Origin: a virus | Direction: 5' to 3' (one strand) | DNA length: 37,808 bases | IMG/VR virus record: IMGVR_UViG_3300045988_014803 | Location: 1-37,808 of that record | Shown: positions 1 through 37,808 of the stretch, in pieces | Layout of the letters: the number at the start of each line of letters is the position of its first letter | Position numbering within the stretch: position 1 is the stretch's first letter | Made by a program: the position numbers and the translations under genes | Notes under the pieces: model-generated | The model's input: the letters and a program-made list of their open reading frames with translations, nothing else | The model's database searches: none | What the model was told of the DNA's origin: nothing

Positions 1-99
1 ACTGCTTTTTTTATTTTCAATCAAGCGGAGGTAATTTTATGAGAAAAAAACTGCGAGTGGCAGGATATGCTCGTGTTTCAACAGATGAACAAAAAAAAT
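1..99 (+). repeat. Terminal overlap copy 1 (circular-assembly redundancy)
   Basis: Exact 99-nt match to 37710-37808. It contains the RBS and first 20 codons of the integrase gene. Confidence 0.9.
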
Positions 100-1373
100 A
101 TGGCTACTCAATACAGGCCCAAGCTGAAGAAATAACGCAATGGTGCAGCGACAATGATCATGACCTAATACATATCTACATTGACGAAGGATTCTCAGCA
201 AGCACCATGAAACGCCCGCAACTGCAATCCATGCTTTCAAACCTGAAGAATCTTGATGCCATAGCTTTCACACGCCTTGACCGCCTGTCACGTAACGTCC
301 TTGAAGCTAACAAGATGCTTGAACTTCTTCAACAGAATGACGTTGCCATGATTTCCATTTGTGAGGACGATATAAACACGTCCACTGCAAATGGCTTGTT
401 CATGTTCAACCTAAAAGTCAACCTTGCAGAACATGAATTAAAAAAAGGCTCTGAACGCATCAAAGCCGTATTTGAGTACAAGATTGCACAAGGCCAACCT
501 ATCACTGGTAATGTTCCTTTTGGCTACAGGATTGCCACGGAAAACGGCAATAAACGCATTGCAATTGATGAATCTAAAGCACCAATAGTTAAAGATATTT
601 TCGAATCATTTCTCCTGCATCAATCAGTACATTATACAGTTGAATACGTCAACAAGAAATACGGACTGTCTAGACCTTACATGTCCTATATGCACATTCT
701 TAAAAATGAATTTTATGCAGGATCATACCGTGGAAATTCCAATTACGCCGAACCATACATCACGAAAGAAACATACAATGCCGTTCAGACCGCATTACAG
801 GCAAATATACGCACTGGAATACAACGCCATACATATTTATTCACTGGACTGTTAAGATGCCCAGAATGCCGTTCTAAACTGGTTGGAGTGAGCCATCCAA
901 AAGGTGGCAAGCGATATTATTACTATAGATGTAACAATGCACACTCGGTGCATACATGCACACACAAAAAGCACTATGCGGAACTTGCAACGGAAAAATA
1001 TCTGCTTTCTAATCTTGATACACTGCTTAAAGATCATATCGTCACAATATCCAATGCAACATCCGAAACTCATAACACAACCGAAAAGGAATTAAAAGAA
1101 CTAAGAAAAGAGCTTGATAATCTGAATTATATCTTCATCAAGAAACGTATGCCTGTAAGTACCTATGAACGTCTGTACGCTGAGACAGAAGATAAAATAA
1201 AAAGGCTTGAATCTTTCAAACCTAAAAGCACCGATCATCTTAACCAATTTTTGAACAGTGGTTGGCGCTCAATATATGATAATCTAACACGTGAGAACAA
1301 GCGCACACTGTGGCGAAATGTCCTTGATTCTGTCCACGTTTCCCCTGATGGAATAGAAGTTTTCTTCAAGTAA
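39..1373 (+). CDS. int: Large serine recombinase (integrase)
   Basis: N-terminal resolvase-type catalytic motif VAGYARVSTDEQ. Recombinase domain, Cys-rich zinc ribbon (CPECRSK...YYYYRCN...HTCTH) and C-terminal coiled coil. GGAGGT RBS upstream. Confidence 0.92.
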   Translation: MRKKLRVAGYARVSTDEQKKYGYSIQAQAEEITQWCSDNDHDLIHIYIDEGFSASTMKRPQLQSMLSNLKNLDAIAFTRLDRLSRNVLEANKMLELLQQNDVAMISICEDDINTSTANGLFMFNLKVNLAEHELKKGSERIKAVFEYKIAQGQPITGNVPFGYRIATENGNKRIAIDESKAPIVKDIFESFLLHQSVHYTVEYVNKKYGLSRPYMSYMHILKNEFYAGSYRGNSNYAEPYITKETYNAVQTALQANIRTGIQRHTYLFTGLLRCPECRSKLVGVSHPKGGKRYYYYRCNNAHSVHTCTHKKHYAELATEKYLLSNLDTLLKDHIVTISNATSETHNTTEKELKELRKELDNLNYIFIKKRMPVSTYERLYAETEDKIKRLESFKPKSTDHLNQFLNSGWRSIYDNLTRENKRTLWRNVLDSVHVSPDGIEVFFK

Positions 1374-1413
1374 AAAGCAGACATTTCTGTCTGCCATTTA
1401 CTAGGAGAAATTT

Positions 1414-1503
1414 ATGCCCCAATGTCAACAAAGCCCACCTATAATATACATCAATCAATCACCGAATGCAAACGGTGATTTTTTCTTTACTAACATGGTT
1501 TAA
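1414..1503 (+). CDS. Hypothetical 29-aa ORF reading into the candidate attP
   Basis: AGGAGA RBS 5 nt upstream of the ATG. Peptide MPQCQQSPPIIYINQSPNANGDFFFTNMV. No similarity recognised; very short. Confidence 0.2.
   Translation: MPQCQQSPPIIYINQSPNANGDFFFTNMV
1460..1484 (+). terminator. Putative rho-independent terminator downstream of int
   Basis: Hairpin CACCG-aatgcaaa-CGGTG followed by ATTTTTT. Confidence 0.4.
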
Positions 1504-1530
1504 CCTGTAGGCTATGACAAGTTAGTATAG
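1485..1530. other. Candidate attP core for the serine integrase
   Basis: 46-bp imperfect inverted repeat. TACTAAC at 1488-1494 pairs with GTTAGTA at 1521-1527; arms match 14/20. It is centred on the GT dinucleotide at 1507-1508, in the gap between int and the convergent tail operon. Confidence 0.35.
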
Positions 1531-1542
1531 AATTTTTTGCAT

Positions 1543-1577
1543 AAAAAAACAGCCCGCCGAAAACCTCCGGCGGGCTG
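1543..1577 (-). terminator. Rho-independent terminator of the late (tail) operon
   Basis: Perfect 10-bp GC-rich stem CAGCCCGCCG/CGGCGGGCTG with an 8-nt loop. It is followed on the minus strand by T7 (A7 at 1543-1549 on plus). Confidence 0.85.
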
Positions 1578-1632
1578 AGAAAGGATACAGTGAACATGAA
1601 AACACTGCACTCATAGTATACCATGATTTAAT

Positions 1633-3351
1633 TTAATAGCCAACAACTCTCGTGATAAAAATTGCATTTTCTGCCGAATATTCTGAACCGTTGTTTTTCA
1701 GAATAATCTGATAATTCTGACTGAATGTGATCATTGAACCCGACACATTCACAAGAGCAAACTTGGCATAGTCATAATCGGCAACATAATGAATCGCGCC
1801 TAAATGCACAAGTTTTCCGTTCGGGCTGAATACCTTGACACTTCCACAAGCATTATCACCAGACGATCTGTAAAAGATTTCAAGATAAGTATAATTTTCT
1901 GCACTGTCTGACAATGTGACCGTTCCTGCTGTTCCACTTGCACTGTTGTAAAGCACATTACCACTAATACACACGCCATTGACTTCAAGGCTTTTATCGT
2001 GTTTCGGGAAACAATTCACACCGAAGCTGTATTTCTTGATGTCAACATATGTGACCGGAATCCCCTTCGGAAGAATCAGATTGTAGGTTGTCTTTCCTAT
2101 CCTGTCGGAAACCTCAACCTGTACGTTCCACTCGTACTCGTTATCAGCAGTAAAATTCGTATCGGTGTTATTCTGGATTGTTGCATAACTTCCATATGAG
2201 CTGTCAGAAACCTTCTTTGTTCGATACCTGATTGTGACTGTATTCTTTCCGCCTATTGACGCATAGTTTGCATTTACGTTTAATACACTTTCTGAATAAT
2301 AGTTGCTCTTTCGGTTCAGCTTGATAATCGCACTCGGCAAGCTCCAATCATACACAAGAACCGTGATCTTTTTCTGGCCCACATTTCCCCTTGAATCAAC
2401 GATTTTGACGGTCACTTCCGTGTCGTATGATACATTTACCACACCAACATTTATAACGCCTGTAGAGCCTTTTAACGTGCCTGTATACGCATTACCATTT
2501 ACAACCGCTGTCAATGTTTTCAGCGTGGCACTGTTTAATGCCTGCGCATTGCTTACGCTGATTTTCAATGTCGAGTTATTCCTGATAATGTACTGATTAT
2601 CACCAGTGATTGCAACAGTTGCCGAATTTGAATCCTCATATGAAGTATCAAGTGTCGGATTAGAATTTACAACGTGCGCAATAATGGCACAGCTTGATGT
2701 TCCTATAACCGTGCTGCCACTATACGTTGTTACAGCAATTTCTCCGGTCATGCTATTGCTGTTTGGCATTTGTGCATAAAGATTAGATGCAATCCTGTCT
2801 GTATCAAGTGTAATATTATCTGTTACACCTGTGCCGATTGTATAGCTGTATGAACCCAACTTCAACACCACTGTATGCGTGAACACGGTTGACTTGCGAT
2901 TCATATGCACGACAATTGTATCACCTATATTAAAATCAGGAGAATTGTTCGGCCATGTATTCAAACTTGGCTGTGATGCTCTGCCAATATCGGGAAGACT
3001 CCAACTTCCAGAACCTTTGCAGTTTACGCTCGTAACATAAATTGCACATTCTGCATATGCGCTGAAACTCTTTGCACCGTTAGTATCGTGACCGATTGCA
3101 AGCTCACCAGATGCAACAACCGTTCCAGTGTATAACTTAATTCTAGTGTTTGATTGATAAACAACAGTGCCGTTTACAGTACACTTGAAAGGGCCTGCCA
3201 TGTACCAATAGCCTGACTTGATTCCTGCACCCTTCAACGTCCACGAAATGACAGACTGATTGTTTACGGTGCTTTGGCTTTTTAATGACCAATCAAACTG
3301 TAAACATGCACCATCATAAGCTGATGTTTTAAATGTTCCTGATGTAGCCAT
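1633..3351 (-). CDS. Tail-tip / host-specificity protein (DUF859-like N-terminus)
   Basis: 572 aa, last gene of the tail operon. N-terminus MATSGTFKTSAYDGACLQFDWSLKSQSTVNNQSVISWTLKG resembles siphovirus DUF859 family proteins. Beta-rich and Ser/Thr/Asn-rich. Confidence 0.6.
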   Translation of the reverse strand: MATSGTFKTSAYDGACLQFDWSLKSQSTVNNQSVISWTLKGAGIKSGYWYMAGPFKCTVNGTVVYQSNTRIKLYTGTVVASGELAIGHDTNGAKSFSAYAECAIYVTSVNCKGSGSWSLPDIGRASQPSLNTWPNNSPDFNIGDTIVVHMNRKSTVFTHTVVLKLGSYSYTIGTGVTDNITLDTDRIASNLYAQMPNSNSMTGEIAVTTYSGSTVIGTSSCAIIAHVVNSNPTLDTSYEDSNSATVAITGDNQYIIRNNSTLKISVSNAQALNSATLKTLTAVVNGNAYTGTLKGSTGVINVGVVNVSYDTEVTVKIVDSRGNVGQKKITVLVYDWSLPSAIIKLNRKSNYYSESVLNVNANYASIGGKNTVTIRYRTKKVSDSSYGSYATIQNNTDTNFTADNEYEWNVQVEVSDRIGKTTYNLILPKGIPVTYVDIKKYSFGVNCFPKHDKSLEVNGVCISGNVLYNSASGTAGTVTLSDSAENYTYLEIFYRSSGDNACGSVKVFSPNGKLVHLGAIHYVADYDYAKFALVNVSGSMITFSQNYQIILKNNGSEYSAENAIFITRVVGY

Positions 3352-3352
3352 A

Positions 3353-5014
3353 TCACACCCCCACTATACCGATGCCATCGTTTGTAACAGTATCGCCATC
3401 TTTTACTGTAATCGGGATAAACCTTGCTTTGTTGCACAACGTGATCTCTTCCTCAATAACAGATTTTTTTTGATGGAACTCGTCACCTGAAACCCAGAAT
3501 GTTTTAGCTCCAGTACGATCATATCCTGCAAAACCAACGTAATTATTGACCACCAAATATGATCCGTCAAGTCCATACATAATCAGCCCGTTTTTGTCCA
3601 GCTTTGCAATCAGATTATTCGCTTCATCGAATACCTCAATCTGTCCGTTCTGGTTAAGATTAGAACCAAGTTTCAATGTTCCTCCCTTAATCATGTCCGC
3701 AACTAAATTTATAACGTTGATATGTTGCATATTCAGCACATTATCAATCGTCCACGCGCTTTCAAAATCTCCATTTATGCCAGTGCTTGAAAATGCAATA
3801 CCGCCACTGTTGATCATAATAACGTGGTGAGCTTCTTCCTTTGGCAATGCGTCAACAACCAGAATCTTGTCACCTTCATAAACTACATACGAATTACCAA
3901 GCATTCCTAGAATTGTGTCCTGCGCATGTTGCATTGCATCTGAAAATACAACCTGTAAAGCTGAATTGTTCTGCTCTACGCTCTGCTGAATTGTTGAACT
4001 TACTGTTCCCATAAGGTCGGAAACCTTCTGCTGAAAATTCCCAAATTCAAGCTCCGTATACTTGCCTAGAATGCAATCATAATCATACGAAATAACATGC
4101 GTTGTAATGTCCACGCCCATAGGTTCATCAATGACTTCGATAGTATCTCCAATGTCTGTCAGTTTTTCAAGATTAGCCTTGAGTGTGTAATTCACTTTTG
4201 GCACGCAATTCTCGTCAACGTATGCCTGTCCCTGTTTTCTCAAATCCTCAATAAGTGCATTGTTATATGCTGTCTCATCAAGATGTCCTTCGGCATCCTT
4301 GTATAGGTCTTGGTCAACATTTTGGTTGAAAGATACAACTTTTGTAAATGGGATATCATACTGTGTCTTGCTGTAAAGATAAACCTCATCCAACATCAAT
4401 CCATCTTTTCCAACTGGCATAAGTTTTGTCACAACATTATCCCAGTTTGTTGTGCATGTCATTTCCTTCAGATTCTTTTTGTACCGCACAGTCACACCAT
4501 TATCGCGCCCGATATTACTCATGATTCCGAACCTGTAGTTGTCACGTACAAAGTGCCCACCCCAACGCTCCAGAACCGTACTAAAAGCGTCATACAGTGA
4601 TTTTCTCACGCACCTATATGAATCTACCATTGCAATATCAGAATACGTCTGAAATGGGCTAGGATTGTCTGTGGCGCTGTTCAGATGGTCCATCGCATCG
4701 TTGCAATTTTTATCGACCACATAGCTGTCTGCAATCACATAGTTTTGAGCATCATACGAAATGTGCTGAGCTTTTAATGTGATCTTGTGTTTTGTCTTTT
4801 CTGGATTCTTAATGCGGAAAGCCTGTGCACCTTGTGGAGTATCTGCAACGATAATCCTGTTTGCTGTCAAAAAATCAACATAAGAAATGTCCGCTTCAAC
4901 CGTCAAATAAAATTTGCCGTTATCTTCTTTATGAACTTTTGCTTTGAATGGCTGAATGACTGCATCACCGTTGCTTGAAAATTCTGTGTCTGTTGTTCCA
5001 AATAGTTTTATCAT
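3353..5014 (-). CDS. Tal-like tail protein (phage minor structural protein N-terminal / prophage tail endopeptidase family)
   Basis: 553 aa. N-terminus MIKLFGTTDTEFSSNGDAVIQPFKAKVHKEDNGKFYLTVEA...AQAFRIKNPEKT is typical of this family. Confidence 0.7.
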   Translation of the reverse strand: MIKLFGTTDTEFSSNGDAVIQPFKAKVHKEDNGKFYLTVEADISYVDFLTANRIIVADTPQGAQAFRIKNPEKTKHKITLKAQHISYDAQNYVIADSYVVDKNCNDAMDHLNSATDNPSPFQTYSDIAMVDSYRCVRKSLYDAFSTVLERWGGHFVRDNYRFGIMSNIGRDNGVTVRYKKNLKEMTCTTNWDNVVTKLMPVGKDGLMLDEVYLYSKTQYDIPFTKVVSFNQNVDQDLYKDAEGHLDETAYNNALIEDLRKQGQAYVDENCVPKVNYTLKANLEKLTDIGDTIEVIDEPMGVDITTHVISYDYDCILGKYTELEFGNFQQKVSDLMGTVSSTIQQSVEQNNSALQVVFSDAMQHAQDTILGMLGNSYVVYEGDKILVVDALPKEEAHHVIMINSGGIAFSSTGINGDFESAWTIDNVLNMQHINVINLVADMIKGGTLKLGSNLNQNGQIEVFDEANNLIAKLDKNGLIMYGLDGSYLVVNNYVGFAGYDRTGAKTFWVSGDEFHQKKSVIEEEITLCNKARFIPITVKDGDTVTNDGIGIVGV

Positions 5015-5040
5015 GTTTAACCTCTCACATATATAATACT

Positions 5041-5070
5041 AAAAAGGCGCTCATTGCGCCTGTTTTTTTT
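5041..5070. terminator. Hairpin terminator between the fibre cassette and the Tal-like gene
   Basis: AGGCGC-tcatt-GCGCCT flanked by A5 and T8. On the transcribed minus strand the U-tract is only 4-5 nt, so it is probably leaky. Confidence 0.5.
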
Positions 5071-5175
5071 CTACAACTGTGCCAACGCTTTTTCGACATC
5101 ATCGTGCCATCTCTTAGGCACTTCTTCAAGCGTCATGCGGTTCATCTGAATCTGTCTTACGTACCACTTTACCAT
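5071..5175 (-). CDS. XkdX-like small phage protein (34 aa)
   Basis: Not in the ORF track because it is under 60 aa. GGAGGTGA RBS 6 nt upstream. MVKWYVRQIQMNRMTLEEVPKRWHDDVEKALAQL resembles XkdX-family proteins found after fibre genes. Confidence 0.5.
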   Translation of the reverse strand: MVKWYVRQIQMNRMTLEEVPKRWHDDVEKALAQL

Positions 5176-5177
5176 GG

Positions 5178-5579
5178 TTATTCACCTCCTACAATTTCTG
5201 CAAGTGAAGCGATTGCTTCATTGATTGCTGTGATGTCAGCGGTGTTCTGCTCAGATGTATTCTGAAGTGTCTGAATCTCCTTTGTTGCTTCTACCACGGC
5301 ATCCCTTGTTGCTTTAACCTCGAAAATCACTTTAGTTGTGTTCTCTTTAGAATTAACTGAGATGCTGTCCCCGAGGCTGTAGCCTTTGGCTGTAAATACT
5401 GTTTCGCCTAGTTCGTTCAAAATTTTAACATCCGACACCTGATCTTGAGTCAAGGCATCTACCGTCTTTTGGTATCCCATATCAATTAATGTCAATGAAA
5501 CACCATCTTCGAGTGTACTAAATTCTTCAATATCTAGGTTCGTTCCATCTTTCAGGATTAATTTTTTATTTTCTTTCAT
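5178..5579 (-). CDS. Hypothetical fibre-module protein with C-terminal coiled coil
   Basis: 133-aa ORF tightly packed in the fibre cassette, with RBS GGAGGAAGCGA upstream. Confidence 0.6.
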   Translation of the reverse strand: MKENKKLILKDGTNLDIEEFSTLEDGVSLTLIDMGYQKTVDALTQDQVSDVKILNELGETVFTAKGYSLGDSISVNSKENTTKVIFEVKATRDAVVEATKEIQTLQNTSEQNTADITAINEAIASLAEIVGGE

Positions 5580-5591
5580 TTCGCTTCCTCC

Positions 5592-6068
5592 TTATGCTAT
5601 GCGTTTCCAAAAGTATACAGTGATATAAGGTTGTATGTTATTATGGAATCCATCTCCACCTGTGTTGCCAGTGTCCTCCCTACCAGAAACTATTACTCGG
5701 TCAGCAAATGCAGCTTGGCCACTTACTAATCCATAACCTTTTGCTTCAATGCTAGATACATATGTTCCTCTTGAGTGATGATGCAACGGCATTTCTGCTA
5801 CAGTTAATTTATGCTTATACTCGCCACCAGTGCTGCCTGCCGTAAAGTTCATACTCGTACTGCCATCATTACCAGTACCTTCACCGATTAAAGTTCGGCC
5901 TTGTCCAAATCTTTCCCATGTACCACCGAATGATGTATTTGGATTAAAGTTAGAGCTAATGCTTATGTAGACACTTCCAACTGGATAAGCCTGAAGCGGT
6001 CCAGGTATTTTAGCTTTTATCTTTCCCCAGAAGTATTTAAGTCCTGTTTTATCTAAATATTCAGCCAT
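5592..6068 (-). CDS. Tail-collar-domain fibre protein
   Basis: Motifs YPVGSVYIS...FGGTWERFGQGRTLIG...GGEYKHKLTVAEMPLHHH...HNNIQPYITVYFWKR are typical of the phage tail collar / MdpB-like domain. Confidence 0.7.
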   Translation of the reverse strand: MAEYLDKTGLKYFWGKIKAKIPGPLQAYPVGSVYISISSNFNPNTSFGGTWERFGQGRTLIGEGTGNDGSTSMNFTAGSTGGEYKHKLTVAEMPLHHHSRGTYVSSIEAKGYGLVSGQAAFADRVIVSGREDTGNTGGDGFHNNIQPYITVYFWKRIA

Positions 6069-6077
6069 GTTTCCTCC

Positions 6078-6665
6078 TTAACTAGCGACTATTAAGTCGA
6101 TTTCTGAATTGGTAATTGCCGAGACACTTGTTGTGCTCAGACTATCCAATTTGGCTTTATCATCTGAAGACATCAATCCGTTTGTCTTCTGTGTTGCAAT
6201 AGAATATGTCGTATCGGTAAACTTTGCACCTGCCGGAACATCAGCGCTAATCGTGTGTCCATCCACTTTACCGGACCAACCGTTTGGCGTAATAGCACCA
6301 ACTAATATTCCACTATTTTGTAAACCATTTTCATTTTTATAAAAGTTCCAAACCCCGCCGTATTCATGAAAATCACACATGTTGTGCCCTGCATAGCCAT
6401 AGTCAATAGCGTGATAGTATGTGTTGGCGTTTCCTTCACCACGAAATTTTTTACATCGAAAATAGCTTTCTTCAGCTTCGCCTGTTGAAAAATATTCGGC
6501 GTTAAGTCCACCTGTCATAGTATCACCGGTTTTCGCTACTGCGCCTATCTGACCGGCTGTAACTCCGTGTGGATTGTTTTTATTTCCTATATGGTTTCTG
6601 GCTGTAGAATCCTTGACCGTGTATGCTGTGCCATCTGGGAGTTTGATACTTGATATATCAGCCAT
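6078..6665 (-). CDS. Tail fibre protein (paralogue A)
   Basis: The N-terminus MADISSIKLPDGTAYTVKDSTAR is shared with the neighbouring gene. Gly/Thr-rich. Confidence 0.55.
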   Translation of the reverse strand: MADISSIKLPDGTAYTVKDSTARNHIGNKNNPHGVTAGQIGAVAKTGDTMTGGLNAEYFSTGEAEESYFRCKKFRGEGNANTYYHAIDYGYAGHNMCDFHEYGGVWNFYKNENGLQNSGILVGAITPNGWSGKVDGHTISADVPAGAKFTDTTYSIATQKTNGLMSSDDKAKLDSLSTTSVSAITNSEIDLIVAS

Positions 6666-6679
6666 TCAAACAACCCCCT

Positions 6680-7258
6680 TTATTTTGATGTTATCGTTGT
6701 GCTTGCGCCTGTAAACGCTGGTGCGGATGCACTAGCAGACTTAATGCCTGTGGCAACCGTTACCGCTGTTCCTTTTGTTGGCAATGACCCTGCTGAAAAT
6801 CCAAGTGTTAGAACCTCATTTGCAACCGATGCCGTGAAACTTGGTAATGTGCCTACACCACTGATAGGCGTAACACTCGCTGTATTTACAGCAACCGAAA
6901 CAGTCGGTGCAGAAACTGAACCTTTCGGTGTATATGATGCACTAGCAGAATCTTTGAATGCCAGTCCCTTAAGACTGCCTGTACTACCAAACTCGTGCCA
7001 CTTACTATCTGATGTAGACCACACAAATTCAAGCGACTCGTATATTACAACGTCACCGTTTGATGGCGTATAATCTGCATTATTTATCTTGATTGGTGAT
7101 GCGCTAGAGCCATCCGCAAGTGCCGTTGATGTAACTCCTGCGTAATGCATAGCACCTGTTGCAGAACCCTTTAGAATGCTAATGTCATGTCTTGCTGTTG
7201 CATCTTTAATGTCGTAAGTTGCTCCGCTAGGCAATGTGATTTCTGAAATATCTGCCAT
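6680..7258 (-). CDS. Tail fibre protein (paralogue B)
   Basis: The N-terminus MADISEITLPSGATYDIKDATAR is paralogous to 6078..6665. Ala/Ser/Thr-rich C-terminus. Confidence 0.55.
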   Translation of the reverse strand: MADISEITLPSGATYDIKDATARHDISILKGSATGAMHYAGVTSTALADGSSASPIKINNADYTPSNGDVVIYESLEFVWSTSDSKWHEFGSTGSLKGLAFKDSASASYTPKGSVSAPTVSVAVNTASVTPISGVGTLPSFTASVANEVLTLGFSAGSLPTKGTAVTVATGIKSASASAPAFTGASTTITSK

Positions 7259-7260
7259 AT

Positions 7261-7587
7261 TTAACCTCCTATAATCAGATTTCCTTCGCTAACAGTATAC
7301 GTTGTACCGCTGTTCCATTTCAACTTGTCTGTTAGTGTAACATGTATATCGCTGTTGCTTTCATGTTTATCAATTTTGCTGTTCAATACTGCATATTCTT
7401 TTTTTGCTTTGCTTGCGCTCTCAATGTCATAATCCTCAAGTGATTTGTTTCCCTTTACATCTACATTGTTGATTTTAGGGATATTTGTTAATCTGTTATA
7501 ATCGTCTGTTCCGACAACTGAAACGCTATCCATTTTTACAGTTAAACGATCGTCATCAGCAAGCATGATAATTTTGTAATCATCCAT
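7261..7587 (-). CDS. Fibre/baseplate-associated protein
   Basis: 108 aa. Carries the DYNRLTNIPKINNVDVKGNKSLEDY motif seen in Firmicutes phage fibre proteins. Confidence 0.5.
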   Translation of the reverse strand: MDDYKIIMLADDDRLTVKMDSVSVVGTDDYNRLTNIPKINNVDVKGNKSLEDYDIESASKAKKEYAVLNSKIDKHESNSDIHVTLTDKLKWNSGTTYTVSEGNLIIGG

Positions 7588-7590
7588 GCT

Positions 7591-7944
7591 TTACACCCCT
7601 TTTTCGGTATCGCACGCAAATGTGACTTCTTCCGTGATAATCAGCTTACCTATAAACGTCTGATGTATTTGGTCACCTCTGATAAGCTCAAGGTCATAAT
7701 AATAAGTCCCAAAATCAATGTAGTCTGTATCTTCCGGAAGAATTGAGAAAGAATATACATTCCCATCTTTAGTTATCGTTCCATCAGTCAGTTTTTTCTG
7801 GATGATAATTTTTCTCGACGATGTATTTTCTTTTACCGTAAAGGTGATTTGAGTGAATCCTTTGCTTACCTCTGCATCGTTTGCATCATGAACGGTAAAA
7901 TGAACATTTCTCAAGTCCCCTCTTGGCATCGTAATATGTTCCAT
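7591..7944 (-). CDS. Small beta-rich structural protein (paralogue of 8499..8843)
   Basis: 117 aa. Shares the pattern (K/R)GD...F.V....(P)EDT..I..G.Y.YD.(E/Q)(L/I) with 8499..8843. Confidence 0.5.
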   Translation of the reverse strand: MEHITMPRGDLRNVHFTVHDANDAEVSKGFTQITFTVKENTSSRKIIIQKKLTDGTITKDGNVYSFSILPEDTDYIDFGTYYYDLELIRGDQIHQTFIGKLIITEEVTFACDTEKGV

Positions 7945-7952
7945 GTTATCAC

Positions 7953-8483
7953 CTAATCTTTCGTAATAGAATCAATATCATCATTTAAAATAGATGAGAT
8001 TGGAGTAATATCATCCCACTCGTATTCGTAATCGGTGTTGCTTTTCTTTTTCAAAACCTGTCCTGCAATTCCTCCAGAAGGAATGCCGTCGCCTTTGTCT
8101 CCATTTGCACCATTTGTCACCGTGAAAGTTGACGTTGTACCGTCATTAAACCGGATTGTATAAGTGTCTACAAGTCCGCTTGTGCTAGTTTTTTCGATAC
8201 TTGAGATTCCTTTTCCGTTTGTGACAGAAAATGTTGACGTTGTACCATCATTAAACCGGATTGTGTAAGTGTCTGCAAGCCCACTTGTTCCTGCTTTACT
8301 GATACTTGAGATTCCTTTTCCGTTTGTGACAGAAAATGTTGACGTTGTGCCATCTGTCAGTGTGATTGTGTAAGTGTCTGCAAGCCCACTTGTGCTAGTT
8401 TTTTCGATTCCCTTGATGCTCTGTCCTTCCTGACCTTTCAGCATAATGATCTTACATACAGGTTTTGTAATGTATTCACCCAT
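7953..8483 (-). CDS. Repeat-containing fibre protein
   Basis: Three 35-aa tandem repeats (TSGLADTYTI.F.DGTTSTFSVTNGKGISSI). These are followed by a short GXY stretch (GANGDKGDG) and a GQVLKKKSNTDYEYEW motif. The ATG at 8483 has a GGGGG RBS; the ORF track starts at an upstream GTG (8492). Confidence 0.6.
   Translation of the reverse strand: MGEYITKPVCKIIMLKGQEGQSIKGIEKTSTSGLADTYTITLTDGTTSTFSVTNGKGISSISKAGTSGLADTYTIRFNDGTTSTFSVTNGKGISSIEKTSTSGLVDTYTIRFNDGTTSTFTVTNGANGDKGDGIPSGGIAGQVLKKKSNTDYEYEWDDITPISSILNDDIDSITKD
8116..8425. repeat. 3 x 105-bp tandem direct repeat inside the fibre gene
   Basis: Units begin at 8116, 8221 and 8326 (GT(C/G)AC(C/A)G(T/A)GAAA(G/A)TTGACGTTGT...). They are near-identical at the DNA level. 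Confidence 0.85.
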
Positions 8484-8498
8484 TTTATGCACCCCCTA

Positions 8499-8843
8499 TT
8501 ATGTGATTCCATGTCGTACTTTCAATGCACCTGTCAGGATAGTAAACACATCGCTGTTAAGTTCAATTTGCATGTCATAAAAATAATGTCCTGATTCAAT
8601 ATCCTTTGTATCTTCAGGCGCAATTCGCACCACGTAATACATCTTGTTGCGCTCCTGCTTGCTGAATGAGATGCCTTTTCCAAGTGTTTTCTGGAATACG
8701 ACATCGTCATCATCAAGATTATTTTTGCACGTGAAGAACGCCTTTTCAAGCTCCTGCGGTTTGTCATCGAACTCAATCTCAACCGCAAATGACAGTGTGT
8801 CACCTTTGATCATTTCAAGATTCGTCTTTTCCATTAAATCCAC
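8499..8843 (-). CDS. Small beta-rich structural protein (paralogue of 7591..7944)
   Basis: 114 aa, immediately after Dit. IKGDTLSFAV...IAPEDTKDIESGHYFYDMQIEL. Confidence 0.5.
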   Translation of the reverse strand: MDLMEKTNLEMIKGDTLSFAVEIEFDDKPQELEKAFFTCKNNLDDDDVVFQKTLGKGISFSKQERNKMYYVVRIAPEDTKDIESGHYFYDMQIELNSDVFTILTGALKVRHGIT

Positions 8844-9535
8844 CTCGACTGTTTTTCAAACGCAATATAAGTAAGCTGTCCATCCCATGACACGGAATTA
8901 GGCCCAACTTTAAGCATAAATTTGTCGTAATTTCCGACAACGTATCTGTTCATCAATGCATCATCATTATACGCTTCGAGCCTTTCTGTGTCTATTGTGA
9001 TTGAATTTGATGTACTCATATCAATCCGAAACAGCTGCACACCATTCAACGAAAGATTGATTGTTCCTGAACCCTTGATATGAATGATTGGCTTGGAAAC
9101 ATAATTGCCGTTATTTCTCACGGTAATAGCACTTGTCGGATTGCTGAACACCTTCATTTTTTCAATACTGCTGTATTTGAATGGCTGTACATGATACGTG
9201 ATCTCAGCCGTTCTGAACCTCATAAGGCGTTCATAATCAATCGCATCCAGAATATCATACACGTAGTATTTTTCTGGTTCATTTGAAAATATTACCGTTC
9301 CGCTTGAATTGAAAAACGGAATAATATCATCAATGTCATAGTCACCAAACAGACCGATTTTCATTTTTTTATTGTAAGCCGAATATCCAAGTCTTGTGAT
9401 CACATCACCGTCACGCCCGTCTATCTGCTCAATGCTTGTACGCATTAATGGCTTTGTGATAGGTGGCAATTCCTGAATCAGCAATCCTTTTAAATATCGG
9501 CTGTCTTTTCCGTTTTGAATTACATAGTTTCTCAT
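8834..9535 (-). CDS. Distal tail protein (Dit, siphovirus tail family)
   Basis: 233 aa directly after the tape measure. Pattern ...IEQIDGRDGDVIT...IFSNEPEKYYVYD... is typical of Dit. Confidence 0.7.
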   Translation of the reverse strand: MRNYVIQNGKDSRYLKGLLIQELPPITKPLMRTSIEQIDGRDGDVITRLGYSAYNKKMKIGLFGDYDIDDIIPFFNSSGTVIFSNEPEKYYVYDILDAIDYERLMRFRTAEITYHVQPFKYSSIEKMKVFSNPTSAITVRNNGNYVSKPIIHIKGSGTINLSLNGVQLFRIDMSTSNSITIDTERLEAYNDDALMNRYVVGNYDKFMLKVGPNSVSWDGQLTYIAFEKQSRWI

Positions 9536-9547
9536 ATTTTTACCGCC

Positions 9548-11974
9548 TTAATTGTATATCAACTTTGTAACAGTTTTATCAACGAAATGTCCCATTTCTT
9601 CGTCATCCATCTCGATTTTGACCTGTGACAAAGCATCCTTGAAGGCATCTACCATGTTTCTATAGTTTCCACCGCTTGTCGAAATACCACCGTTCACATT
9701 GAATGCGTCAGACATTCCACTCGCCAATGCTTCAGTCTGATTTATCAGCTCTGGGCTTGCCTTTCTCAAGGAATCGCTCAAACCTTCCACCATGTCAGGC
9801 ATCCAGCTCTCGTATTCAGCCAATGGCCCTTCGTCAGGTCTTGAGAAATGAAGGAACGACCTGATTTTTCCTGCAACGTCGCTGACTGCACTTGTGACTT
9901 TATGAATCGCACTCCTGATGCCGTTTGCAATACCACTGATCATATCGACACCCCAGTTATACAGCTGACCCGGAAGGCTGCTAATTGTCCCGATAATGTT
10001 ATTTACAAGTCCAGATGCGGCATTTGCACCCGCTTGTGCCAACTGCCCCGCAAAGTTCCATGCATTAGTCAATGCACTTGACAGCCAATTCCATACAGCA
10101 GATGGAAGTCCACTGATAAATGACACAACACCATTGACAAAGTTAGAACCTGCTGCGGAAGCCCTAGAAACCATGTTAGAAGCCCAATTCTGTACGTTGC
10201 TTATAACATTACTAAGGAATGCACCAATACGCCCAGGAAGGGCCTGAAACCACGATATTAGGTTGTCTATGAATCCACCAACAGATGTAATTGCATTTCC
10301 GACCGTATCCTTGAATGCATTCCACACGTTTATAACAGCATTGCGGAACCCCTCATTTGTGGTCCACAACGTGACTATTGCTGCTATTAGTCCTGCAATC
10401 AACGTTACGACAAGCATAATCGGATTGGCATTCAGAACACTATTAAGCAATGCTTGTGCAACAGTTGCGCCTTCGTTAGCCTCCTGATATCCCTTAACCG
10501 CTGTAACAACACCATTAATCATGCTTGCGACATTCCATGTCACCATTGCCGCTCCAATTCCTGCAACAAGCGAAATGATTGTACTACCATTGTCCATGAT
10601 GAATCCGAATAAATCACCAACACCGTCAACAAGGTCTTCAATGACAGAAACGACAGAATCAACATCCATATTGTCGATTGCATTTGTGATGTTTGGAATC
10701 CACTCATCAGCGGCCTTTTGTAAAATAGGCTGTAATGCTTCACCAAGCTTTGAATTGACCGTATCGCTCAATGTCGAAAGTCTTCCTTCCAATGCCTGAG
10801 ACTGTGCATCCATTGACTGAAAGTATTTGCCACCTTCAGACGTTGACCGCTTCATTGACTCTGTGATCTCATCGACTGACATTTTGCCTTTTGAAATTCT
10901 GTCATAAAGGCTTTGCATGCTTTCTCCTGTCTTTTCTGAGATTTCCTGCAAAGGGTTGAATCCGGCATCAATCATCATGTTGATATCTTCTAGCGTAACT
11001 TTTTGTGCTGAGTTCATTTTCCCGTATGCTCTCGCAATAGAGTTCAGCTTGTCTGCATTACCCTGTGATATATCACCAAGCATCATCATACTATCAACCG
11101 CATCATCAGCACTAAACCCAAAGTTCATCAGCAAAGATGTTGCATCTGCCAACTGTGGCATATCAAACGGAGTTGTTGCTCCAATATCAGCAAGTTTTTT
11201 GACTGTCTCGCTTGCCTTGTCTGCTGAACCTGTCATGACCGTAAACGATGTCGTGTAATACTCCATGGATTTCTGATAGTCAACAGCACCACCTACAAGC
11301 GATTTGAATCCATCAACAACCTTGCTGATTGCCTGTGACGCAAGATTAGCCATTGTGCCCTTGAGAACAGTGAACCCATCACCAAGTTTTTTTGATGCAC
11401 CATCGGCATCATTCATATTGTTAGACAGATTCTTGACCTGTTTTGAACTGTCGTCAGACTCTTTTCCAAGATTATCAATCTCTTTCGCTGTCTTGTTAAC
11501 GTCCGCTTGAGCATTGTTCATCTGCACTGCAAGCTGTGACAGTGATTTCTTGTTTTTGTCCTGCGCTGCGCTGCTTTCGTCATATTGCTTCTGCAATTCG
11601 TTAACAACTTTCTCTTGCTCTTTGTACTCTTGACTGTTCTTTCCAAGCTGCGCTTCAATACTCGCAAGCTTTCCCTTTGCATTTTCGAGCTTTTCACCGA
11701 GTTGCGCATGCTCATCTGCTGACTGTTTAACAGCATCCTGATATGTCTTGTACTGGTCAGAAACAAGTTTCAGCTTCGATTTCTGCTCTTCAAGGCGCTT
11801 GTTCAGCACGTCACTCTTGGCTGTCAATGCTTCGGTGCTTGTGTCGTTCTTGTCATATGTACTCGTGACAACCTTCATTTCAGAAGATACTTCACGCAAG
11901 CTCTGTGTGATTTGACTTAACGCTCTCCTGTATTCGCTCTCGCCTTTCAGCTTAATGGTACCACCTAATGCCAT
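9548..11974 (-). CDS. Tail tape measure protein
   Basis: 808 aa with an N-terminal coiled coil. TP901-type core (TTPFDMPQLADATSLLMNFGF...DINMMIDAGFNPLQEISEKTG), hydrophobic Gly/Ala-rich segments, and position after the G/GT chaperone. Confidence 0.9.
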   Translation of the reverse strand: MALGGTIKLKGESEYRRALSQITQSLREVSSEMKVVTSTYDKNDTSTEALTAKSDVLNKRLEEQKSKLKLVSDQYKTYQDAVKQSADEHAQLGEKLENAKGKLASIEAQLGKNSQEYKEQEKVVNELQKQYDESSAAQDKNKKSLSQLAVQMNNAQADVNKTAKEIDNLGKESDDSSKQVKNLSNNMNDADGASKKLGDGFTVLKGTMANLASQAISKVVDGFKSLVGGAVDYQKSMEYYTTSFTVMTGSADKASETVKKLADIGATTPFDMPQLADATSLLMNFGFSADDAVDSMMMLGDISQGNADKLNSIARAYGKMNSAQKVTLEDINMMIDAGFNPLQEISEKTGESMQSLYDRISKGKMSVDEITESMKRSTSEGGKYFQSMDAQSQALEGRLSTLSDTVNSKLGEALQPILQKAADEWIPNITNAIDNMDVDSVVSVIEDLVDGVGDLFGFIMDNGSTIISLVAGIGAAMVTWNVASMINGVVTAVKGYQEANEGATVAQALLNSVLNANPIMLVVTLIAGLIAAIVTLWTTNEGFRNAVINVWNAFKDTVGNAITSVGGFIDNLISWFQALPGRIGAFLSNVISNVQNWASNMVSRASAAGSNFVNGVVSFISGLPSAVWNWLSSALTNAWNFAGQLAQAGANAASGLVNNIIGTISSLPGQLYNWGVDMISGIANGIRSAIHKVTSAVSDVAGKIRSFLHFSRPDEGPLAEYESWMPDMVEGLSDSLRKASPELINQTEALASGMSDAFNVNGGISTSGGNYRNMVDAFKDALSQVKIEMDDEEMGHFVDKTVTKLIYN

Positions 11975-11986
11975 GCACTCACCCCC

Positions 11987-12564
11987 TTAGAACCAATCAT
12001 CTTCATGTTGCGATTTTTCATATGCCTTCGCATATGTTGTTCCTGTCTTTTCAAGCATCAGTTCAAAATCAAAATCGTTCTTGTAATGCTTGTAATATAG
12101 GTTGAAAGTTGTCAGTGTCAATCTTCCAACTTCATGAAATGTAAAACCAAGTTTGTTACGCCCGATAAAGTAGAACCATGTAAAGTCTATCGGCTCTGGT
12201 TCATCCTCATCGGGGATTATGCGTTTTTTTCGGAACTTTTAGTGCTTTCAACAACAGTTTCGTTTACCTTCTTCGTGGCTTCAGAAAGCCCAATGTCAGT
12301 TATCATTCTTCCTGTCTGTTTCAATGTCAGTGGCTTTTCACTTGTGCCATGTTCCTCATTCTGAATATCAATATACTCATTGATCATCGCCCAAATTCCG
12401 AAAATGATTGCCTTTGCATTTGGCTCTTCATCTTTACTATCTGTGAGTTTGCCCCACGCATCAAGTGTGCCGTATTTGTCCTGAATAACTGCCATAACGT
12501 TCAGATTAAATACAAGCCCGTATGTCTTGCCTTTATACTCAAATTCTTTTGAAATTTCCTTCAT
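11987..12564 (-). CDS. Tail assembly chaperone -1 frameshift fusion (GT-like product)
   Basis: The -1 frame after the slippery site is open to a TAA at 11987-11989. It encodes ...KKRIIPDEDEPEPIDFTWFYFIGRNKLGFTFHEVGRLTLTTFNLYYKHY.... Confidence 0.7.
12217..12564 (-). CDS. Tail assembly chaperone (G-like product)
   Basis: 115 aa between the major tail protein and the tape measure. It ends just after an A_AAA_AAC slippery heptamer. Confidence 0.8.
   Translation of the reverse strand: MKEISKEFEYKGKTYGLVFNLNVMAVIQDKYGTLDAWGKLTDSKDEEPNAKAIIFGIWAMINEYIDIQNEEHGTSEKPLTLKQTGRMITDIGLSEATKKVNETVVESTKSSEKNA
12223..12229 (-). other. Programmed -1 ribosomal frameshift slippery heptamer A_AAA_AAC
   Basis: Zero-frame codons are GAA AAA AAC, so the heptamer is in X_XXY_YYZ phase. 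This is the conserved position for siphovirus G/GT frameshifting. Confidence 0.7.
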
Positions 12565-12579
12565 GTTTTACCCTCTTTC

Positions 12580-12607
12580 AAAAAATAAGACAGGGACGAA
12601 CCCTGCC
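12580..12607 (-). terminator. Leaky terminator after the major tail protein gene
   Basis: The minus strand reads GGCAGGG-ttcgt-CCCTGTC followed by TTATTTTTT. Confidence 0.55.
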
Positions 12608-12619
12608 TTTAATATTCTT

Positions 12620-13183
12620 TTAAACTGAAGTCTTTGCCATCAGTCCTTCAAGATATGTGACAGCTTCAGTCTTTGTATCAAACGTTTCTGTCTTTGACCA
12701 TGTGCCATCAGCCAATGTTGCAACAGTTCCTACAAGCTCAGTTGTACTGAATGATACGCTTTCGCCTTTTGTAGCATCATCCTGTGACGGTTCTGAGAAC
12801 TTAACCTTGCACAGGAACTCTACCGTGTACTTGTAAGCTCCGTTCACCGTCTTTGTGACAATTCTTCCGAAACCTACATACGGAGCAACATCGTTTGAAT
12901 TTCTGACAAGCCCTTTTCCACTTTCTGATACCTCATGTCCAAGAAGGTCTGCCATGACCTGCACATCTTCGTTGTCGATTCCTGCTGTAACAGACCCCTT
13001 CTGAAAAGATGTATCGCTCTCAGCCAATGCATCATCTGCATACAAAGACGCATCATTGTTGCTGATATCCACTTTGCATGAAATAGCCTTGGCTGGCTTT
13101 TTCGCGCCATCATAAGTGGCTTCGCCATCTTCCGATTCCGTAAGTTTTGAATATCGGAAGTTATTTAACCCGATTTTAGCCAT
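12620..13183 (-). CDS. Major tail protein (phi13-like family)
   Basis: 187 aa. MAKIGLNNFRYSKL...LYADDALAE...APYVGFGRIV...KVKFSEP matches the major tail protein pattern, and the gene sits upstream of the chaperones. Confidence 0.8.
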   Translation of the reverse strand: MAKIGLNNFRYSKLTESEDGEATYDGAKKPAKAISCKVDISNNDASLYADDALAESDTSFQKGSVTAGIDNEDVQVMADLLGHEVSESGKGLVRNSNDVAPYVGFGRIVTKTVNGAYKYTVEFLCKVKFSEPSQDDATKGESVSFSTTELVGTVATLADGTWSKTETFDTKTEAVTYLEGLMAKTSV

Positions 13184-13530
13184 TATTCGCTCCTTTCAAT
13201 TGAGAAACATATTGTTTTGTGATAATACTTTGTATCGTCCTCGTACATATCTTCGGACGATCTGTCCGGTTCCCACATAAACCCGACAGCTGTAAGCAAT
13301 CCCTTTAGCGCCTTGATAATCGGCTTGTAATTGCCTTTTGTGTAAATATCAAAGTCATAATACTCGATATAATTTAGCAATTCGTCATCACCGTGTAACG
13401 TACTCTCTGCATCTGTTTCCATATACGTGATGTACGTTTCTTCGTTGCCATTATACCGCAAGAACTTGACTGGAATTTTTTTGCCGTTTACCGTGAAGTC
13501 ACTCAATGTTTTTTCGATGAGGTTATTCAT
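13183..13530 (-). CDS. Tail terminator / tail completion protein
   Basis: 115 aa between the gp10-like gene and the major tail protein. The call rests mainly on synteny. Confidence 0.5.
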   Translation of the reverse strand: MNNLIEKTLSDFTVNGKKIPVKFLRYNGNEETYITYMETDAESTLHGDDELLNYIEYYDFDIYTKGNYKPIIKALKGLLTAVGFMWEPDRSSEDMYEDDTKYYHKTICFSIERSE

Positions 13531-13951
13531 CTAAAAGCCCCCCGCTTAAACTCTTCTGCGCTTCTTCCATCGCTTTCATGATTTGTGATTTTTTGAAAGA
13601 CTTTCGGAAAAAAGGATGCTTTGGATATTTCCTTTTGTCACTACCATATTCGAACATGTTCGCAACAAGTGGTGCAGGAGTCTTTCTTCCATCTTTGTTG
13701 ATGAAATATCCAGTAATCATGACTTTTGTATTGATACCATCATCTGACGGCGTTTTATAAACTTTCGACAGTTTCACATGACTGCTAAAGCCTGAACTTC
13801 TCAGCGACTCTGGAAGTGCTGAAATAACGTTCTTGTATACGACCTCTGCACCTGCTTTGGTCATGCCACCAAAGATGTGATCAAACTGCTTGTCGATGTA
13901 AGATATATCCTTCAATACGCTATCGTCAATATCCATAACAAGTTTTGCCAT
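13523..13951 (-). CDS. HK97 gp10-family neck/morphogenesis protein
   Basis: 142 aa. GGMTKAGAEVVYKNV...NMFEYGSDKRKYPKHPFFRKSF is typical of the family. Confidence 0.7.
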   Translation of the reverse strand: MAKLVMDIDDSVLKDISYIDKQFDHIFGGMTKAGAEVVYKNVISALPESLRSSGFSSHVKLSKVYKTPSDDGINTKVMITGYFINKDGRKTPAPLVANMFEYGSDKRKYPKHPFFRKSFKKSQIMKAMEEAQKSLSGGLLDE

Positions 13952-14277
13952 CAGTGTGTCACTTCCTTCGCCTGAATTTCCAATTCTACACTGTTTTCGT
14001 CCACGTTGTTCAGATACTCAATCGTATATGTTTTGCCGTGAAATTCAATCAGCATATCTCTTGTGATCTCTGTTTTCGGATACCGAATTGTGAAGTTGGT
14101 GTATGCTTTTTCAAAATCAGAATTGTTCGCAATCAGCGTAAAGCCCTTCGTTGTCCGAACATATGCATATGGTGTAAGAATCACCTGCTTCTGTTCTGTC
14201 TGAAAGCCATCCTCGTCTGTCACAATTACAGTTTTATAAATTGTGATACGTTTTGAATACTTCCCTGCGTTTAACAT
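13951..14277 (-). CDS. Head closure / head-tail adaptor protein
   Basis: 108 aa. MLNAGKYSKRITIYK...DEDGF...YAYVRT... follows the phage head-closure pattern, and synteny agrees. Confidence 0.7.
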   Translation of the reverse strand: MLNAGKYSKRITIYKTVIVTDEDGFQTEQKQVILTPYAYVRTTKGFTLIANNSDFEKAYTNFTIRYPKTEITRDMLIEFHGKTYTIEYLNNVDENSVELEIQAKEVTH

Positions 14278-14287
14278 GGTTCACACC

Positions 14288-14587
14288 TCACAACAGATTA
14301 ACACTGTGCATTGCTAGAATGCTCTGAACCGTGCTGTTCAAGTTCTTGCTGTCAACATACATCGTGCGGTTGTCCCACATGTCCTGACACAAGATCACCA
14401 CAACGATAACGAACTCAGGATATTTGTCAACGCCCACATCGTCAAGCCCTGTATAGCTTTTGATGAAAGAAGTAGCGATGGAAATAAGCATGGTCAATGT
14501 ATCATTTTCGCTTTCTGCTACTTCGTCCAGTCTCAAATAATCTGCGACGCATTTAACTGTAATATCACTGACTTTGCTTACTTCCAT
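14288..14587 (-). CDS. gp6-like head-tail connector protein
   Basis: 99 aa directly after the capsid gene. ...VADYLRLDEV...LISIATSFIKSYTG.... Confidence 0.65.
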   Translation of the reverse strand: MEVSKVSDITVKCVADYLRLDEVAESENDTLTMLISIATSFIKSYTGLDDVGVDKYPEFVIVVVILCQDMWDNRTMYVDSKNLNSTVQSILAMHSVNLL

Positions 14588-14603
14588 ACAGCTTCACCCC
14601 TTT

Positions 14604-15743
14604 TTATTTTCCTGCTGCCATCACAAGTTTTGCAAGTTTTTGAGTGTCTGCAACCTTTGCATCCCACTCAACGAAAGCTAAAATTCCAAGTAAATGTTCC
14701 TCTGCATATCTTTCTTGCAACACCTGCATGTTAGCTTCTTCTGAAACTTTCACAGCTAAACCAGATAAGTCACCGTAATAAATGGTTGTTTTTCCTGCAA
14801 GCATCTTGTCCATCGCATCAGAGCAATAAACATCCTTGCCTAGAAGTGTATATCCCCATTTTGCTGTAAAGTCACGGTTCAACAAATAATCGCCGTCATT
14901 ATCCTTCAACTTTCTGATTGCATTTCGAGTTTCACGGTTCATAATCCAAATAGAATTACCCTGATAGTTGTCAATCACCTTGTCCTGTAAATCCATCAAC
15001 TCGTCTGATGTAATCTTTGTGGCTGCGGCAGTTGTAACAGTCATATCTGATGTAATTCCAGTTAGACCTTCAACCTTGCCTACAGTTCCGAACAAAATCT
15101 CATGTTCAAAATACAATGCGATTGCTTGTGCCATTTTTGCTTCGACAAAGCCAACAATGTCAAAGTTGGAATTGTTAATCAAGCTCTTTGAAATTTTCGC
15201 AAGACAACGTGCAAGGAATCCGCTAAGTGTAATCTGAGTGATAACAACCTTTCCAGACTCTGCTGTTGTTCCTTCATCTGCATACTGCATCACGATAGAA
15301 CTGTTTTGTGCATCATACTTTGGAAGAATCAGAGTGCCAGTAATGTTATATCTGTCTGCCATAGAGAATACAGGTGAGATTTCAATAACCTGAGAAATGA
15401 TTCTATTCCAAACAGTTGTCGGAATAAGTGTTTTTGCATCTGCTGGCATTGTTGGTGAGTCAGTATTTACAATTCCACGAATTGCATTCTCGAATGTTTT
15501 GCGATCTCTTTCTGCATCTGTCATTGCATCATGTCCATCAGGAATTTTCTTCATGCTCATTCCTGCCATTTGGTCGTACATAGCAATAGTTGCATCAATT
15601 TCCTTGACTTCCTTTTCTAAGTCTGCGAACTGCTTCTTTTCGTCTTCAGATGGTAATCTGTTTTCTGCCTTTGCAGTTTTCAACAAGTTCTCCATCTGAG
15701 CGACTTCTGCGTTTCGATTTTCGATAAGTGCTTTTACGTTCAT
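14604..15743 (-). CDS. Major capsid protein, HK97 family
   Basis: The ATG at 15743 overlaps the protease stop (ATGA) and has a GGAGGGG RBS. N-terminal coiled-coil delta-like region. Follows portal and ClpP protease. Confidence 0.88.
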   Translation of the reverse strand: MNVKALIENRNAEVAQMENLLKTAKAENRLPSEDEKKQFADLEKEVKEIDATIAMYDQMAGMSMKKIPDGHDAMTDAERDRKTFENAIRGIVNTDSPTMPADAKTLIPTTVWNRIISQVIEISPVFSMADRYNITGTLILPKYDAQNSSIVMQYADEGTTAESGKVVITQITLSGFLARCLAKISKSLINNSNFDIVGFVEAKMAQAIALYFEHEILFGTVGKVEGLTGITSDMTVTTAAATKITSDELMDLQDKVIDNYQGNSIWIMNRETRNAIRKLKDNDGDYLLNRDFTAKWGYTLLGKDVYCSDAMDKMLAGKTTIYYGDLSGLAVKVSEEANMQVLQERYAEEHLLGILAFVEWDAKVADTQKLAKLVMAAGK

Positions 15744-16513
15744 TCTTTCGCCCCTCCGTCTTTCTTTAATGAACAAATAATATTCTCGTATGCTGAATAA
15801 TCAAGCGCACGATCCTCGACAGGCTTTTTAGTCTGTTTTGGTTTTTTTAGTGCATCTGGCACATGCTTGTAATTTCTGAATAAATCTGTTGCACATGCCT
15901 GTACATCTTTCACAGTTTCAAGTTCGTTGACATTGAAATATTTCCCGATGTACATATCATCATCTGCATTGCCACTGAACCACGTTTCGTTGTTCACCAA
16001 CTCTGCAATCTTTTCTGCCGTGATTCCTTCTTTTGCCTTTGCTTCATACATTGGCAACATCAATCCATTTTCAAGCTGATTGAGTGTGTCAATGTCATGC
16101 TGTAGCTCGTTTGCATTTCCGTATGCTAACGTCACTGGCTTGTGAATCATCATCATAGAATTTTTGTAAATATTGATATCGTCTGCAACCATGGCAAGGT
16201 ATGTAGCGGCACTTGCACATAATCCATCAATGTACGCATGAATCGTTGCTCCGGTGTTCTGTCTGAATCGCTTTAACATACTGACCATTGCCGAACTTGC
16301 AAACACTGAGCCACCGCCTGAATTGATGTAAATATTAAAATCTGTAACACCATTCAAACTTTCAAGCTCTGCCTTGAATGCATTTGTATCGACTTCTGTT
16401 TCTGATTTCTCGCCAGTCCAAAAGTTTGGCTTGTTCTCATCAACAATATCACCATATACATAGAAATCTGCACTATTTTTAGTCAGATTCTTCAGGTACT
16501 TGTATTTCATCAT
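15740..16513 (-). CDS. Prohead (head maturation) protease, ClpP/S14-like
   Basis: INSGGGSVFASSAM...IDGLCASAATYLAM...MMMIHKP motifs. The start is probably the ATG at 16513 or 16510, after an AGGGGG RBS. Confidence 0.85.
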   Translation of the reverse strand: MMKYKYLKNLTKNSADFYVYGDIVDENKPNFWTGEKSETEVDTNAFKAELESLNGVTDFNIYINSGGGSVFASSAMVSMLKRFRQNTGATIHAYIDGLCASAATYLAMVADDINIYKNSMMMIHKPVTLAYGNANELQHDIDTLNQLENGLMLPMYEAKAKEGITAEKIAELVNNETWFSGNADDDMYIGKYFNVNELETVKDVQACATDLFRNYKHVPDALKKPKQTKKPVEDRALDYSAYENIICSLKKDGGAKE

Positions 16514-17735
16514 CTGCCCCCTTCTCTTCAACTTTATCAGCTTTTTCTTCTTCATCTCCACCTGTCACCTGTCCGGTGTTTGGAGTATAATACGTTCCGG
16601 TTTCAATATCATACAGAACTGCTCCAAGTCCAACATTGATCACGTCCATGCCCTCAATGTAATTGAGATTTTCCATACGACGCAACTCATTGATAGTCAT
16701 AAGTCCTGTATCTTTTGCAACCTTGTAAGCATCGAATCTCTCTTTGATGCTTGCTTTCACAATTTCTTTCGTGTCAAATTCAAAGAAGAAGTTTTTCTTT
16801 TCTTTTTCTAACAGCAACGTGCTGTTTAGCGCTGTCTCAAATGCTTTAATAATCGGATATATCGCTTCCTTAAATGTCAGATTGAAATCACTATGAATGT
16901 GGAAAACTCCATTGATTTCATCCTGTAATGTTTTCTTCGACTCATTCAACTGCATTTCAACAGAACTGTTTGACGACTCCTGAAACTTGATGCCGTTATT
17001 TAGAACCATGACGGACTCGGTGTTGTTGGCATATAACCTCTTCCATGCTTCTTTGAGCTTGTCCACTTCTTCCTGTCCAAGCCTACGCTCTGCCTGTAAG
17101 AATCCTTTTTTATTTCCGCCTGTCTGAACCAGTCCAAGCTGATACACCAACGTACTGTATGCCGTTTCAAGTGCTTTTGAAATTTCTTCAGTCAATCCCT
17201 TTCCACTTGCTCCGTCTTTGGTATTTCTCAAGAGTTTGACCATGTTCCACGGATATATTTTATCTGTACCAACATAGAACTGTACGAAGCGATTCATCGG
17301 GTCGGAATTTGACCACACAGTAACGTTCATATCTGGAATATATTTTAACGCCGTGACATTGTTCTGTCTGTCTATCTGGATGTAACAATATCCACCCTTG
17401 CCAAGCAGATAATCCTCGACCATGGCCTTTTTTGTCTGAAACCCGTCAAGCGTGTTTCCTGTGTCGCCGTTCAACATTCGTACACGGCTGTCATTCTGCA
17501 CTTCCTCAACTTTGCCTTTCTTGTACTTGTAAAGTTTGACAGGCATTGCCGCAATCGAACCACTGATAAAATCAACAGCACCTGATACAGCAGGAAGCGT
17601 GAGGGCCTTTTCCCTCGTGATTGTCTCATTGTTGAGCAATGCCGATAATAGCACATCGTCAAGCTGAACACTTTGATCGTTAAGATTTATTTTATTCTTA
17701 AATATTTTTCTGAATAGTGCCACTCTCGTTACCAC
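16479..17735 (-). CDS. Portal protein, HK97 family
   Basis: About 415 aa between TerL and the protease, with an acidic C-terminus. Start is uncertain: GTG at 17735 or GTG at 17723. Confidence 0.85.
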   Translation of the reverse strand: MVTRVALFRKIFKNKINLNDQSVQLDDVLLSALLNNETITREKALTLPAVSGAVDFISGSIAAMPVKLYKYKKGKVEEVQNDSRVRMLNGDTGNTLDGFQTKKAMVEDYLLGKGGYCYIQIDRQNNVTALKYIPDMNVTVWSNSDPMNRFVQFYVGTDKIYPWNMVKLLRNTKDGASGKGLTEEISKALETAYSTLVYQLGLVQTGGNKKGFLQAERRLGQEEVDKLKEAWKRLYANNTESVMVLNNGIKFQESSNSSVEMQLNESKKTLQDEINGVFHIHSDFNLTFKEAIYPIIKAFETALNSTLLLEKEKKNFFFEFDTKEIVKASIKERFDAYKVAKDTGLMTINELRRMENLNYIEGMDVINVGLGAVLYDIETGTYYTPNTGQVTGGDEEEKADKVEEKGADDEIQVPEESD

Positions 17736-17747
17736 CCTTTGTTAGTA

Positions 17748-17762
17748 TTTTCTATTTGAAAC
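17748..17762 (-). repeat. GTTTC-N5-GAAAC motif copy (GTTTCAAATAGAAAA)
   Basis: Lies 12 nt upstream of the portal start, in the TerL-portal gap. Confidence 0.7.
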
Positions 17763-17804
17763 ATTTTACGCAAATATATTAGCATAAATTCACGTTTCTA
17801 TCAA

Positions 17805-19505
17805 TTAAATCATCTGGAATGTGAAGTCACCTTCATTCAAGAAATAATCCTGCTCAAGAAGGTAAATTGCATTGATAAGTGATACCACCATATCAACTTT
17901 TCCGTTGCTCTTTTTCTTGCTCACATACATATTTTTGTTTGTGTCATATGCACATTTCGCATTCTGAAAGTTGATTTCAAGAAGTTTGTTTTCTGTGTAT
18001 TTGAATTTTTGTGTAAGGATTGCTTCTTTCATCCTCTTTGTTGGTGAATGCAAGACGCTTGGATACTGCTTGATTTGAACCGTGTTATAGCCCTCATTAG
18101 CCAATTTCTGCGCTGTGCTTAATGCATTCCATCTATCATATCCAATCGCCTGTATTTGTACGTTATAACGGCTCTCAAGACTCAAGATGAATTGCTCAAC
18201 AAACGCATAGGAGATAACCCTGTCACCACATGCTAACACCTTCCCACTTTTCAGCAATTCCTGATAGTTCACACGCTCTGATATTGTCTTTTTCGTGATT
18301 CTGTCTGCCGGAATGAACGCAAAACTTTCTGCAAGAATGTTATCATCATCATCTACAGAAACCATAGCGACAGATGTATTATCGTTCGATTCTGAAAGGT
18401 CAACACCTAAATATACTACTCTGCCTGACCAATCAATGTTAGCAACCTTGCATGCTTGAACATCTTTAACATCAATAAATGTCTCTGTGCCCTGTCCTTG
18501 ATAGATAATGTTGCAGTGCTTTGTTACAAAGTTCTCTCGCTCGTTCTCAATGGCAATGGCTCTGGCACGCTTCTTGATAAGATCATCCCAAATTTCAGGG
18601 ATTTCAAGTGCTGACGGATTCGCCTGTTTCAGAATAAGATCATCTGTTTCCCAATCAGACGTTTTGTCAGGCTCATACAGCAGCGCAAATACTGTTTCGT
18701 CTTTCTCAATGCCGTCAAGAATTTTTTTGGCATATGCAACCTCATCCTCGAATGGATTGTCGATTGTCGGATATTTTGTACTGATTACGAACCCAAGTTT
18801 ATTAAAGACGTTAAGCTGCCCTGACCTCATTGCATCGACAGGATATTTATTTGGCAATGCTCCAACTTCATCCGCAATAAATGCATTCGGCATACGTCCG
18901 TCCATACGGTTACTGTATGCCAACGGAATTAACGTGTTTTCATTCGGCTTGAATTTTATGTAGTCCCTTAGCAGCTTGAAACGCTTCGTTCCTTTGTACT
19001 CGTATATCAGCGGACTGCTTTTGATTGTATCTGAGATTGCCCCTTTGATTTCTCTCGACAAAGAACCATCTGGTGCAACTGAAAAGAATTTTGAGAACTT
19101 TGGTTCAGTAAGAAACAGAATGATAAAAATTGTTCCGACTGTATATGTCTTAAAATTCTTTCTGCAAATCTCCAACAGCCCTGTTTCGTATCTGCGTTTT
19201 TTAGGATTCTCCCGATACACCGTGCCTAGCATTGCGATATAAATAAGCCACTGATAACCAGTGGAGCACTTATACATAGACTGTCCGGCCTTGAGGCCTT
19301 TCGGCATAATCAACAGTTTCAGGATGTTCTCAATCTGCTGTACTTTCTTTTCGGATACGAAATACTTTCTGTCTTTTCCCTCAGCAATCCTCATCCATGC
19401 TTTCATTTGTAACTTAACGTACTTCGGAGTGGTTTTCTTTCTAATAGATTTTTTGCAATATTCGTAAGCCTTACTACTCGTCACCGCCATCATCTTCACC
19501 ACCAT
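17805..19505 (-). CDS. terL: Terminase large subunit (Terminase_1-like)
   Basis: About 560 aa. RRYETGLLEICRKNFKT is a Walker-A-like region, with a nuclease-type C-terminal half. Start is ambiguous (19505, 19493 or 19490) and overlaps the terS end. Confidence 0.88.
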   Translation of the reverse strand: MVVKMMAVTSSKAYEYCKKSIRKKTTPKYVKLQMKAWMRIAEGKDRKYFVSEKKVQQIENILKLLIMPKGLKAGQSMYKCSTGYQWLIYIAMLGTVYRENPKKRRYETGLLEICRKNFKTYTVGTIFIILFLTEPKFSKFFSVAPDGSLSREIKGAISDTIKSSPLIYEYKGTKRFKLLRDYIKFKPNENTLIPLAYSNRMDGRMPNAFIADEVGALPNKYPVDAMRSGQLNVFNKLGFVISTKYPTIDNPFEDEVAYAKKILDGIEKDETVFALLYEPDKTSDWETDDLILKQANPSALEIPEIWDDLIKKRARAIAIENERENFVTKHCNIIYQGQGTETFIDVKDVQACKVANIDWSGRVVYLGVDLSESNDNTSVAMVSVDDDDNILAESFAFIPADRITKKTISERVNYQELLKSGKVLACGDRVISYAFVEQFILSLESRYNVQIQAIGYDRWNALSTAQKLANEGYNTVQIKQYPSVLHSPTKRMKEAILTQKFKYTENKLLEINFQNAKCAYDTNKNMYVSKKKSNGKVDMVVSLINAIYLLEQDYFLNEGDFTFQMI

Positions 19506-19845
19506 TAAGGATCTTCATAAGCGGGTCTGCATCCTCGGTTGTATCACTTACGTTATAATTCTTAATGATCTTCATAAGAGTTGCAACTGTTCTATTCGCA
19601 CTATCTGTTGTTGCATTATAATCTTTTACTGCTGGACTAGAATATAAATTTTTTCTGCCTTTAACATATTCTTTTTCAACTAATATTCCATCCTCTTTTA
19701 TAGATTTTTCTAATTCATATAACATAACTAATTGCATTTGATATCTTTTGAATGTAGTTATAAAAAAATAATTACTTTGTACTCCACTTTCTTCTGCAAT
19801 TTTTAAAATCTCTTGTGCTTGTTCAGTTAAAGTCATTTTTGCCAT
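19474..19845 (-). CDS. terS: Terminase small subunit (P27-like family)
   Basis: 123 aa directly upstream of terL. ...YFFITTFKRYQMQLVMLYELEKSIKEDGILVEKEYVKGRKNLYSSPAVKDYN... has the P27-family pattern. Acidic C-terminal tail. Confidence 0.8.
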   Translation of the reverse strand: MAKMTLTEQAQEILKIAEESGVQSNYFFITTFKRYQMQLVMLYELEKSIKEDGILVEKEYVKGRKNLYSSPAVKDYNATTDSANRTVATLMKIIKNYNVSDTTEDADPLMKILNGGEDDGGDE

Positions 19846-19866
19846 ATTATCACCCCCTATAATTTT

Positions 19867-20418
19867 TTATTTAAGATTTTTTATTTGATATGATTTATTA
19901 TAAGTCTTTTGGTCCTTAATCATAATTTTTAAAAAATCTTCTCTTGTTAAATTAGATAATCTAAATACTTCTTCTGGTTTCATTCCTAATTCCTTACATA
20001 TTTCTTTTGTTGTTTTTCCTTCATCCAATAATTCTTTTACTATCGCTTTCATTGGTTCTAATAAATGAGTTCCTCTTGCTCTATTATGTGTGATAGTACC
20101 ATAGACATCTTCTGCATGGTCTTTATGGTCCACAATAACAACTGGAACTTTATTTTTTAATAATGTTTTTAATGGTTCTCTACCTGATACAGTCCATCTA
20201 TGAAAACCATCTATAATTGTATAATCCGGTCTTATAACTATTGGCATAGTCCAACCATTTGTTAATATAGACTGAACTAATAATTCAAGATTTTGTTCTG
20301 ATACTTTATTTGGGTTGTAATTATTTGGTTTTAATAAATCTCTATCAACAAATTTAACATTTTCTAAAGGTTCTAATATATTTTTATTTTCATATTTTTT
20401 TATTTCATTTTCTTTCAT
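19867..20418 (-). CDS. ParB/Srx-fold N-terminal-domain protein (IbrB-like)
   Basis: 183 aa. LLKPNNYNPNKVSEQNLELLVQSILTNGWTMPIVIRPDYTIIDGFHRWTV carries the DGxHR ParB-like core. C-terminal HTH-like segment. Confidence 0.7.
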   Translation of the reverse strand: MKENEIKKYENKNILEPLENVKFVDRDLLKPNNYNPNKVSEQNLELLVQSILTNGWTMPIVIRPDYTIIDGFHRWTVSGREPLKTLLKNKVPVVIVDHKDHAEDVYGTITHNRARGTHLLEPMKAIVKELLDEGKTTKEICKELGMKPEEVFRLSNLTREDFLKIMIKDQKTYNKSYQIKNLK

Positions 20419-20729
20419 ATACTACTCTCCTTAGCTATATCACTATATAAATTAAATTCAAAACTTCTTAACGTTCTTCCTTTGGGGTCTCCACCAATTA
20501 CTATATTACATAACTCTTTGTAATGTTTTTGATTTAAAAATGGTCCATATTTAATTAATATTCTATTAATACGCTTTTTTACATACTGCATAGATTTATT
20601 ATCAAATCTCCATTCTTCTTTTAACATCTCAAAGAATTTATTCTTATAATCAACTTCTTCGTCTTTCTTTGCTTGTTTATTTTTCTTTTGTCTTCTAAAT
20701 AATTCAGTATCATAATAAAGCATTGCCAT
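20415..20729 (-). CDS. Hypothetical protein, possibly the C-terminal fragment of the decayed IbrA-like gene
   Basis: 104 aa. In frame with 20742..21128, separated only by a TAG plus 4 codons. Confidence 0.5.
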   Translation of the reverse strand: MAMLYYDTELFRRQKKNKQAKKDEEVDYKNKFFEMLKEEWRFDNKSMQYVKKRINRILIKYGPFLNQKHYKELCNIVIGGDPKGRTLRSFEFNLYSDIAKESSI

Positions 20730-20741
20730 ATAAGCATTTGG

Positions 20742-21128
20742 CTATCTTTTACAAATCTTATCAAATAGCCCAGGGTAAAATTCACACATGTTAACTAGGC
20801 TTCTTATTGTATCTATGCTAAAAAATTGACTTATTCTTAATCTATTAATTGGAATTCCTACTTGATACATAAATTTATAGGCATCTGGAAATTCTAAGTT
20901 ATTATCTCTTATGTACATCCATACATCTTTATCAGTCCAATCATAGATAGGAAACATTTTTCCTTGTGATGTTTTTATATTTGCCAAATTCATTGATCTT
21001 TGAACACTTTCACTTGCTCTACCACCACTTACTGATAATTCAATTCTACTAGCAGTTTTAAATATGTTTTTTATTCTTGTCTTTGCCATTGTTACAACAT
21101 CAACATTTGAATATTGTTTTTTAATCAA
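20742..21128 (-). CDS. Internally deleted PAPS-reductase-like (IbrA-like) remnant
   Basis: 128 aa. The PP-loop start ELSVSGG is joined after about 24 aa to the C-terminal block FPIYDWTDKDVWMYIRDNNLEFPDAYKFMYQVGIPINRLRISQFF. The catalytic core between them is missing. Confidence 0.6.
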   Translation of the reverse strand: MIKKQYSNVDVVTMAKTRIKNIFKTASRIELSVSGGRASESVQRSMNLANIKTSQGKMFPIYDWTDKDVWMYIRDNNLEFPDAYKFMYQVGIPINRLRISQFFSIDTIRSLVNMCEFYPGLFDKICKR

Positions 21129-21744
21129 GATAAATCATCTCCCCACAAGATGGGCATATAATATATTTCTTCTCATTTTTCTCAGTGCCGACTTTTGTTT
21201 CCGTTACCATTGTTACTTGTTCATTTTTAATTTCTGGTTCTTTTTTAATTTCTTGTTCTTTATAACTTGTTTCTTGCTTTGAATCTTCTTGGGTATATTT
21301 AACATCTGTTATAACTCCATAATTACTAATTGCTTCTTCAACTTGTTCATCTGTTGCAGTCATTTGCTCCAAAATAAACTTGTCATAACCAGCGATTTCA
21401 AAATCTCCCATTCCAGTTATCTCTTGGATGTAATTATTTATTTCATCGTAATTATCTGCACCCAAGCTATAAATTTTATTATCACTTAAAATTAATTTTT
21501 TCTTTTCAACTTCTGATAGACCTGTTTTTCTATAACATTGAACATCTGCTTTATTCATTTTTACTAAAGCAAAATATAAACCATTACCAATTAAGATATT
21601 ATTATCTTCATCAATAACCATTGCTCTTGTTTGTCCAAATTGTTCTACACTTTTAATTAATTCATCAATTTGTTTATCATTATGTTTTCTAACATTCTTC
21701 TCCAATGGTTTTAGATCATTTATTTTTACTACTTCTAATTTCAT
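21121..21744 (-). CDS. Degenerate ParB-like N-terminal-domain protein with C-terminal zinc ribbon
   Basis: 207 aa. VVKINDLKPLEKNVRKHNDKQIDELIKSVEQFGQTRAMVIDEDNNILIGNGLYFAL has GNGL where ParB-type domains have GHGR. Lys/Glu-rich linker, then CPSCGEMIY at the C-terminus. Confidence 0.6.
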   Translation of the reverse strand: MKLEVVKINDLKPLEKNVRKHNDKQIDELIKSVEQFGQTRAMVIDEDNNILIGNGLYFALVKMNKADVQCYRKTGLSEVEKKKLILSDNKIYSLGADNYDEINNYIQEITGMGDFEIAGYDKFILEQMTATDEQVEEAISNYGVITDVKYTQEDSKQETSYKEQEIKKEPEIKNEQVTMVTETKVGTEKNEKKYIICPSCGEMIYLD

Positions 21745-21745
21745 C

Positions 21746-22540
21746 TCATTCTCCTCTACTTTCTAAAAATTCTCTAGCACTTGTTAATCTGCTACTAGCA
21801 TTTATTACAATGCTTTTATCAATATCATATAATTCTTGCCATACTTCATTTTCTGTTTTATCCATTATGGCTCTTTCAGTCCATTCTCCCATTGCTATTG
21901 ATCCTATTAAAAAACCCCTATCCCATTTATAAAATGGTGGTAATTCTATATTGTTATATTTTATATAAGCAAGTAATTGTTCTGCATTCCAATTAGCAAG
22001 AGGAGAAAAGACATCATAATTACTCTTACTAACAATATAATTATTTTCTTTATTTCCACATTGGTTTCCATCTTTGATTCTTCTTCCTGCTATAAATAAA
22101 TCAAAATTATATTTATTAATATCTTTATTTTGTCTTTCCCACTTTGTTGACATCCAATTTTGTCTAGTCTTACCTTTACAAAATAAATACTGTGGATGTT
22201 TTTCTAAATATTCCAGACTATATTTATCAATAACTTCTTCAATTAGATTTTTAGGTTTGTTTTCATTAATCCATTTTCTCATTTCTGGGTATTCATTAAT
22301 GCCACACCAGAATATAGGTGTTGATTTAATTCCTGATCTATTAATAATATCTTGTAGTACAATACTATCTTTACCTGCTACCCAACCATTACAAATATTT
22401 TTATATTTTTGGGATATATCTCTAATAAATGATGTTGTTTCATCTGTTAATTTATCAATATCATATCTAGTGTAAATATTAGTACATTTATCAAATGCTT
22501 CTAACCATTCACTATTATCTTTTATATTTTGTTTTTTTAG
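21746..22540 (-). CDS. PAPS-reductase-family (PP-loop, DndC/IbrA-like) protein; 5' end frameshifted relative to the only ATG
   Basis: The frame is open from 22540. NGWVAGKDSIVL is a PP-loop variant of SGGKDS. IAGRRIKDGNQCG and FSPLANWNAEQLLAYIKYNNIELPPFY are also present. The first in-frame canonical start is only at 22282; an RBS-preceded ATG at 22547 is out of frame across an A7 run. Confidence 0.65.
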   Translation of the reverse strand, partial: LKKQNIKDNSEWLEAFDKCTNIYTRYDIDKLTDETTSFIRDISQKYKNICNGWVAGKDSIVLQDIINRSGIKSTPIFWCGINEYPEMRKWINENKPKNLIEEVIDKYSLEYLEKHPQYLFCKGKTRQNWMSTKWERQNKDINKYNFDLFIAGRRIKDGNQCGNKENNYIVSKSNYDVFSPLANWNAEQLLAYIKYNNIELPPFYKWDRGFLIGSIAMGEWTERAIMDKTENEVWQELYDIDKSIVINASSRLTSAREFLESRGE

Positions 22541-22551
22541 TCAGCATAACA

Positions 22552-23535
22552 TCACCCATTCAATGATTTTACTGATACATAGCCAAGTATTATTGTTGCT
22601 ACTATAAAACTTATAACTCCAACAATTGAATTAATTGTTATTTGTCCTAAAGTTGCAAATAATACCATTAGTCCAAATGTTATTGCTGATACTGGAATTA
22701 CTATATTTGTTTTTTTCTTTAATGCTAACGGTAATAACAAAATACCAACTGCAAATGCAAATCTAATAACTCCAAATGAGCTCCATAATTGAAGTATTCC
22801 CATTTTAACAAATACTCCAAATGCAATACATAATAATAGTGAAAGTCCTGTTCCTATTCTTTTATTTCCTACCTTATGAAGTGCTACTGCAATACTATCT
22901 ATTGTTGATGTAGTTACTCCAAGAACTGCTACTAATAAAATAATATGCATTGGTAGTGTAAATTTAAAGAAAGCCATTCCTAATATTAATAACATATAAA
23001 GTCCAAATAAAAATGCTCCTAAATAATAACCTTTTTTACTTTCATCTGCTTCTGCTCTTTGCCAATGTTGTACATCTCCAATAGGTCCAGCAAATAAAAT
23101 AAGTCCAGACCATATTCCCCATAACACACCACTCATGCCAGTTGGTGCAAATACTTGTAATGGGGCTTTTGTAAATATTCCAACTGCTATAACTGCTATT
23201 ATTGATACAATAGCCATGATCCATTGATATACATCTGTTTTAACTGATGTTGGTAGTCCTTTTTTGTAAACAATTAGAGTAAAGAAAAATCCTAATGCTA
23301 TTGTTATCAAATATGCTGTAATTGTACTACCTGTAATAATTAAAAATTGTTGATTTATAAAATTCAACTGAACTAATAGGCTAAATAATTGAATTATTAA
23401 TGCTATCACTTTTACTTCTTTTCTATTATAAGTTTCTGGACTAATTTTTTTCTTGTTATATAGCCATCCAAATAATGCAAGCGTTAAGGTGTTACAATTT
23501 GTTGTCACATGATTAAAGATGTTCCCCATGCCCAA
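22552..23535 (-). CDS. Polytopic membrane protein, sodium:solute-symporter-like
   Basis: About 10 hydrophobic segments. GPIGDVQHWQRAEADESKKG resembles the SSS-family DQxxxQR segment. First gene of the AT-rich module. The annotated start is a TTG. Confidence 0.6.
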   Translation of the reverse strand: MGMGNIFNHVTTNCNTLTLALFGWLYNKKKISPETYNRKEVKVIALIIQLFSLLVQLNFINQQFLIITGSTITAYLITIALGFFFTLIVYKKGLPTSVKTDVYQWIMAIVSIIAVIAVGIFTKAPLQVFAPTGMSGVLWGIWSGLILFAGPIGDVQHWQRAEADESKKGYYLGAFLFGLYMLLILGMAFFKFTLPMHIILLVAVLGVTTSTIDSIAVALHKVGNKRIGTGLSLLLCIAFGVFVKMGILQLWSSFGVIRFAFAVGILLLPLALKKKTNIVIPVSAITFGLMVLFATLGQITINSIVGVISFIVATIILGYVSVKSLNG

Positions 23536-23594
23536 CTTGCAGCACTTGAAGCACCTATTTTTTTAAAACTTAGTTTCTCATTTCCCATTTTCAT
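23505..23594 (-). CDS. 29-aa ORF, probably the displaced true N-terminus of the membrane-protein gene
   Basis: AAGAAAGG RBS then ATG. MKMGNEKLSFKKIGASSAASWAWGTSLIM is transporter-N-terminus-like. It overlaps the start of 22552..23535 in another frame. Confidence 0.35.
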   Translation of the reverse strand: MKMGNEKLSFKKIGASSAASWAWGTSLIM

Positions 23595-23622
23595 TCACTA
23601 CCTTTCTTATATTGCCAGCTCA

Positions 23623-23638
23623 TGTTCCACGTGGAACA
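23623..23638. promoter_or_regulatory. Perfect 16-bp palindrome TGTTCCACGTGGAACA in the leader of the AT-rich module
   Basis: Self-complementary over all 16 nt. It lies between the promoter at 23690-23719 and the ATG at 23594. Confidence 0.6.
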
Positions 23639-23654
23639 CTTTCGCATGATTTTC

Positions 23655-23669
23655 GCTTCTTTTTGAAAC
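23655..23669 (-). repeat. Motif copy (GTTTCAAAAAGAAGC)
   Basis: Lies in the leader of the AT-rich module, between its promoter and its first ATG. Confidence 0.65.
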
Positions 23670-23689
23670 AAAAAACGGCTTATACTCAC

Positions 23690-23719
23690 ATTATAGCGTG
23701 AATTTGGCCGTTTATCCAA
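23690..23719 (-). promoter_or_regulatory. Sigma-70-type promoter of the AT-rich module
   Basis: The minus strand reads TTGGAT-N18-TATAAT. It is flanked by the inverted repeat AAACGGC...GCCGTTT. Confidence 0.5.
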
Positions 23720-23810
23720 AAAATCTTAGTATTTTATAATTTTTGTGATTAGTTATATGGACATTTCATCTTGGTGTAACACCAGACAATGCCCGTTACC
23801 ATGGGGGGAT

Positions 23811-24191
23811 TTATTTTAGCCTGTCAATTCTCTGCCTTGCTAGCTTCTTTAAATACTCTTTTTCAATCATTCCTGCATCAGCTAACCTGTGACAGTCTTT
23901 GCATAAGCATATAAGGTTATCGTCTTCCAACCATAGCTCTGGCTTGTCTTTCAACTTATCTATGTGATGCACTTCTATGTTACGGTAGTTATATATACCT
24001 TTGTCCTTGCATACTTCACATAGATAGTTTGCATCTTCTCGTATCTGCTTGCTCTTCTCTGTCCATGCACTCTTGCTCCTGAGCCTTGACTCTTTGTAGC
24101 TGTACTTGTAGTGCTTCTTCTCTACATGACAGACATATCCTTTCGGATGTATCTTCCCACACCTGCTACATGAATAATAGCCTTGTGCCAT
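23811..24191 (-). CDS. HNH endonuclease (packaging-associated type)
   Basis: CSRCGK...CEVCKDKG...EVHHIDKL...NLICLCKDCH is an HNH/zinc-finger signature. The start overlaps the endolysin stop. Confidence 0.85.
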   Translation of the reverse strand: MAQGYYSCSRCGKIHPKGYVCHVEKKHYKYSYKESRLRSKSAWTEKSKQIREDANYLCEVCKDKGIYNYRNIEVHHIDKLKDKPELWLEDDNLICLCKDCHRLADAGMIEKEYLKKLARQRIDRLK

Positions 24192-25264
24192 TACTTAACT
24201 CTGATACGCTGCCCAGCATAAATCTTGTTAGGATTACTGATACCATTCATAGCCTGTAGCTTCTGCCAAGTTGTGCCATATCTGGATGCAATACCTGATA
24301 GTGTATCTCCACTACGTACAGTGTAATATACTGCCTGAGATGCACCTAGCTTCTGGTTGACGATATTCTGAATAGTATTATAGTCATATCCTGCCTGTTC
24401 CAATCTGCTCTTACGGTTGTTACCGTCTCCCCACTTTCCAGCAATTACCTCACTTGCAATCTGATCATTTGACTTTCTAACAGGTGCAACCTTCTTGTTT
24501 ACAATGTCCTGAATAACATTGTAATCATATCCTGCTTGTGTAAGTCTGTTCTTGCGATCTTCACCATTTCCCCAAACTCCTGCAATTACCTCGTCTGCTA
24601 CCTGTTCATTGCTTTTTTTAACAGGTGTTGGTGTAACTGGTTTTGTTTCACCTTTTGGATTTGCGTACTTGTGCCATGCTGTTGCATCACCATAGAATTT
24701 ATCTAAGTCAAGGTTCCTACTATATCCTGCCAGTTTTCCAGAGCTTGAATACTGTCTGATAGCGCAATCATATGCTCCCTCATTCCATGGATGTGCCTGA
24801 TATCCTGTTGCGTTGTTATCTGCATACTGTGCAATCCATAAGCCATAGTCTCCAATGCCAGACACTTCTTTATACAAGCTTGCAGATGCATAGATTAAAG
24901 GTTTAACCCCCGTTTTTTCTACAATTCGATTGCACCAGTTACTAATCCATGCTCTAGCTGGACCACCTGTCCCACACAGTGCGTTGCCCTGCCACTCCCA
25001 GTCTAAGCAAAGAATAGCTTCGCCAATATATCCTTGAATGTTCTTCAAGAAATGGTCTGCTTCTGCTACTGCATTTCCACCATTTGCATAATGGTATACA
25101 CCTAATAGCTTTCCGTTAGCTTTTGCCTGCTGATAAGCTCTGTCACAATCAGGATTCACATATCCTGTACCTTCTGTAGCTTTGCAAATTACAAAGTCAC
25201 ATGGTACAACACTTAAATTAATTCCTGCTTGATAGCTTGCAATATCAATTCCGTTTAATGCCAT
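24191..25264 (-). CDS. Endolysin: GH25 muramidase + 2 CW_7-like repeats + LysM
   Basis: N-terminus [14 protein letters not shown]...[13 protein letters not shown]...GVYHYA indicates GH25. Two repeats VIAG.WGNG..RK.RL.QAGYDYN.IQ.IVN.K. C-terminal [30 protein letters not shown] is a LysM. Confidence 0.9.
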
Positions 25265-25303
25265 TTTTTTCGCCCTCCCTAATATACTTCAATATGAACA
25301 GTG

Positions 25304-25660
25304 CTAATGATTCTGTCCTCGTTCATTTTCCAAGTCCTTGATTCTTTGTTCGTGATCATCCTTGTATTTGAACAGCGTATTTACACGTTCCGTAACAAGA
25401 ATTAGTTGCTCTGATACCTTTTTCAGCTGCTCAGTCTTTTCGCCGTTATCTGCCATCATTTTCTTTGATGTATCATAGAATTCGTCAAGCTTTACGCTGA
25501 TTTTTACAAAATTCTTTTCGATGTCCATCTGCCGATTCTTTTCTCGCTCTGCCTGTTCTTCCTGACGTTTTTTGCCACCTGCAAATGTGTTAATTAACGT
25601 ACATGCCAGTGATGTCAAGGAAATAAGTAATGCGATGCTTACACTTGCTTCAGGAGTCAT
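25304..25660 (-). CDS. Membrane-anchored coiled-coil protein of the lysis cassette
   Basis: 118 aa. One N-terminal TM segment, then a charged coiled coil. Lies between the holin and the endolysin. Confidence 0.6.
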   Translation of the reverse strand: MTPEASVSIALLISLTSLACTLINTFAGGKKRQEEQAEREKNRQMDIEKNFVKISVKLDEFYDTSKKMMADNGEKTEQLKKVSEQLILVTERVNTLFKYKDDHEQRIKDLENERGQNH

Positions 25661-25864
25661 TTATTCCACCTTTTTATAGTTCGCCGAACTAATCTGTAAA
25701 CATGCTCCAATGCACGTTCCAATTGCCGAAATAGTTCCTGCAATTGCTTCTGCATAATCCCATCCCCAGATTTTGCCGAGCGTGATAATTAAAGCTGAAA
25801 ATGCGTTCGTTCCAACAAGTGCAACCCATTTTAAATTGTCATATGTTTTATTAGAAAATACCAT
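25661..25864 (-). CDS. Putative holin
   Basis: 67 aa with two hydrophobic segments and a charged C-terminus (NYKKVE). Immediately upstream of the lysis genes. Confidence 0.65.
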   Translation of the reverse strand: MVFSNKTYDNLKWVALVGTNAFSALIITLGKIWGWDYAEAIAGTISAIGTCIGACLQISSANYKKVE

Positions 25865-25905
25865 TTTTTACCTTCTTTCATAACTAAATTATACTATAAT
25901 TATTG

Positions 25906-25934
25906 CCAAAAAAAAGGGTTTTATCCCCTTTTTT
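25906..25934 (-). terminator. Putative terminator between the early region and the lysis cassette
   Basis: The minus strand reads AAGGG-gataaaa-CCCTT followed by TTTTTT. Confidence 0.4.
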
Positions 25935-25946
25935 CTTTGCCTTTAT

Positions 25947-26114
25947 TTATTTCTGCTCGATAATAATTTTTCCTTTTTCTGCCTTCACCGTGATTTCTTT
26001 TTCTGGATCAATCCCAGATTCCGCCACAATCTTTTTTGATACTGTCGCAATATACGTGTTGATCTTTAAATCACCACCGATAGTTCTGTACTTCATTTTG
26101 TTAAGTTTAGCCAT
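25947..26114 (-). CDS. Small AbrB/SpoVT-like protein (55 aa)
   Basis: Not in the ORF track. The ATG overlaps the upstream stop (ATGGCTAA). KINTYIATVSKKIVAESGIDPEKEITVKAEKGKIIIE resembles the swapped-hairpin AbrB/MazE-type fold pattern. Confidence 0.4.
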   Translation of the reverse strand: MAKLNKMKYRTIGGDLKINTYIATVSKKIVAESGIDPEKEITVKAEKGKIIIEQK

Positions 26115-26313
26115 TGTTTACCTCTCTTTCATCGTTTAAATAATCAAACTCTTTCAATAATTCATTCTTTGTTTTCTCGAATTCTGATTCAATTTGCTTT
26201 TGTACATCAATCTTAGTTTGTTTAAACCACTTCTTTTTGAATTTCTTAACTGATTCCCTGTAAGTCTTTTCGTCACAATCACACGACTGCCACCATTCTA
26301 AATCGTGTAGCAA
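26107..26313 (-). CDS. Hypothetical protein, probable 3' part of a split gene
   Basis: The TTG start has no RBS. LLHDLEWWQSCDCDEKTYRESVKKFKKKWF.... Confidence 0.55.
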   Translation of the reverse strand: MLHDLEWWQSCDCDEKTYRESVKKFKKKWFKQTKIDVQKQIESEFEKTKNELLKEFDYLNDEREVNNG

Positions 26314-26318
26314 ATCAA

Positions 26319-26420
26319 CTAAACATCATTCATCATTGCATTTAATTGTGAATCATGCATCTTGCCTGCATATTCATATTCAATGCGACTATACATATAG
26401 TTATAACTTCCGCCGCTCAT
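26319..26420 (-). CDS. 33-aa ORF, probable 5' part of the same split gene
   Basis: Strong GGAGGA RBS. MSGGSYNYMYSRIEYEYAGKMHDSQLNAMMNDV then TAG. The downstream ORF continues in another frame. Confidence 0.45.
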   Translation of the reverse strand: MSGGSYNYMYSRIEYEYAGKMHDSQLNAMMNDV

Positions 26421-26422
26421 TC

Positions 26423-26647
26423 TCAATCCTCCACAAATTCAATTTGTTCACTTTCAACGCAAAATCTAGCACCATCGCCAAACTGGACATCATAAAGTAT
26501 AGGCTTTACATAATGATCTTTACTTATAACGCAAGTATGAATCACTTTGCCAATCTGACCGATATATTCTTTTTTAAGCTTTCCTGTACTACTTATCAAT
26601 TCTTCTTCGTACTTATCAATAAGACACAGCAATCTAGCTTTACGCAT
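26423..26647 (-). CDS. Hypothetical early protein
   Basis: MRKARLLCLIDKYEE.... The ATG at 26647 follows a GAGGTGA RBS. The ORF-track start at 26665 overlaps the upstream gene. Confidence 0.6.
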   Translation of the reverse strand: MRKARLLCLIDKYEEELISSTGKLKKEYIGQIGKVIHTCVISKDHYVKPILYDVQFGDGARFCVESEQIEFVED

Positions 26648-26649
26648 TA

Positions 26650-26874
26650 TTAGATCACCTCGCAATTTCTTAAAATCTCATTGATTGGAACATTATCCGG
26701 AACATTTCTAAAAAGTCCGTATTTCTTTATTTCCAATAAAGACACATATCTGTTTATTGGCTTATTTCCAAGATTTCCTTCAAACATCAGCAATATACAG
26801 TATTCATTTTGACTTAGCCTGTATAAAGGATCTTTACTTTCTGTTCTAGGCGTCATAAGCCCTGCGTGTCTCAT
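26650..26874 (-). CDS. Hypothetical early protein (C-terminal paralogue of 26874..27287)
   Basis: 74 aa ending ...YGLFRNVPDNVPINEILRNCEVI. Confidence 0.6.
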   Translation of the reverse strand: MRHAGLMTPRTESKDPLYRLSQNEYCILLMFEGNLGNKPINRYVSLLEIKKYGLFRNVPDNVPINEILRNCEVI

Positions 26875-27287
26875 TATTTAATTACCTCGCAATTATCTAA
26901 GATTTCACAAATTGGAATCTTTGTATCAATGTCTTTAAAATATCCCTTTTCACGCATTTTAAACAAATGTATTTGATTTGCAATGTTATTATACGTTTTA
27001 TAATCTTTATGTACACTTAACAAATCATACTCAAATTGAGTTATCTTATATTTTGGCTTTTCATATGGTTTATTTAACCATTCTTTAGTCTTTTCACTGC
27101 ATCCATGTCCTGTACTAAATCCACACTCGCTACAACTAATATCACTGCATCGACAAGGCTTTCCGTCGACTAGTGCAAAACAGTAGCCTGAATTTTCTAT
27201 GATTTCATCTTTAAAATGTTCATAATTTGTTTCCTGTTTTATTTCTTGTCTTTCTTCTTCAAACATTTCTCTAGCAGTCATCTTCAT
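26874..27287 (-). CDS. Hypothetical Cys-rich early protein
   Basis: 137 aa with Cys cluster CFALVDGKPCRCSDISCSECGFSTGHGC. The C-terminus ...KGYFKDIDTKIPICEILDNCEVIK is paralogous to the next gene. Confidence 0.6.
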   Translation of the reverse strand: MKMTAREMFEEERQEIKQETNYEHFKDEIIENSGYCFALVDGKPCRCSDISCSECGFSTGHGCSEKTKEWLNKPYEKPKYKITQFEYDLLSVHKDYKTYNNIANQIHLFKMREKGYFKDIDTKIPICEILDNCEVIK

Positions 27288-27358
27288 CGTCTCCTTTCAA
27301 CTTCTGCCCACAGAATGGACAACGTGGATAATATTTGTTTTCTTGTCATGCTTCCTCA

Positions 27359-27652
27359 TCATCCTCTATTCTCTCTAAATGTTTCATATTGATATCCGCC
27401 AACTTGTTCAAACATATCCATGTACATACTTAAGATACCAATATTCATAATTGACAATAGAAGAGTGATCACCAACGCAACTAGCAACCATGCTTGGACT
27501 GCTCGCTGCGTGATTTTCTTATGCTTCTTTTTTTTCTTCTGATTGATATTCAAAATGTTCAGCTGATCATTCTGAATTTTATCAGCTTCTTCAATCTTTG
27601 CTTCTAATTCCGCTATGTACGCATCTTTCTGTGCTTGTGTTAATTTAGCCAT
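27359..27652 (-). CDS. Membrane protein with N-terminal coiled coil and Lys-rich linker
   Basis: The ATG at 27652 follows a GAGGTGG RBS and overlaps the upstream stop. TM segment AWLLVALVITLLLSIMNIGILSMYM. Confidence 0.6.
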   Translation of the reverse strand: MAKLTQAQKDAYIAELEAKIEEADKIQNDQLNILNINQKKKKKHKKITQRAVQAWLLVALVITLLLSIMNIGILSMYMDMFEQVGGYQYETFRENRG

Positions 27653-27944
27653 TTTCTTCCACCTCATTTGAATCATCGCTGTTAACATCTTCAATCAATC
27701 CAATTGAAGCTGCTTTTTTTTCTAATTCTTTATCAGCTTTCTTATTGCAAACGTAAATGATAAACCTACCACCATAACCTCCTGATATTGAACGAATATC
27801 CATATCTAATAAATCATCTGAAATACATCCTTTATACTTTTTGGGATTAATCAATACGATAAATCTAGGTGGTCTATATCTTCTTTTCTCAAAAATGTTT
27901 ACTGTAGGGCATTCAAGCAATGGAAGCAATTCTATTAGTTTCAT
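27645..27944 (-). CDS. Hypothetical early protein
   Basis: 99-aa ORF translationally coupled to its neighbours. Confidence 0.6.
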   Translation of the reverse strand: MKLIELLPLLECPTVNIFEKRRYRPPRFIVLINPKKYKGCISDDLLDMDIRSISGGYGGRFIIYVCNKKADKELEKKAASIGLIEDVNSDDSNEVEENG

Positions 27945-28153
27945 ACTTCCACACCCTCGTCTTTCGGCATTTGATGTACTTCAACATTCTTATATTCTAT
28001 TTGGTTTTGAATCCAATCTAAAACCATTAAAGCTTTTTCTTCGGTTGAATATTCACCAACGAATGAACAACCGGCCCATATCTGTTTATCATGATAAATG
28101 GTTACATCATGAATTTCTGTTAATTTTTTTCTATCCTGACTTCTAATCCACAT
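27941..28153 (-). CDS. Hypothetical early protein
   Basis: 70-aa ORF with overlapping start and stop contexts. Confidence 0.6.
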   Translation of the reverse strand: MWIRSQDRKKLTEIHDVTIYHDKQIWAGCSFVGEYSTEEKALMVLDWIQNQIEYKNVEVHQMPKDEGVEV

Positions 28154-28154
28154 C

Positions 28155-28433
28155 TTAGTACCCCTCTTTCAATCTTTCGATCCATCCTCTTATGAAATAA
28201 CGGTCGTAATCCTTTTCAATATAACATCGTCCTTCTTTTCCAGGAATCTGAGCAAACTCATAAACTTCAACATCAATTGATCTAAAGAAAGCTTCAACTT
28301 CTTTAGAATCAAGTAACACGTGTTTAATAAACTTGAAACCATCATCTGTTTTGAAACTAATATTTACAATTGTTTTAAAGCCACCTTGATATTGGACTGT
28401 TTCATAGCCAAAAATATAAAATTCAGTAATCAT
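28155..28433 (-). CDS. Hypothetical early protein
   Basis: MITEFYIFGYETVQYQGG.... The ATG at 28433 overlaps the upstream TAA by 1 nt. The longer ORF-track N-terminus is Arg/Trp-rich and overlaps the upstream gene. Confidence 0.6.
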   Translation of the reverse strand: MITEFYIFGYETVQYQGGFKTIVNISFKTDDGFKFIKHVLLDSKEVEAFFRSIDVEVYEFAQIPGKEGRCYIEKDYDRYFIRGWIERLKEGY

Positions 28434-28711
28434 TAGAACTCCTCTCCGCATTTTGTGCATTTCCTTCTTACATAAATTCCACAGTCTTCTTGAATGTCTT
28501 CTTCCTCTATATCTCCACCACAGAATGGACATACATTTTCTTTTTCGCATATATCCTGCAAGTCATCTATTGCAACTCCTACATTTTTCAATGCCTTTTT
28601 GATTTTAGTACATTCATCTAGACTCAATCCTGCATCGGCAAGTCCACTCCGAATCTGATTGCTTGCTTCCATTAAAAGCCTTGCAATGTCATACATTTCT
28701 TTTACTTCCAT
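28433..28711 (-). CDS. Zinc-ribbon protein
   Basis: 92 aa. CPFCGG...17 aa...CTKCG gives four Cys at the C-terminus. Confidence 0.6.
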   Translation of the reverse strand: MEVKEMYDIARLLMEASNQIRSGLADAGLSLDECTKIKKALKNVGVAIDDLQDICEKENVCPFCGGDIEEEDIQEDCGIYVRRKCTKCGEEF

Positions 28712-28723
28712 GTTTTTTTCCTT

Positions 28724-29002
28724 CTAAAATAATGTAAGTTGTTCATATTTCTTTTGACTATTCCTTGACTTGACTAGGTCCTCATACCTGTTTGTAAACA
28801 TGCCTTTGTAGGCTATGCCATTTATCACTGTACGATTATCCATATCTTCATCAGATTCTATAGGCTCTAATATCAGTGCGCCTAGTTCATAATCTAAATA
28901 GTATTTCGCATCTGGTATCACTGACTTGATATATTTATCAGCTTTCTTTAGCTCTAGCTTTTCAACAAAGCTTGCATATCTTCCGTAAGTGATAATAACC
29001 AC
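28724..29002 (-). CDS. Hypothetical early protein
   Basis: 92-aa ORF. Confidence 0.55.
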   Translation of the reverse strand: MVIITYGRYASFVEKLELKKADKYIKSVIPDAKYYLDYELGALILEPIESDEDMDNRTVINGIAYKGMFTNRYEDLVKSRNSQKKYEQLTLF

Positions 29003-29004
29003 CT

Positions 29005-29211
29005 CTAATCTAGAAATAAGAATGTGAGATTTGTTGCATGATTTAAAAAATAAGCATTTCCTACTCTGTAGCCTGACCGCTCATCCGCTTCTGTAATCAA
29101 TACAGTAAATCCTAAATCATCCACATTTGTGATAATTCCTTTTTTCATGTATGTATCATTTGGATACAATCTGATTCTTCTTCCTTTGTAATTCTCTTTG
29201 TTATATTCCAT
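29005..29211 (-). CDS. Hypothetical early protein
   Basis: 68-aa ORF. Confidence 0.55.
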   Translation of the reverse strand: MEYNKENYKGRRIRLYPNDTYMKKGIITNVDDLGFTVLITEADERSGYRVGNAYFLNHATNLTFLFLD

Positions 29212-29235
29212 TTTTTTATCTCCTTTTGTTATAAA

Positions 29236-29484
29236 CTAACAACAATGTTTGTCTTCCCATTCTGCAATTTCTTCCGCATCATCAATGATTTCGCCATCTT
29301 CGCATACTAGCAATGTTTCATGTGAACCATAATCAACAATCTGATAATTGTTAGGTAATTCATCTGCATATAAATCAACCCCAAATAATTCAACGTTAAA
29401 ATCATCCTTAAATAAAACGTTCGCAACTTCTTCCACGATTCCTGAATTTGTAAAACTGTGATAACCAATATGTACTTGTTTCAT
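29236..29484 (-). CDS. Highly acidic small early protein
   Basis: 82 aa, rich in Asp/Glu (…EDGEIIDDAEEIAEWEDKHCC). AAGGAGAA RBS. Preceded by a perfect GTTTCAAATAGAAAC palindrome. Confidence 0.6.
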   Translation of the reverse strand: MKQVHIGYHSFTNSGIVEEVANVLFKDDFNVELFGVDLYADELPNNYQIVDYGSHETLLVCEDGEIIDDAEEIAEWEDKHCC

Positions 29485-29508
29485 GTTGTATTCTCCTTTT
29501 TTTATTTC

Positions 29509-29523
29509 GTTTCTATTTGAAAC
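29509..29523 (-). repeat. Motif copy (GTTTCAAATAGAAAC, perfect palindrome arms)
   Basis: Lies 24 nt upstream of the ATG at 29484. Confidence 0.75.
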
Positions 29524-29533
29524 CTTTAAGCAT

Positions 29534-29680
29534 TTATCTTGTAGCTAAAATATTGTAGAAGTTATCCTTATCATACAATTTTTCAATGAACTTTTCTGCG
29601 GCTTTCTCTGTCTTGAATGTTCTCTGTTTTGTAACAATTTCTCCGTTCTTCTTAATTTCTTGCCATACAATTTCAGTCAT
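29534..29680 (-). CDS. Hypothetical 48-aa protein
   Basis: Not in the ORF track. AAAGGAAAAAAG RBS. MTEIVWQEIKKNGEIVTKQRTFKTEKAAEKFIEKLYDKDNFYNILATR. Confidence 0.45.
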   Translation of the reverse strand: MTEIVWQEIKKNGEIVTKQRTFKTEKAAEKFIEKLYDKDNFYNILATR

Positions 29681-29695
29681 GTTCTTTTTTCCTTT

Positions 29696-29833
29696 CTATT
29701 TCATCCAGCCTAAGTTATATTCCTTGATCAACTGCTTTGCCTGTTTAACTGTAAAGTCAGACTTTTTAATACCAGTTTCACCGTTTCTATTTAAAATCTG
29801 TAATGCTAATTCTTTGATTTCTTTTGTTGTCAT
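29696..29833 (-). CDS. Hypothetical 45-aa protein
   Basis: Not in the ORF track. First ORF after the consensus promoter at 29864-29892. MTTKEIKELALQILNRNGETGIKKSDFTVKQAKQLIKEYNLGWMK. Confidence 0.45.
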   Translation of the reverse strand: MTTKEIKELALQILNRNGETGIKKSDFTVKQAKQLIKEYNLGWMK

Positions 29834-29863
29834 GTTTTTTATCTCTCTTTCTTTTACGTCTAT

Positions 29864-29892
29864 ATTATAACACTATAATATAGAAAAGTCAA
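29864..29892 (-). promoter_or_regulatory. Near-consensus sigma-70 promoter with extended -10
   Basis: The minus strand reads TTGACT-N17-(TGt)TATAAT, immediately after the terminator at 29921-29942. Confidence 0.7.
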
Positions 29893-29920
29893 ACGTTTTC
29901 ATGACATTTTTTGACAAATT

Positions 29921-29942
29921 AAAAAAGGGCTTTTATGCCCTT
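29921..29942 (-). terminator. Rho-independent terminator
   Basis: The minus strand reads AAGGGC-ataaaa-GCCCTT followed by TTTT. Confidence 0.7.
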
Positions 29943-29944
29943 CC

Positions 29945-30064
29945 TTATCTGTTTTCGATAATAGTTCTTTTCTGTAATACAGCACCCACAAATATTGTGA
30001 TCATTCCAATCACCAATACTGCACATCCCAGAACTTCAAACGCCACTTCGAAAAATGTTTTCAT
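29945..30064 (-). CDS. 39-aa hydrophobic (single-TM) peptide
   Basis: Not in the ORF track. AAAGGAGA RBS 5 nt upstream. MKTFFEVAFEVLGCAVLVIGMITIFVGAVLQKRTIIENR. The stop abuts the terminator. Confidence 0.5.
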   Translation of the reverse strand: MKTFFEVAFEVLGCAVLVIGMITIFVGAVLQKRTIIENR

Positions 30065-30115
30065 GTTGTCTCCTTTCATGCTTTTTTGTTTTCCTTTTTC
30101 CATATTTGCTGTATT

Positions 30116-30547
30116 TTATAAATTAAAATTGACTTCGCAATCTTTAACTTTCTCTCTTTTAATGTATCTTTTTAGCATATCATCTTTTAGTCTTAGCATT
30201 GAAAAATGTAATTTCGATTCGTAATAATCATTTAATTCACATGTTTGATATTCATATTCACCTATCGCATTGTATAGGTTTTCTGTAGAATACTTATATT
30301 CTTCATTACGTTGATTATTTTCTATGTCTCTGAACTCGTGTGGTGCACGATTTTCTCTATATCTAAAATTTACAGAATCATAATTCTTGTTTATGAGTTC
30401 TTGTCCTATTTCTCTTTTCATTGTTTCTGCGTTGTAAATAATTTGAATTTTTGGTTCATAACCTTCTGACTTTAAAGCTGTTCCATAATTCATAAATCCA
30501 TCAACTAATAGGCTAATTGTTTCATCATTGCATACATAAGCACTCAT
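30116..30547 (-). CDS. Hypothetical early protein
   Basis: MSAYVCNDETISLL.... The ATG at 30547 follows GAGAGGAAAA. The ORF track begins at an upstream TTG. Confidence 0.6.
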   Translation of the reverse strand: MSAYVCNDETISLLVDGFMNYGTALKSEGYEPKIQIIYNAETMKREIGQELINKNYDSVNFRYRENRAPHEFRDIENNQRNEEYKYSTENLYNAIGEYEYQTCELNDYYESKLHFSMLRLKDDMLKRYIKREKVKDCEVNFNL

Positions 30548-30644
30548 TTTATTTTTCCTCTCTTTCAATCTCTACTTGATTTAACAATCTTTAAATTCTT
30601 CTTTGTGTGCCCACACTTTAGGCGGTGGGCTTGCCTTTATATCG

Positions 30645-30971
30645 TTAATTCATTGCCTGCACTTGGCTTGCGCTGAAGAAGCTTGCTTTTTTCATGAACA
30701 TCCTTTTTTGTTCTTCGGTCATCCCCTCGCTATTTTCAGTTTCCTTCGATACGCATTTCCAGATGTGGAACTGTGCAACAGCTTTCTCGCCTTTCTTCAC
30801 ACAATAGCCGAGCTTTTTCCATGCTTGGAATGTATGAATGTCTTCAGGTTCATCAAGCATGATCTTATTTCCATTCTCGTCCTCGACTTCAAACTGTCTG
30901 CCAGTGGTTCCAATCTTTCCATTTTTCATAAGTTCAACTGCTTCATTAAATATAATCTGTGCGTTTGTCAT
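30645..30971 (-). CDS. ArdC-N-like (DUF1738-like) putative ssDNA-binding protein
   Basis: 108 aa. IHTFQAWKKLGYCVKKGEKAVAQFHIWK resembles the ArdC N-terminal domain core. Confidence 0.4.
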   Translation of the reverse strand: MTNAQIIFNEAVELMKNGKIGTTGRQFEVEDENGNKIMLDEPEDIHTFQAWKKLGYCVKKGEKAVAQFHIWKCVSKETENSEGMTEEQKRMFMKKASFFSASQVQAMN

Positions 30972-31006
30972 GTTTTTTTTCCTTTCTTTTTTCCTTTTGC
31001 AACATT

Positions 31007-31035
31007 ATAATATCATAATATATATGCGATTGCAA
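31007..31035 (-). promoter_or_regulatory. Sigma-70 promoter with extended -10
   Basis: The minus strand reads TTGCAA-N17-(TGa)TATTAT, about 35 nt upstream of the ATG at 30971. Confidence 0.55.
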
Positions 31036-31053
31036 TACTTTTTATCGTATTTT

Positions 31054-31068
31054 GTTTCTTTTTGAAAC
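31054..31068 (-). repeat. Motif copy (GTTTCAAAAAGAAAC; arms extend to TGTTTC/GAAACA)
   Basis: Lies directly after the DnaC-like stop and upstream of the promoter at 31007-31035. Confidence 0.7.
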
Positions 31069-31070
31069 AT

Positions 31071-31907
31071 TTACCCGTTCAAAATATCCATGAGCCTTGA
31101 ATCCTGCGCTTTGTTCTTTCTTCTGTCCTCACCGCTTACCAATACAGGAAGGCACATCTCAATAATACGGCTGTATATTCTGGCTTTGCTTGTATCTTCT
31201 GTATGGTACAAGTCTGAATACTTCAGATTCGTTGTAATAATCATTGGCTTCCCACTTCTGTATCTTGCATCAATGATGTTGTACACAAGTTCGTTAACAT
31301 ATTCAGTGTTTCGTTCAATCCCTAGATCATCAATCACCAAAAGGTCAAACTCGTTAAGGCTGTCCAGATATTTCTGCTTTCCTTCATACATTCCCTGAAG
31401 GGTATTGATGATTCGAGTAAAATTTGTCACAAGACACGGTACGCCATTGTCAATTAATTCATTTGCGATGCATGAAGCAAGAAACGTCTTACCTGTTCCA
31501 ACTCCTCCAAATAAGATAAGTCCTTTTCCTGCATCCTTGAAGTCCTCAAACCGTCTGGCATAATTTCTGCACATGTCGCTAGCCTTCTTTGATTTCTGGT
31601 CATCGTGATCAAATCGGCATTTCTGAAGCTCTCTGTCTGGAAAGCCTGTGTTCCTATATCCTTCAATTCGTGCCAGTCTGTCCTGTTTCTTTTTCTCTTC
31701 TTCCTTCCTATCATTTTCAGCAATTAAGCATGAACACATTACAGGAACATATACCCCGACCGCCGACATCCATTTTCTTCGCGGCTCATTGCATTTTCGA
31801 CAGTAAATCATATTGTCTTTGATATATTCAGTGCTTTCATCGCAATGTTCTAACATCCTCTGGATTGCTTCTTCTGTTGGCTTTTCATTTTTAATGATAT
31901 CTTGCAT
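31071..31907 (-). CDS. DnaC/IstB-like AAA+ helicase loader
   Basis: Walker A GGVGTGKT, Walker B LLVIDDLG, and RYRSGKPMIITTN. N-terminal Cys cluster CRKCNE...MCSC. Confidence 0.85.
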   Translation of the reverse strand: MQDIIKNEKPTEEAIQRMLEHCDESTEYIKDNMIYCRKCNEPRRKWMSAVGVYVPVMCSCLIAENDRKEEEKKKQDRLARIEGYRNTGFPDRELQKCRFDHDDQKSKKASDMCRNYARRFEDFKDAGKGLILFGGVGTGKTFLASCIANELIDNGVPCLVTNFTRIINTLQGMYEGKQKYLDSLNEFDLLVIDDLGIERNTEYVNELVYNIIDARYRSGKPMIITTNLKYSDLYHTEDTSKARIYSRIIEMCLPVLVSGEDRRKNKAQDSRLMDILNG

Positions 31908-31928
31908 GTTTTTCTAGTCCTTTCTTTT

Positions 31929-31943
31929 GCTTCTATTTGAAAC
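31929..31943 (-). repeat. Motif copy (GTTTCAAATAGAAGC)
   Basis: Overlaps the stop of the initiator gene, 21 nt upstream of the DnaC-like ATG. Confidence 0.7.
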
Positions 31944-32704
31944 TATTTGCCGTAAAACATAGCCATGAGTTCTTCTTCAGACCCATAACCGTTCTGGTCG
32001 TATTTCTTCTCTGGCTGTTTCTCCTGCTTTGTGTATTCATTCTTTAAAGGGAAGATACATTGCCAGTTATTAGTGATTGACTGATTTAGAATAGCAATCT
32101 TTGTATCGTCTGTATTTCCTAATTCATCAAGTTTCTTTAACATAAGTTTAAGAGCATACTCTGTCATAGGCTTCTTGATGAATGATCTCATCTGTAAGAA
32201 TGCTTTCAACGCATTCTGTAAATCTTCATTTTGTGTATACTCTGCAATCTGCTCATCATACGATTTCGGCTTGCTCTTTCTTTCTTTCTTACTTAATTTA
32301 TTATTTGTATTATTATCTGTATTAATATCTGTATTACTTTCTTTCAAATTATGATATTCTGCCTTACAATTTTTGATATTCTGCCTTTCAAAATTTGAAA
32401 GTCTGCTTTTCAATTCTCGTTTTCTTCCATCAAAGTTTTGCACGTAAATATATCCACAATCAATCAGTTTTCTAATAGCAGTTGACACTTTTGTTTTGCT
32501 GCACTGGCAGAACTCTGCGAGGTGTTCATTGCTTGCATAACATCCTTTTTCTCCGTTGTCTAGGCTGTCAATTTCCGTAAGAATAATCTTTTCTAGCGCA
32601 TTAAGCCTAGTGTCTAGCCACACTTTCTTTGGAATCCATACGCCCTTGAAGTCTCTGCTTTCGTTCATGTTTTTGCTTCCTTTCTTTTCTGTATCATCAA
32701 TCAT
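31943..32704 (-). CDS. Replication initiator / replisome organiser (N-terminal winged-helix, C-terminal DnaD-like)
   Basis: FKGVWIPKKVWLDTRLNALEKIILTEIDSLDNGEKGCYASNEHLAEFCQCSKTKVSTAIRKLIDCGYI, and a C-terminal ...KPMTEYALKLMLKKLDEL...ILNQSITNNWQCIF. An alternative start lies at 32668. Confidence 0.7.
   Translation of the reverse strand: MIDDTEKKGSKNMNESRDFKGVWIPKKVWLDTRLNALEKIILTEIDSLDNGEKGCYASNEHLAEFCQCSKTKVSTAIRKLIDCGYIYVQNFDGRKRELKSRLSNFERQNIKNCKAEYHNLKESNTDINTDNNTNNKLSKKERKSKPKSYDEQIAEYTQNEDLQNALKAFLQMRSFIKKPMTEYALKLMLKKLDELGNTDDTKIAILNQSITNNWQCIFPLKNEYTKQEKQPEKKYDQNGYGSEEELMAMFYGK
32303..32336. repeat. Three 12-bp-phased iteron-like repeats inside the initiator gene
   Basis: Plus strand: ATTTGTATTA (32303), ATCTGTATTA (32315), ATCTGTATTA (32327). 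They lie in an AT-rich stretch encoding the Asn/Thr/Asp linker. Confidence 0.6.
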
Positions 32705-32850
32705 GTGATTGCCTTTCTAACGAAAAAACTGCACAGCTTTAATAGTTTCGCACCATATCAAGCCATACAGTTCTCGTATCTATTCAGTTGTTTACCTACT
32801 CAGCAGGTGCGAACTACTGAACAGACATTATAGTTTATCACTACTCTTTA

Positions 32851-32879
32851 ATATTATCATCATAATGTGATTATGTCAA
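32851..32879 (-). promoter_or_regulatory. Sigma-70 promoter with extended -10 for the replication genes
   Basis: The minus strand reads TTGACA-N17-(TGa)TAATAT. The -35 overlaps the stop codon of the DUF1064-like gene. Confidence 0.6.
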
Positions 32880-33274
32880 AACATTTTGCTGACTTTTGTT
32901 TCTATTTGAAACTTCTTGATGTCTTTACTCGTAACGATGCTGATTGTGTAATCTGGATATTTGTACTCAAACAGTTTTTGCTTTAACCGAAATACGTCCG
33001 TAATTACCGCTGTAGAGCCTTTTACGTCTTCGATTATAATTCTATCACCCTCACACAAGATGTATCTAAAATCGGCTTTATACACGGTTTTACGCCATGT
33101 CTTGCCATTCTTCTTGAATGTCGGTATAAGTTCATACTCCGGTTGTAATTCCAAATCACGAATAACTCCTGCACGTTCCAGAATCTTCAACTGTGCATAC
33201 CGTTCAGCTTCAAGCTTTGAGTCAAATTTGATGCCATCTGCAACCGTCTTTGTATTGTGATATTTTCTGTACAA
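32876..33274 (-). CDS. DUF1064-like (PD-(D/E)XK-type) endonuclease
   Basis: DGIKFDSKLEAERYAQLKILERAGVIRDLELQPEYEL...YKADFRY...IEDVKG. The probable TTG start at 33274 follows a GAGGTGA RBS. The ORF-track ATG at 33337 overlaps the upstream gene. Confidence 0.7.
   Translation of the reverse strand: MYRKYHNTKTVADGIKFDSKLEAERYAQLKILERAGVIRDLELQPEYELIPTFKKNGKTWRKTVYKADFRYILCEGDRIIIEDVKGSTAVITDVFRLKQKLFEYKYPDYTISIVTSKDIKKFQIETKVSKMF
32898..32912 (-). repeat. Motif copy (GTTTCAAATAGAAAC, perfect)
   Basis: Lies in the last codons of the DUF1064-like gene (KFQIET), just upstream of the promoter at 32851-32879. Confidence 0.7.
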
Positions 33275-33284
33275 ATAAGTCACC

Positions 33285-33608
33285 TCATAGATAGTTTTTC
33301 CCAAAAATTTCAATGAACTCGCTTGTAGTCCATCCATATTCGTCCATCGCTCTTTTCTGCCCCATCTTTTTCAGATGCATGTCAAACTCGTGTCCCTTGC
33401 TGCAATGCACACCATACTCAGACATGTTGTGATCTTGTGGTCTGATGAATACGACAAGACCATACTTGATTGACTTTTTCCTGTTGGCAGTTCCGAAAAA
33501 AATTTCATGCCTGACAGTTCCATATACCCGCTTAGAAAAATATATGTAGCAGTGCCCCTTCGCGATGAACATGCCTTCATGCATAATGCAGAACTCTTCA
33601 TTCATCAT
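33285..33608 (-). CDS. Conserved hypothetical phage protein
   Basis: 107 aa. HEIFFGTANRKKSIKYGLVVF...GWTTSEFIEIFGKNYL recalls a Firmicutes phage family that normally carries CxxC/HH motifs; those motifs are absent here. Confidence 0.55.
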   Translation of the reverse strand: MMNEEFCIMHEGMFIAKGHCYIYFSKRVYGTVRHEIFFGTANRKKSIKYGLVVFIRPQDHNMSEYGVHCSKGHEFDMHLKKMGQKRAMDEYGWTTSEFIEIFGKNYL

Positions 33609-33681
33609 CGCATCACCGCAAAAAAAGTCTTTACAAAGAACAGAAAAATTCCGAAAAATGTTTTAAATACTACAATCAGAA

Positions 33682-34095
33682 TCATTTTCCACTACTTCCG
33701 AAGCCTTTATCACCACGCTCGGTATTTTCATCAAGTGAATCCATTAAGTGAATATCCTCATAAAACACTGGGATTACAACCAACTGTGAGATTTTATCAC
33801 CAGCATGAACCAGATAGTGTTTATCAGAATTGTTATACAGTTTTACCATGATTTCGCCTGTATATCCTTCATCAATCAATCCTGTTGATGTAATGCCGTG
33901 ATTGACGTTCAAACCACTTTTAGAAACCAACAGCCCTGCCGTTCCATATGGCAACTGTACATGCAATCCAGTATGTAATATCGCACTGCTATGTGCTTTG
34001 ATAAATTTTGTCTCTTTCGCCTTAATGTCAAGTCCTGCATCAGTTTTGTGCGCCCTCTCTGGCAAGTACGCTCCTGTTTCAACATAAATATTCAT
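33682..34095 (-). CDS. dut: dUTP diphosphatase (trimeric dUTPase)
   Basis: Motifs AGLDI, SKSGL, GLIDEGYTGEI and RGDKGFGSSG. Confidence 0.9.
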   Translation of the reverse strand: MNIYVETGAYLPERAHKTDAGLDIKAKETKFIKAHSSAILHTGLHVQLPYGTAGLLVSKSGLNVNHGITSTGLIDEGYTGEIMVKLYNNSDKHYLVHAGDKISQLVVIPVFYEDIHLMDSLDENTERGDKGFGSSGK

Positions 34096-34551
34096 TTATT
34101 TTTTCCTCATTTCTATATACTTCAGTTTTGCAACCTCATCAGGTGTAAGTACAGGTATGCCCTGCTCTTCACAGTCTCTAATCAATCCATCAAGAAGGAT
34201 GGAGAACTCTTTTGAATCCATATCCGAACTGCCTTTGTAAATTTTGTAATGCGTGAACTCTTTGCCATCAAGATCACTTTGCCCGATTGCTTCATAATAC
34301 CGAAAATAGCCATCAACTTTTATGTCTGACCTGACCGACACAACCTCATACACACTGTACCGCTCGAGCATCATGAAATGTACTTCTTCACTGCTAAACC
34401 TCATAACGCTAGCCAACTGGTTGAGTAAAGACCAGTAGTAAGCATTTGCTGTGAGTGATCTTTTCGATTTCTTTTCTTTTATCTCGTACAGCTTTTCTGC
34501 ATCCTGCTGGTCGAACAACCACTGGATGATATCTTTCGCGTTTCCTATCAT
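34096..34551 (-). CDS. NinB/Orf-like recombination mediator (putative)
   Basis: 151 aa. KRSLTANAYYWSLLNQLA resembles the NinB N-terminal motif. Sits inside the recombination module. Confidence 0.45.
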   Translation of the reverse strand: MIGNAKDIIQWLFDQQDAEKLYEIKEKKSKRSLTANAYYWSLLNQLASVMRFSSEEVHFMMLERYSVYEVVSVRSDIKVDGYFRYYEAIGQSDLDGKEFTHYKIYKGSSDMDSKEFSILLDGLIRDCEEQGIPVLTPDEVAKLKYIEMRKK

Positions 34552-34565
34552 ACCGTTATTACCGC

Positions 34566-34970
34566 CTAGAATGGCAAATCAGACGAATTCATGTCGAATC
34601 CTGTATTACCCCAACCATTATCAAGATTGCTATTGTTTTGACCGCTAGGGCTATCAGAACTCATTTCACGCTTACGTTCCAAGAACTGAAAGCTTGTCGT
34701 GACTACTTCTGTCACATAAACCATTCTGCCGTCCTTCTCATAGTTTCTTGTCTGGATGTGCCCAGTCACACCAAATAAGTCGCCTTTATGAACATATTTT
34801 GCGATTGTATCGGCTGCTTTGTCCCACGCAATACAAGGAATGAAGTCTGCGCCGTCTTCCTTTTTTCTTCTGTCAACTGCCAATGTGAATGAGACAACAT
34901 GAGTACCGTTCTGCGTTCTCCGCTCCTCAACATCCTTCGTAAGTCTTCCAATCAAACTAACATTGTTCAT
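34566..34970 (-). CDS. ssb: Single-stranded DNA-binding protein
   Basis: OB-fold start MNNVSLIGRLTKDVEERRTQNG...FTLAV. Gly/Asn/Ser-rich tail ending in the acidic tip DLPF. Confidence 0.9.
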   Translation of the reverse strand: MNNVSLIGRLTKDVEERRTQNGTHVVSFTLAVDRRKKEDGADFIPCIAWDKAADTIAKYVHKGDLFGVTGHIQTRNYEKDGRMVYVTEVVTTSFQFLERKREMSSDSPSGQNNSNLDNGWGNTGFDMNSSDLPF

Positions 34971-35559
34971 TTTCGTTTTCCTCCAAAAATTTGTTTATCA
35001 ATTCCCATGTCATGTCCTCATTTATAGGGCTGTCAATGACTTTTCTGATGCCATCTCTGAGATGTATAATCTTCAGAAATTTTGCATCAACTCCGTAGCT
35101 TTGCATCAATCCAATTCTGTACAAATTCAACTGATATGCGATCTTTTCCTTGTTTAATGCACTGACGGTTTTAATATCCGCAATGCCAGTTTCACCATCC
35201 ATCAGCATTGTCATGTCAAGTCGTCCACATGCAATCGGCATATCGTCTTTGAACAGCACAACTGGCAATTCACTGTCCAGAACCTCGAATCCGTATTGTT
35301 TCTGCAAAAACTTAAAGTTTCGCACTGCTTCGCTTCCATCATCATAGCCTGAGTTGTTGTAGTTCTCGATTGCCTTATGTACTGCCGTACCTCTTTGGGC
35401 CGCATTATTCAACACGGCAGGAGGCACGCTTGCATATTCGTTTCTAAACTTCGCACCAAGAATCTGCGTTACACTTGGCAGCATAAGCCCATCATACAGA
35501 TATGTATGCGTTTCATCAAAATATTCAAGCGTACCGCCTTTAATGCTGAATGTTTCCAT
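34957..35559 (-). CDS. PD-(D/E)XK (RecB/Cas4-like) exonuclease
   Basis: GTAVHKAIE..., GRLDM...GIADIKT...YQLNLY fits the D...(D/E)xK...QxxxY arrangement. Adjacent to the Erf-type annealing protein. Confidence 0.7.
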   Translation of the reverse strand: METFSIKGGTLEYFDETHTYLYDGLMLPSVTQILGAKFRNEYASVPPAVLNNAAQRGTAVHKAIENYNNSGYDDGSEAVRNFKFLQKQYGFEVLDSELPVVLFKDDMPIACGRLDMTMLMDGETGIADIKTVSALNKEKIAYQLNLYRIGLMQSYGVDAKFLKIIHLRDGIRKVIDSPINEDMTWELINKFLEENENEQC

Positions 35560-35873
35560 TATTTAACCGTGATGCGGATGGACGGTTTTACTTTTGAGAT
35601 TTTGGCGTACAAGTCGTATACATCAGGATTTTCTTTTTTAAAAGTCTTGCTGTCGAACTTTTCTGCATCATGTTCTGGAATAAATGCGATCTTTAGAAAT
35701 TCGTTGTCTAACTTTAATACGCCGTACTTCTGCATAGCATCAAGAATTTCAGCTTTCATACTGTCCTGCTGTTTCTTAATCTCTTTCGCCTGTTTCTCAA
35801 GGCTTACAATCTTCTCGCATACTTCTTCAGATATCGTAACGTCTGAATCTTTTCTTTCGATAATATTAGCCAT
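35559..35873 (-). CDS. Hypothetical recombination-module protein (coiled coil)
   Basis: MANIIERKDSD.... The ATG at 35873 overlaps the upstream stop (ATGGCTAA) after an AGGGAGGA RBS. Confidence 0.6.
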   Translation of the reverse strand: MANIIERKDSDVTISEEVCEKIVSLEKQAKEIKKQQDSMKAEILDAMQKYGVLKLDNEFLKIAFIPEHDAEKFDSKTFKKENPDVYDLYAKISKVKPSIRITVK

Positions 35874-36153
35874 TGTTATCATCCTCCCTGTAGTCAAATT
35901 TAGCGAATTGATATTTGCCGATAACTCTTTTTACCGGCTTGTCTTCTGCACCTGCAAGAATACGCAATGCTCTTTCCACATCATCACTAGATGAAGTGCA
36001 AACTGCAAGCACGGTTGCCTTTTTTTCTCCGAACTGCGTATTGACCAGAACCTCGTCACCTATCTTGATATCGGTAAAAGCAGGTGCATAGAACAGGTAT
36101 TTTTTTATGTCTCCAGTGTGCTGACATACTACAAATTGTACGTAACTATTCAT
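35866..36153 (-). CDS. Hypothetical early protein
   Basis: 95-aa ORF, translationally coupled. Confidence 0.6.
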   Translation of the reverse strand: MNSYVQFVVCQHTGDIKKYLFYAPAFTDIKIGDEVLVNTQFGEKKATVLAVCTSSSDDVERALRILAGAEDKPVKRVIGKYQFAKFDYREDDNNG

Positions 36154-36763
36154 GACTGTCCGCCTTTCTCTGCTTCATGATCTTACCGATTAACTCGCTT
36201 GCCTTCGACATCGGCATATCTTCCGGCTTTTCAATCTTGTTCATCTTTAACAGCTTTTCAAGATTCTCACCTGTATAGTTCTTGCTCAATACTTCTACCT
36301 GTCTTGGTGATGCCTTGCGTTCCGTGCTGTTCGTTGCTTCATCATCATTTCCGTCTGTATCTTCTTCAGTTGCTATACCCAAGAATGCACCTAATGAGTA
36401 ACGCTTGCGGTATGTGATCTCTGCACCCTCATCCTGAAGCTTCGCACCTTCCTTAACTGCAAACGGGTAAGTGTTTGTCTCGAATACATGTCCACTCTTA
36501 TGTACCAGAATACAGCGAACACCGTTTACGCCGTTCTCATCAACTCCAATAGGCTGTAATAATGCAAAGTTCTGATTTTCCTTGATTTTGTTTAAAATGT
36601 TGTCTAATGGCACATAATCAAATGCCTTGTGCATCCATTCCCCTGTTTTTCGATTTTGCACAGAATAGTTGACCTGTGCGGACTTTTCTAGTCCTCTTAA
36701 CTGATTTACCAACTCGATTAAATCAGTTGCTACTTCTTTTGTAATGTTTTTAAATCCTATCAT
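36146..36763 (-). CDS. ERF-family single-strand annealing protein
   Basis: ...FDYVPLDNILNKI...ILVHKSGHVFE...QDEGAEITYRKRYSLGAFLGIATEEDTDGNDD has the ERF pattern. The ATG at 36763 (MIGFKN) is preferred over the ORF-track 36814. Confidence 0.75.
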   Translation of the reverse strand: MIGFKNITKEVATDLIELVNQLRGLEKSAQVNYSVQNRKTGEWMHKAFDYVPLDNILNKIKENQNFALLQPIGVDENGVNGVRCILVHKSGHVFETNTYPFAVKEGAKLQDEGAEITYRKRYSLGAFLGIATEEDTDGNDDEATNSTERKASPRQVEVLSKNYTGENLEKLLKMNKIEKPEDMPMSKASELIGKIMKQRKADSHE

Positions 36764-36884
36764 TTTTCTTGTTTTCCTTTCTTTTTGAAACATCTTTTGA
36801 AACATCAATTTCATATTGTTTAATAATTTTGATTAGTTCTTCTGCGTTACCGCTTTTTACGATTTCTGCTACGATTTCAAACAT
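36750..36884 (-). CDS. Hypothetical 44-aa protein
   Basis: Not in the ORF track. GGGAG RBS. MFEIVAEIVKSGNAEELIKIIKQYEIDVSKDVSKRKENKKNDRI. Confidence 0.4.
   Translation of the reverse strand: MFEIVAEIVKSGNAEELIKIIKQYEIDVSKDVSKRKENKKNDRI
36777..36791 (-). repeat. Motif copy (GTTTCAAAAAGAAAG) plus an adjacent half-site repeat at 36794-36805
   Basis: Lies 13 nt upstream of the Erf ATG. TTTTGAAACAT occurs twice in tandem. Confidence 0.6.
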
Positions 36885-36888
36885 GTTT

Positions 36889-37083
36889 TCAGCTCCCAAT
36901 TATTAAACTCGCATTTTCCTTACCAAATACATTGCAGAACACTTTGACAAGCTTTGTAGAAGGATTGTGCGTTCCCTGTTCAATACAAGCATAATGGCTA
37001 GTTGATATTCCAAGCTTTTCTGCAACATCCTTCTGAGTTAATCCCTTTGAAATTCTGAATGCTTTCAGTTCTGCTCTTTTCAT
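36889..37083 (-). CDS. Cro-like XRE-family HTH protein
   Basis: MKRAELKAFRISKGLTQKDVAEKLGISTSHYACIEQG.... The ATG at 37083 follows an AGGGGG RBS. Divergent from the cI-like gene. Confidence 0.8.
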   Translation of the reverse strand: MKRAELKAFRISKGLTQKDVAEKLGISTSHYACIEQGTHNPSTKLVKVFCNVFGKENASLIIGS

Positions 37084-37107
37084 TTCGTGCCCCCTTTCTG
37101 CATACAT

Positions 37108-37135
37108 ATAATACCACTGACTCATCAAATTGCAA
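37108..37135 (-). promoter_or_regulatory. Early promoter for the cro-like operon
   Basis: The minus strand reads TTGCAA-N16-TATTAT in the divergent intergenic region. Confidence 0.55.
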
Positions 37136-37168
37136 CTACTTTTCATCATAAGTTGATTATTTATTATT

Positions 37169-37183
37169 GTTTCAAATAGCTAC
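37169..37183 (+). repeat. Motif copy (GTTTCAAATAGCTAC, one arm degenerate)
   Basis: Lies in the cro/cI divergent region, 48 nt upstream of the cI-like ATG. Oriented with the plus-strand gene. Confidence 0.55.
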
Positions 37184-37231
37184 GGTATGTTATCATCGAA
37201 ATATAAACTTTTTTAGGTGGTGTAAAAAATA

Positions 37232-37573
37232 ATGATTAACAATAAGTCAATCGGAAGGAAACTCAAAGAACTACGTACCTCACGTGATCTTAAACAGTCT
37301 GAGCTTGCTGACCTTGTCGGAATTTCAAGACCTGCAATATCGAATATTGAGTCTGGAAAACGTTCCTTGACTCTTTCCACTTTGAAACGTTTTTGTGAGG
37401 TTTACGGCATTGATATATCTTACTTTGGAATTGATACGTCAAGCTATGATGAAGCGACAGACCTCACACTGCGCATCGAGTCTCTGTTTCACGATCTTCC
37501 TGAACCTGAGAAGGATGAACTTTATCTGAAGATAATGAAACTGTACCTAGACAGCAAGAATGTTTCTGATTGA
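37232..37573 (+). CDS. cI-like XRE-family repressor (no peptidase domain)
   Basis: IGRKLKELRTSRDLKQSELADLVGISRPAISNIESGKRSLTLSTLKRFCEVYGI is an HTH. The 45-aa C-terminal region has no S24 Ser/Lys motifs. Confidence 0.8.
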   Translation: MINNKSIGRKLKELRTSRDLKQSELADLVGISRPAISNIESGKRSLTLSTLKRFCEVYGIDISYFGIDTSSYDEATDLTLRIESLFHDLPEPEKDELYLKIMKLYLDSKNVSD

Positions 37574-37679
37574 AACCATCTGTCGAAAAAAAAGAGTTAT
37601 CCAACTCATACTCAATTTTGATATCTTCTTGTTCGGCATAAAGATTAAACAGCAAAGAATAGAAGCTTTCAGCGTCCAT
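37464..37679 (-). CDS. Questionable convergent ORF overlapping the repressor 3' end
   Basis: GGCGGTGA RBS 5 nt before the ATG at 37679 (MDAESFYSLLFNLYAEQEDIKIEYELDN...). It crosses a T8 run and overlaps the cI-like gene by 110 nt antisense. Confidence 0.25.
   Translation of the reverse strand: MDAESFYSLLFNLYAEQEDIKIEYELDNSFFSTDGFNQKHSCCLGTVSLSSDKVHPSQVQEDRETETRCAV
37562..37576. repeat. Motif copy (GTTTCTGATTGAAAC, perfect arms)
   Basis: Overlaps the stop codon of the cI-like gene. Confidence 0.6.
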
Positions 37680-37709
37680 ATGCTCACCGCCTTTCAATGG
37701 CTAGTATGG

Positions 37710-37808
37710 ACTGCTTTTTTTATTTTCAATCAAGCGGAGGTAATTTTATGAGAAAAAAACTGCGAGTGGCAGGATATGCTCGTGTTTCAACAGATGAACA
37801 AAAAAAAT
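37710..37808 (+). repeat. Terminal overlap copy 2 (includes duplicated 5' end of integrase gene from 37748)
   Basis: Exact 99-nt match to 1-99. The ATG at 37748 corresponds to the ATG at 39. Confidence 0.9.

Follow-up and report, generated by a model that had tools for sequence, protein, structure and literature searches.

An enriched 15-base palindrome in a temperate gut siphophage, a candidate distributed operator read by its cI-type XRE protein

Repeated sites in other phages

Among the described systems with which the palindrome studied here can be compared, that of the Streptomyces phage phiC31, whose conserved inverted repeats (CIRs) are reportedly bound by the phage repressor, resembles the arrangement we propose by an inverted-repeat operator tied to repressor autoregulation and by highly conserved copies that recur in the intergenic early region beside early promoters. 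The phiC31 host belongs to a different phylum, its repressor is unrelated and much larger, its repeat measures 17 bp and its early promoters are not of the sigma-70 type; furthermore, we know of no fixed placement at -61 described for phiC31. The OR region of the lambda/434 type shares with our locus a dyad about 15 bp long, the half-sites of which are separated by one helical turn, located between divergent cI and cro genes and overlapping the cI promoter. It differs by its three adjacent operators, whereas here the switch holds a single copy, the core of the cro promoter has none and most copies lie kilobases away, at internal promoters. The boxB of lambda nut likewise measures 15 nt, folds into a stem of 5 bp capped by an A-rich pentaloop, and has a copy shortly downstream of cro, whereas the present genome has at least seven copies, most of them upstream of promoters, and variants that break the stem.

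The Cluster A stoperators (L5, Bxb1, TipsytheTRex) represent one repressor site in many copies genome-wide, found in promoters and short intergenic gaps and oriented along transcription (PMC9283540). They are asymmetric 13-mers bound by a monomer using two domains (PMC9283540), whereas our motif has a dyad symmetry that would suit an XRE dimer, clusters in the early region and in most cases precedes a promoter; the Cluster A repressors are moreover unrelated, none being present among the PDB sequence matches of cI. The 17-bp palindrome TGTTCGGNNNCCGAACA of Cluster O is also a dyad repeat with many, mostly intergenic copies, an A/T-biased centre and an orientation that tends to follow transcription, and it has been implicated in gene gain and loss between repeats (PMC4351075); it differs by its more than 30 copies per genome, and a link to promoters or to a repressor gene is not reported for it (PMC4351075). 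Finally, the start-associated sequences of Cluster K are short repeated motifs directly upstream of the ribosome-binding sites of many genes (PMC3203893), which recalls our promoter-less copies and the related loci L271 and L161. They are asymmetric 13-mers with a tight spacing to the start codon (PMC3203893), whereas here it is the -35 hexamer that stands at a tight distance, and the start spacing varies.

The palindrome in the window

The window, that is the whole stretch of 37,808 nucleotides analysed, is the circular complete genome of a temperate siphophage from a gut metagenome. The motif has two arms of 5 bp, 10 bp apart from centre to centre, and an A/T-rich middle. Its consensus GTTTCAAAWAGAAAC has 7 matches with at most one mismatch, 10 with at most two and 21 with at most three, against 0.01, 0.61 and 5.9 expected from dinucleotide-preserving shuffles; exact GTTTC-N5-GAAAC occurs 4 times (0.03 expected in the same shuffles), and zero shuffles matched the observed counts at any mismatch level. 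The 15-base palindrome is therefore real and enriched far beyond chance, as a sequence-only reading of this DNA had estimated. The coordinates, sequences and strands of the nine copies listed by that reading are all exact, and so are its distances to the starts at 29484, 31907 and 36763. The copies and the features around them are the following.

17748-17762, minus strand: copy GTTTCAAATAGAAAA between terminase and portal, preceded at 13 nt by the -10 of a promoter-like TTGATA-17-TAATAT (17804-17776)
23655-23669, minus strand: copy GTTTCAAAAAGAAGC at the head of the packaging/late block, directly downstream of a hairpin (23713-23670)
29509-29523, minus strand: exact motif, 24 nt before the ATG at 29484, without promoter
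29783-29797, minus strand: two-mismatch match ATTTTAAATAGAAAC within a 45-aa ORF
31007-31035, minus strand: predicted promoter TTGCAA-17-TATTAT with TG-extended -10, part of the 31054 cassette
31054-31068, minus strand: exact motif GTTTCAAAAAGAAAC, canonical cassette copy 2 nt past the DnaC-like stop, followed after 18 nt by the -35 at 31035
31929-31943, minus strand: copy GTTTCAAATAGAAGC overlapping the TAG stop of the replication initiator, 21 nt before the DnaC-like ATG at 31907, without promoter
32851-32879, minus strand: predicted sigma-A type promoter TTGACA-17-TAATAT with TG-extended -10, part of the 32898 cassette, preceding the replication-initiator gene (31943-32704)
32898-32912, minus strand: exact motif GTTTCAAATAGAAAC, canonical cassette copy within the final codons of the DUF1064 gene, followed after 18 nt by the -35 at 32879
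36777-36791, minus strand: copy GTTTCAAAAAGAAAG within a 44-aa ORF, 13 nt before the Erf ATG at 36763, the first copy downstream of the cro module
36889-37135, minus strand: cro-like XRE gene (ATG at 37125 or 37149) and its predicted promoter TTGCAA-16-TATTAT (37135-37108)
37169-37183, plus strand: switch-region copy GTTTCAAATAGCTAC between cro and cI, ending 7 nt before a TATCAT -10 (37191-37196)
37232-37573, plus strand: cI-like gene, whose 113-aa product is an XRE helix-turn-helix protein, conserved in its C-terminal region, and is proposed to read the motif
37562-37576, no strand assigned: copy GTTTCAATCAGAAAC, with perfect arms and a different centre, overlapping the cI stop, between cI and the serine integrase gene

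The genes are mainly carried by the minus strand, as are all seven strong copies, and the sole plus-strand copy (37169-37183) precedes cI, the sole plus-strand gene nearby; each asymmetric copy is oriented like its downstream gene, so that the claim that orientation follows the downstream gene holds. Just 4 copies are perfect palindromes, the AAAWA centre being found in 29509, 31054 and 32898 and another centre in 37562. The copy at 37169 has two mismatches, with a GCTAC arm; it extends over both the -35 and the spacer of the putative cI promoter, and its distance upstream from the cro -35 is 33 nt. The match at 29783-29797 fits the chance expectation and is probably outside the system.

Only the copies at 32898 and 31054 keep a complete cassette of motif and promoter; at others the promoter is lost and a ribosome-binding site adjoins. 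The placement just before a promoter proposed by the sequence-only reading is right for these two, but the late-region copies 23655 and 17748 lie just downstream of promoter-like hexamers. Upstream of the former, the hairpin holds a promoter-like TTGGAT-18-TATAAT (23719-23690), listed by the scan as TGGATA-17-TATAAT, and 16 nt downstream of this copy is a further palindrome (23623-23638). A strong promoter of the window, 29892-29864, has a terminator upstream in place of the motif.

That reading had suggested checking conservation at the same junctions in relatives. The copy at 36777 is kept at the same place in all relatives whose cI is at least 71% identical, and a copy between cI and int is also found in the L065/L192 and L161 lineages. 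At the 31929-31943 junction most of the relatives sampled have motif and promoter, and the relatives that share the upstream flank of 29509 have the promoter cassette there; since the window has no promoter at either place, both copies mark mosaic break-points.

A predicted promoter cassette and its association with cI

The comparison of 167 distinct motif contexts, taken from the window and about 55 related loci, reveals an anatomy that is visible only by comparing relatives and is absent from the sequence-only account. A promoter scoring at least 9 of 12 is found within 45 nt of the motif in 92 of the 167 contexts, and about half of the copies stand at a fixed distance upstream of a -35 hexamer: the -35 of a sigma-A promoter starts exactly 18 nt after the motif in 80 copies, against 2 of 2160 random positions. 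This exact spacing centres the motif near -61. Rarer offsets of 8 and 28 nt preserve the helical face, and at least five different promoter types have the same arrangement. In a first set of 36 cassettes with the 18-nt offset, the motif bases are 97-100% invariant except at the W position, and the 6 nt separating the two A-tracts vary (33-78%). On this comparison the motif is the upstream part of a conserved predicted promoter cassette, whose length, from motif to -10, is about 62 bp.

The motif accompanies one family of cI genes. Nearly every locus that spans the early region and encodes a cI at least 62% identical to that of the window has 2-6 copies, all of them on the early-gene side and zero in the 10 kb of the integrase/tail side; the exception, L157 (cI 61%), has a variant palindrome instead. 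Of the 29 loci whose XRE matches are weaker or partial, 28 have no copies, three of them being fragments of the same cI family. The 29th, L167, belongs to a low-GC group which has nothing in common with the window but cI, cro, one 70-aa ORF and an integrase of 25% identity, and which still carries motif clusters. In a motif-first scan, the multi-copy loci without this cI family had only single coding-region matches. Phages encoding this cI family are thus the only ones in which motif clusters appear.

In at least seven lineages, a site of the motif type lies over the predicted cI promoter (the window family; L154/L155/L264; L266/L267/L271; L268; L065/L158/L192/L269; L193/L194 and L195), 28-57 nt upstream of the cI start and covering the -35 and spacer. 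L193, L194 and L195 are Bacilli genome bins, and the ORF listings of L193 and L195 contain no divergent cro-like ORF of at least 40 aa. The chromosomal cI homologues are not phage-like in appearance and are without cro.

The best PDB sequence matches of cI are C.BclI and C.AhdI, dimeric XRE regulators with dyad operators near their own promoters; the structure model of cI has a low confidence (pLDDT 56). The sequence-only reading had suggested an operator for a dimeric regulator and named XRE proteins, an AbrB-like protein and the winged-helix initiator. The first candidate is retained and narrowed to cI by the cI-promoter site and the family link, whereas no AbrB-like regulator was found in the ORFs scanned, some small ORFs being outside the scan; the winged-helix initiator is unlikely, we infer, as the scattered copies are unlike origin iterons. 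The recognition helix of cro does not track the motif, being TPSQYSK(V/I)KHG in L158/L192 versus STSHYACIEQG in the window with the same exact motif. In L157, the cI recognition helix reads ARSTMSNIE versus SRPAISNIE, and the repeated palindrome GTTGGCAAATAGCTAAC, located at junctions, has symmetric changes in both arms, a covariation in favour of cI as the reader. This covariation of helix and half-site rests on few independent lineages, and L265, whose helix is of the A class and whose upstream region displays by eye a palindrome TTTAC...GTAAA, fits it imperfectly; both points argue against the cI-operator reading.

A candidate cI operator and the alternatives

The model we propose, to which we give a probability of about 0.55 on these sequence comparisons, is that the motif is a distributed DNA operator read by a dimer of the 113-aa cI-type XRE protein. 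The copy over the cI promoter would provide autoregulation. Of the further copies, one lies between cI and the integrase gene and one after the cro module, several strong internal early promoters have one each at about -61, and two are just downstream of promoter-like sites, at the head and in the interior of the late block. If cI occupied these sites in the lysogen, all these transcription units would stay silent: at the promoter cassettes, the bound protein could interfere with RNA polymerase or trap it via the upstream A-tract (alpha-CTD) region, and at the promoter-less junctions it could act as a roadblock.

Several observations argue against the cI-operator reading. The core of the cro promoter, the main lytic one, has no copy, the only one being near -75; the switch of the window has one imperfect copy instead of the usual array of two or three operators; and the variant motif of L157 is absent from the switch region of that locus. 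The promoter 29892-29864 does without the motif, and the asymmetric AAAWA centre, which always lies along transcription, is unexplained by a symmetric dimer. Furthermore, the site at the internal promoters is at -61, classically the position of an activator and not of a repressor, and the core promoters concerned have no second site.

An unlikely alternative is that the motif is a class-I type activator site or the site of another protein, for instance a host factor, the cro-like protein or an early protein that lacks annotation. This protein, bound at -61, would recruit the alpha-CTD of RNA polymerase, turning on delayed-early promoters, and would shut the cI promoter by occupying its -35 and spacer, where the copy is indeed in a repressing position. 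The centre at about -61, with variants at -51 and -71 on the same helical face, and the flanking A-tracts, which resemble UP subsites, are in keeping with it, as is the dual activator-repressor nature of the controller proteins that are the best PDB matches of the helix-turn-helix; cro-type proteins activate and repress in other phages. However, with sequences near consensus (TTGACA, extended -10), the cassette promoters should be able to work without an activator. As for the reader, cro helices differ among lineages with an identical motif, and L193 and L195 have a motif-type site at the promoter of the cI homologue without any cro. A host promoter type is made less likely by the full cassette pattern being found in none of 185,579 species-representative genomes, and ten further ORFs show no other DNA-binding domain.

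It is quite improbable that the motif acts in the sense transcript as an RNA hairpin whose geometry would recall boxB (5-bp stem, conserved AAAWA pentaloop) and to which a phage protein would bind, so as to bring about antitermination, processing or the translational control of the gene that follows. The canonical copies do fold at -3.7 to -4.6 kcal/mol (z-scores -6 to -7.7), always along transcription; the arm variants GAAGC and GGAAC and the L157 type still pair, by G-U or compensatory changes, and many copies adjoin the ribosome-binding site in L271 and in the L161 group. But the switch-region copies lie between the predicted divergent promoters and upstream of both, so that they are probably untranscribed and would act as DNA, and the abundant GTAAA, GAAAA, GAAAG and GCTAC variants disrupt the stem without compensation, the GTAAA form having no predicted fold. 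An exact 18-nt spacing to the -35 would be meaningless for an RNA element, the distance to the start codon ranges from 13 to 44 nt, and there is no Rfam match. The hairpin suggested by the sequence-only reading is consequently disfavoured.

Least probable of all is a conserved linker serving mainly module exchange between related phages, by homologous or short-homology recombination through the phage's Erf/exonuclease system, with no regulatory role, which would leave unexplained the dyad symmetry, the fixed promoter spacing, the copy over the cI promoter in chromosomal homologues and the invariance of the motif while adjacent bases vary, 15 bp being moreover short for recombination. The recombination joints put forward by the sequence-only reading nevertheless have some reality: between the window and 35 relatives, 12.8% of the homology end-points lie within 15 bp of a copy versus 1.6% expected, an 8-fold enrichment; at the initiator/DnaC and 29509 junctions the upstream flank is common and the downstream sequence differs between phages, and in relatives cI has been deleted twice independently, each time with an end-point in the switch-region copy or next to it. 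Most break-points are elsewhere, however, for example at 34950, 33500-33650 and 32650, and the joints look like a by-product. In the cI-operator model, the presence of the same 15-mer at many gene junctions would offer micro-homology for module exchange as a side effect.

In conclusion, if the motif is indeed the operator of the cI-type protein, one protein could govern many transcription units.

Copies of the palindrome in the phage genome

The 15-bp palindrome GTTTC-N5-GAAAC is a real feature of this temperate phage, and it extends family-wide. All the copies that the sequence-only reading had listed were confirmed by pattern scans, and their number lies above that in dinucleotide-preserving shuffles of the window at every mismatch level, no shuffle having equalled the observed count.

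Matches found in the window and expected from the shuffles
Exact GTTTC-N5-GAAAC: 4 found, 0.03 expected
GTTTCAAAWAGAAAC with at most 1 mismatch: 7 found, 0.01 expected
GTTTCAAAWAGAAAC with at most 2 mismatches: 10 found, 0.61 expected
GTTTCAAAWAGAAAC with at most 3 mismatches: 21 found, 5.9 expected

The two arms, perfect in four copies, are 10 bp apart from centre to centre, about one helical turn. The minus strand, on which nearly all genes lie, carries every one of the best seven copies, and the sole plus-strand copy (37169-37183) stands before the plus-strand cI gene; all copies are co-oriented with transcription. Seven of the nine belong to the early and immunity region and two to the late block, and exact copies are also present between structural genes in a relative, L093. 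The extra two-mismatch match at 29783-29797, within a small ORF, is compatible with a chance origin. A tandem duplication, GATGTTTCAAAA-GATGTTTCAAAAAG at 36777-36815, gives a second partial left arm in a 44-aa ORF upstream of Erf.

The ends of the window (1-99 and 37710-37808) carry a 99-bp direct repeat. The assembly, of about 37.7 kb, is therefore circular, and cI (stop 37573) in consequence directly precedes the serine integrase gene (ATG 39 = 37748). An ENA metagenome scaffold of 37,764 bp matches the window.

Main features of the genome
39-1373, plus strand: serine integrase
37232-37573, plus strand: cI-like XRE gene
36889-37125, minus strand: cro-like XRE gene, divergent from cI
after cro in gene order: Erf, exonuclease, SSB, NinB-like, dUTPase and DUF1064 genes
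31943-32704: replication initiator
31071-31907: DnaC-like loader
then many small ORFs, followed by holin and endolysin, an HNH gene and a ParB/PAPS-reductase-like block
17805-19505: terminase, then portal, head and tail genes

A search for near-identical DNA with positions 17000-37808 gave no match among deposited phage genomes. The large terminase protein (17805-19505) is 75% identical to that of the Lactobacillus delbrueckii group b phages (c5, LL-Ku, phiLdb), the nearest genomic cI homologues in a cI-based genome scan are in metagenome bins only, labelled Eubacteriales or uncultured Bacilli, and about 50 related contigs are found in IMG/VR and metagenomes. The lysis cassette (24191-25864: Dp-1-type holin, 118-aa ORF and GH25/CW_7/LysM endolysin) follows the early genes and precedes the HNH/terminase block, its usual place being after the tail genes. 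Two ParB-like and two to three PAPS-reductase-like ORFs (19867-22282), which may form a DNA-modification or anti-defence module, occupy the interval from the HNH gene to the terminase genes. Scanning ten further ORFs against Pfam for another DNA-binding regulator returned ArdC-N only, plus sub-threshold YabA-like and DUF5408 matches.

Both late-block copies lie just downstream of promoter-like hexamers (23719-23690 and 17804-17776). The head of the packaging/late block also contains the perfect 16-bp palindrome TGTTCCACGTGGAACA (23623-23638), 16 nt downstream of copy 23655 (copies are named by their lower coordinate), and the equivalent place in the distant relative L271, near 18020, presents the motif, about 15 nt and then TGTTTCACGTGAAACA; this second palindrome may be a late-regulator site or packaging-related. 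A long hairpin (23670-23713, AAACGGC...GCCGTTT then a T-run), conserved in L038 and L053, encloses a promoter-like TTGGAT-18-TATAAT and stops exactly at the start of copy 23655.

A promoter cassette at a fixed distance

Scanned for exact matches to one motif variant, IMG/VR yielded 119 loci; about 25 align to the window, with two to six co-oriented copies each. The aligned contexts share the unit a/t-A-GTTTCAAAWAGAAAC-AAAA-N5-C-AAAAWGT-R-TTGACA-16/17 nt-TAATAT/TATTAT/TATAAT, in which the -10 is often TG-extended. Among 36 such cassettes, the motif positions are 97-100% invariant except W, the AAAA and AAAAWGT tracts beside the motif are invariant, and the six bases between these A-tracts are variable (33-78%). 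A larger set comprised 167 distinct contexts from the window and about 55 related loci, and a context was considered promoter-linked when at least 9 of 12 hexamer positions matched within 45 nt of the motif. This was so for 92 contexts, and in 80 of them the -35 begins exactly 18 nt past the motif, an offset seen at 2 of 2160 random positions of the same loci. About half of all copies stand 18 nt upstream of a -35 hexamer, and the infrequent offsets of 8 and 28 nt are one helical turn away. The arrangement is common to at least five promoter types differing in spacer and hexamers and is therefore not one orthologous site counted repeatedly. A host promoter type is argued against by the absence of the full cassette pattern from 185,579 species-representative genomes.

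In the window, the canonical cassettes are those of copies 32898 (promoter 32879-32851) and 31054 (promoter 31035-31007). Copies 31929 and 29509 have an upstream flank in common with relatives that carry motif and promoter, and run in the window directly into a ribosome-binding site. The motif is not an obligatory promoter part, since within 29864-29950 the strong promoter at 29892-29864 (TTGACT-17-TATAAT, 11/12, TG-extended) has an intrinsic terminator upstream in the motif's place; this promoter is homologous, including its upstream A-tract region, to a 28-nt-offset cassette in the related locus L114 (motif at 9096).

When the -10 hexamer is set at -12 to -7 of the predicted start, the motif centre falls near -61. 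Such a fixed position, on the polymerase face and next to A-tracts, is that of a class-I activator site or of a UP-type upstream promoter element. Against this role, the core promoters are near consensus with a TG-extended -10, not the weak cores that depend on an activator. No second, weaker motif copy was found over the cassette core promoters.

The cI gene, its family and its promoter site

Loci centred on cI homologues were taken from IMG/VR, species-representative genomes and metagenomes. Where cI is at least 62% identical and the early region is covered, nearly every locus carries two to six motif copies, all on the early-gene side and none in 10 kb of the integrase/tail side; the exception is L157, whose cI is 61% identical and has a changed helix. 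The loci with weaker or partial XRE matches lack the motif in 28 of 29 cases, three of which are fragments of the window's cI family, and the 29th, L167, is a member of a low-GC group (L161, L162, L164, L167) that shares nothing with the window beyond cI (34%), cro, an integrase of 25% identity and a single 70-aa ORF. This group carries exact motif-promoter cassettes and at least seven copies of GTTTCAAAWAGTAAA directly before ribosome-binding sites, and L271, a member of the cI family with a GC content of 32%, has seven co-oriented GTT(T/A)CAAAWAGAAAA copies. The two-copy loci L001, L009, L039, L099 and L117 (constant 3267-nt spacing), L079 and L100 were set aside as chance matches in coding regions. 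In L161 (12800-14200), and also in L162, L164, L167 and L081, two to three tandem units downstream of the integrase gene consist of a terminator, the exact motif, a promoter-like region whose spacer contains a third GAAAC half-site, and a small gene; the other junctions of the group have the non-palindromic GTTTCAAAWAGTAAA.

In every lineage of the cI family examined, a motif-type site is present 28-57 nt upstream of the cI start and ends 5-13 nt before the putative cI -10. In the window, 7 nt separate the end of copy 37169-37183 from TATCAT, the putative cI -10, and at least seven lineages have the site placed in this way. This layout is usual for an autoregulated helix-turn-helix gene.

Switch-region sites in the cI family
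Window family: GTTTCAAATAGC(T/A)AC
L154, L155, L264, L268: GTT(A/G)CAAAAAGAAAA
L266, L267: related degenerate variant, found by eye in the upstream sequence
L065, L158, L192, L269: exact or 1-mismatch motif
L193, L194, L195: GTTTC-N5-GTAAA

The Bacilli-bin loci L193 and L195, for which ORFs were listed, show no divergent cro-like ORF of at least 40 aa, unlike phage switch regions, and the cI-promoter copy is the only good site there; L194 is nearly the same as L193 around the site. In L193 (10358-12094), which comes from an uncultured Bacilli bin, two 284-aa paralogues stand in tandem after the cI homologue, and by eye their N-terminus looks antirepressor-like. An additional copy between cI and the integrase gene occurs in the window (37562-37576), L065/L192 and L161. 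The switch region (37080-37260) contains a single site in which 7 or more of the 10 arm positions match, centred at about -75 from the cro promoter start, with neither an operator over the main lytic promoter core nor multiple adjacent operators, and a search of this region for alternative operator repeats gave none convincing.

The cI recognition helix of L157 reads ARSTMSNIE in place of SRPAISNIE. This locus is devoid of the motif and has three exact copies of aAGTTGGCAAATAGCTAAc and a promoter-linked variant, both arms being changed symmetrically at +/-7 and +/-4 with respect to the window motif; the recognition helices of the cro proteins do not follow the motif. The covariation between helix and half-site is suggestive only and anecdotal, because the L157 type represents a single independent lineage (L157/L163) in a motif scan of IMG/VR, and L265 does not fit it neatly. 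The repeated palindrome of L157, GTTGGCAAATAGCTAAC, differs from the window motif; it occurs at gene junctions (3264, 3677, 5603 and 11581) and is absent from the cI-cro region of this relative, where TAACGTTC is seen twice by eye, together with ACAATAC-N6-GTATTAT. Among PDB sequences, cI is best matched by dimeric XRE regulators, with C.BclI and C.AhdI, both controller proteins, at the top; a single-sequence AlphaFold2 model (pLDDT 55.8) was too poor for a fold search.

The variation of the sites also bears on a role in RNA, as a hairpin of the boxB/nut type. The canonical 15-mer can form a 5-bp hairpin of -3.7 to -4.6 kcal/mol, and the GAAGC, GGAAC and L157 arm types keep the pairing, some variants through G-U, whereas the GTAAA, GAAAA, GAAAG and GCTAC variants break the stem. 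The switch-region copies are upstream of both predicted divergent promoters, about half of the copies precede a -35 hexamer by 18 nt instead of following their promoter within the transcript as boxB does, and it is from this hexamer, rather than from start codons, that the distance is constant; at gathering thresholds, no Rfam family was detected in the whole window. The switch-region position, the stem-breaking variants and the -35 spacing point to a function at the DNA level.

A motif repeated at many junctions may also aid recombination, which we read as a by-product. Between the window and 35 relatives, 12.8% of the homology end-points lie within 15 bp of a copy (1.6% expected), mainly at 31929 and 29509, but most end-points are away from the copies. 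In the cI-deleted L012 and L032, one deletion end is in or beside the switch-region copy, and in our reading break-points and deletion ends occur at the motif because the same word is present at many junctions. These deletions (L012:5440-5600 and L032:6055-6140), which remove cI and part of the integrase gene, look like the kind that makes a phage virulent; that of L032 begins right after the motif copy, and the L012 junction falls within it, where an A-rich stretch has micro-homology to the integrase gene.

A distributed operator as the proposed model

The best supported reading of these sequences is that the motif is the operator of the cI-type XRE repressor, with a probability that we put at about 0.55. 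One copy of the conserved, oriented dyad covers the cI promoter, one follows the cro module and one stands between cI and int; others are found near -61 of several early promoters and in the late block. In the model we propose, a cI dimer would bind all of them. Its binding at its own promoter would result in autoregulation, between cI and int it would limit the read-through into the integrase gene, at the promoter-less junctions and late-block sites it would block elongation or initiation, and at the cassettes it would repress from upstream. The A-tract centre of the motif and the invariant AAAA and AAAAWGT tracts would lie roughly at the docking place of the alpha-CTD, and cI could act there by occlusion of this docking or by over-stabilisation of RNA polymerase at a consensus promoter, as has been described for the phi29 p4 protein at the A2c promoter. 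Against the operator model, no copy covers the cro promoter core, the -61 position is typical of activators, and the model does not account for a nearly symmetric site that keeps a constant orientation.

A more specific form of the model, which we consider rather improbable as a whole, is that uncultured gut Firmicutes phages have their whole early region silenced by a small dimeric XRE repressor acting from one dyad site at a fixed -61 upstream of otherwise consensus sigma-A promoters, in an upstream alpha-CTD/UP-element mode, with a polar roadblock at promoter-less junctions, the system being stoperator-like but of independent origin. To our knowledge, no such upstream mode of repression has been described for cI-type repressors.

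We regard the motif system as a variant of the distributed repressor-site network, which is a known kind; a full-text literature search with four exact motif strings retrieved no paper. The conserved inverted repeats (CIRs) of phiC31 are a close analogue: in that network, the same inverted repeat is found at the repressor promoter and in conserved intergenic copies of the early region. The phiC31 repressor is a much larger, unrelated protein. As in operators of the lambda/434 type, the sites are dyads whose half-sites are spaced by about one helical turn, and one copy in the cI-cro intergenic region overlaps a switch promoter; unlike them, no multiple adjacent operators cover the lytic promoter core. 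Among the closest analogues are also the stoperators of Cluster A mycobacteriophages (PMC9283540) and an unexplained 17-bp palindrome of Cluster O phages (PMC4351075). Stoperators are likewise numerous, placed in short intergenic gaps and oriented with transcription, and they halt elongating RNA polymerase depending on their orientation, but they are asymmetric 13-bp sites of a monomeric two-domain repressor, in contrast with the palindrome and the 113-aa XRE protein considered here. With respect to all three, the CIRs, the stoperators and the Cluster O palindrome, the present system differs by a small XRE protein, presumably dimeric, with a dyad site, by its occurrence in uncultured gut Firmicutes phages and by its fixed register upstream of promoters.

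If the operator model is true, regulation in a widespread family of temperate phages of the human gut would be wired by one 15-bp word and one 113-aa protein, and the system would be a Firmicutes counterpart of the actinophage stoperator and CIR networks. In genomes of uncultured phages, the word would then help to predict promoters, immunity groups and transcription units. How does a repressor at -61 of a consensus promoter work? Besides raising this mechanistic question, the motif would mark module swaps and the ends of virulence-making cI deletions, thereby linking regulation to genome mosaicism.

Follow-up and report, generated by a model that had tools for sequence, protein, structure and literature searches.

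We analysed a 37,808-nt stretch of viral DNA (IMG/VR record IMGVR_UViG_3300045988_014803), referred to here as the window. The region from its endolysin gene to its large terminase gene contains the following features. Locus L005 carries the intact copies used for comparison.

24191 to 25264, minus strand: endolysin (GH25, two CW_7 repeats and LysM), backbone; Pfam Glyco_hydro_25 (E 3.4e-33), CW_7 (E 3.3e-38) and LysM (E 2.7e-19)
23811 to 24191, minus strand: HNH endonuclease of the cos packaging module, backbone; PF01844 (E 1.2e-7) and phrog_144
23756 to 23770, minus strand: putative cos cleavage region GATGAAATGTCCATA, aligned to the cos end annotated in phage c5
23690 to 23719, minus strand: promoter-like site from a scan match, TTGGAT-N18-TATAAT (alternatively TGGATA-17-TATAAT)
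23623 to 23638, no strand: perfect 16-bp palindrome TGTTCCACGTGGAACA, occurring once in the window and present in most aligned relatives
22552 to 23594, minus strand: LeuT/APC-fold transporter gene, disrupted relative to L005, where the gene is intact (361 aa)
21741 to 22559, minus strand: PAPS-reductase-like PP-loop protein 1 (PAPS1); in L005 (271 aa) it matches PF01507 (E 1.8e-9)
21121 to 21744, minus strand: ParB/Srx-like protein 1, 207 aa, intact; phrog_620 (E 2.1e-35); PADLOC hit to an MTase_II model (E 6.8e-14), in its N-terminal part
20415 to 21128, minus strand: IbrA-like PAPS-reductase-like protein 2 (PAPS2), inactivated; phrog_2302 (E 2.1e-30); 364 aa in L005
19867 to 20418, minus strand: IbrB-like ParB/Srx protein 2 (ParB2), 183 aa, DGFHR motif, intact; phrog_2159 (E 2.7e-70), ParB_N (E 2.6e-8)
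19474 to 19845, minus strand: chimeric small-terminase-like gene (terS); phrog_13845 full-length match (E 1.4e-49)
17805 to 19505, minus strand: large terminase (terL), backbone; TerL_nuclease (E 2.3e-38) and TerL_ATPase (E 8.2e-8)

ORF layout and Pfam agree with the coordinates and strand originally predicted for the HNH gene, the terS-like ORF and terL. The terS gene has 123 codons, and its 3' end overlaps the start of terL. We call it terS-like: its position and the Terminase_4 matches, all below threshold, in 22 of the 25 family members would make it a small terminase. No PDB match to TerS was found by sequence or by fold.

The HNH protein is 90–94% identical among relatives, whichever cassette they carry. 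When the window and 10 relatives are aligned to the c5 end junction, cos would lie at 23756–23770, a placement inferred by homology. The promoter match at 23690–23719 had been assigned to the AT-rich module itself; the match is there, and it is kept in relatives with all cassette types. Promoter-like matches over the region were not in excess (27 vs. 31.4 expected), and the site draws its support from being conserved in relatives. It is conserved backbone and not part of the cassette. The palindrome, the final stretch of backbone ahead of the cassette, may be an operator or serve as a landmark for recombination.

Within the low-GC segment, intact genes are limited to terS and the two ParB-like ones. 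The transporter gene contains a stop at codon 30 (GGA to TGA, 23507) and a frameshift caused by a 43-nt deletion at about 23498. For a 96% identical homologue, the AlphaFold model (pLDDT 86) was matched by Foldseek to ApcT, KimA and CHT1 (TM 0.47–0.62). In PAPS1, codon 7 carries an additional base (22538), which cuts off the start codon from an otherwise open 265-codon frame that keeps a PP-loop-like GWVAGKDS; this single-base frameshift could be a sequencing error. PAPS2 has lost its PP-loop region through an in-frame 384-nt deletion (SGGKDS to SGGRAS), and a GAG to TAG change at 20744 leaves two ORFs of 128 and 104 aa. Judged by these lesions, the cassette of the window is decaying, with its transporter and IbrA-like genes clearly inactivated.

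The names IbrA and IbrB do not explain the mechanism of the cassette. PAPS2 homologues are annotated as IbrA or PAPS reductase in FP_Taranis and Streptococcus thermophilus phages; the intact L005 protein shares 38% identity with FP_Taranis gp37 and about 25% with the IbrA-annotated S. thermophilus phage proteins. In FP_Taranis, too, a PAPS-reductase-like gene stands beside a ParB-like gene just ahead of terS-terL, and a membrane transporter gene and a second ParB-like gene precede the pair. The window version differs in having a second PAPS-reductase-like gene and in being partly inactivated, and the terS of FP_Taranis belongs to another family. On the cassette, PADLOC gave only weak BrxP-like matches. 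IbrA/IbrB-like cassettes are common in gut Clostridia prophages, and the five-gene order is kept in many such regions. The prophages bearing them span a G+C content of 0.29–0.62, which suggests that the cassette moves widely.

An AT-rich block flanked by richer DNA had been predicted, and the computed profile confirmed a step at both ends of it: the G+C content is 0.280 in 19846–23810, compared with 0.406 in 1–19473 and 0.411 in 23811–25264. A two-segment likelihood placed the change points at 19553 (2-lnL support 19531–19646; lnL gain 32.6) and 23773 (support 23461–23799; gain 20.7). Across ParB2, terS and terL, the third-position G+C content rises from 0.114 to 0.432, with the best change point between terS codons 90 and 91 (19576/19575; support 19599–19572). 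In DNA alignments, homology to relatives with other cassettes halts at about 23622–23650. It returns at low identity at about 19854–19871 and reaches 80–100% only from about 19500–19545. The foreign DNA ends at about 23592–23622, short of the predicted upper limit of 23720, and both the promoter and the palindrome fall outside it. The exchangeable nature of the block was borne out, since it is missing or replaced by other cassettes in relatives with 91–98% identical TerL. These data delimit two further features.

19538 to 23596, minus strand: putatively acquired low-GC segment containing the five cassette genes and terS codons 1 to about 103; about 4.06 kb, about 28% G+C
19531 to 19538, minus strand: right-hand recombination breakpoint, bracketed by the final informative site of donor type and the first of backbone type

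The likely donor lineage is represented by six contigs (L101–L106) with a G+C content of 0.26–0.27 in every 1-kb bin. In all six, the five cassette genes are intact, ordered as in the window and followed by terS. Their cassette DNA is 88–90% identical to that of the window, ParB2 is 95–96% identical and the terS core about 97%. In contrast, their backbone proteins are only 71–72% (TerL), 62% (portal) and 53% (HNH) identical. We also compared 39 IMG/VR loci whose TerL is 91–98% identical to that of the window. A core of the window's type (type A) occurs in 14 of them, and the cassette genes adjoin it each time; none of the loci with other core types has window-type cassette genes.

The terS gene is a chimera, as predicted from composition, and identity switches within it as well. 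The joint lies at about codon 103–105 of 123, about 20 codons short of the gene end, and not near codon 75. It is inside terS as proposed, about 60–100 nt further 3' than the predicted 19600–19640. Codons 1 to about 103 are donor-type (third-position G+C 0.11), with 93–100% DNA identity to the low-GC lineage that carries the same block; codons from about 104 to 123 are backbone-type. Informative sites 5' of 19537 were donor-like in 84 cases and backbone-like in 10, whereas those 3' of it were donor-like in 6 and backbone-like in 97 (Fisher p 2.7e-36). Comparison of the window with the donor lineage and with a backbone relative (L007) showed a reciprocal identity switch at about 19531–19540. 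The last 20 or so codons and terL are 97–100% identical to L007, so the acidic C-terminal tail DADPLMKILNGGEDDGGDE is resident with terL, as had been claimed. The nearest relatives of the two protein parts also differ: for residues 1–102, the nearest non-type-A proteins belong to a distant clade (TerL about 73–75%), and for residues 103–123 they belong to the window's own TerL clade. Type-A cores are attached to at least three different tails, which track TerL variants. Helices are predicted at residues 6–20, 26–51 and 71–97, followed by a low-confidence tail. On this model, the crossover would sit at the border of the helical core and the acidic tail.

Taken as a whole, the data very probably reflect the arrival of about 4.06 kb from a low-GC related phage, giving a chimeric terS and a five-gene cargo in an exchange slot. 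Homologous recombination with a related lineage of 26–27% G+C would have brought this DNA into a temperate cos phage of about 40% G+C. The left crossover would lie just past the conserved cos, late-promoter and palindrome region, and the right one inside terS, joining a donor core (residues 1 to about 103) to the resident tail. The direction, from the low-GC lineage to the window clade, is suggested by composition alone. The reverse, in which the cassette and type-A core were ancestral in the 40%-GC clade and passed to the low-GC lineage, or reached both from a third source, draws on this point and on the wide G+C span of the cassette-bearing prophages. We consider it improbable: the segment (third-position G+C 0.11) fits the low-GC lineage and is 12 points off the backbone, and the cassette is polymorphic and often decayed in the window clade but intact in all six low-GC contigs. 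It is hardly credible that no transfer took place and that the terS gradient reflects a Lys/Ile/Asn/Tyr-rich core, a Gly/Asp/Glu-rich tail and the terL overlap. Codons 1–75 are indeed somewhat poorer in G+C than the rest in all terS alleles (e.g., 0.35 vs. 0.45 in types B and C). However, the strong third-position step is confined to type A (0.11 vs. 0.33–0.43, compared with 0.36 vs. 0.44 in types B and C). The composition step does not have an amino-acid origin, because third-position G+C itself shifts; the close match of the 5' part to a lineage with so different a TerL, and the reciprocal switch, already refute this reading. Misassembly of two co-occurring related phages is most unlikely as well. 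The closest relatives found are metagenome-derived, no closely related isolate phage was found, and the lineages are similar enough at both joints to mislead an assembler. Nevertheless, the same two junctions recur in 14 further contigs whose backbones and internal deletions differ, one of them (L085) from another metagenome, and a 92%-identical type-A terS cluster has 196 member sequences.

The original prediction also held that packaging specificity was swapped with the cargo. This is unsupported because the cos region is backbone, found in relatives with other cassettes and terS cores: the cos-homologous core GAT-AAAC-CC and the following A-rich tract recur in phages with core types A, B and C, and the donor lineage largely shares them too. 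Nor is it safe to treat the N-terminal 75 aa as the DNA-recognition part, the premise of this prediction, since in HK97 the C-terminal helix contributes along with the N-terminus (PMC11331095). A coupling of the TerS core to the cassette, for instance by reading modified DNA or an intra-cassette site, would have moved specificity too. Core and cassette types do co-vary: type A with the IbrA/IbrB-type cassette at 14 of 14 loci and in 6 of 6 donor contigs, type B with TAGT/Glf cassettes, and a B-like core with ParB and TAGT in c5. We give such coupling little credence, as neighbouring genes are co-inherited without any functional link, type C cores adjoin three different cassettes, the cos core and A-rich flank are common to all core types, and the window retains its type-A core despite a largely inactivated cassette. 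FP_Taranis has the same cassette ahead of an unrelated terS, so the linkage is physical and not obligatory.

The chimeric TerS probably works, because its tail still matches the resident TerL and the cos-proximal DNA is conserved across core types. The C-terminal part of TerS binds TerL, and the viable lambda-21 (hy51) and lambda-N15 (hy4) hybrids have a chimeric TerS whose 5' half is foreign and whose 3' half is resident (PMC4669245). As in the window, a left-end segment including the 5' part of TerS comes from a related phage and the TerL-binding part is resident. In the lambda hybrids, cosB is exchanged together with the DNA-binding half and specificity changes, whereas in the window the cos-proximal region is backbone-type, cos and terS are separated by 3.7 kb of cargo, and only about 20 codons are resident.

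The module was originally thought to split a canonical HNH-TerS block. Instead, lysin-HNH-cos-ParB cassette-terS-terL is the usual order of the clade, including the characterised cos phage c5. In the c5/LL-Ku/phiLdb group (Cequinquevirus, Lactobacillus delbrueckii cos phages), the late region runs holin-endolysin-HNH (ORF50)-cos-ParB (ORF1)-ORF2-ORF3-terS-like ORF4-terL-portal; the terS-like protein is 62–64% identical over its full length and TerL about 75%, with no DNA-level match to the window by megablast. Its slot is also ParB-led, but holds ParB and a TAGT glycosyltransferase (ORF2) and not the IbrA/IbrB-type five-gene set, and its terS has no compositional step (third-position G+C 0.57 and 0.53). 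HK97-type HNH-dependent modules place HNH at the right genome end, followed by cos, a P27-family TerS, TerL, portal, protease and capsid; the HK97 HNH protein gp74 stimulates cos cleavage (PMC11331095). The window resembles them in its HNH-cos adjacency, its terS-terL-portal-protease-capsid order and its weak Terminase_4 (P27 family) signals, which stay under the Pfam threshold. It differs in that its clade has an exchangeable cassette of 1–4 kb between cos and terS.

Slot contents in relatives include a 7-deazaguanine pathway (ParB, DpdA-like, QueC, QueD, QueE and FolE in L007), a TAGT glycosyltransferase with Glf, and a ParB-methylase fusion. Because its slot-mates include modification cassettes, the IbrA/IbrB-type cassette may tentatively be regarded, by association, as a DNA-modification or anti-restriction system; the literature searched yielded no biochemical evidence that it modifies DNA. 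Transcription of the cassette might be shared with the packaging genes. Its PP-loop enzymes would adenylate a substrate and so activate it, DNA would be the target of their ParB/Srx partners, and a precursor may be brought in by the transporter. DpdB is a ParB-like ATPase, DndB belongs to the ParB superfamily and DndC is the PAPS reductase of Dnd systems (PMC12839542). This pairing of a ParB-like protein with a modifying enzyme is a precedent for ParB-like and PP-loop proteins in DNA modification. The window cassette is not a 7-deazaguanine or Dpd/Dnd member; no DpdA, Que, DndA, DndD or DndE homologues were found in it. The case is a clean but fairly ordinary instance of phage mosaicism, and the interval between cos and terS is a slot in which this phage clade trades alternative ParB-containing cassettes.

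All genes of the region lie on the minus strand. The features located there, and the recombinase near the window's left end, were as follows.

24191-25264, minus strand: endolysin
23811-24191, minus strand: HNH endonuclease (HNH domain match)
22552-23535, minus strand: membrane protein ORF
21746-22282, minus strand: PAPS-reductase fragment (PAPS1)
21121-21744, minus strand: ParB-like protein (ParB1)
20742-21128, minus strand: second PAPS-reductase fragment (PAPS2)
20415-20729, minus strand: 104-aa ORF
19867-20418, minus strand: second ParB-like protein (ParB2)
19474-19845, minus strand: terS-like ORF, 123 aa
17805-19505, minus strand: terL
16479-17735, minus strand: portal
39-1373, plus strand: large serine recombinase (Resolvase, Recombinase and Zn_ribbon_recom domains)

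The recombinase is the sole long plus-strand gene in the window, and its presence indicates that the phage is temperate.

The G+C content was 0.406 to the left of terS, 0.280 at 19846-23810 and 0.411 for HNH plus endolysin. Likelihood change points in G+C fell at 19553 (support 19531-19646) and 23773 (support 23461-23799). Third-position G+C rose from 0.114 to 0.432 across ParB2, terS and terL, with the best change point between terS codons 90 and 91 (19576/19575; support 19599-19572), and on this ground amino-acid bias was rejected as the source of the gradient in terS. Since synonymous positions also show the step, the compositional switch inside terS described in the original prediction is real; the gene was placed correctly and the coordinates (19600-19640) were not, the joint lying somewhat further 3'. 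A second, moderately AT-rich stretch (G+C 0.28-0.35) occurs in the small-ORF early region at 25800-30600, so the block at 19.5-23.8 kb is the lowest, not the sole, low-GC part of the genome.

Megablast of window positions 15000-26000 against 50,697 deposited phage genomes gave no match. The terS-like protein shared 62-64% identity along its whole length with the product of the gene just upstream of terL in the Lactobacillus delbrueckii cos phages c5, LL-Ku, phiLdb, Ld3/17/25A and PMBT4. An IMG/VR scan with TerL as the query returned 80 loci, and TerL was 91-98% identical in 39 of them. Throughout this clade HNH was 90-94% identical, and terS split into three types. In type A (92-99% identical to the terS of the window), the HNH-terS interval held the window's cassette genes in 14 of 14 loci; in types B (60-63%) and C (71-74%), it held other DNA. 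Homology between the window and the type B and C loci ended at about 23622-23650 and came back, weakly, at about 19854-19871, and identity reached 80-100% only from about 19500-19545.

Insertions at the terS/terL junction or within terL were observed in some relatives. At the terS/terL junction of one locus (L028:250-1000), an insertion of about 0.7 kb encodes an endonuclease (203 aa) whose domains are NUMOD3 and I-HmuI-like. The insertion is probably a mobile intron, or else a free-standing gene for a homing endonuclease; L029-L031 have an insertion at the same place. In L052:8908-9997 (also L073, L074 and L077), an insertion of about 1.09 kb with no long ORF splits terL at codon ~119, equivalent to about 19150 in the window, and is possibly an intron of group I or group II.

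The likely source of the cassette was found via terS homologues. The window terS query gave 2987 homologues, some of which were 86-89% identical with a differing tail. Their contigs (L101-L106, from ENA and Logan assemblies) are phage genomes of 32-36 kb. The gene order begins with holin, M23 endolysin and an HNH-like gene, followed by a membrane protein (358-366 aa), a PAPS reductase (267-270 aa), a ParB-like protein (200-205 aa), a second PAPS reductase (368 aa), a ParB (182 aa), terS (122 aa), TerL, a glycosyltransferase and the portal. Identity between this lineage and the window was 88-90% for cassette DNA, 82-96% for cassette proteins, 71-72% for TerL, 62% for the portal and 53% for HNH. 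An IMG/VR scan with an intact PAPS2 as the query found the cassette nowhere beyond the window's own clade. The G+C content of L101-L106 is 26-27% in each 1-kb bin. Because the cassette composition is native in these genomes and foreign in the window, we infer that transfer ran from the low-GC lineage to the window. Unlike the donor lineage, the window has no glycosyltransferase gene between terL and the portal; in the donor contigs this gene is of the GT2 or GT1 family (L101:6431-7474, L102:12108-13214 and L104:12111-13151).

The right joint was compared in 30-nt bins. Identity to the donor was 87-100% at 19830-19591, 73-87% at 19590-19531 and 53-83% below. The comparison with L007, a backbone relative with another cassette, gave the opposite trend: identity was 53-83% as far as 19531, then 93-100% starting at 19530. 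The informative sites 5' of 19537 comprised 84 donor-like and 10 backbone-like sites, and those 3' of it 6 and 97, respectively (Fisher p 2.7e-36, both sides compared). The last donor-type site was 19538 and the backbone-type run began at 19535/19531, that is, at codon 103-105 of 123. Given that donor-type sites reach 19538, the originally predicted joint at codon 75 was rejected. At the left joint, backbone homology continued through a palindrome to about 23622, and donor homology began at about 23596, the ribosome-binding site of the membrane-protein gene. The two joints, at about 23596 and 19538, delimit an acquired segment of about 4.06 kb.

With the joint moved to codon ~103-105, the claim that terS is chimeric was upheld, and the nearest neighbours of the two parts differ. 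Outside type A, the proteins nearest to residues 1-102 came from a distant clade (TerL ~73-75%) and were 77-79% identical; type C (64-75%) and type B (60-67%) came next. Residues 103-123 were closest to type C proteins from the window's own TerL clade (up to 90%), and there the distant-clade proteins fell to 33-48%. The type-A core was joined to at least three tail variants, which go with TerL variants; either one joint has served several times or recombination of the tail with terL is continuing. An AlphaFold model of the protein, of moderate confidence (pLDDT 65), has helices at 6-20, 26-51 and 71-97 and, past residue 97, a tail of low confidence in which a short helix spans 108-113, so the joint lies directly after the helical core. 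In lambda-21 and lambda-N15 hybrids, chimeric TerS is viable and the TerS C-terminus binds TerL (PMC4669245), a classical picture that the position of the joint fits. In HK97, sequence-specific DNA contact involves the C-terminal helix too (PMC11331095), so a split into N-terminal recognition and C-terminal TerL binding is a simplification.

The terS-like gene is a putative P27-like small terminase. It is a small gene directly upstream of terL within the HNH/cos module, and it overlaps the start of terL (19505) by 32 nt, as in the related loci examined. The window protein matched Terminase_4 (PF05119, P27 family) at E 0.019 and 15.8 bits, below the gathering cut-off of 24.7; sub-threshold matches occurred in 22 of 25 family members (best E 1.8e-4). 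Over its full length it also matched PHROG family 13845, which has no annotation. A PDB profile search gave no relevant match, and Foldseek with the model (pLDDT 65) gave nothing at E <= 0.001, a monomer model of a helical protein being a weak test. Since no structural match was usable, the assignment draws on position, size and the sub-threshold Pfam hits.

Phage c5 shows how this region is arranged in a relative with annotated ends. Its order is holin, endolysin, ORF50, cos at the genome ends, ORF1, ORF2, ORF3, ORF4 and terL; ORF50 is the HNH homologue, ORF1 is annotated 'putative ParB nuclease' and ORF4 is the terS homologue. The c5 end junction aligned to about 23756-23770 in the window, about 45 nt downstream of the HNH stop. 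The HNH gene adjoins this cos-homologous sequence and the terminase genes, which suggests an HNH-dependent cos packaging module. As the c5 order illustrates, phages of the clade normally carry a cassette in the cos-terS interval, and its presence is not the break in a canonical block that had been proposed. The ~130 nt after the cos-homologous sequence are conserved in relatives of every cassette type and contain an A-rich tract, a promoter-like TTGGAT...TATAAT (23719-23690) and a perfect 16-bp palindrome, TGTTCCACGTGGAACA (23623-23638). Match counts in a promoter/terminator scan were at chance level, so it is conservation that speaks for the promoter-like site. Because relatives with every cassette type have it, the site is part of the backbone and not, as first thought, the module's own promoter. 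The palindrome marks the exact boundary of backbone and cassette, and most relatives have kept it irrespective of cassette type; a search of the rest of the window for a second copy, which might have marked another recombination or operator site, found none. It may act as the operator of a late regulator, or it may be a recombination landmark. Phages with TerS cores of types A, B and C all have the cos-homologous core GAT-AAAC-CC and the A-rich tract that follows, and the donor lineage largely shares both. Nothing in these sequences points to packaging specificity having been swapped with the core, as had been suggested.

The position between cos and terS held different genes in different relatives.

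Contents of the position between cos and terS in relatives of the window
L007:6051-9657: ParB-like, DpdA-like, QueC, QueD, QueE and FolE (7-deazaguanine pathway)
L011:6960-9676: ParB-like, TAGT glycosyltransferase (PF20691) and UDP-galactopyranose mutase
L010:2270-5834: the L011 set plus a second TAGT
L014:8463-9650: ParB-N6/N4 methylase fusion
L032: ParB-like and a 132-aa protein without known function
L021: deleted remnant
L081 (phage c5):90-1713: ORF1 ParB and ORF2 TAGT protein

ORF2 of c5, annotated as hypothetical, matched TAGT proteins at E 4.5e-54. AT-richness (0.28) was confined to the type-A cassette; the other cassettes in this position had a G+C content of 0.36-0.41.

The type-A relative L005 carries intact copies of the window's cassette genes, whose products are a membrane protein (361 aa), a PAPS_reduct protein of 271 aa in which the PP-loop-like sequence is GWVAGKDS, a ParB-like protein (207 aa), a second PAPS_reduct protein (364 aa, canonical SGGKDS) and a ParB_N protein (183 aa) bearing the motif DGFHR. 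The membrane protein had no Pfam or NCBIfam match. Its model was confident (pLDDT 86, pTM 0.84) with a LeuT/APC transporter fold, and Foldseek matched ApcT, KimA, CHT1, NRAMP and AdiC (probability 1.0, TM 0.47-0.62, 9-15% identity). At the fold level, it is predicted to be a LeuT-fold/APC-superfamily secondary transporter. PAPS2 matched PF01507 (E 1.5e-9 for the intact L005 copy), phrog_2302 and, by tblastn, phage proteins annotated as IbrA or PAPS reductase, and ParB2 of the window (19867-20418) matched ParB_N (E 2.6e-8). The 364-aa and 183-aa proteins are the pair that annotators call IbrA/IbrB, a label carried by the homologues. FP_Taranis has a similar order (transporter, ParB, IbrA, IbrB, then terS-terL), with gp37/gp38 annotated as IbrA/IbrB.

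A genome scan with ParB2 gave 290 relatives, of which the best 80 were retained (L107-L186). Many of these 80 loci belong to Clostridia of the gut and rumen, among them Clostridioides difficile, Faecalibacterium, Anaerotruncus and Flavonifractor. Neighbour genes stood at fixed offsets from ParB2 in the best 80 of 290: a PAPS2 homologue directly upstream in 77/80, ParB1 at about -1.75 kb in 67/80, PAPS1 at about -2.5 kb in 49/80 and a weak transporter match at -2.7 to -3.9 kb in 43/80. Numerous Clostridia genomes from gut and rumen, whose G+C content ranges from 0.29 to 0.62, conserve the five-gene order and spacing. In three loci (L131, L138 and L153), the cassette is upstream of HNH-terS and not between HNH and terS.

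Our literature search turned up no study on the function of phage cassettes of the IbrA/IbrB type. Two known systems, Dpd and Dnd, pair ParB-like proteins with modifying enzymes (PMC12839542), and we considered whether the cassette belongs to either. PADLOC gave only weak matches in the cassette, to BrxP (short stretches; E 4.7e-7 and 4.8e-4) and to the N-terminal part of MTase_II, and neither PADLOC nor the gene list showed further components of Dnd or BREX type 4 phosphorothioation, such as a cysteine desulfurase, DndD/E or BREX partners. The 7-deazaguanine (Dpd) genes DpdA, FolE, QueD, QueE and QueC are absent from the window's cassette; DpdA-like and preQ0 synthesis genes of the Dpd kind occupy the same position in L007, not in the window. 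Given that this position otherwise holds DNA-modification genes, and given the ParB partners in Dpd and Dnd, DNA modification or anti-restriction is the likeliest role for the cassette, although we propose it tentatively and put it at somewhat under an even chance.

The window's own copy is decayed. Its cassette DNA is 96% identical to that of L005. By comparison with L005, codon 30 of the transporter gene reads TGA in place of GGA (23507), and 43 nt are deleted from this gene at about 23498; PAPS1 shows an apparent single-base insertion in a run of A at 22538 (codon 7), with the remaining frame open for 265 codons; and the IbrA-like gene has an in-frame 384-nt deletion at about 21022, with loss of the PP-loop region, and GAG>TAG at 20744. 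Both ParB-like genes and terS are intact. PAPS1 is missing in the type-A loci L002, L006, L013, L022 and L023, and the first three cassette genes are missing in L004. Given these lesions and deletions, the cassette looks dispensable in the 40%-GC clade.

The case is well documented and falls into established categories, namely module exchange between phages, chimeric TerS and cargo of the IbrA/IbrB type, and the findings overturn nothing in the current view of phage mosaicism. The recombination event is well resolved, with the right joint placed within 8 nt, the left within about 30 nt and a likely donor lineage identified. That the crossover falls at the edge of a protein domain illustrates how module exchange can be tolerated in a packaging gene: the TerL-matching tail stays with TerL. 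In the relatives examined of this phage family, the cos-terS position is a cargo slot for DNA-modification cassettes. Its place in that slot makes the IbrA/IbrB and transporter cassette, widespread in gut Clostridia prophages, a candidate DNA-modification system. A joint reading, which we hold to be rather unlikely, is that the TerS core/tail boundary is a recurrent exchange point and that the cassette, a transporter with two pairs of PP-loop enzyme and ParB/Srx protein, is such a system, serving in anti-restriction and able to trade places at this slot with the cassettes for 7-deazaguanine, glycosylation or methylation. If the boundary is such an exchange point, cassettes could move between phages with incompatible large terminases.

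What the first reader, a model, noticed from the sequence alone, without database searches (positions are those of the whole stretch)
19867..22547. Two tandem ParB-like / PAPS-reductase-like gene pairs (IbrB/IbrA- or DndB/DndC-like) directly upstream of the packaging genes
**Gene order (minus strand):**
- PP-loop/PAPS-reductase-family protein (22540->21746), with NGWVAGKDSIVL, IAGRRIKDG and FSPLANW...LPPFY.
- Degenerate ParB-like protein with a zinc ribbon (21744->21121).
- IbrA-like remnant (21128->20742, continuing in frame to 20415).
- ParB/Srx-fold protein with a DGFHR core (20418->19867).
- terS follows immediately.

**Known parallels:** A ParB-fold protein paired with a PAPS-reductase-fold ATP pyrophosphatase is the architecture of DndB/DndC (DNA phosphorothioation) and of the poorly understood prophage-borne IbrB/IbrA pair.

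**Inference:** No function is established for such pairs next to phage terminases. Their position, co-transcribed into terS/terL, fits either a DNA-modification or anti-restriction activity acting on DNA as it is packaged, or a ParB-like partner for packaging-site recognition. This is the best candidate in the window for an uncharacterised functional system.
Basis: partly seen in the sequence, partly recalled or inferred. Interest (0 to 1): 0.75.

Follow-up and report, generated by a model that had tools for sequence, protein, structure and literature searches.

The report
Decayed phage ParB/PP-loop/transporter gene cassette
The region is a mutation-riddled copy of a five-gene module (a transporter, two ATP-using "PP-loop" enzymes and two ParB-like DNA-binding proteins) that hundreds of gut-bacterial viruses keep intact directly in front of their DNA-packaging genes, and whose function nobody has yet established.

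Summary
The unit is larger than described, though, and this copy is broken.

**What the unit is**
- It is a five-gene cassette: SSF-like transporter, PP-loop enzyme "A", degenerate ParB, IbrA-like PP-loop enzyme, IbrB-like ParB/HTH, followed by terS/terL.
- A relative of PP-loop enzyme A turns up in 411 IMG/VR stretches and 171 species genomes, mostly gut Clostridia.
- Gene order is kept in 136 of 139 testable loci.
- dN/dS is 0.09-0.25 for all five genes.

**State of the window copy**
- The transporter is cut by a 43-nt deletion.
- Enzyme A is frameshifted by an extra A (A6 to A7) five codons in.
- IbrA has an in-frame 384-nt deletion starting at its PP-loop, plus a GAG-to-TAG nonsense codon.
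- Only the two ParB-fold genes are intact.
- Phages about 97% identical from other samples carry the intact cassette.

**Family assignment**
- The second pair is true IbrA/IbrB (E. coli YbdN/YbdM) family.
- The first pair belongs to different families.
- None of the genes is DndB/DndC or CysH.

**Function**
No function is published. My best inference (about 0.4) is a late-expressed, ParB-targeted, adenylation-dependent DNA modification that uses an imported precursor, and that is lost in this phage.

The parts
23690..23719 (-). Sigma-70-like promoter candidate (TTGGAT/TGGATA, 17-18 nt spacer, TATAAT) in the 275-bp gap between the HNH gene and the cassette
   Evidence: Promoter-like sites in the region are no more frequent than in shuffled sequence, so this is only a candidate.
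23505..23594 (-). Stub of the transporter gene: MKMGNEKLSFKKIGASSAASWAWGTSLIM*. It keeps the conserved SxAAxWxWxxSL motif and is then cut off by a frameshift.
   Evidence: Intact relatives encode 361 aa starting with the same residues.
23496..23497 (-). Junction of a 43-nt deletion in the transporter gene, relative to all intact relatives
22552..23535 (-). Remaining reading frame of the SSF-like transporter (327 codons from a TTG), out of frame with its true start
   Evidence: No Pfam hit. hhalign of this family against the SSF transporters of sister cassettes gives probability 98%, E 1.8e-13.
22515..22547 (-). True start of PP-loop enzyme A (ATG 22547) and the 10-codon stub MLTKKTKYKR* created by an A6->A7 insertion at 22532-22538
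21746..22540 (-). PP-loop enzyme A ('PAPSr-A') reading frame, with motifs GWVAGKDS, GRRxKDGNxCG and LPPFY. It is frameshifted from its start codon.
   Evidence: Pfam PAPS_reduct 3.3e-10. 95% identical to the intact 271-aa P0001. AF2 pLDDT 92.6 with a PP-loop fold.
21121..21744 (-). Degenerate ParB-fold protein (207 aa, intact). It has GNGL in place of the ParB arginine motif and an invariant C-terminal CPxCG.
   Evidence: phrog_620 2e-35, phrog_498 (ParB domain of DNA methyltransferases) 2.5e-22, PADLOC MTase_II 9.5e-12. Conservation.
20742..21128 (-). IbrA-like remnant, part 1. It has an in-frame 384-nt deletion with its junction at about 21017-21022 (SVSGG|RASES) and ends at TAG 20742-20744, where relatives have GAG.
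20415..20741 (-). IbrA-like remnant, part 2 (the C-terminal helical domain, downstream of the nonsense codon)
19867..20418 (-). IbrB-like ParB/Srx-fold protein with DGFHR and HNRARG motifs and a C-terminal HTH (183 aa, intact)
   Evidence: Pfam ParB_N 34.3 bits. phrog_2159 3e-70. 37% identical to E. coli YbdM, E 5e-31. 67-69% identical to Faecalibacterium phage Taranis gp38.
19474..19845 (-). Small terminase subunit, 21 nt downstream of IbrB. It marks the downstream boundary of the cassette.

Best explanation
**What it is (shown).** Window 19867-23594 is a pseudogenised copy of a conserved, horizontally acquired five-gene phage module. The module is an SSF-like transporter, PP-loop enzyme A, a degenerate ParB, an IbrA-like PP-loop enzyme and an IbrB-like ParB/HTH protein. 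It is inserted between the HNH gene and terS of a temperate siphophage from human gut. In intact relatives all five genes are under purifying selection and keep this order directly upstream of terS/terL.

**State of this copy (shown).** The transporter, enzyme A and IbrA are each inactivated. Only the two ParB-fold genes are intact.

**How the intact module most likely works (inferred, about 0.4).**
- It is made with the late/packaging genes.
- The ParB-fold proteins bind phage DNA. IbrB would do so through its HTH. The degenerate ParB is of the type fused to phage DNA methyltransferases.
- The ParB-fold proteins bring the PP-loop enzymes to the DNA.
- The PP-loop enzymes use ATP to adenylate a carbonyl, carboxyl or phosphate group, and AMP is then displaced by a sulfur or nitrogen nucleophile.
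- The transporter imports a precursor or donor. A class-II glutamine amidotransferase is added in some variants.
- The result is a covalent modification of progeny DNA before packaging.

**Consequence here.** In this window the chemistry is lost. The surviving ParB genes either have a residual DNA-binding role or have simply not been hit yet.
For: **Homologies:**

**Same cassette elsewhere**
- Faecalibacterium phage Taranis has transporter-ParB-IbrA-IbrB and then, after two small genes, terS-terL. Riemerella phage PJN03 has a related arrangement.
- A 92-95% identical relative (L008) has intact transporter (361 aa), enzyme A (271 aa), IbrA (364 aa) and IbrB (183 aa) genes. Fully intact cassettes, including the 207-aa ParB, occur in L016/L017 and in L179, L180 and L182.

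**Lesions:**

**Intact relatives.** A protein-identical ParB207 sits in a fully intact cassette in three other samples (L179, L180, L182), and flanked by intact genes as far as the fetched sequence reaches in three more (L178, L185, L186). The five loci that reach the transporter gene are about 97% nt identical across the cassette.

**Distribution**
- 411 IMG/VR stretches and 171 species genomes.
- Order kept in 62/64 and 74/75 loci.
- A transporter lies directly upstream in 62/64 and 75/77 loci.

**Selection:** dN/dS 0.09-0.25 for all five genes.

**Transporter:** the window type is homologous to the SSF type. Some variants use an SsuA/TauA-like ABC transporter instead, and some add a GATase.

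**Evidence that it acts on DNA**
- ParB207 most resembles the ParB domains of DNA methyltransferases.
- IbrB has an HTH.
- Canonical IbrAB in phage CHPC1148 is preceded by an SNF2 helicase.

**Enzyme fold and motifs**
- Both enzymes have a PP-loop fold.
- Both have an invariant GKDS motif.
- IbrA has a conserved Cys triad, C96/C104/C116.

**Foreign origin:** cassette GC is 0.25-0.30 against 0.40 for the rest of the genome.
Against: - No chemical or genetic data exist for any member, so the DNA-modification step rests entirely on inference from domain associations.
- The module has no nuclease/nickase, base-exchange enzyme (TGT/DpdA), cysteine desulfurase or SMC-like ATPase, all of which known DNA-modification pathways use.
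- A conserved transporter could equally point to small-molecule metabolism.
- The nearest solved structures are only distant (TM about 0.45-0.5) and include tRNA- and metabolite-directed enzymes.
- All assemblies showing the three lesions appear to derive from one sample (ERR525851/SAMEA2580068; for two of them, ERZ27239509 and JGI 3300029039, the sample of origin was not determined), so the lesions have not been confirmed in an independent sample.
- Survival of both ParB genes could mean they have a separate function.
Confidence: 0.7

Rival explanations
1. Regulatory or packaging role. The ParB-fold proteins (IbrB above all) are the functional core. They would act as DNA-binding or sliding factors that activate late/prophage transcription, or that mark the pac/cos region for terS. 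The PP-loop enzymes would be accessory.
For: - In database annotation IbrA/IbrB are labelled 'co-activators of prophage gene expression'.
- IbrB abuts terS in nearly all loci.
- IbrB is the most conserved gene of the module, with dN/dS 0.09-0.13 and dozens of invariant residues.
- Both ParB genes survive intact in the window while the enzymes decayed.
Against: - Canonical IbrAB in Streptococcus phage CHPC1148 lies after the lysis genes, far from the terminase.
- In L011/L012 the cassette lies downstream of the terminase and portal.
- The PP-loop catalytic motifs and the transporter are as strongly conserved as IbrB. A purely DNA-binding role does not explain that.
- By gene length alone, four lesions would miss both ParB genes by chance about 27% of the time (my calculation).
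- L008 has a nonsense codon in ParB207, and L025 has lost about two-thirds of IbrB (only residues 118-183 remain).
Confidence: 0.2
2. Small-molecule pathway. The transporter imports a metabolite. The two PP-loop enzymes (with a GATase in some variants) and the ParB/Srx-fold proteins, acting as kinases or NTPases like sulfiredoxin or SerK, convert it into a cofactor, nucleotide analogue or signal. The product would be used for host takeover or counter-defence, not for direct DNA modification.
For: - A transporter is conserved directly upstream in 137 of 141 loci.
- Some variants add a class-II GATase, which with the PP-loop enzyme gives an AsnB-like pairing.
- Foldseek hits include FAD synthase, NAD synthetase, GMP synthase and LarE.
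- IbrB weakly matches the ParB-fold serine kinase SerK and its structure 1vk1.
Against: - IbrB has an HTH.
- ParB207 lacks the nucleotide-binding arginines and most resembles the ParB domains of DNA methyltransferases.
- Canonical IbrAB is associated with an SNF2 helicase.
- No fusion to a metabolic domain was seen among 221 family clusters.
Confidence: 0.15
3. Auxiliary sulfur-assimilation genes. The PAPS-reductase-like proteins would act as CysH/CysD to boost host sulfate reduction during infection, which is how phage 'PAPS reductases' are usually interpreted.
For: - Both enzymes hit the Pfam PAPS_reduct domain.
- PHROGs file both families under 'moron, auxiliary metabolic gene'.
- Some cassette variants carry SsuA/TauA-like sulfonate-type ABC transporter parts.
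- Papers describe phage PAPS reductases as sulfur AMGs.
Against: - CysH and CysD models score 17-36 bits against cut-offs of 154-413.
- Enzyme A has no conserved cysteine across its family and no C-terminal catalytic cysteine.
- The obligate pairing with two ParB-fold proteins and the fixed position before terS have no parallel in sulfur assimilation.
- No other cys genes are present in the genome.
Confidence: 0.04
4. The copy is still functional. Transcriptional or ribosomal slippage on the A7 run would restore enzyme A, and the TAG would be read through. Alternatively, the lesions are assembly errors.
For: - A7 runs are slippage-prone (general knowledge).
- As far as could be traced, the assemblies with the lesions come from one sample.
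Against: - Intact relatives use A6 and need no slippage.
- TAG is an ordinary stop codon in 9 of 50 genes in this window.
- The 43-nt and 384-nt deletions cannot be bypassed.
- The stretches compared from four of these assemblies (ENA ERZ918807 and ERZ27239509, JGI, Logan) are identical over this region, and a fifth (ENA ERZ28567810) gives the same truncated gene calls.
Confidence: 0.04

Closest known systems
IbrA/IbrB of E. coli and their K-12 paralogues YbdN/YbdM (PAPS-reductase/DUF3440 protein plus ParB-like protein; function unknown)
   Same: - The terS-proximal pair is homologous. IbrB183 versus YbdM gives E 5e-31, and intact IbrA-like versus YbdN gives E 2e-25.
- The gene order is the same (enzyme first, then ParB), with overlapping stop and start.
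- The DGxHR and HNRARG motifs are the same.
   Different: - The phage IbrA-like protein gives no Pfam DUF3440 hit. Only about the first 50 residues of that domain align.
- It carries a C96/C104/C116 triad. The first two cysteines are absent from YbdN in the pairwise alignment.
- Here the pair is embedded in a five-gene unit with a transporter, a second PP-loop enzyme and a second ParB.
- In this window IbrA is a pseudogene.
DndB/DndC of the DNA phosphorothioation system (and SspB/SspD)
   Same: A ParB-superfamily protein is encoded next to a PP-loop ATP pyrophosphatase that is thought to act on DNA.
   Different: - Window proteins give no DndC, DndB, SspB or SspD model hit. A relative's IbrA reaches 30 bits against the 290-bit DndC cut-off.
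- The genome has no DndA, DndD or DndE.
- It is a phage late-region module, not a host defence island.
ParB-domain DNA methyltransferases of phages (PHROG 498; PADLOC MTase_II)
   Same: ParB207 aligns with their N-terminal ParB domain (E 2.5e-22 and 9.5e-12). In both cases a ParB module is coupled to a nucleic-acid-modifying catalytic module.
   Different: - Here the catalytic partner is a separate PP-loop enzyme whose reading frame overlaps the end of ParB207, not a fused SAM-dependent methyltransferase.
- ParB207 ends in a CPxCG tail.
Glutamine-dependent PP-loop amidotransferases (asparagine synthetase B type; Gat-QueC of phage 7-deazaguanine pathways, from my own knowledge)
   Same: Some cassette variants place a class-II (Ntn) glutamine amidotransferase directly after enzyme A.
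   Different: - The two are separate genes, and the GATase is present in only about 5 of about 160 loci.
- There is no QueC/AsnB sequence match and no TGT/DpdA base-exchange enzyme in the genome.
Assimilatory PAPS reductase CysH / ATP sulfurylase subunit CysD
   Same: They share the adenine-nucleotide alpha-hydrolase fold. PAPS reductases are the best Foldseek hits for enzyme A (E 2e-7, TM about 0.5).
   Different: - Scores are far below the family cut-offs.
- The catalytic cysteine is missing.
- The genomic context is entirely different.

Membership tests
IbrA/IbrB (YbdN/YbdM) pair | ParB/Srx-fold protein homologous to YbdM/IbrB, with DGxHR and HNRARG motifs and a C-terminal HTH | tested here: met
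   - Window 19867-20418 versus E. coli YbdM: 37% identity over 170 aa, E 5e-31.
- Pfam ParB_N 34.3 bits against a 26.3-bit cut-off, plus weak HTH hits.
- The motifs are 100% conserved in 103 homologues.
IbrA/IbrB (YbdN/YbdM) pair | Intact PP-loop (SGGKDS) PAPS-reductase-like protein homologous to YbdN/IbrA, encoded directly upstream | tested here: not met
   - In the window, 128 codons after the SGG of the PP-loop are deleted and a TAG follows.
- The intact orthologue in L008 does match YbdN (E 2e-25) and canonical IbrA (hhalign 99.8%).
IbrA/IbrB (YbdN/YbdM) pair | C-terminal DUF3440 domain (PF11922) in the enzyme | tested here: not met
   - Intact cassette IbrA proteins give no DUF3440 hit at E<=1.
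- IbrA of phage CHPC1148 hits it at 6e-52.
- Only about 50 residues of the domain align.
IbrA/IbrB (YbdN/YbdM) pair | Activation of prophage (eib) gene expression | not testable with these tools
   This is known only from genetics in E. coli (my own knowledge, and database labels).
DndB/DndC DNA phosphorothioation | DndC equivalog (TIGR03183, cut-off 290 bits) | tested here: not met
   No hit for either window enzyme at E<=0.01. A relative's IbrA scores 30 bits.
DndB/DndC DNA phosphorothioation | DndB / DGQHR-domain ParB protein | tested here: not met
   Neither ParB-fold protein hits an NCBIfam or PADLOC DndB model. The motif here is DGFHR.
DndB/DndC DNA phosphorothioation | Partner genes dndA (cysteine desulfurase), dndD (SMC-like ATPase) and dndE | tested here: not met
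   Precomputed Pfam annotation of nearly all called genes of the genome shows none of these.
SspABCD / BREX type 4 BrxP | Match to the SspB, SspD or BrxP models | tested here: not met
   PADLOC gives only fragmentary BrxP hits of 16-20 bits (E 6e-4 and 4e-5) and no Ssp hits.
Assimilatory PAPS/APS reductase (CysH) or CysD | Score above the NCBIfam cut-offs, and a C-terminal catalytic cysteine | tested here: not met
   - Scores are 17-36 bits against cut-offs of 154-413.
- Enzyme A has no cysteine in its last 100 residues.
- No cysteine is conserved across its family.
Partition ParB (CTPase clamp) | Box II GxRRxxA nucleotide-binding arginines, and a ParA partner | tested here: not met
   - ParB207 has GNGLYFA and gives no Pfam ParB_N hit.
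- IbrB has DGFHRWT.
- No parA is present in the genome.
Sodium:solute symporter family (SSF) | Match to Pfam PF00474 or to its relatives | tested here: inconclusive
   - The window-type membrane protein gives no Pfam or NCBIfam hit.
- Its family profile aligns to the PF00474-positive transporters of sister cassettes with hhalign probability 98%, E 1.8e-13 over 208 columns.

The most novel reading that the evidence does not exclude
The intact five-gene module is a previously undescribed phage DNA-modification pathway. Two ParB-fold proteins would target two PP-loop adenylating enzymes to replicated phage DNA just before packaging. A phage-encoded SSF-like transporter would import the group (or its precursor) that is attached. 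This would give hundreds of gut Clostridia prophages a modified genome that resists host restriction. The window shows a natural loss-of-function variant.
Probability: 0.3. Interest if true: 0.85.

Novelty: new variant of a known kind. Interest (0 to 1): 0.55.

Why it matters
- **A mislabelled gene class.** Phage 'PAPS reductases' are among the genes most often called sulfur auxiliary metabolic genes in viromes. This analysis shows that at least this large group is not CysH. It belongs to a fixed five-gene module with two ParB-fold proteins and a virus-encoded transporter, placed directly before the packaging genes.
- **An old open question.** If the module modifies DNA, it would be a new modification chemistry. 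It would also explain the long-uncharacterised IbrAB/YbdNM gene pair of E. coli.
- **Material for experiments.** Cultured hosts with intact prophage copies exist, including Parablautia intestinalis, Acetatifactor muris, Dysosmobacter segnis, Flavonifractor porci and a C. difficile strain. Natural knock-out variants such as this window also exist. Together these make the question directly testable.
- **Limits of this window.** For this window alone the practical message is more modest: the cassette here is a set of pseudogenes plus two surviving ParB genes.

Tried and rejected
- **TAG recoding or read-through of the IbrA stop.** Rejected. TAG ends 9 of 50 ordinary genes, and relatives have GAG at that position.
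- **Programmed frameshift at the A7 run.** Unlikely. Every intact relative in which the site was checked (L008, L178) has A6 and a plain in-frame ATG.
- **Degenerate PP-loop 'SGGRAS'.** Rejected. It is a deletion junction that fuses SVSGG to RASES, formed between two imperfect 19-nt repeats.
- **A second IbrAB copy.** Rejected. Enzyme A and ParB207 show no BLAST similarity to YbdN or YbdM.
- **DndBC, Ssp, BrxP, CysH/CysD membership.** All fail the model cut-offs.
- **Megablast against 50,697 phage records.** No match. blastn found only terL/portal similarity to Lactobacillus delbrueckii phages and one ParB hit.
- **PDB sequence searches.** Nothing useful.
- **Foldseek against PDB and BFVD.** Only the generic PP-loop fold, with no DndC-like or other close match.
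- **Search for informative domain fusions.** None among 221 enzyme-A clusters or in the IbrA and ParB207 hit lists.
- **Literature.** Ten searches found no functional study of this cassette.
- **Rfam and tRNA scans of the window.** Nothing found.
- **Promoter and terminator scans.** Counts are not above chance.
- **Model coordinates.** I could not inspect them, so the geometry of the IbrA cysteine triad remains untested.

Full report
**1. The observation**

All genes in this part of the window are on the minus strand.
- The frame 22540->21746 matches Pfam PAPS_reduct (3.3e-10) and phrog_424.
- 21744->21121 matches ParB-like phrog_620 (2e-35).
- 21128->20415 matches the 'PAPS reductase' phrog_2302 (4e-36), but only over model positions 169-316 of 381.
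- 20418->19867 matches Pfam ParB_N above its cut-off and phrog_2159 (3e-70).
- terS starts 21 nt further on.

Two details were missed.
- The first frame has no start codon. It opens at a CTA right after a TGA. The only ATG (22547) is one base out of frame, and an A7 run lies between them.
- The 327-codon membrane-protein frame just upstream (22552-23535) belongs to the same unit.

**2. Origin and context**

- The window is a 37.8-kb human-gut metagenome contig (JGI 3300029039). ENA and Logan assemblies recover the same genome with different start points, so it is a complete, circularly assembled genome.
- It is a temperate siphophage. It has a serine recombinase, CI/Cro-like repressors, ERF, SSB, dUTPase and a DnaC-like loader. 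Then come holin, endolysin, HNH, the cassette, terS, terL, portal, ClpP and capsid.
- terL and portal are about 68% nt identical to Lactobacillus delbrueckii phages.
- The cassette has 25-30% GC against about 40% elsewhere, so it was acquired from a lower-GC source.
- No methyltransferase, TGT/DpdA, cysteine desulfurase or SMC-like ATPase appears in the precomputed Pfam annotation of the called genes. A short stretch of tail genes lay outside the two annotated loci.

**3. The real unit is a five-gene cassette**

- Faecalibacterium phage Taranis carries membrane transporter, ParB-like, IbrA/PAPS reductase and IbrB, followed by terS and terL. Its proteins are 20-67% identical to the window's.
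- A relative 92-95% identical in DNA (L008) encodes transporter (361 aa), PP-loop enzyme A (271 aa, starting MGDTMLTKKQNIK), ParB-like, IbrA-like (364 aa, with SGGKDS), IbrB (183 aa), terS and terL.
- Searching with the enzyme-A family found 411 stretches in IMG/VR and 171 species genomes. Almost all are gut Clostridia (Lachnospiraceae, Oscillospiraceae, a C. difficile strain), with a few Bacteroidales.
- ParB207-IbrA-IbrB follow enzyme A in order in 62 of 64 viral loci and 74 of 75 genomic loci that have enough sequence. A transporter lies directly upstream in 62 of 64 and 75 of 77. terS/terL follow.
- The transporter is usually a Pfam-positive sodium:solute symporter, nearest to PanF/PutP. 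Sometimes it is the shorter window type, and rarely an ABC permease plus an SsuA/TauA/NMT1-like binding protein.
- A profile comparison shows that the window type is a divergent relative of the SSF type (probability 98%, E 1.8e-13). They share the motif SxAAxWxWxxSL.
- About five loci add a class-II glutamine amidotransferase after enzyme A.
- Among intact relatives all five genes have dN/dS of 0.09-0.25, similar to terS, so the module is functional in general.

**4. This copy is decayed**

Compared with intact relatives the window has four lesions.
- A 43-nt deletion (junction 23497/23496) leaves a 29-codon stub of the transporter, MKMGNEKLSFKKIGASSAASWAWGTSLIM*. The rest of the gene is out of frame.
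- One extra A (A6->A7, 22532-22538) gives a 10-codon stub, MLTKKTKYKR*. The rest of enzyme A has no start.
- An in-frame 384-nt deletion in IbrA runs between two imperfect repeats, TCAGTAA(G/T)TGGTG(G/T)TA(A/G)AG. It fuses the SGG of the PP-loop to RASES.
- A GAG->TAG change sits at 20742-20744.

TAG is a normal stop codon in this genome, ending 9 of 50 genes.

The lesions have only been seen in one sample.
- The stretches compared from four assemblies are identical over the region.
- As far as the sample of origin could be traced, the assemblies showing the lesions come from one infant-gut sample, ERR525851/SAMEA2580068.
- Independent confirmation therefore needs read mapping.

Other relatives differ.
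- Phages with a protein-identical ParB207 occur in six other samples. Three loci (L179, L180, L182) show the complete intact cassette, 361-270-207-364-183 aa. In L178, L185 and L186 all genes within the fetched sequence are intact.
- The loci that span the cassette are about 97% nt identical to the window.
- Other relatives show different, independent hits:
  - a nonsense codon in ParB207 (L008);
  - a split transporter (L015);
  - a broken enzyme A (L181);
  - multiple deletions (L025);
  - an enzyme A::IbrA fusion joined at the two PP-loops (P0089).

The module is therefore dispensable and is lost repeatedly. The similar PP-loop coding stretches act as recombination points.

**5. Family assignments**

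- IbrB183 is a clear YbdM/IbrB homologue (E 5e-31).
- The intact IbrA-like protein is a YbdN/IbrA homologue (E 2e-25; hhalign 99.8% to the IbrA of Streptococcus phage CHPC1148).
  - It gives no Pfam DUF3440 hit.
  - It has its own conserved cysteine triad, C96/C104/C116.
- Enzyme A and ParB207 are not similar to YbdN or YbdM.
- Enzyme A is a stand-alone family of about 265 aa, with 221 clusters at E<=1e-30.
  - It has an invariant GKDS, RRxxDGN and a conserved N-terminal KKQ.
  - No cysteine is conserved across the family.
- ParB207 lacks the ParB arginine motif (GNGL) and ends in an invariant CPxCG.
  - It most resembles the N-terminal ParB domains of phage DNA methyltransferases.
- AlphaFold models of intact relatives have pLDDT 92.6 for enzyme A and 80.1 for IbrA.
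  - Both are PP-loop ATP pyrophosphatase folds.
  - They are only distantly related to PAPS reductase, TtuA, TilS, CysD, GMP synthase and LarE.
- DndB/DndC, Ssp, BrxP, CysH and CysD membership all fail.

**6. How it probably works**

Shown:
- the composition of the module;
- its fixed position before terS;
- purifying selection on all five genes;
- retention of the catalytic motifs;
- tight or overlapping gene junctions, with no minus-strand terminator before terS.

Inferred:
- The ParB-fold proteins bind DNA. IbrB has an HTH. ParB207 is of the methyltransferase-associated type. Canonical IbrAB is preceded by an SNF2 helicase in phage CHPC1148.
- They recruit the PP-loop enzymes, which adenylate a target group that is then substituted by a sulfur or nitrogen nucleophile.
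- The transporter supplies a precursor.
- The occasional GATase points to amide or amidine chemistry for enzyme A.
- The IbrA cysteine triad points to a metal or Fe-S site.

I put about 0.4 on DNA modification before packaging, 0.2 on a regulatory or packaging role for the ParB proteins, 0.15 on a small-molecule pathway, and under 0.05 on sulfur assimilation. In this window the chemistry is lost whichever model is right.

**7. Novelty**

- IbrA/IbrB labels on phage genes are common, and phage PAPS reductases are usually read as sulfur auxiliary genes.
- In ten literature searches I found no description of the five-gene module, of its transporter, or of any function.
- It is best filed as a new, extended variant of the IbrAB kind.
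- The window itself holds a natural knock-out copy.

Noticed in passing
window 23811-25660 (minus strand): The lysis genes (a Phage_holin_Dp1 holin and a GH25+CW_7+LysM endolysin) and an HNH endonuclease lie directly upstream of the cassette and the packaging genes. The cassette is inserted between HNH and terS, which are usually adjacent in HNH-dependent cos phages.
   Followed up: partly
P0089 (metagenome protein, 395 aa); window 21006-21035: P0089 is an enzyme A::IbrA chimera joined exactly at the two GKDS PP-loops, which deletes ParB207. The window's own 384-nt IbrA deletion also starts at the PP-loop codons. The similar PP-loop coding stretches seem to be recombination hot spots.
   Followed up: partly
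L009 6325-7365; L018: Two relatives carry a 346-aa glycosyltransferase (PF00534) between terL and portal. The window lacks it.
   Followed up: no
L003 2448-5498 (Streptococcus phage CHPC1148): Canonical IbrA (DUF3440, 6e-52) and IbrB are preceded by an overlapping SNF2-family helicase gene. They lie after the lysis genes, not next to the terminase.
   Followed up: partly
L025 (IMGVR_UViG_3300045988_076696): A close relative in which only six separate fragments of the cassette align, implying several internal deletions. It is either a heavily decayed copy or a mis-assembly.
   Followed up: no
window 19474-19845: terS has 31% GC, between the cassette (25-30%) and terL (40%). The recombination boundary of the acquired segment may therefore lie inside or just after terS.
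   Followed up: no
L011/L012 4321-9035: In one lineage the cassette, with an ABC permease and an SsuA/NMT1-like binding protein but no ATPase gene, sits downstream of the terminase, portal and minor capsid genes instead of upstream of terS.
   Followed up: no
window 39-1373 (+ strand): A 444-aa serine recombinase (Resolvase, Recombinase and Zn_ribbon_recom domains) is among the few plus-strand genes in the window. With the CI/Cro-like genes it marks the phage as temperate.
   Followed up: partly
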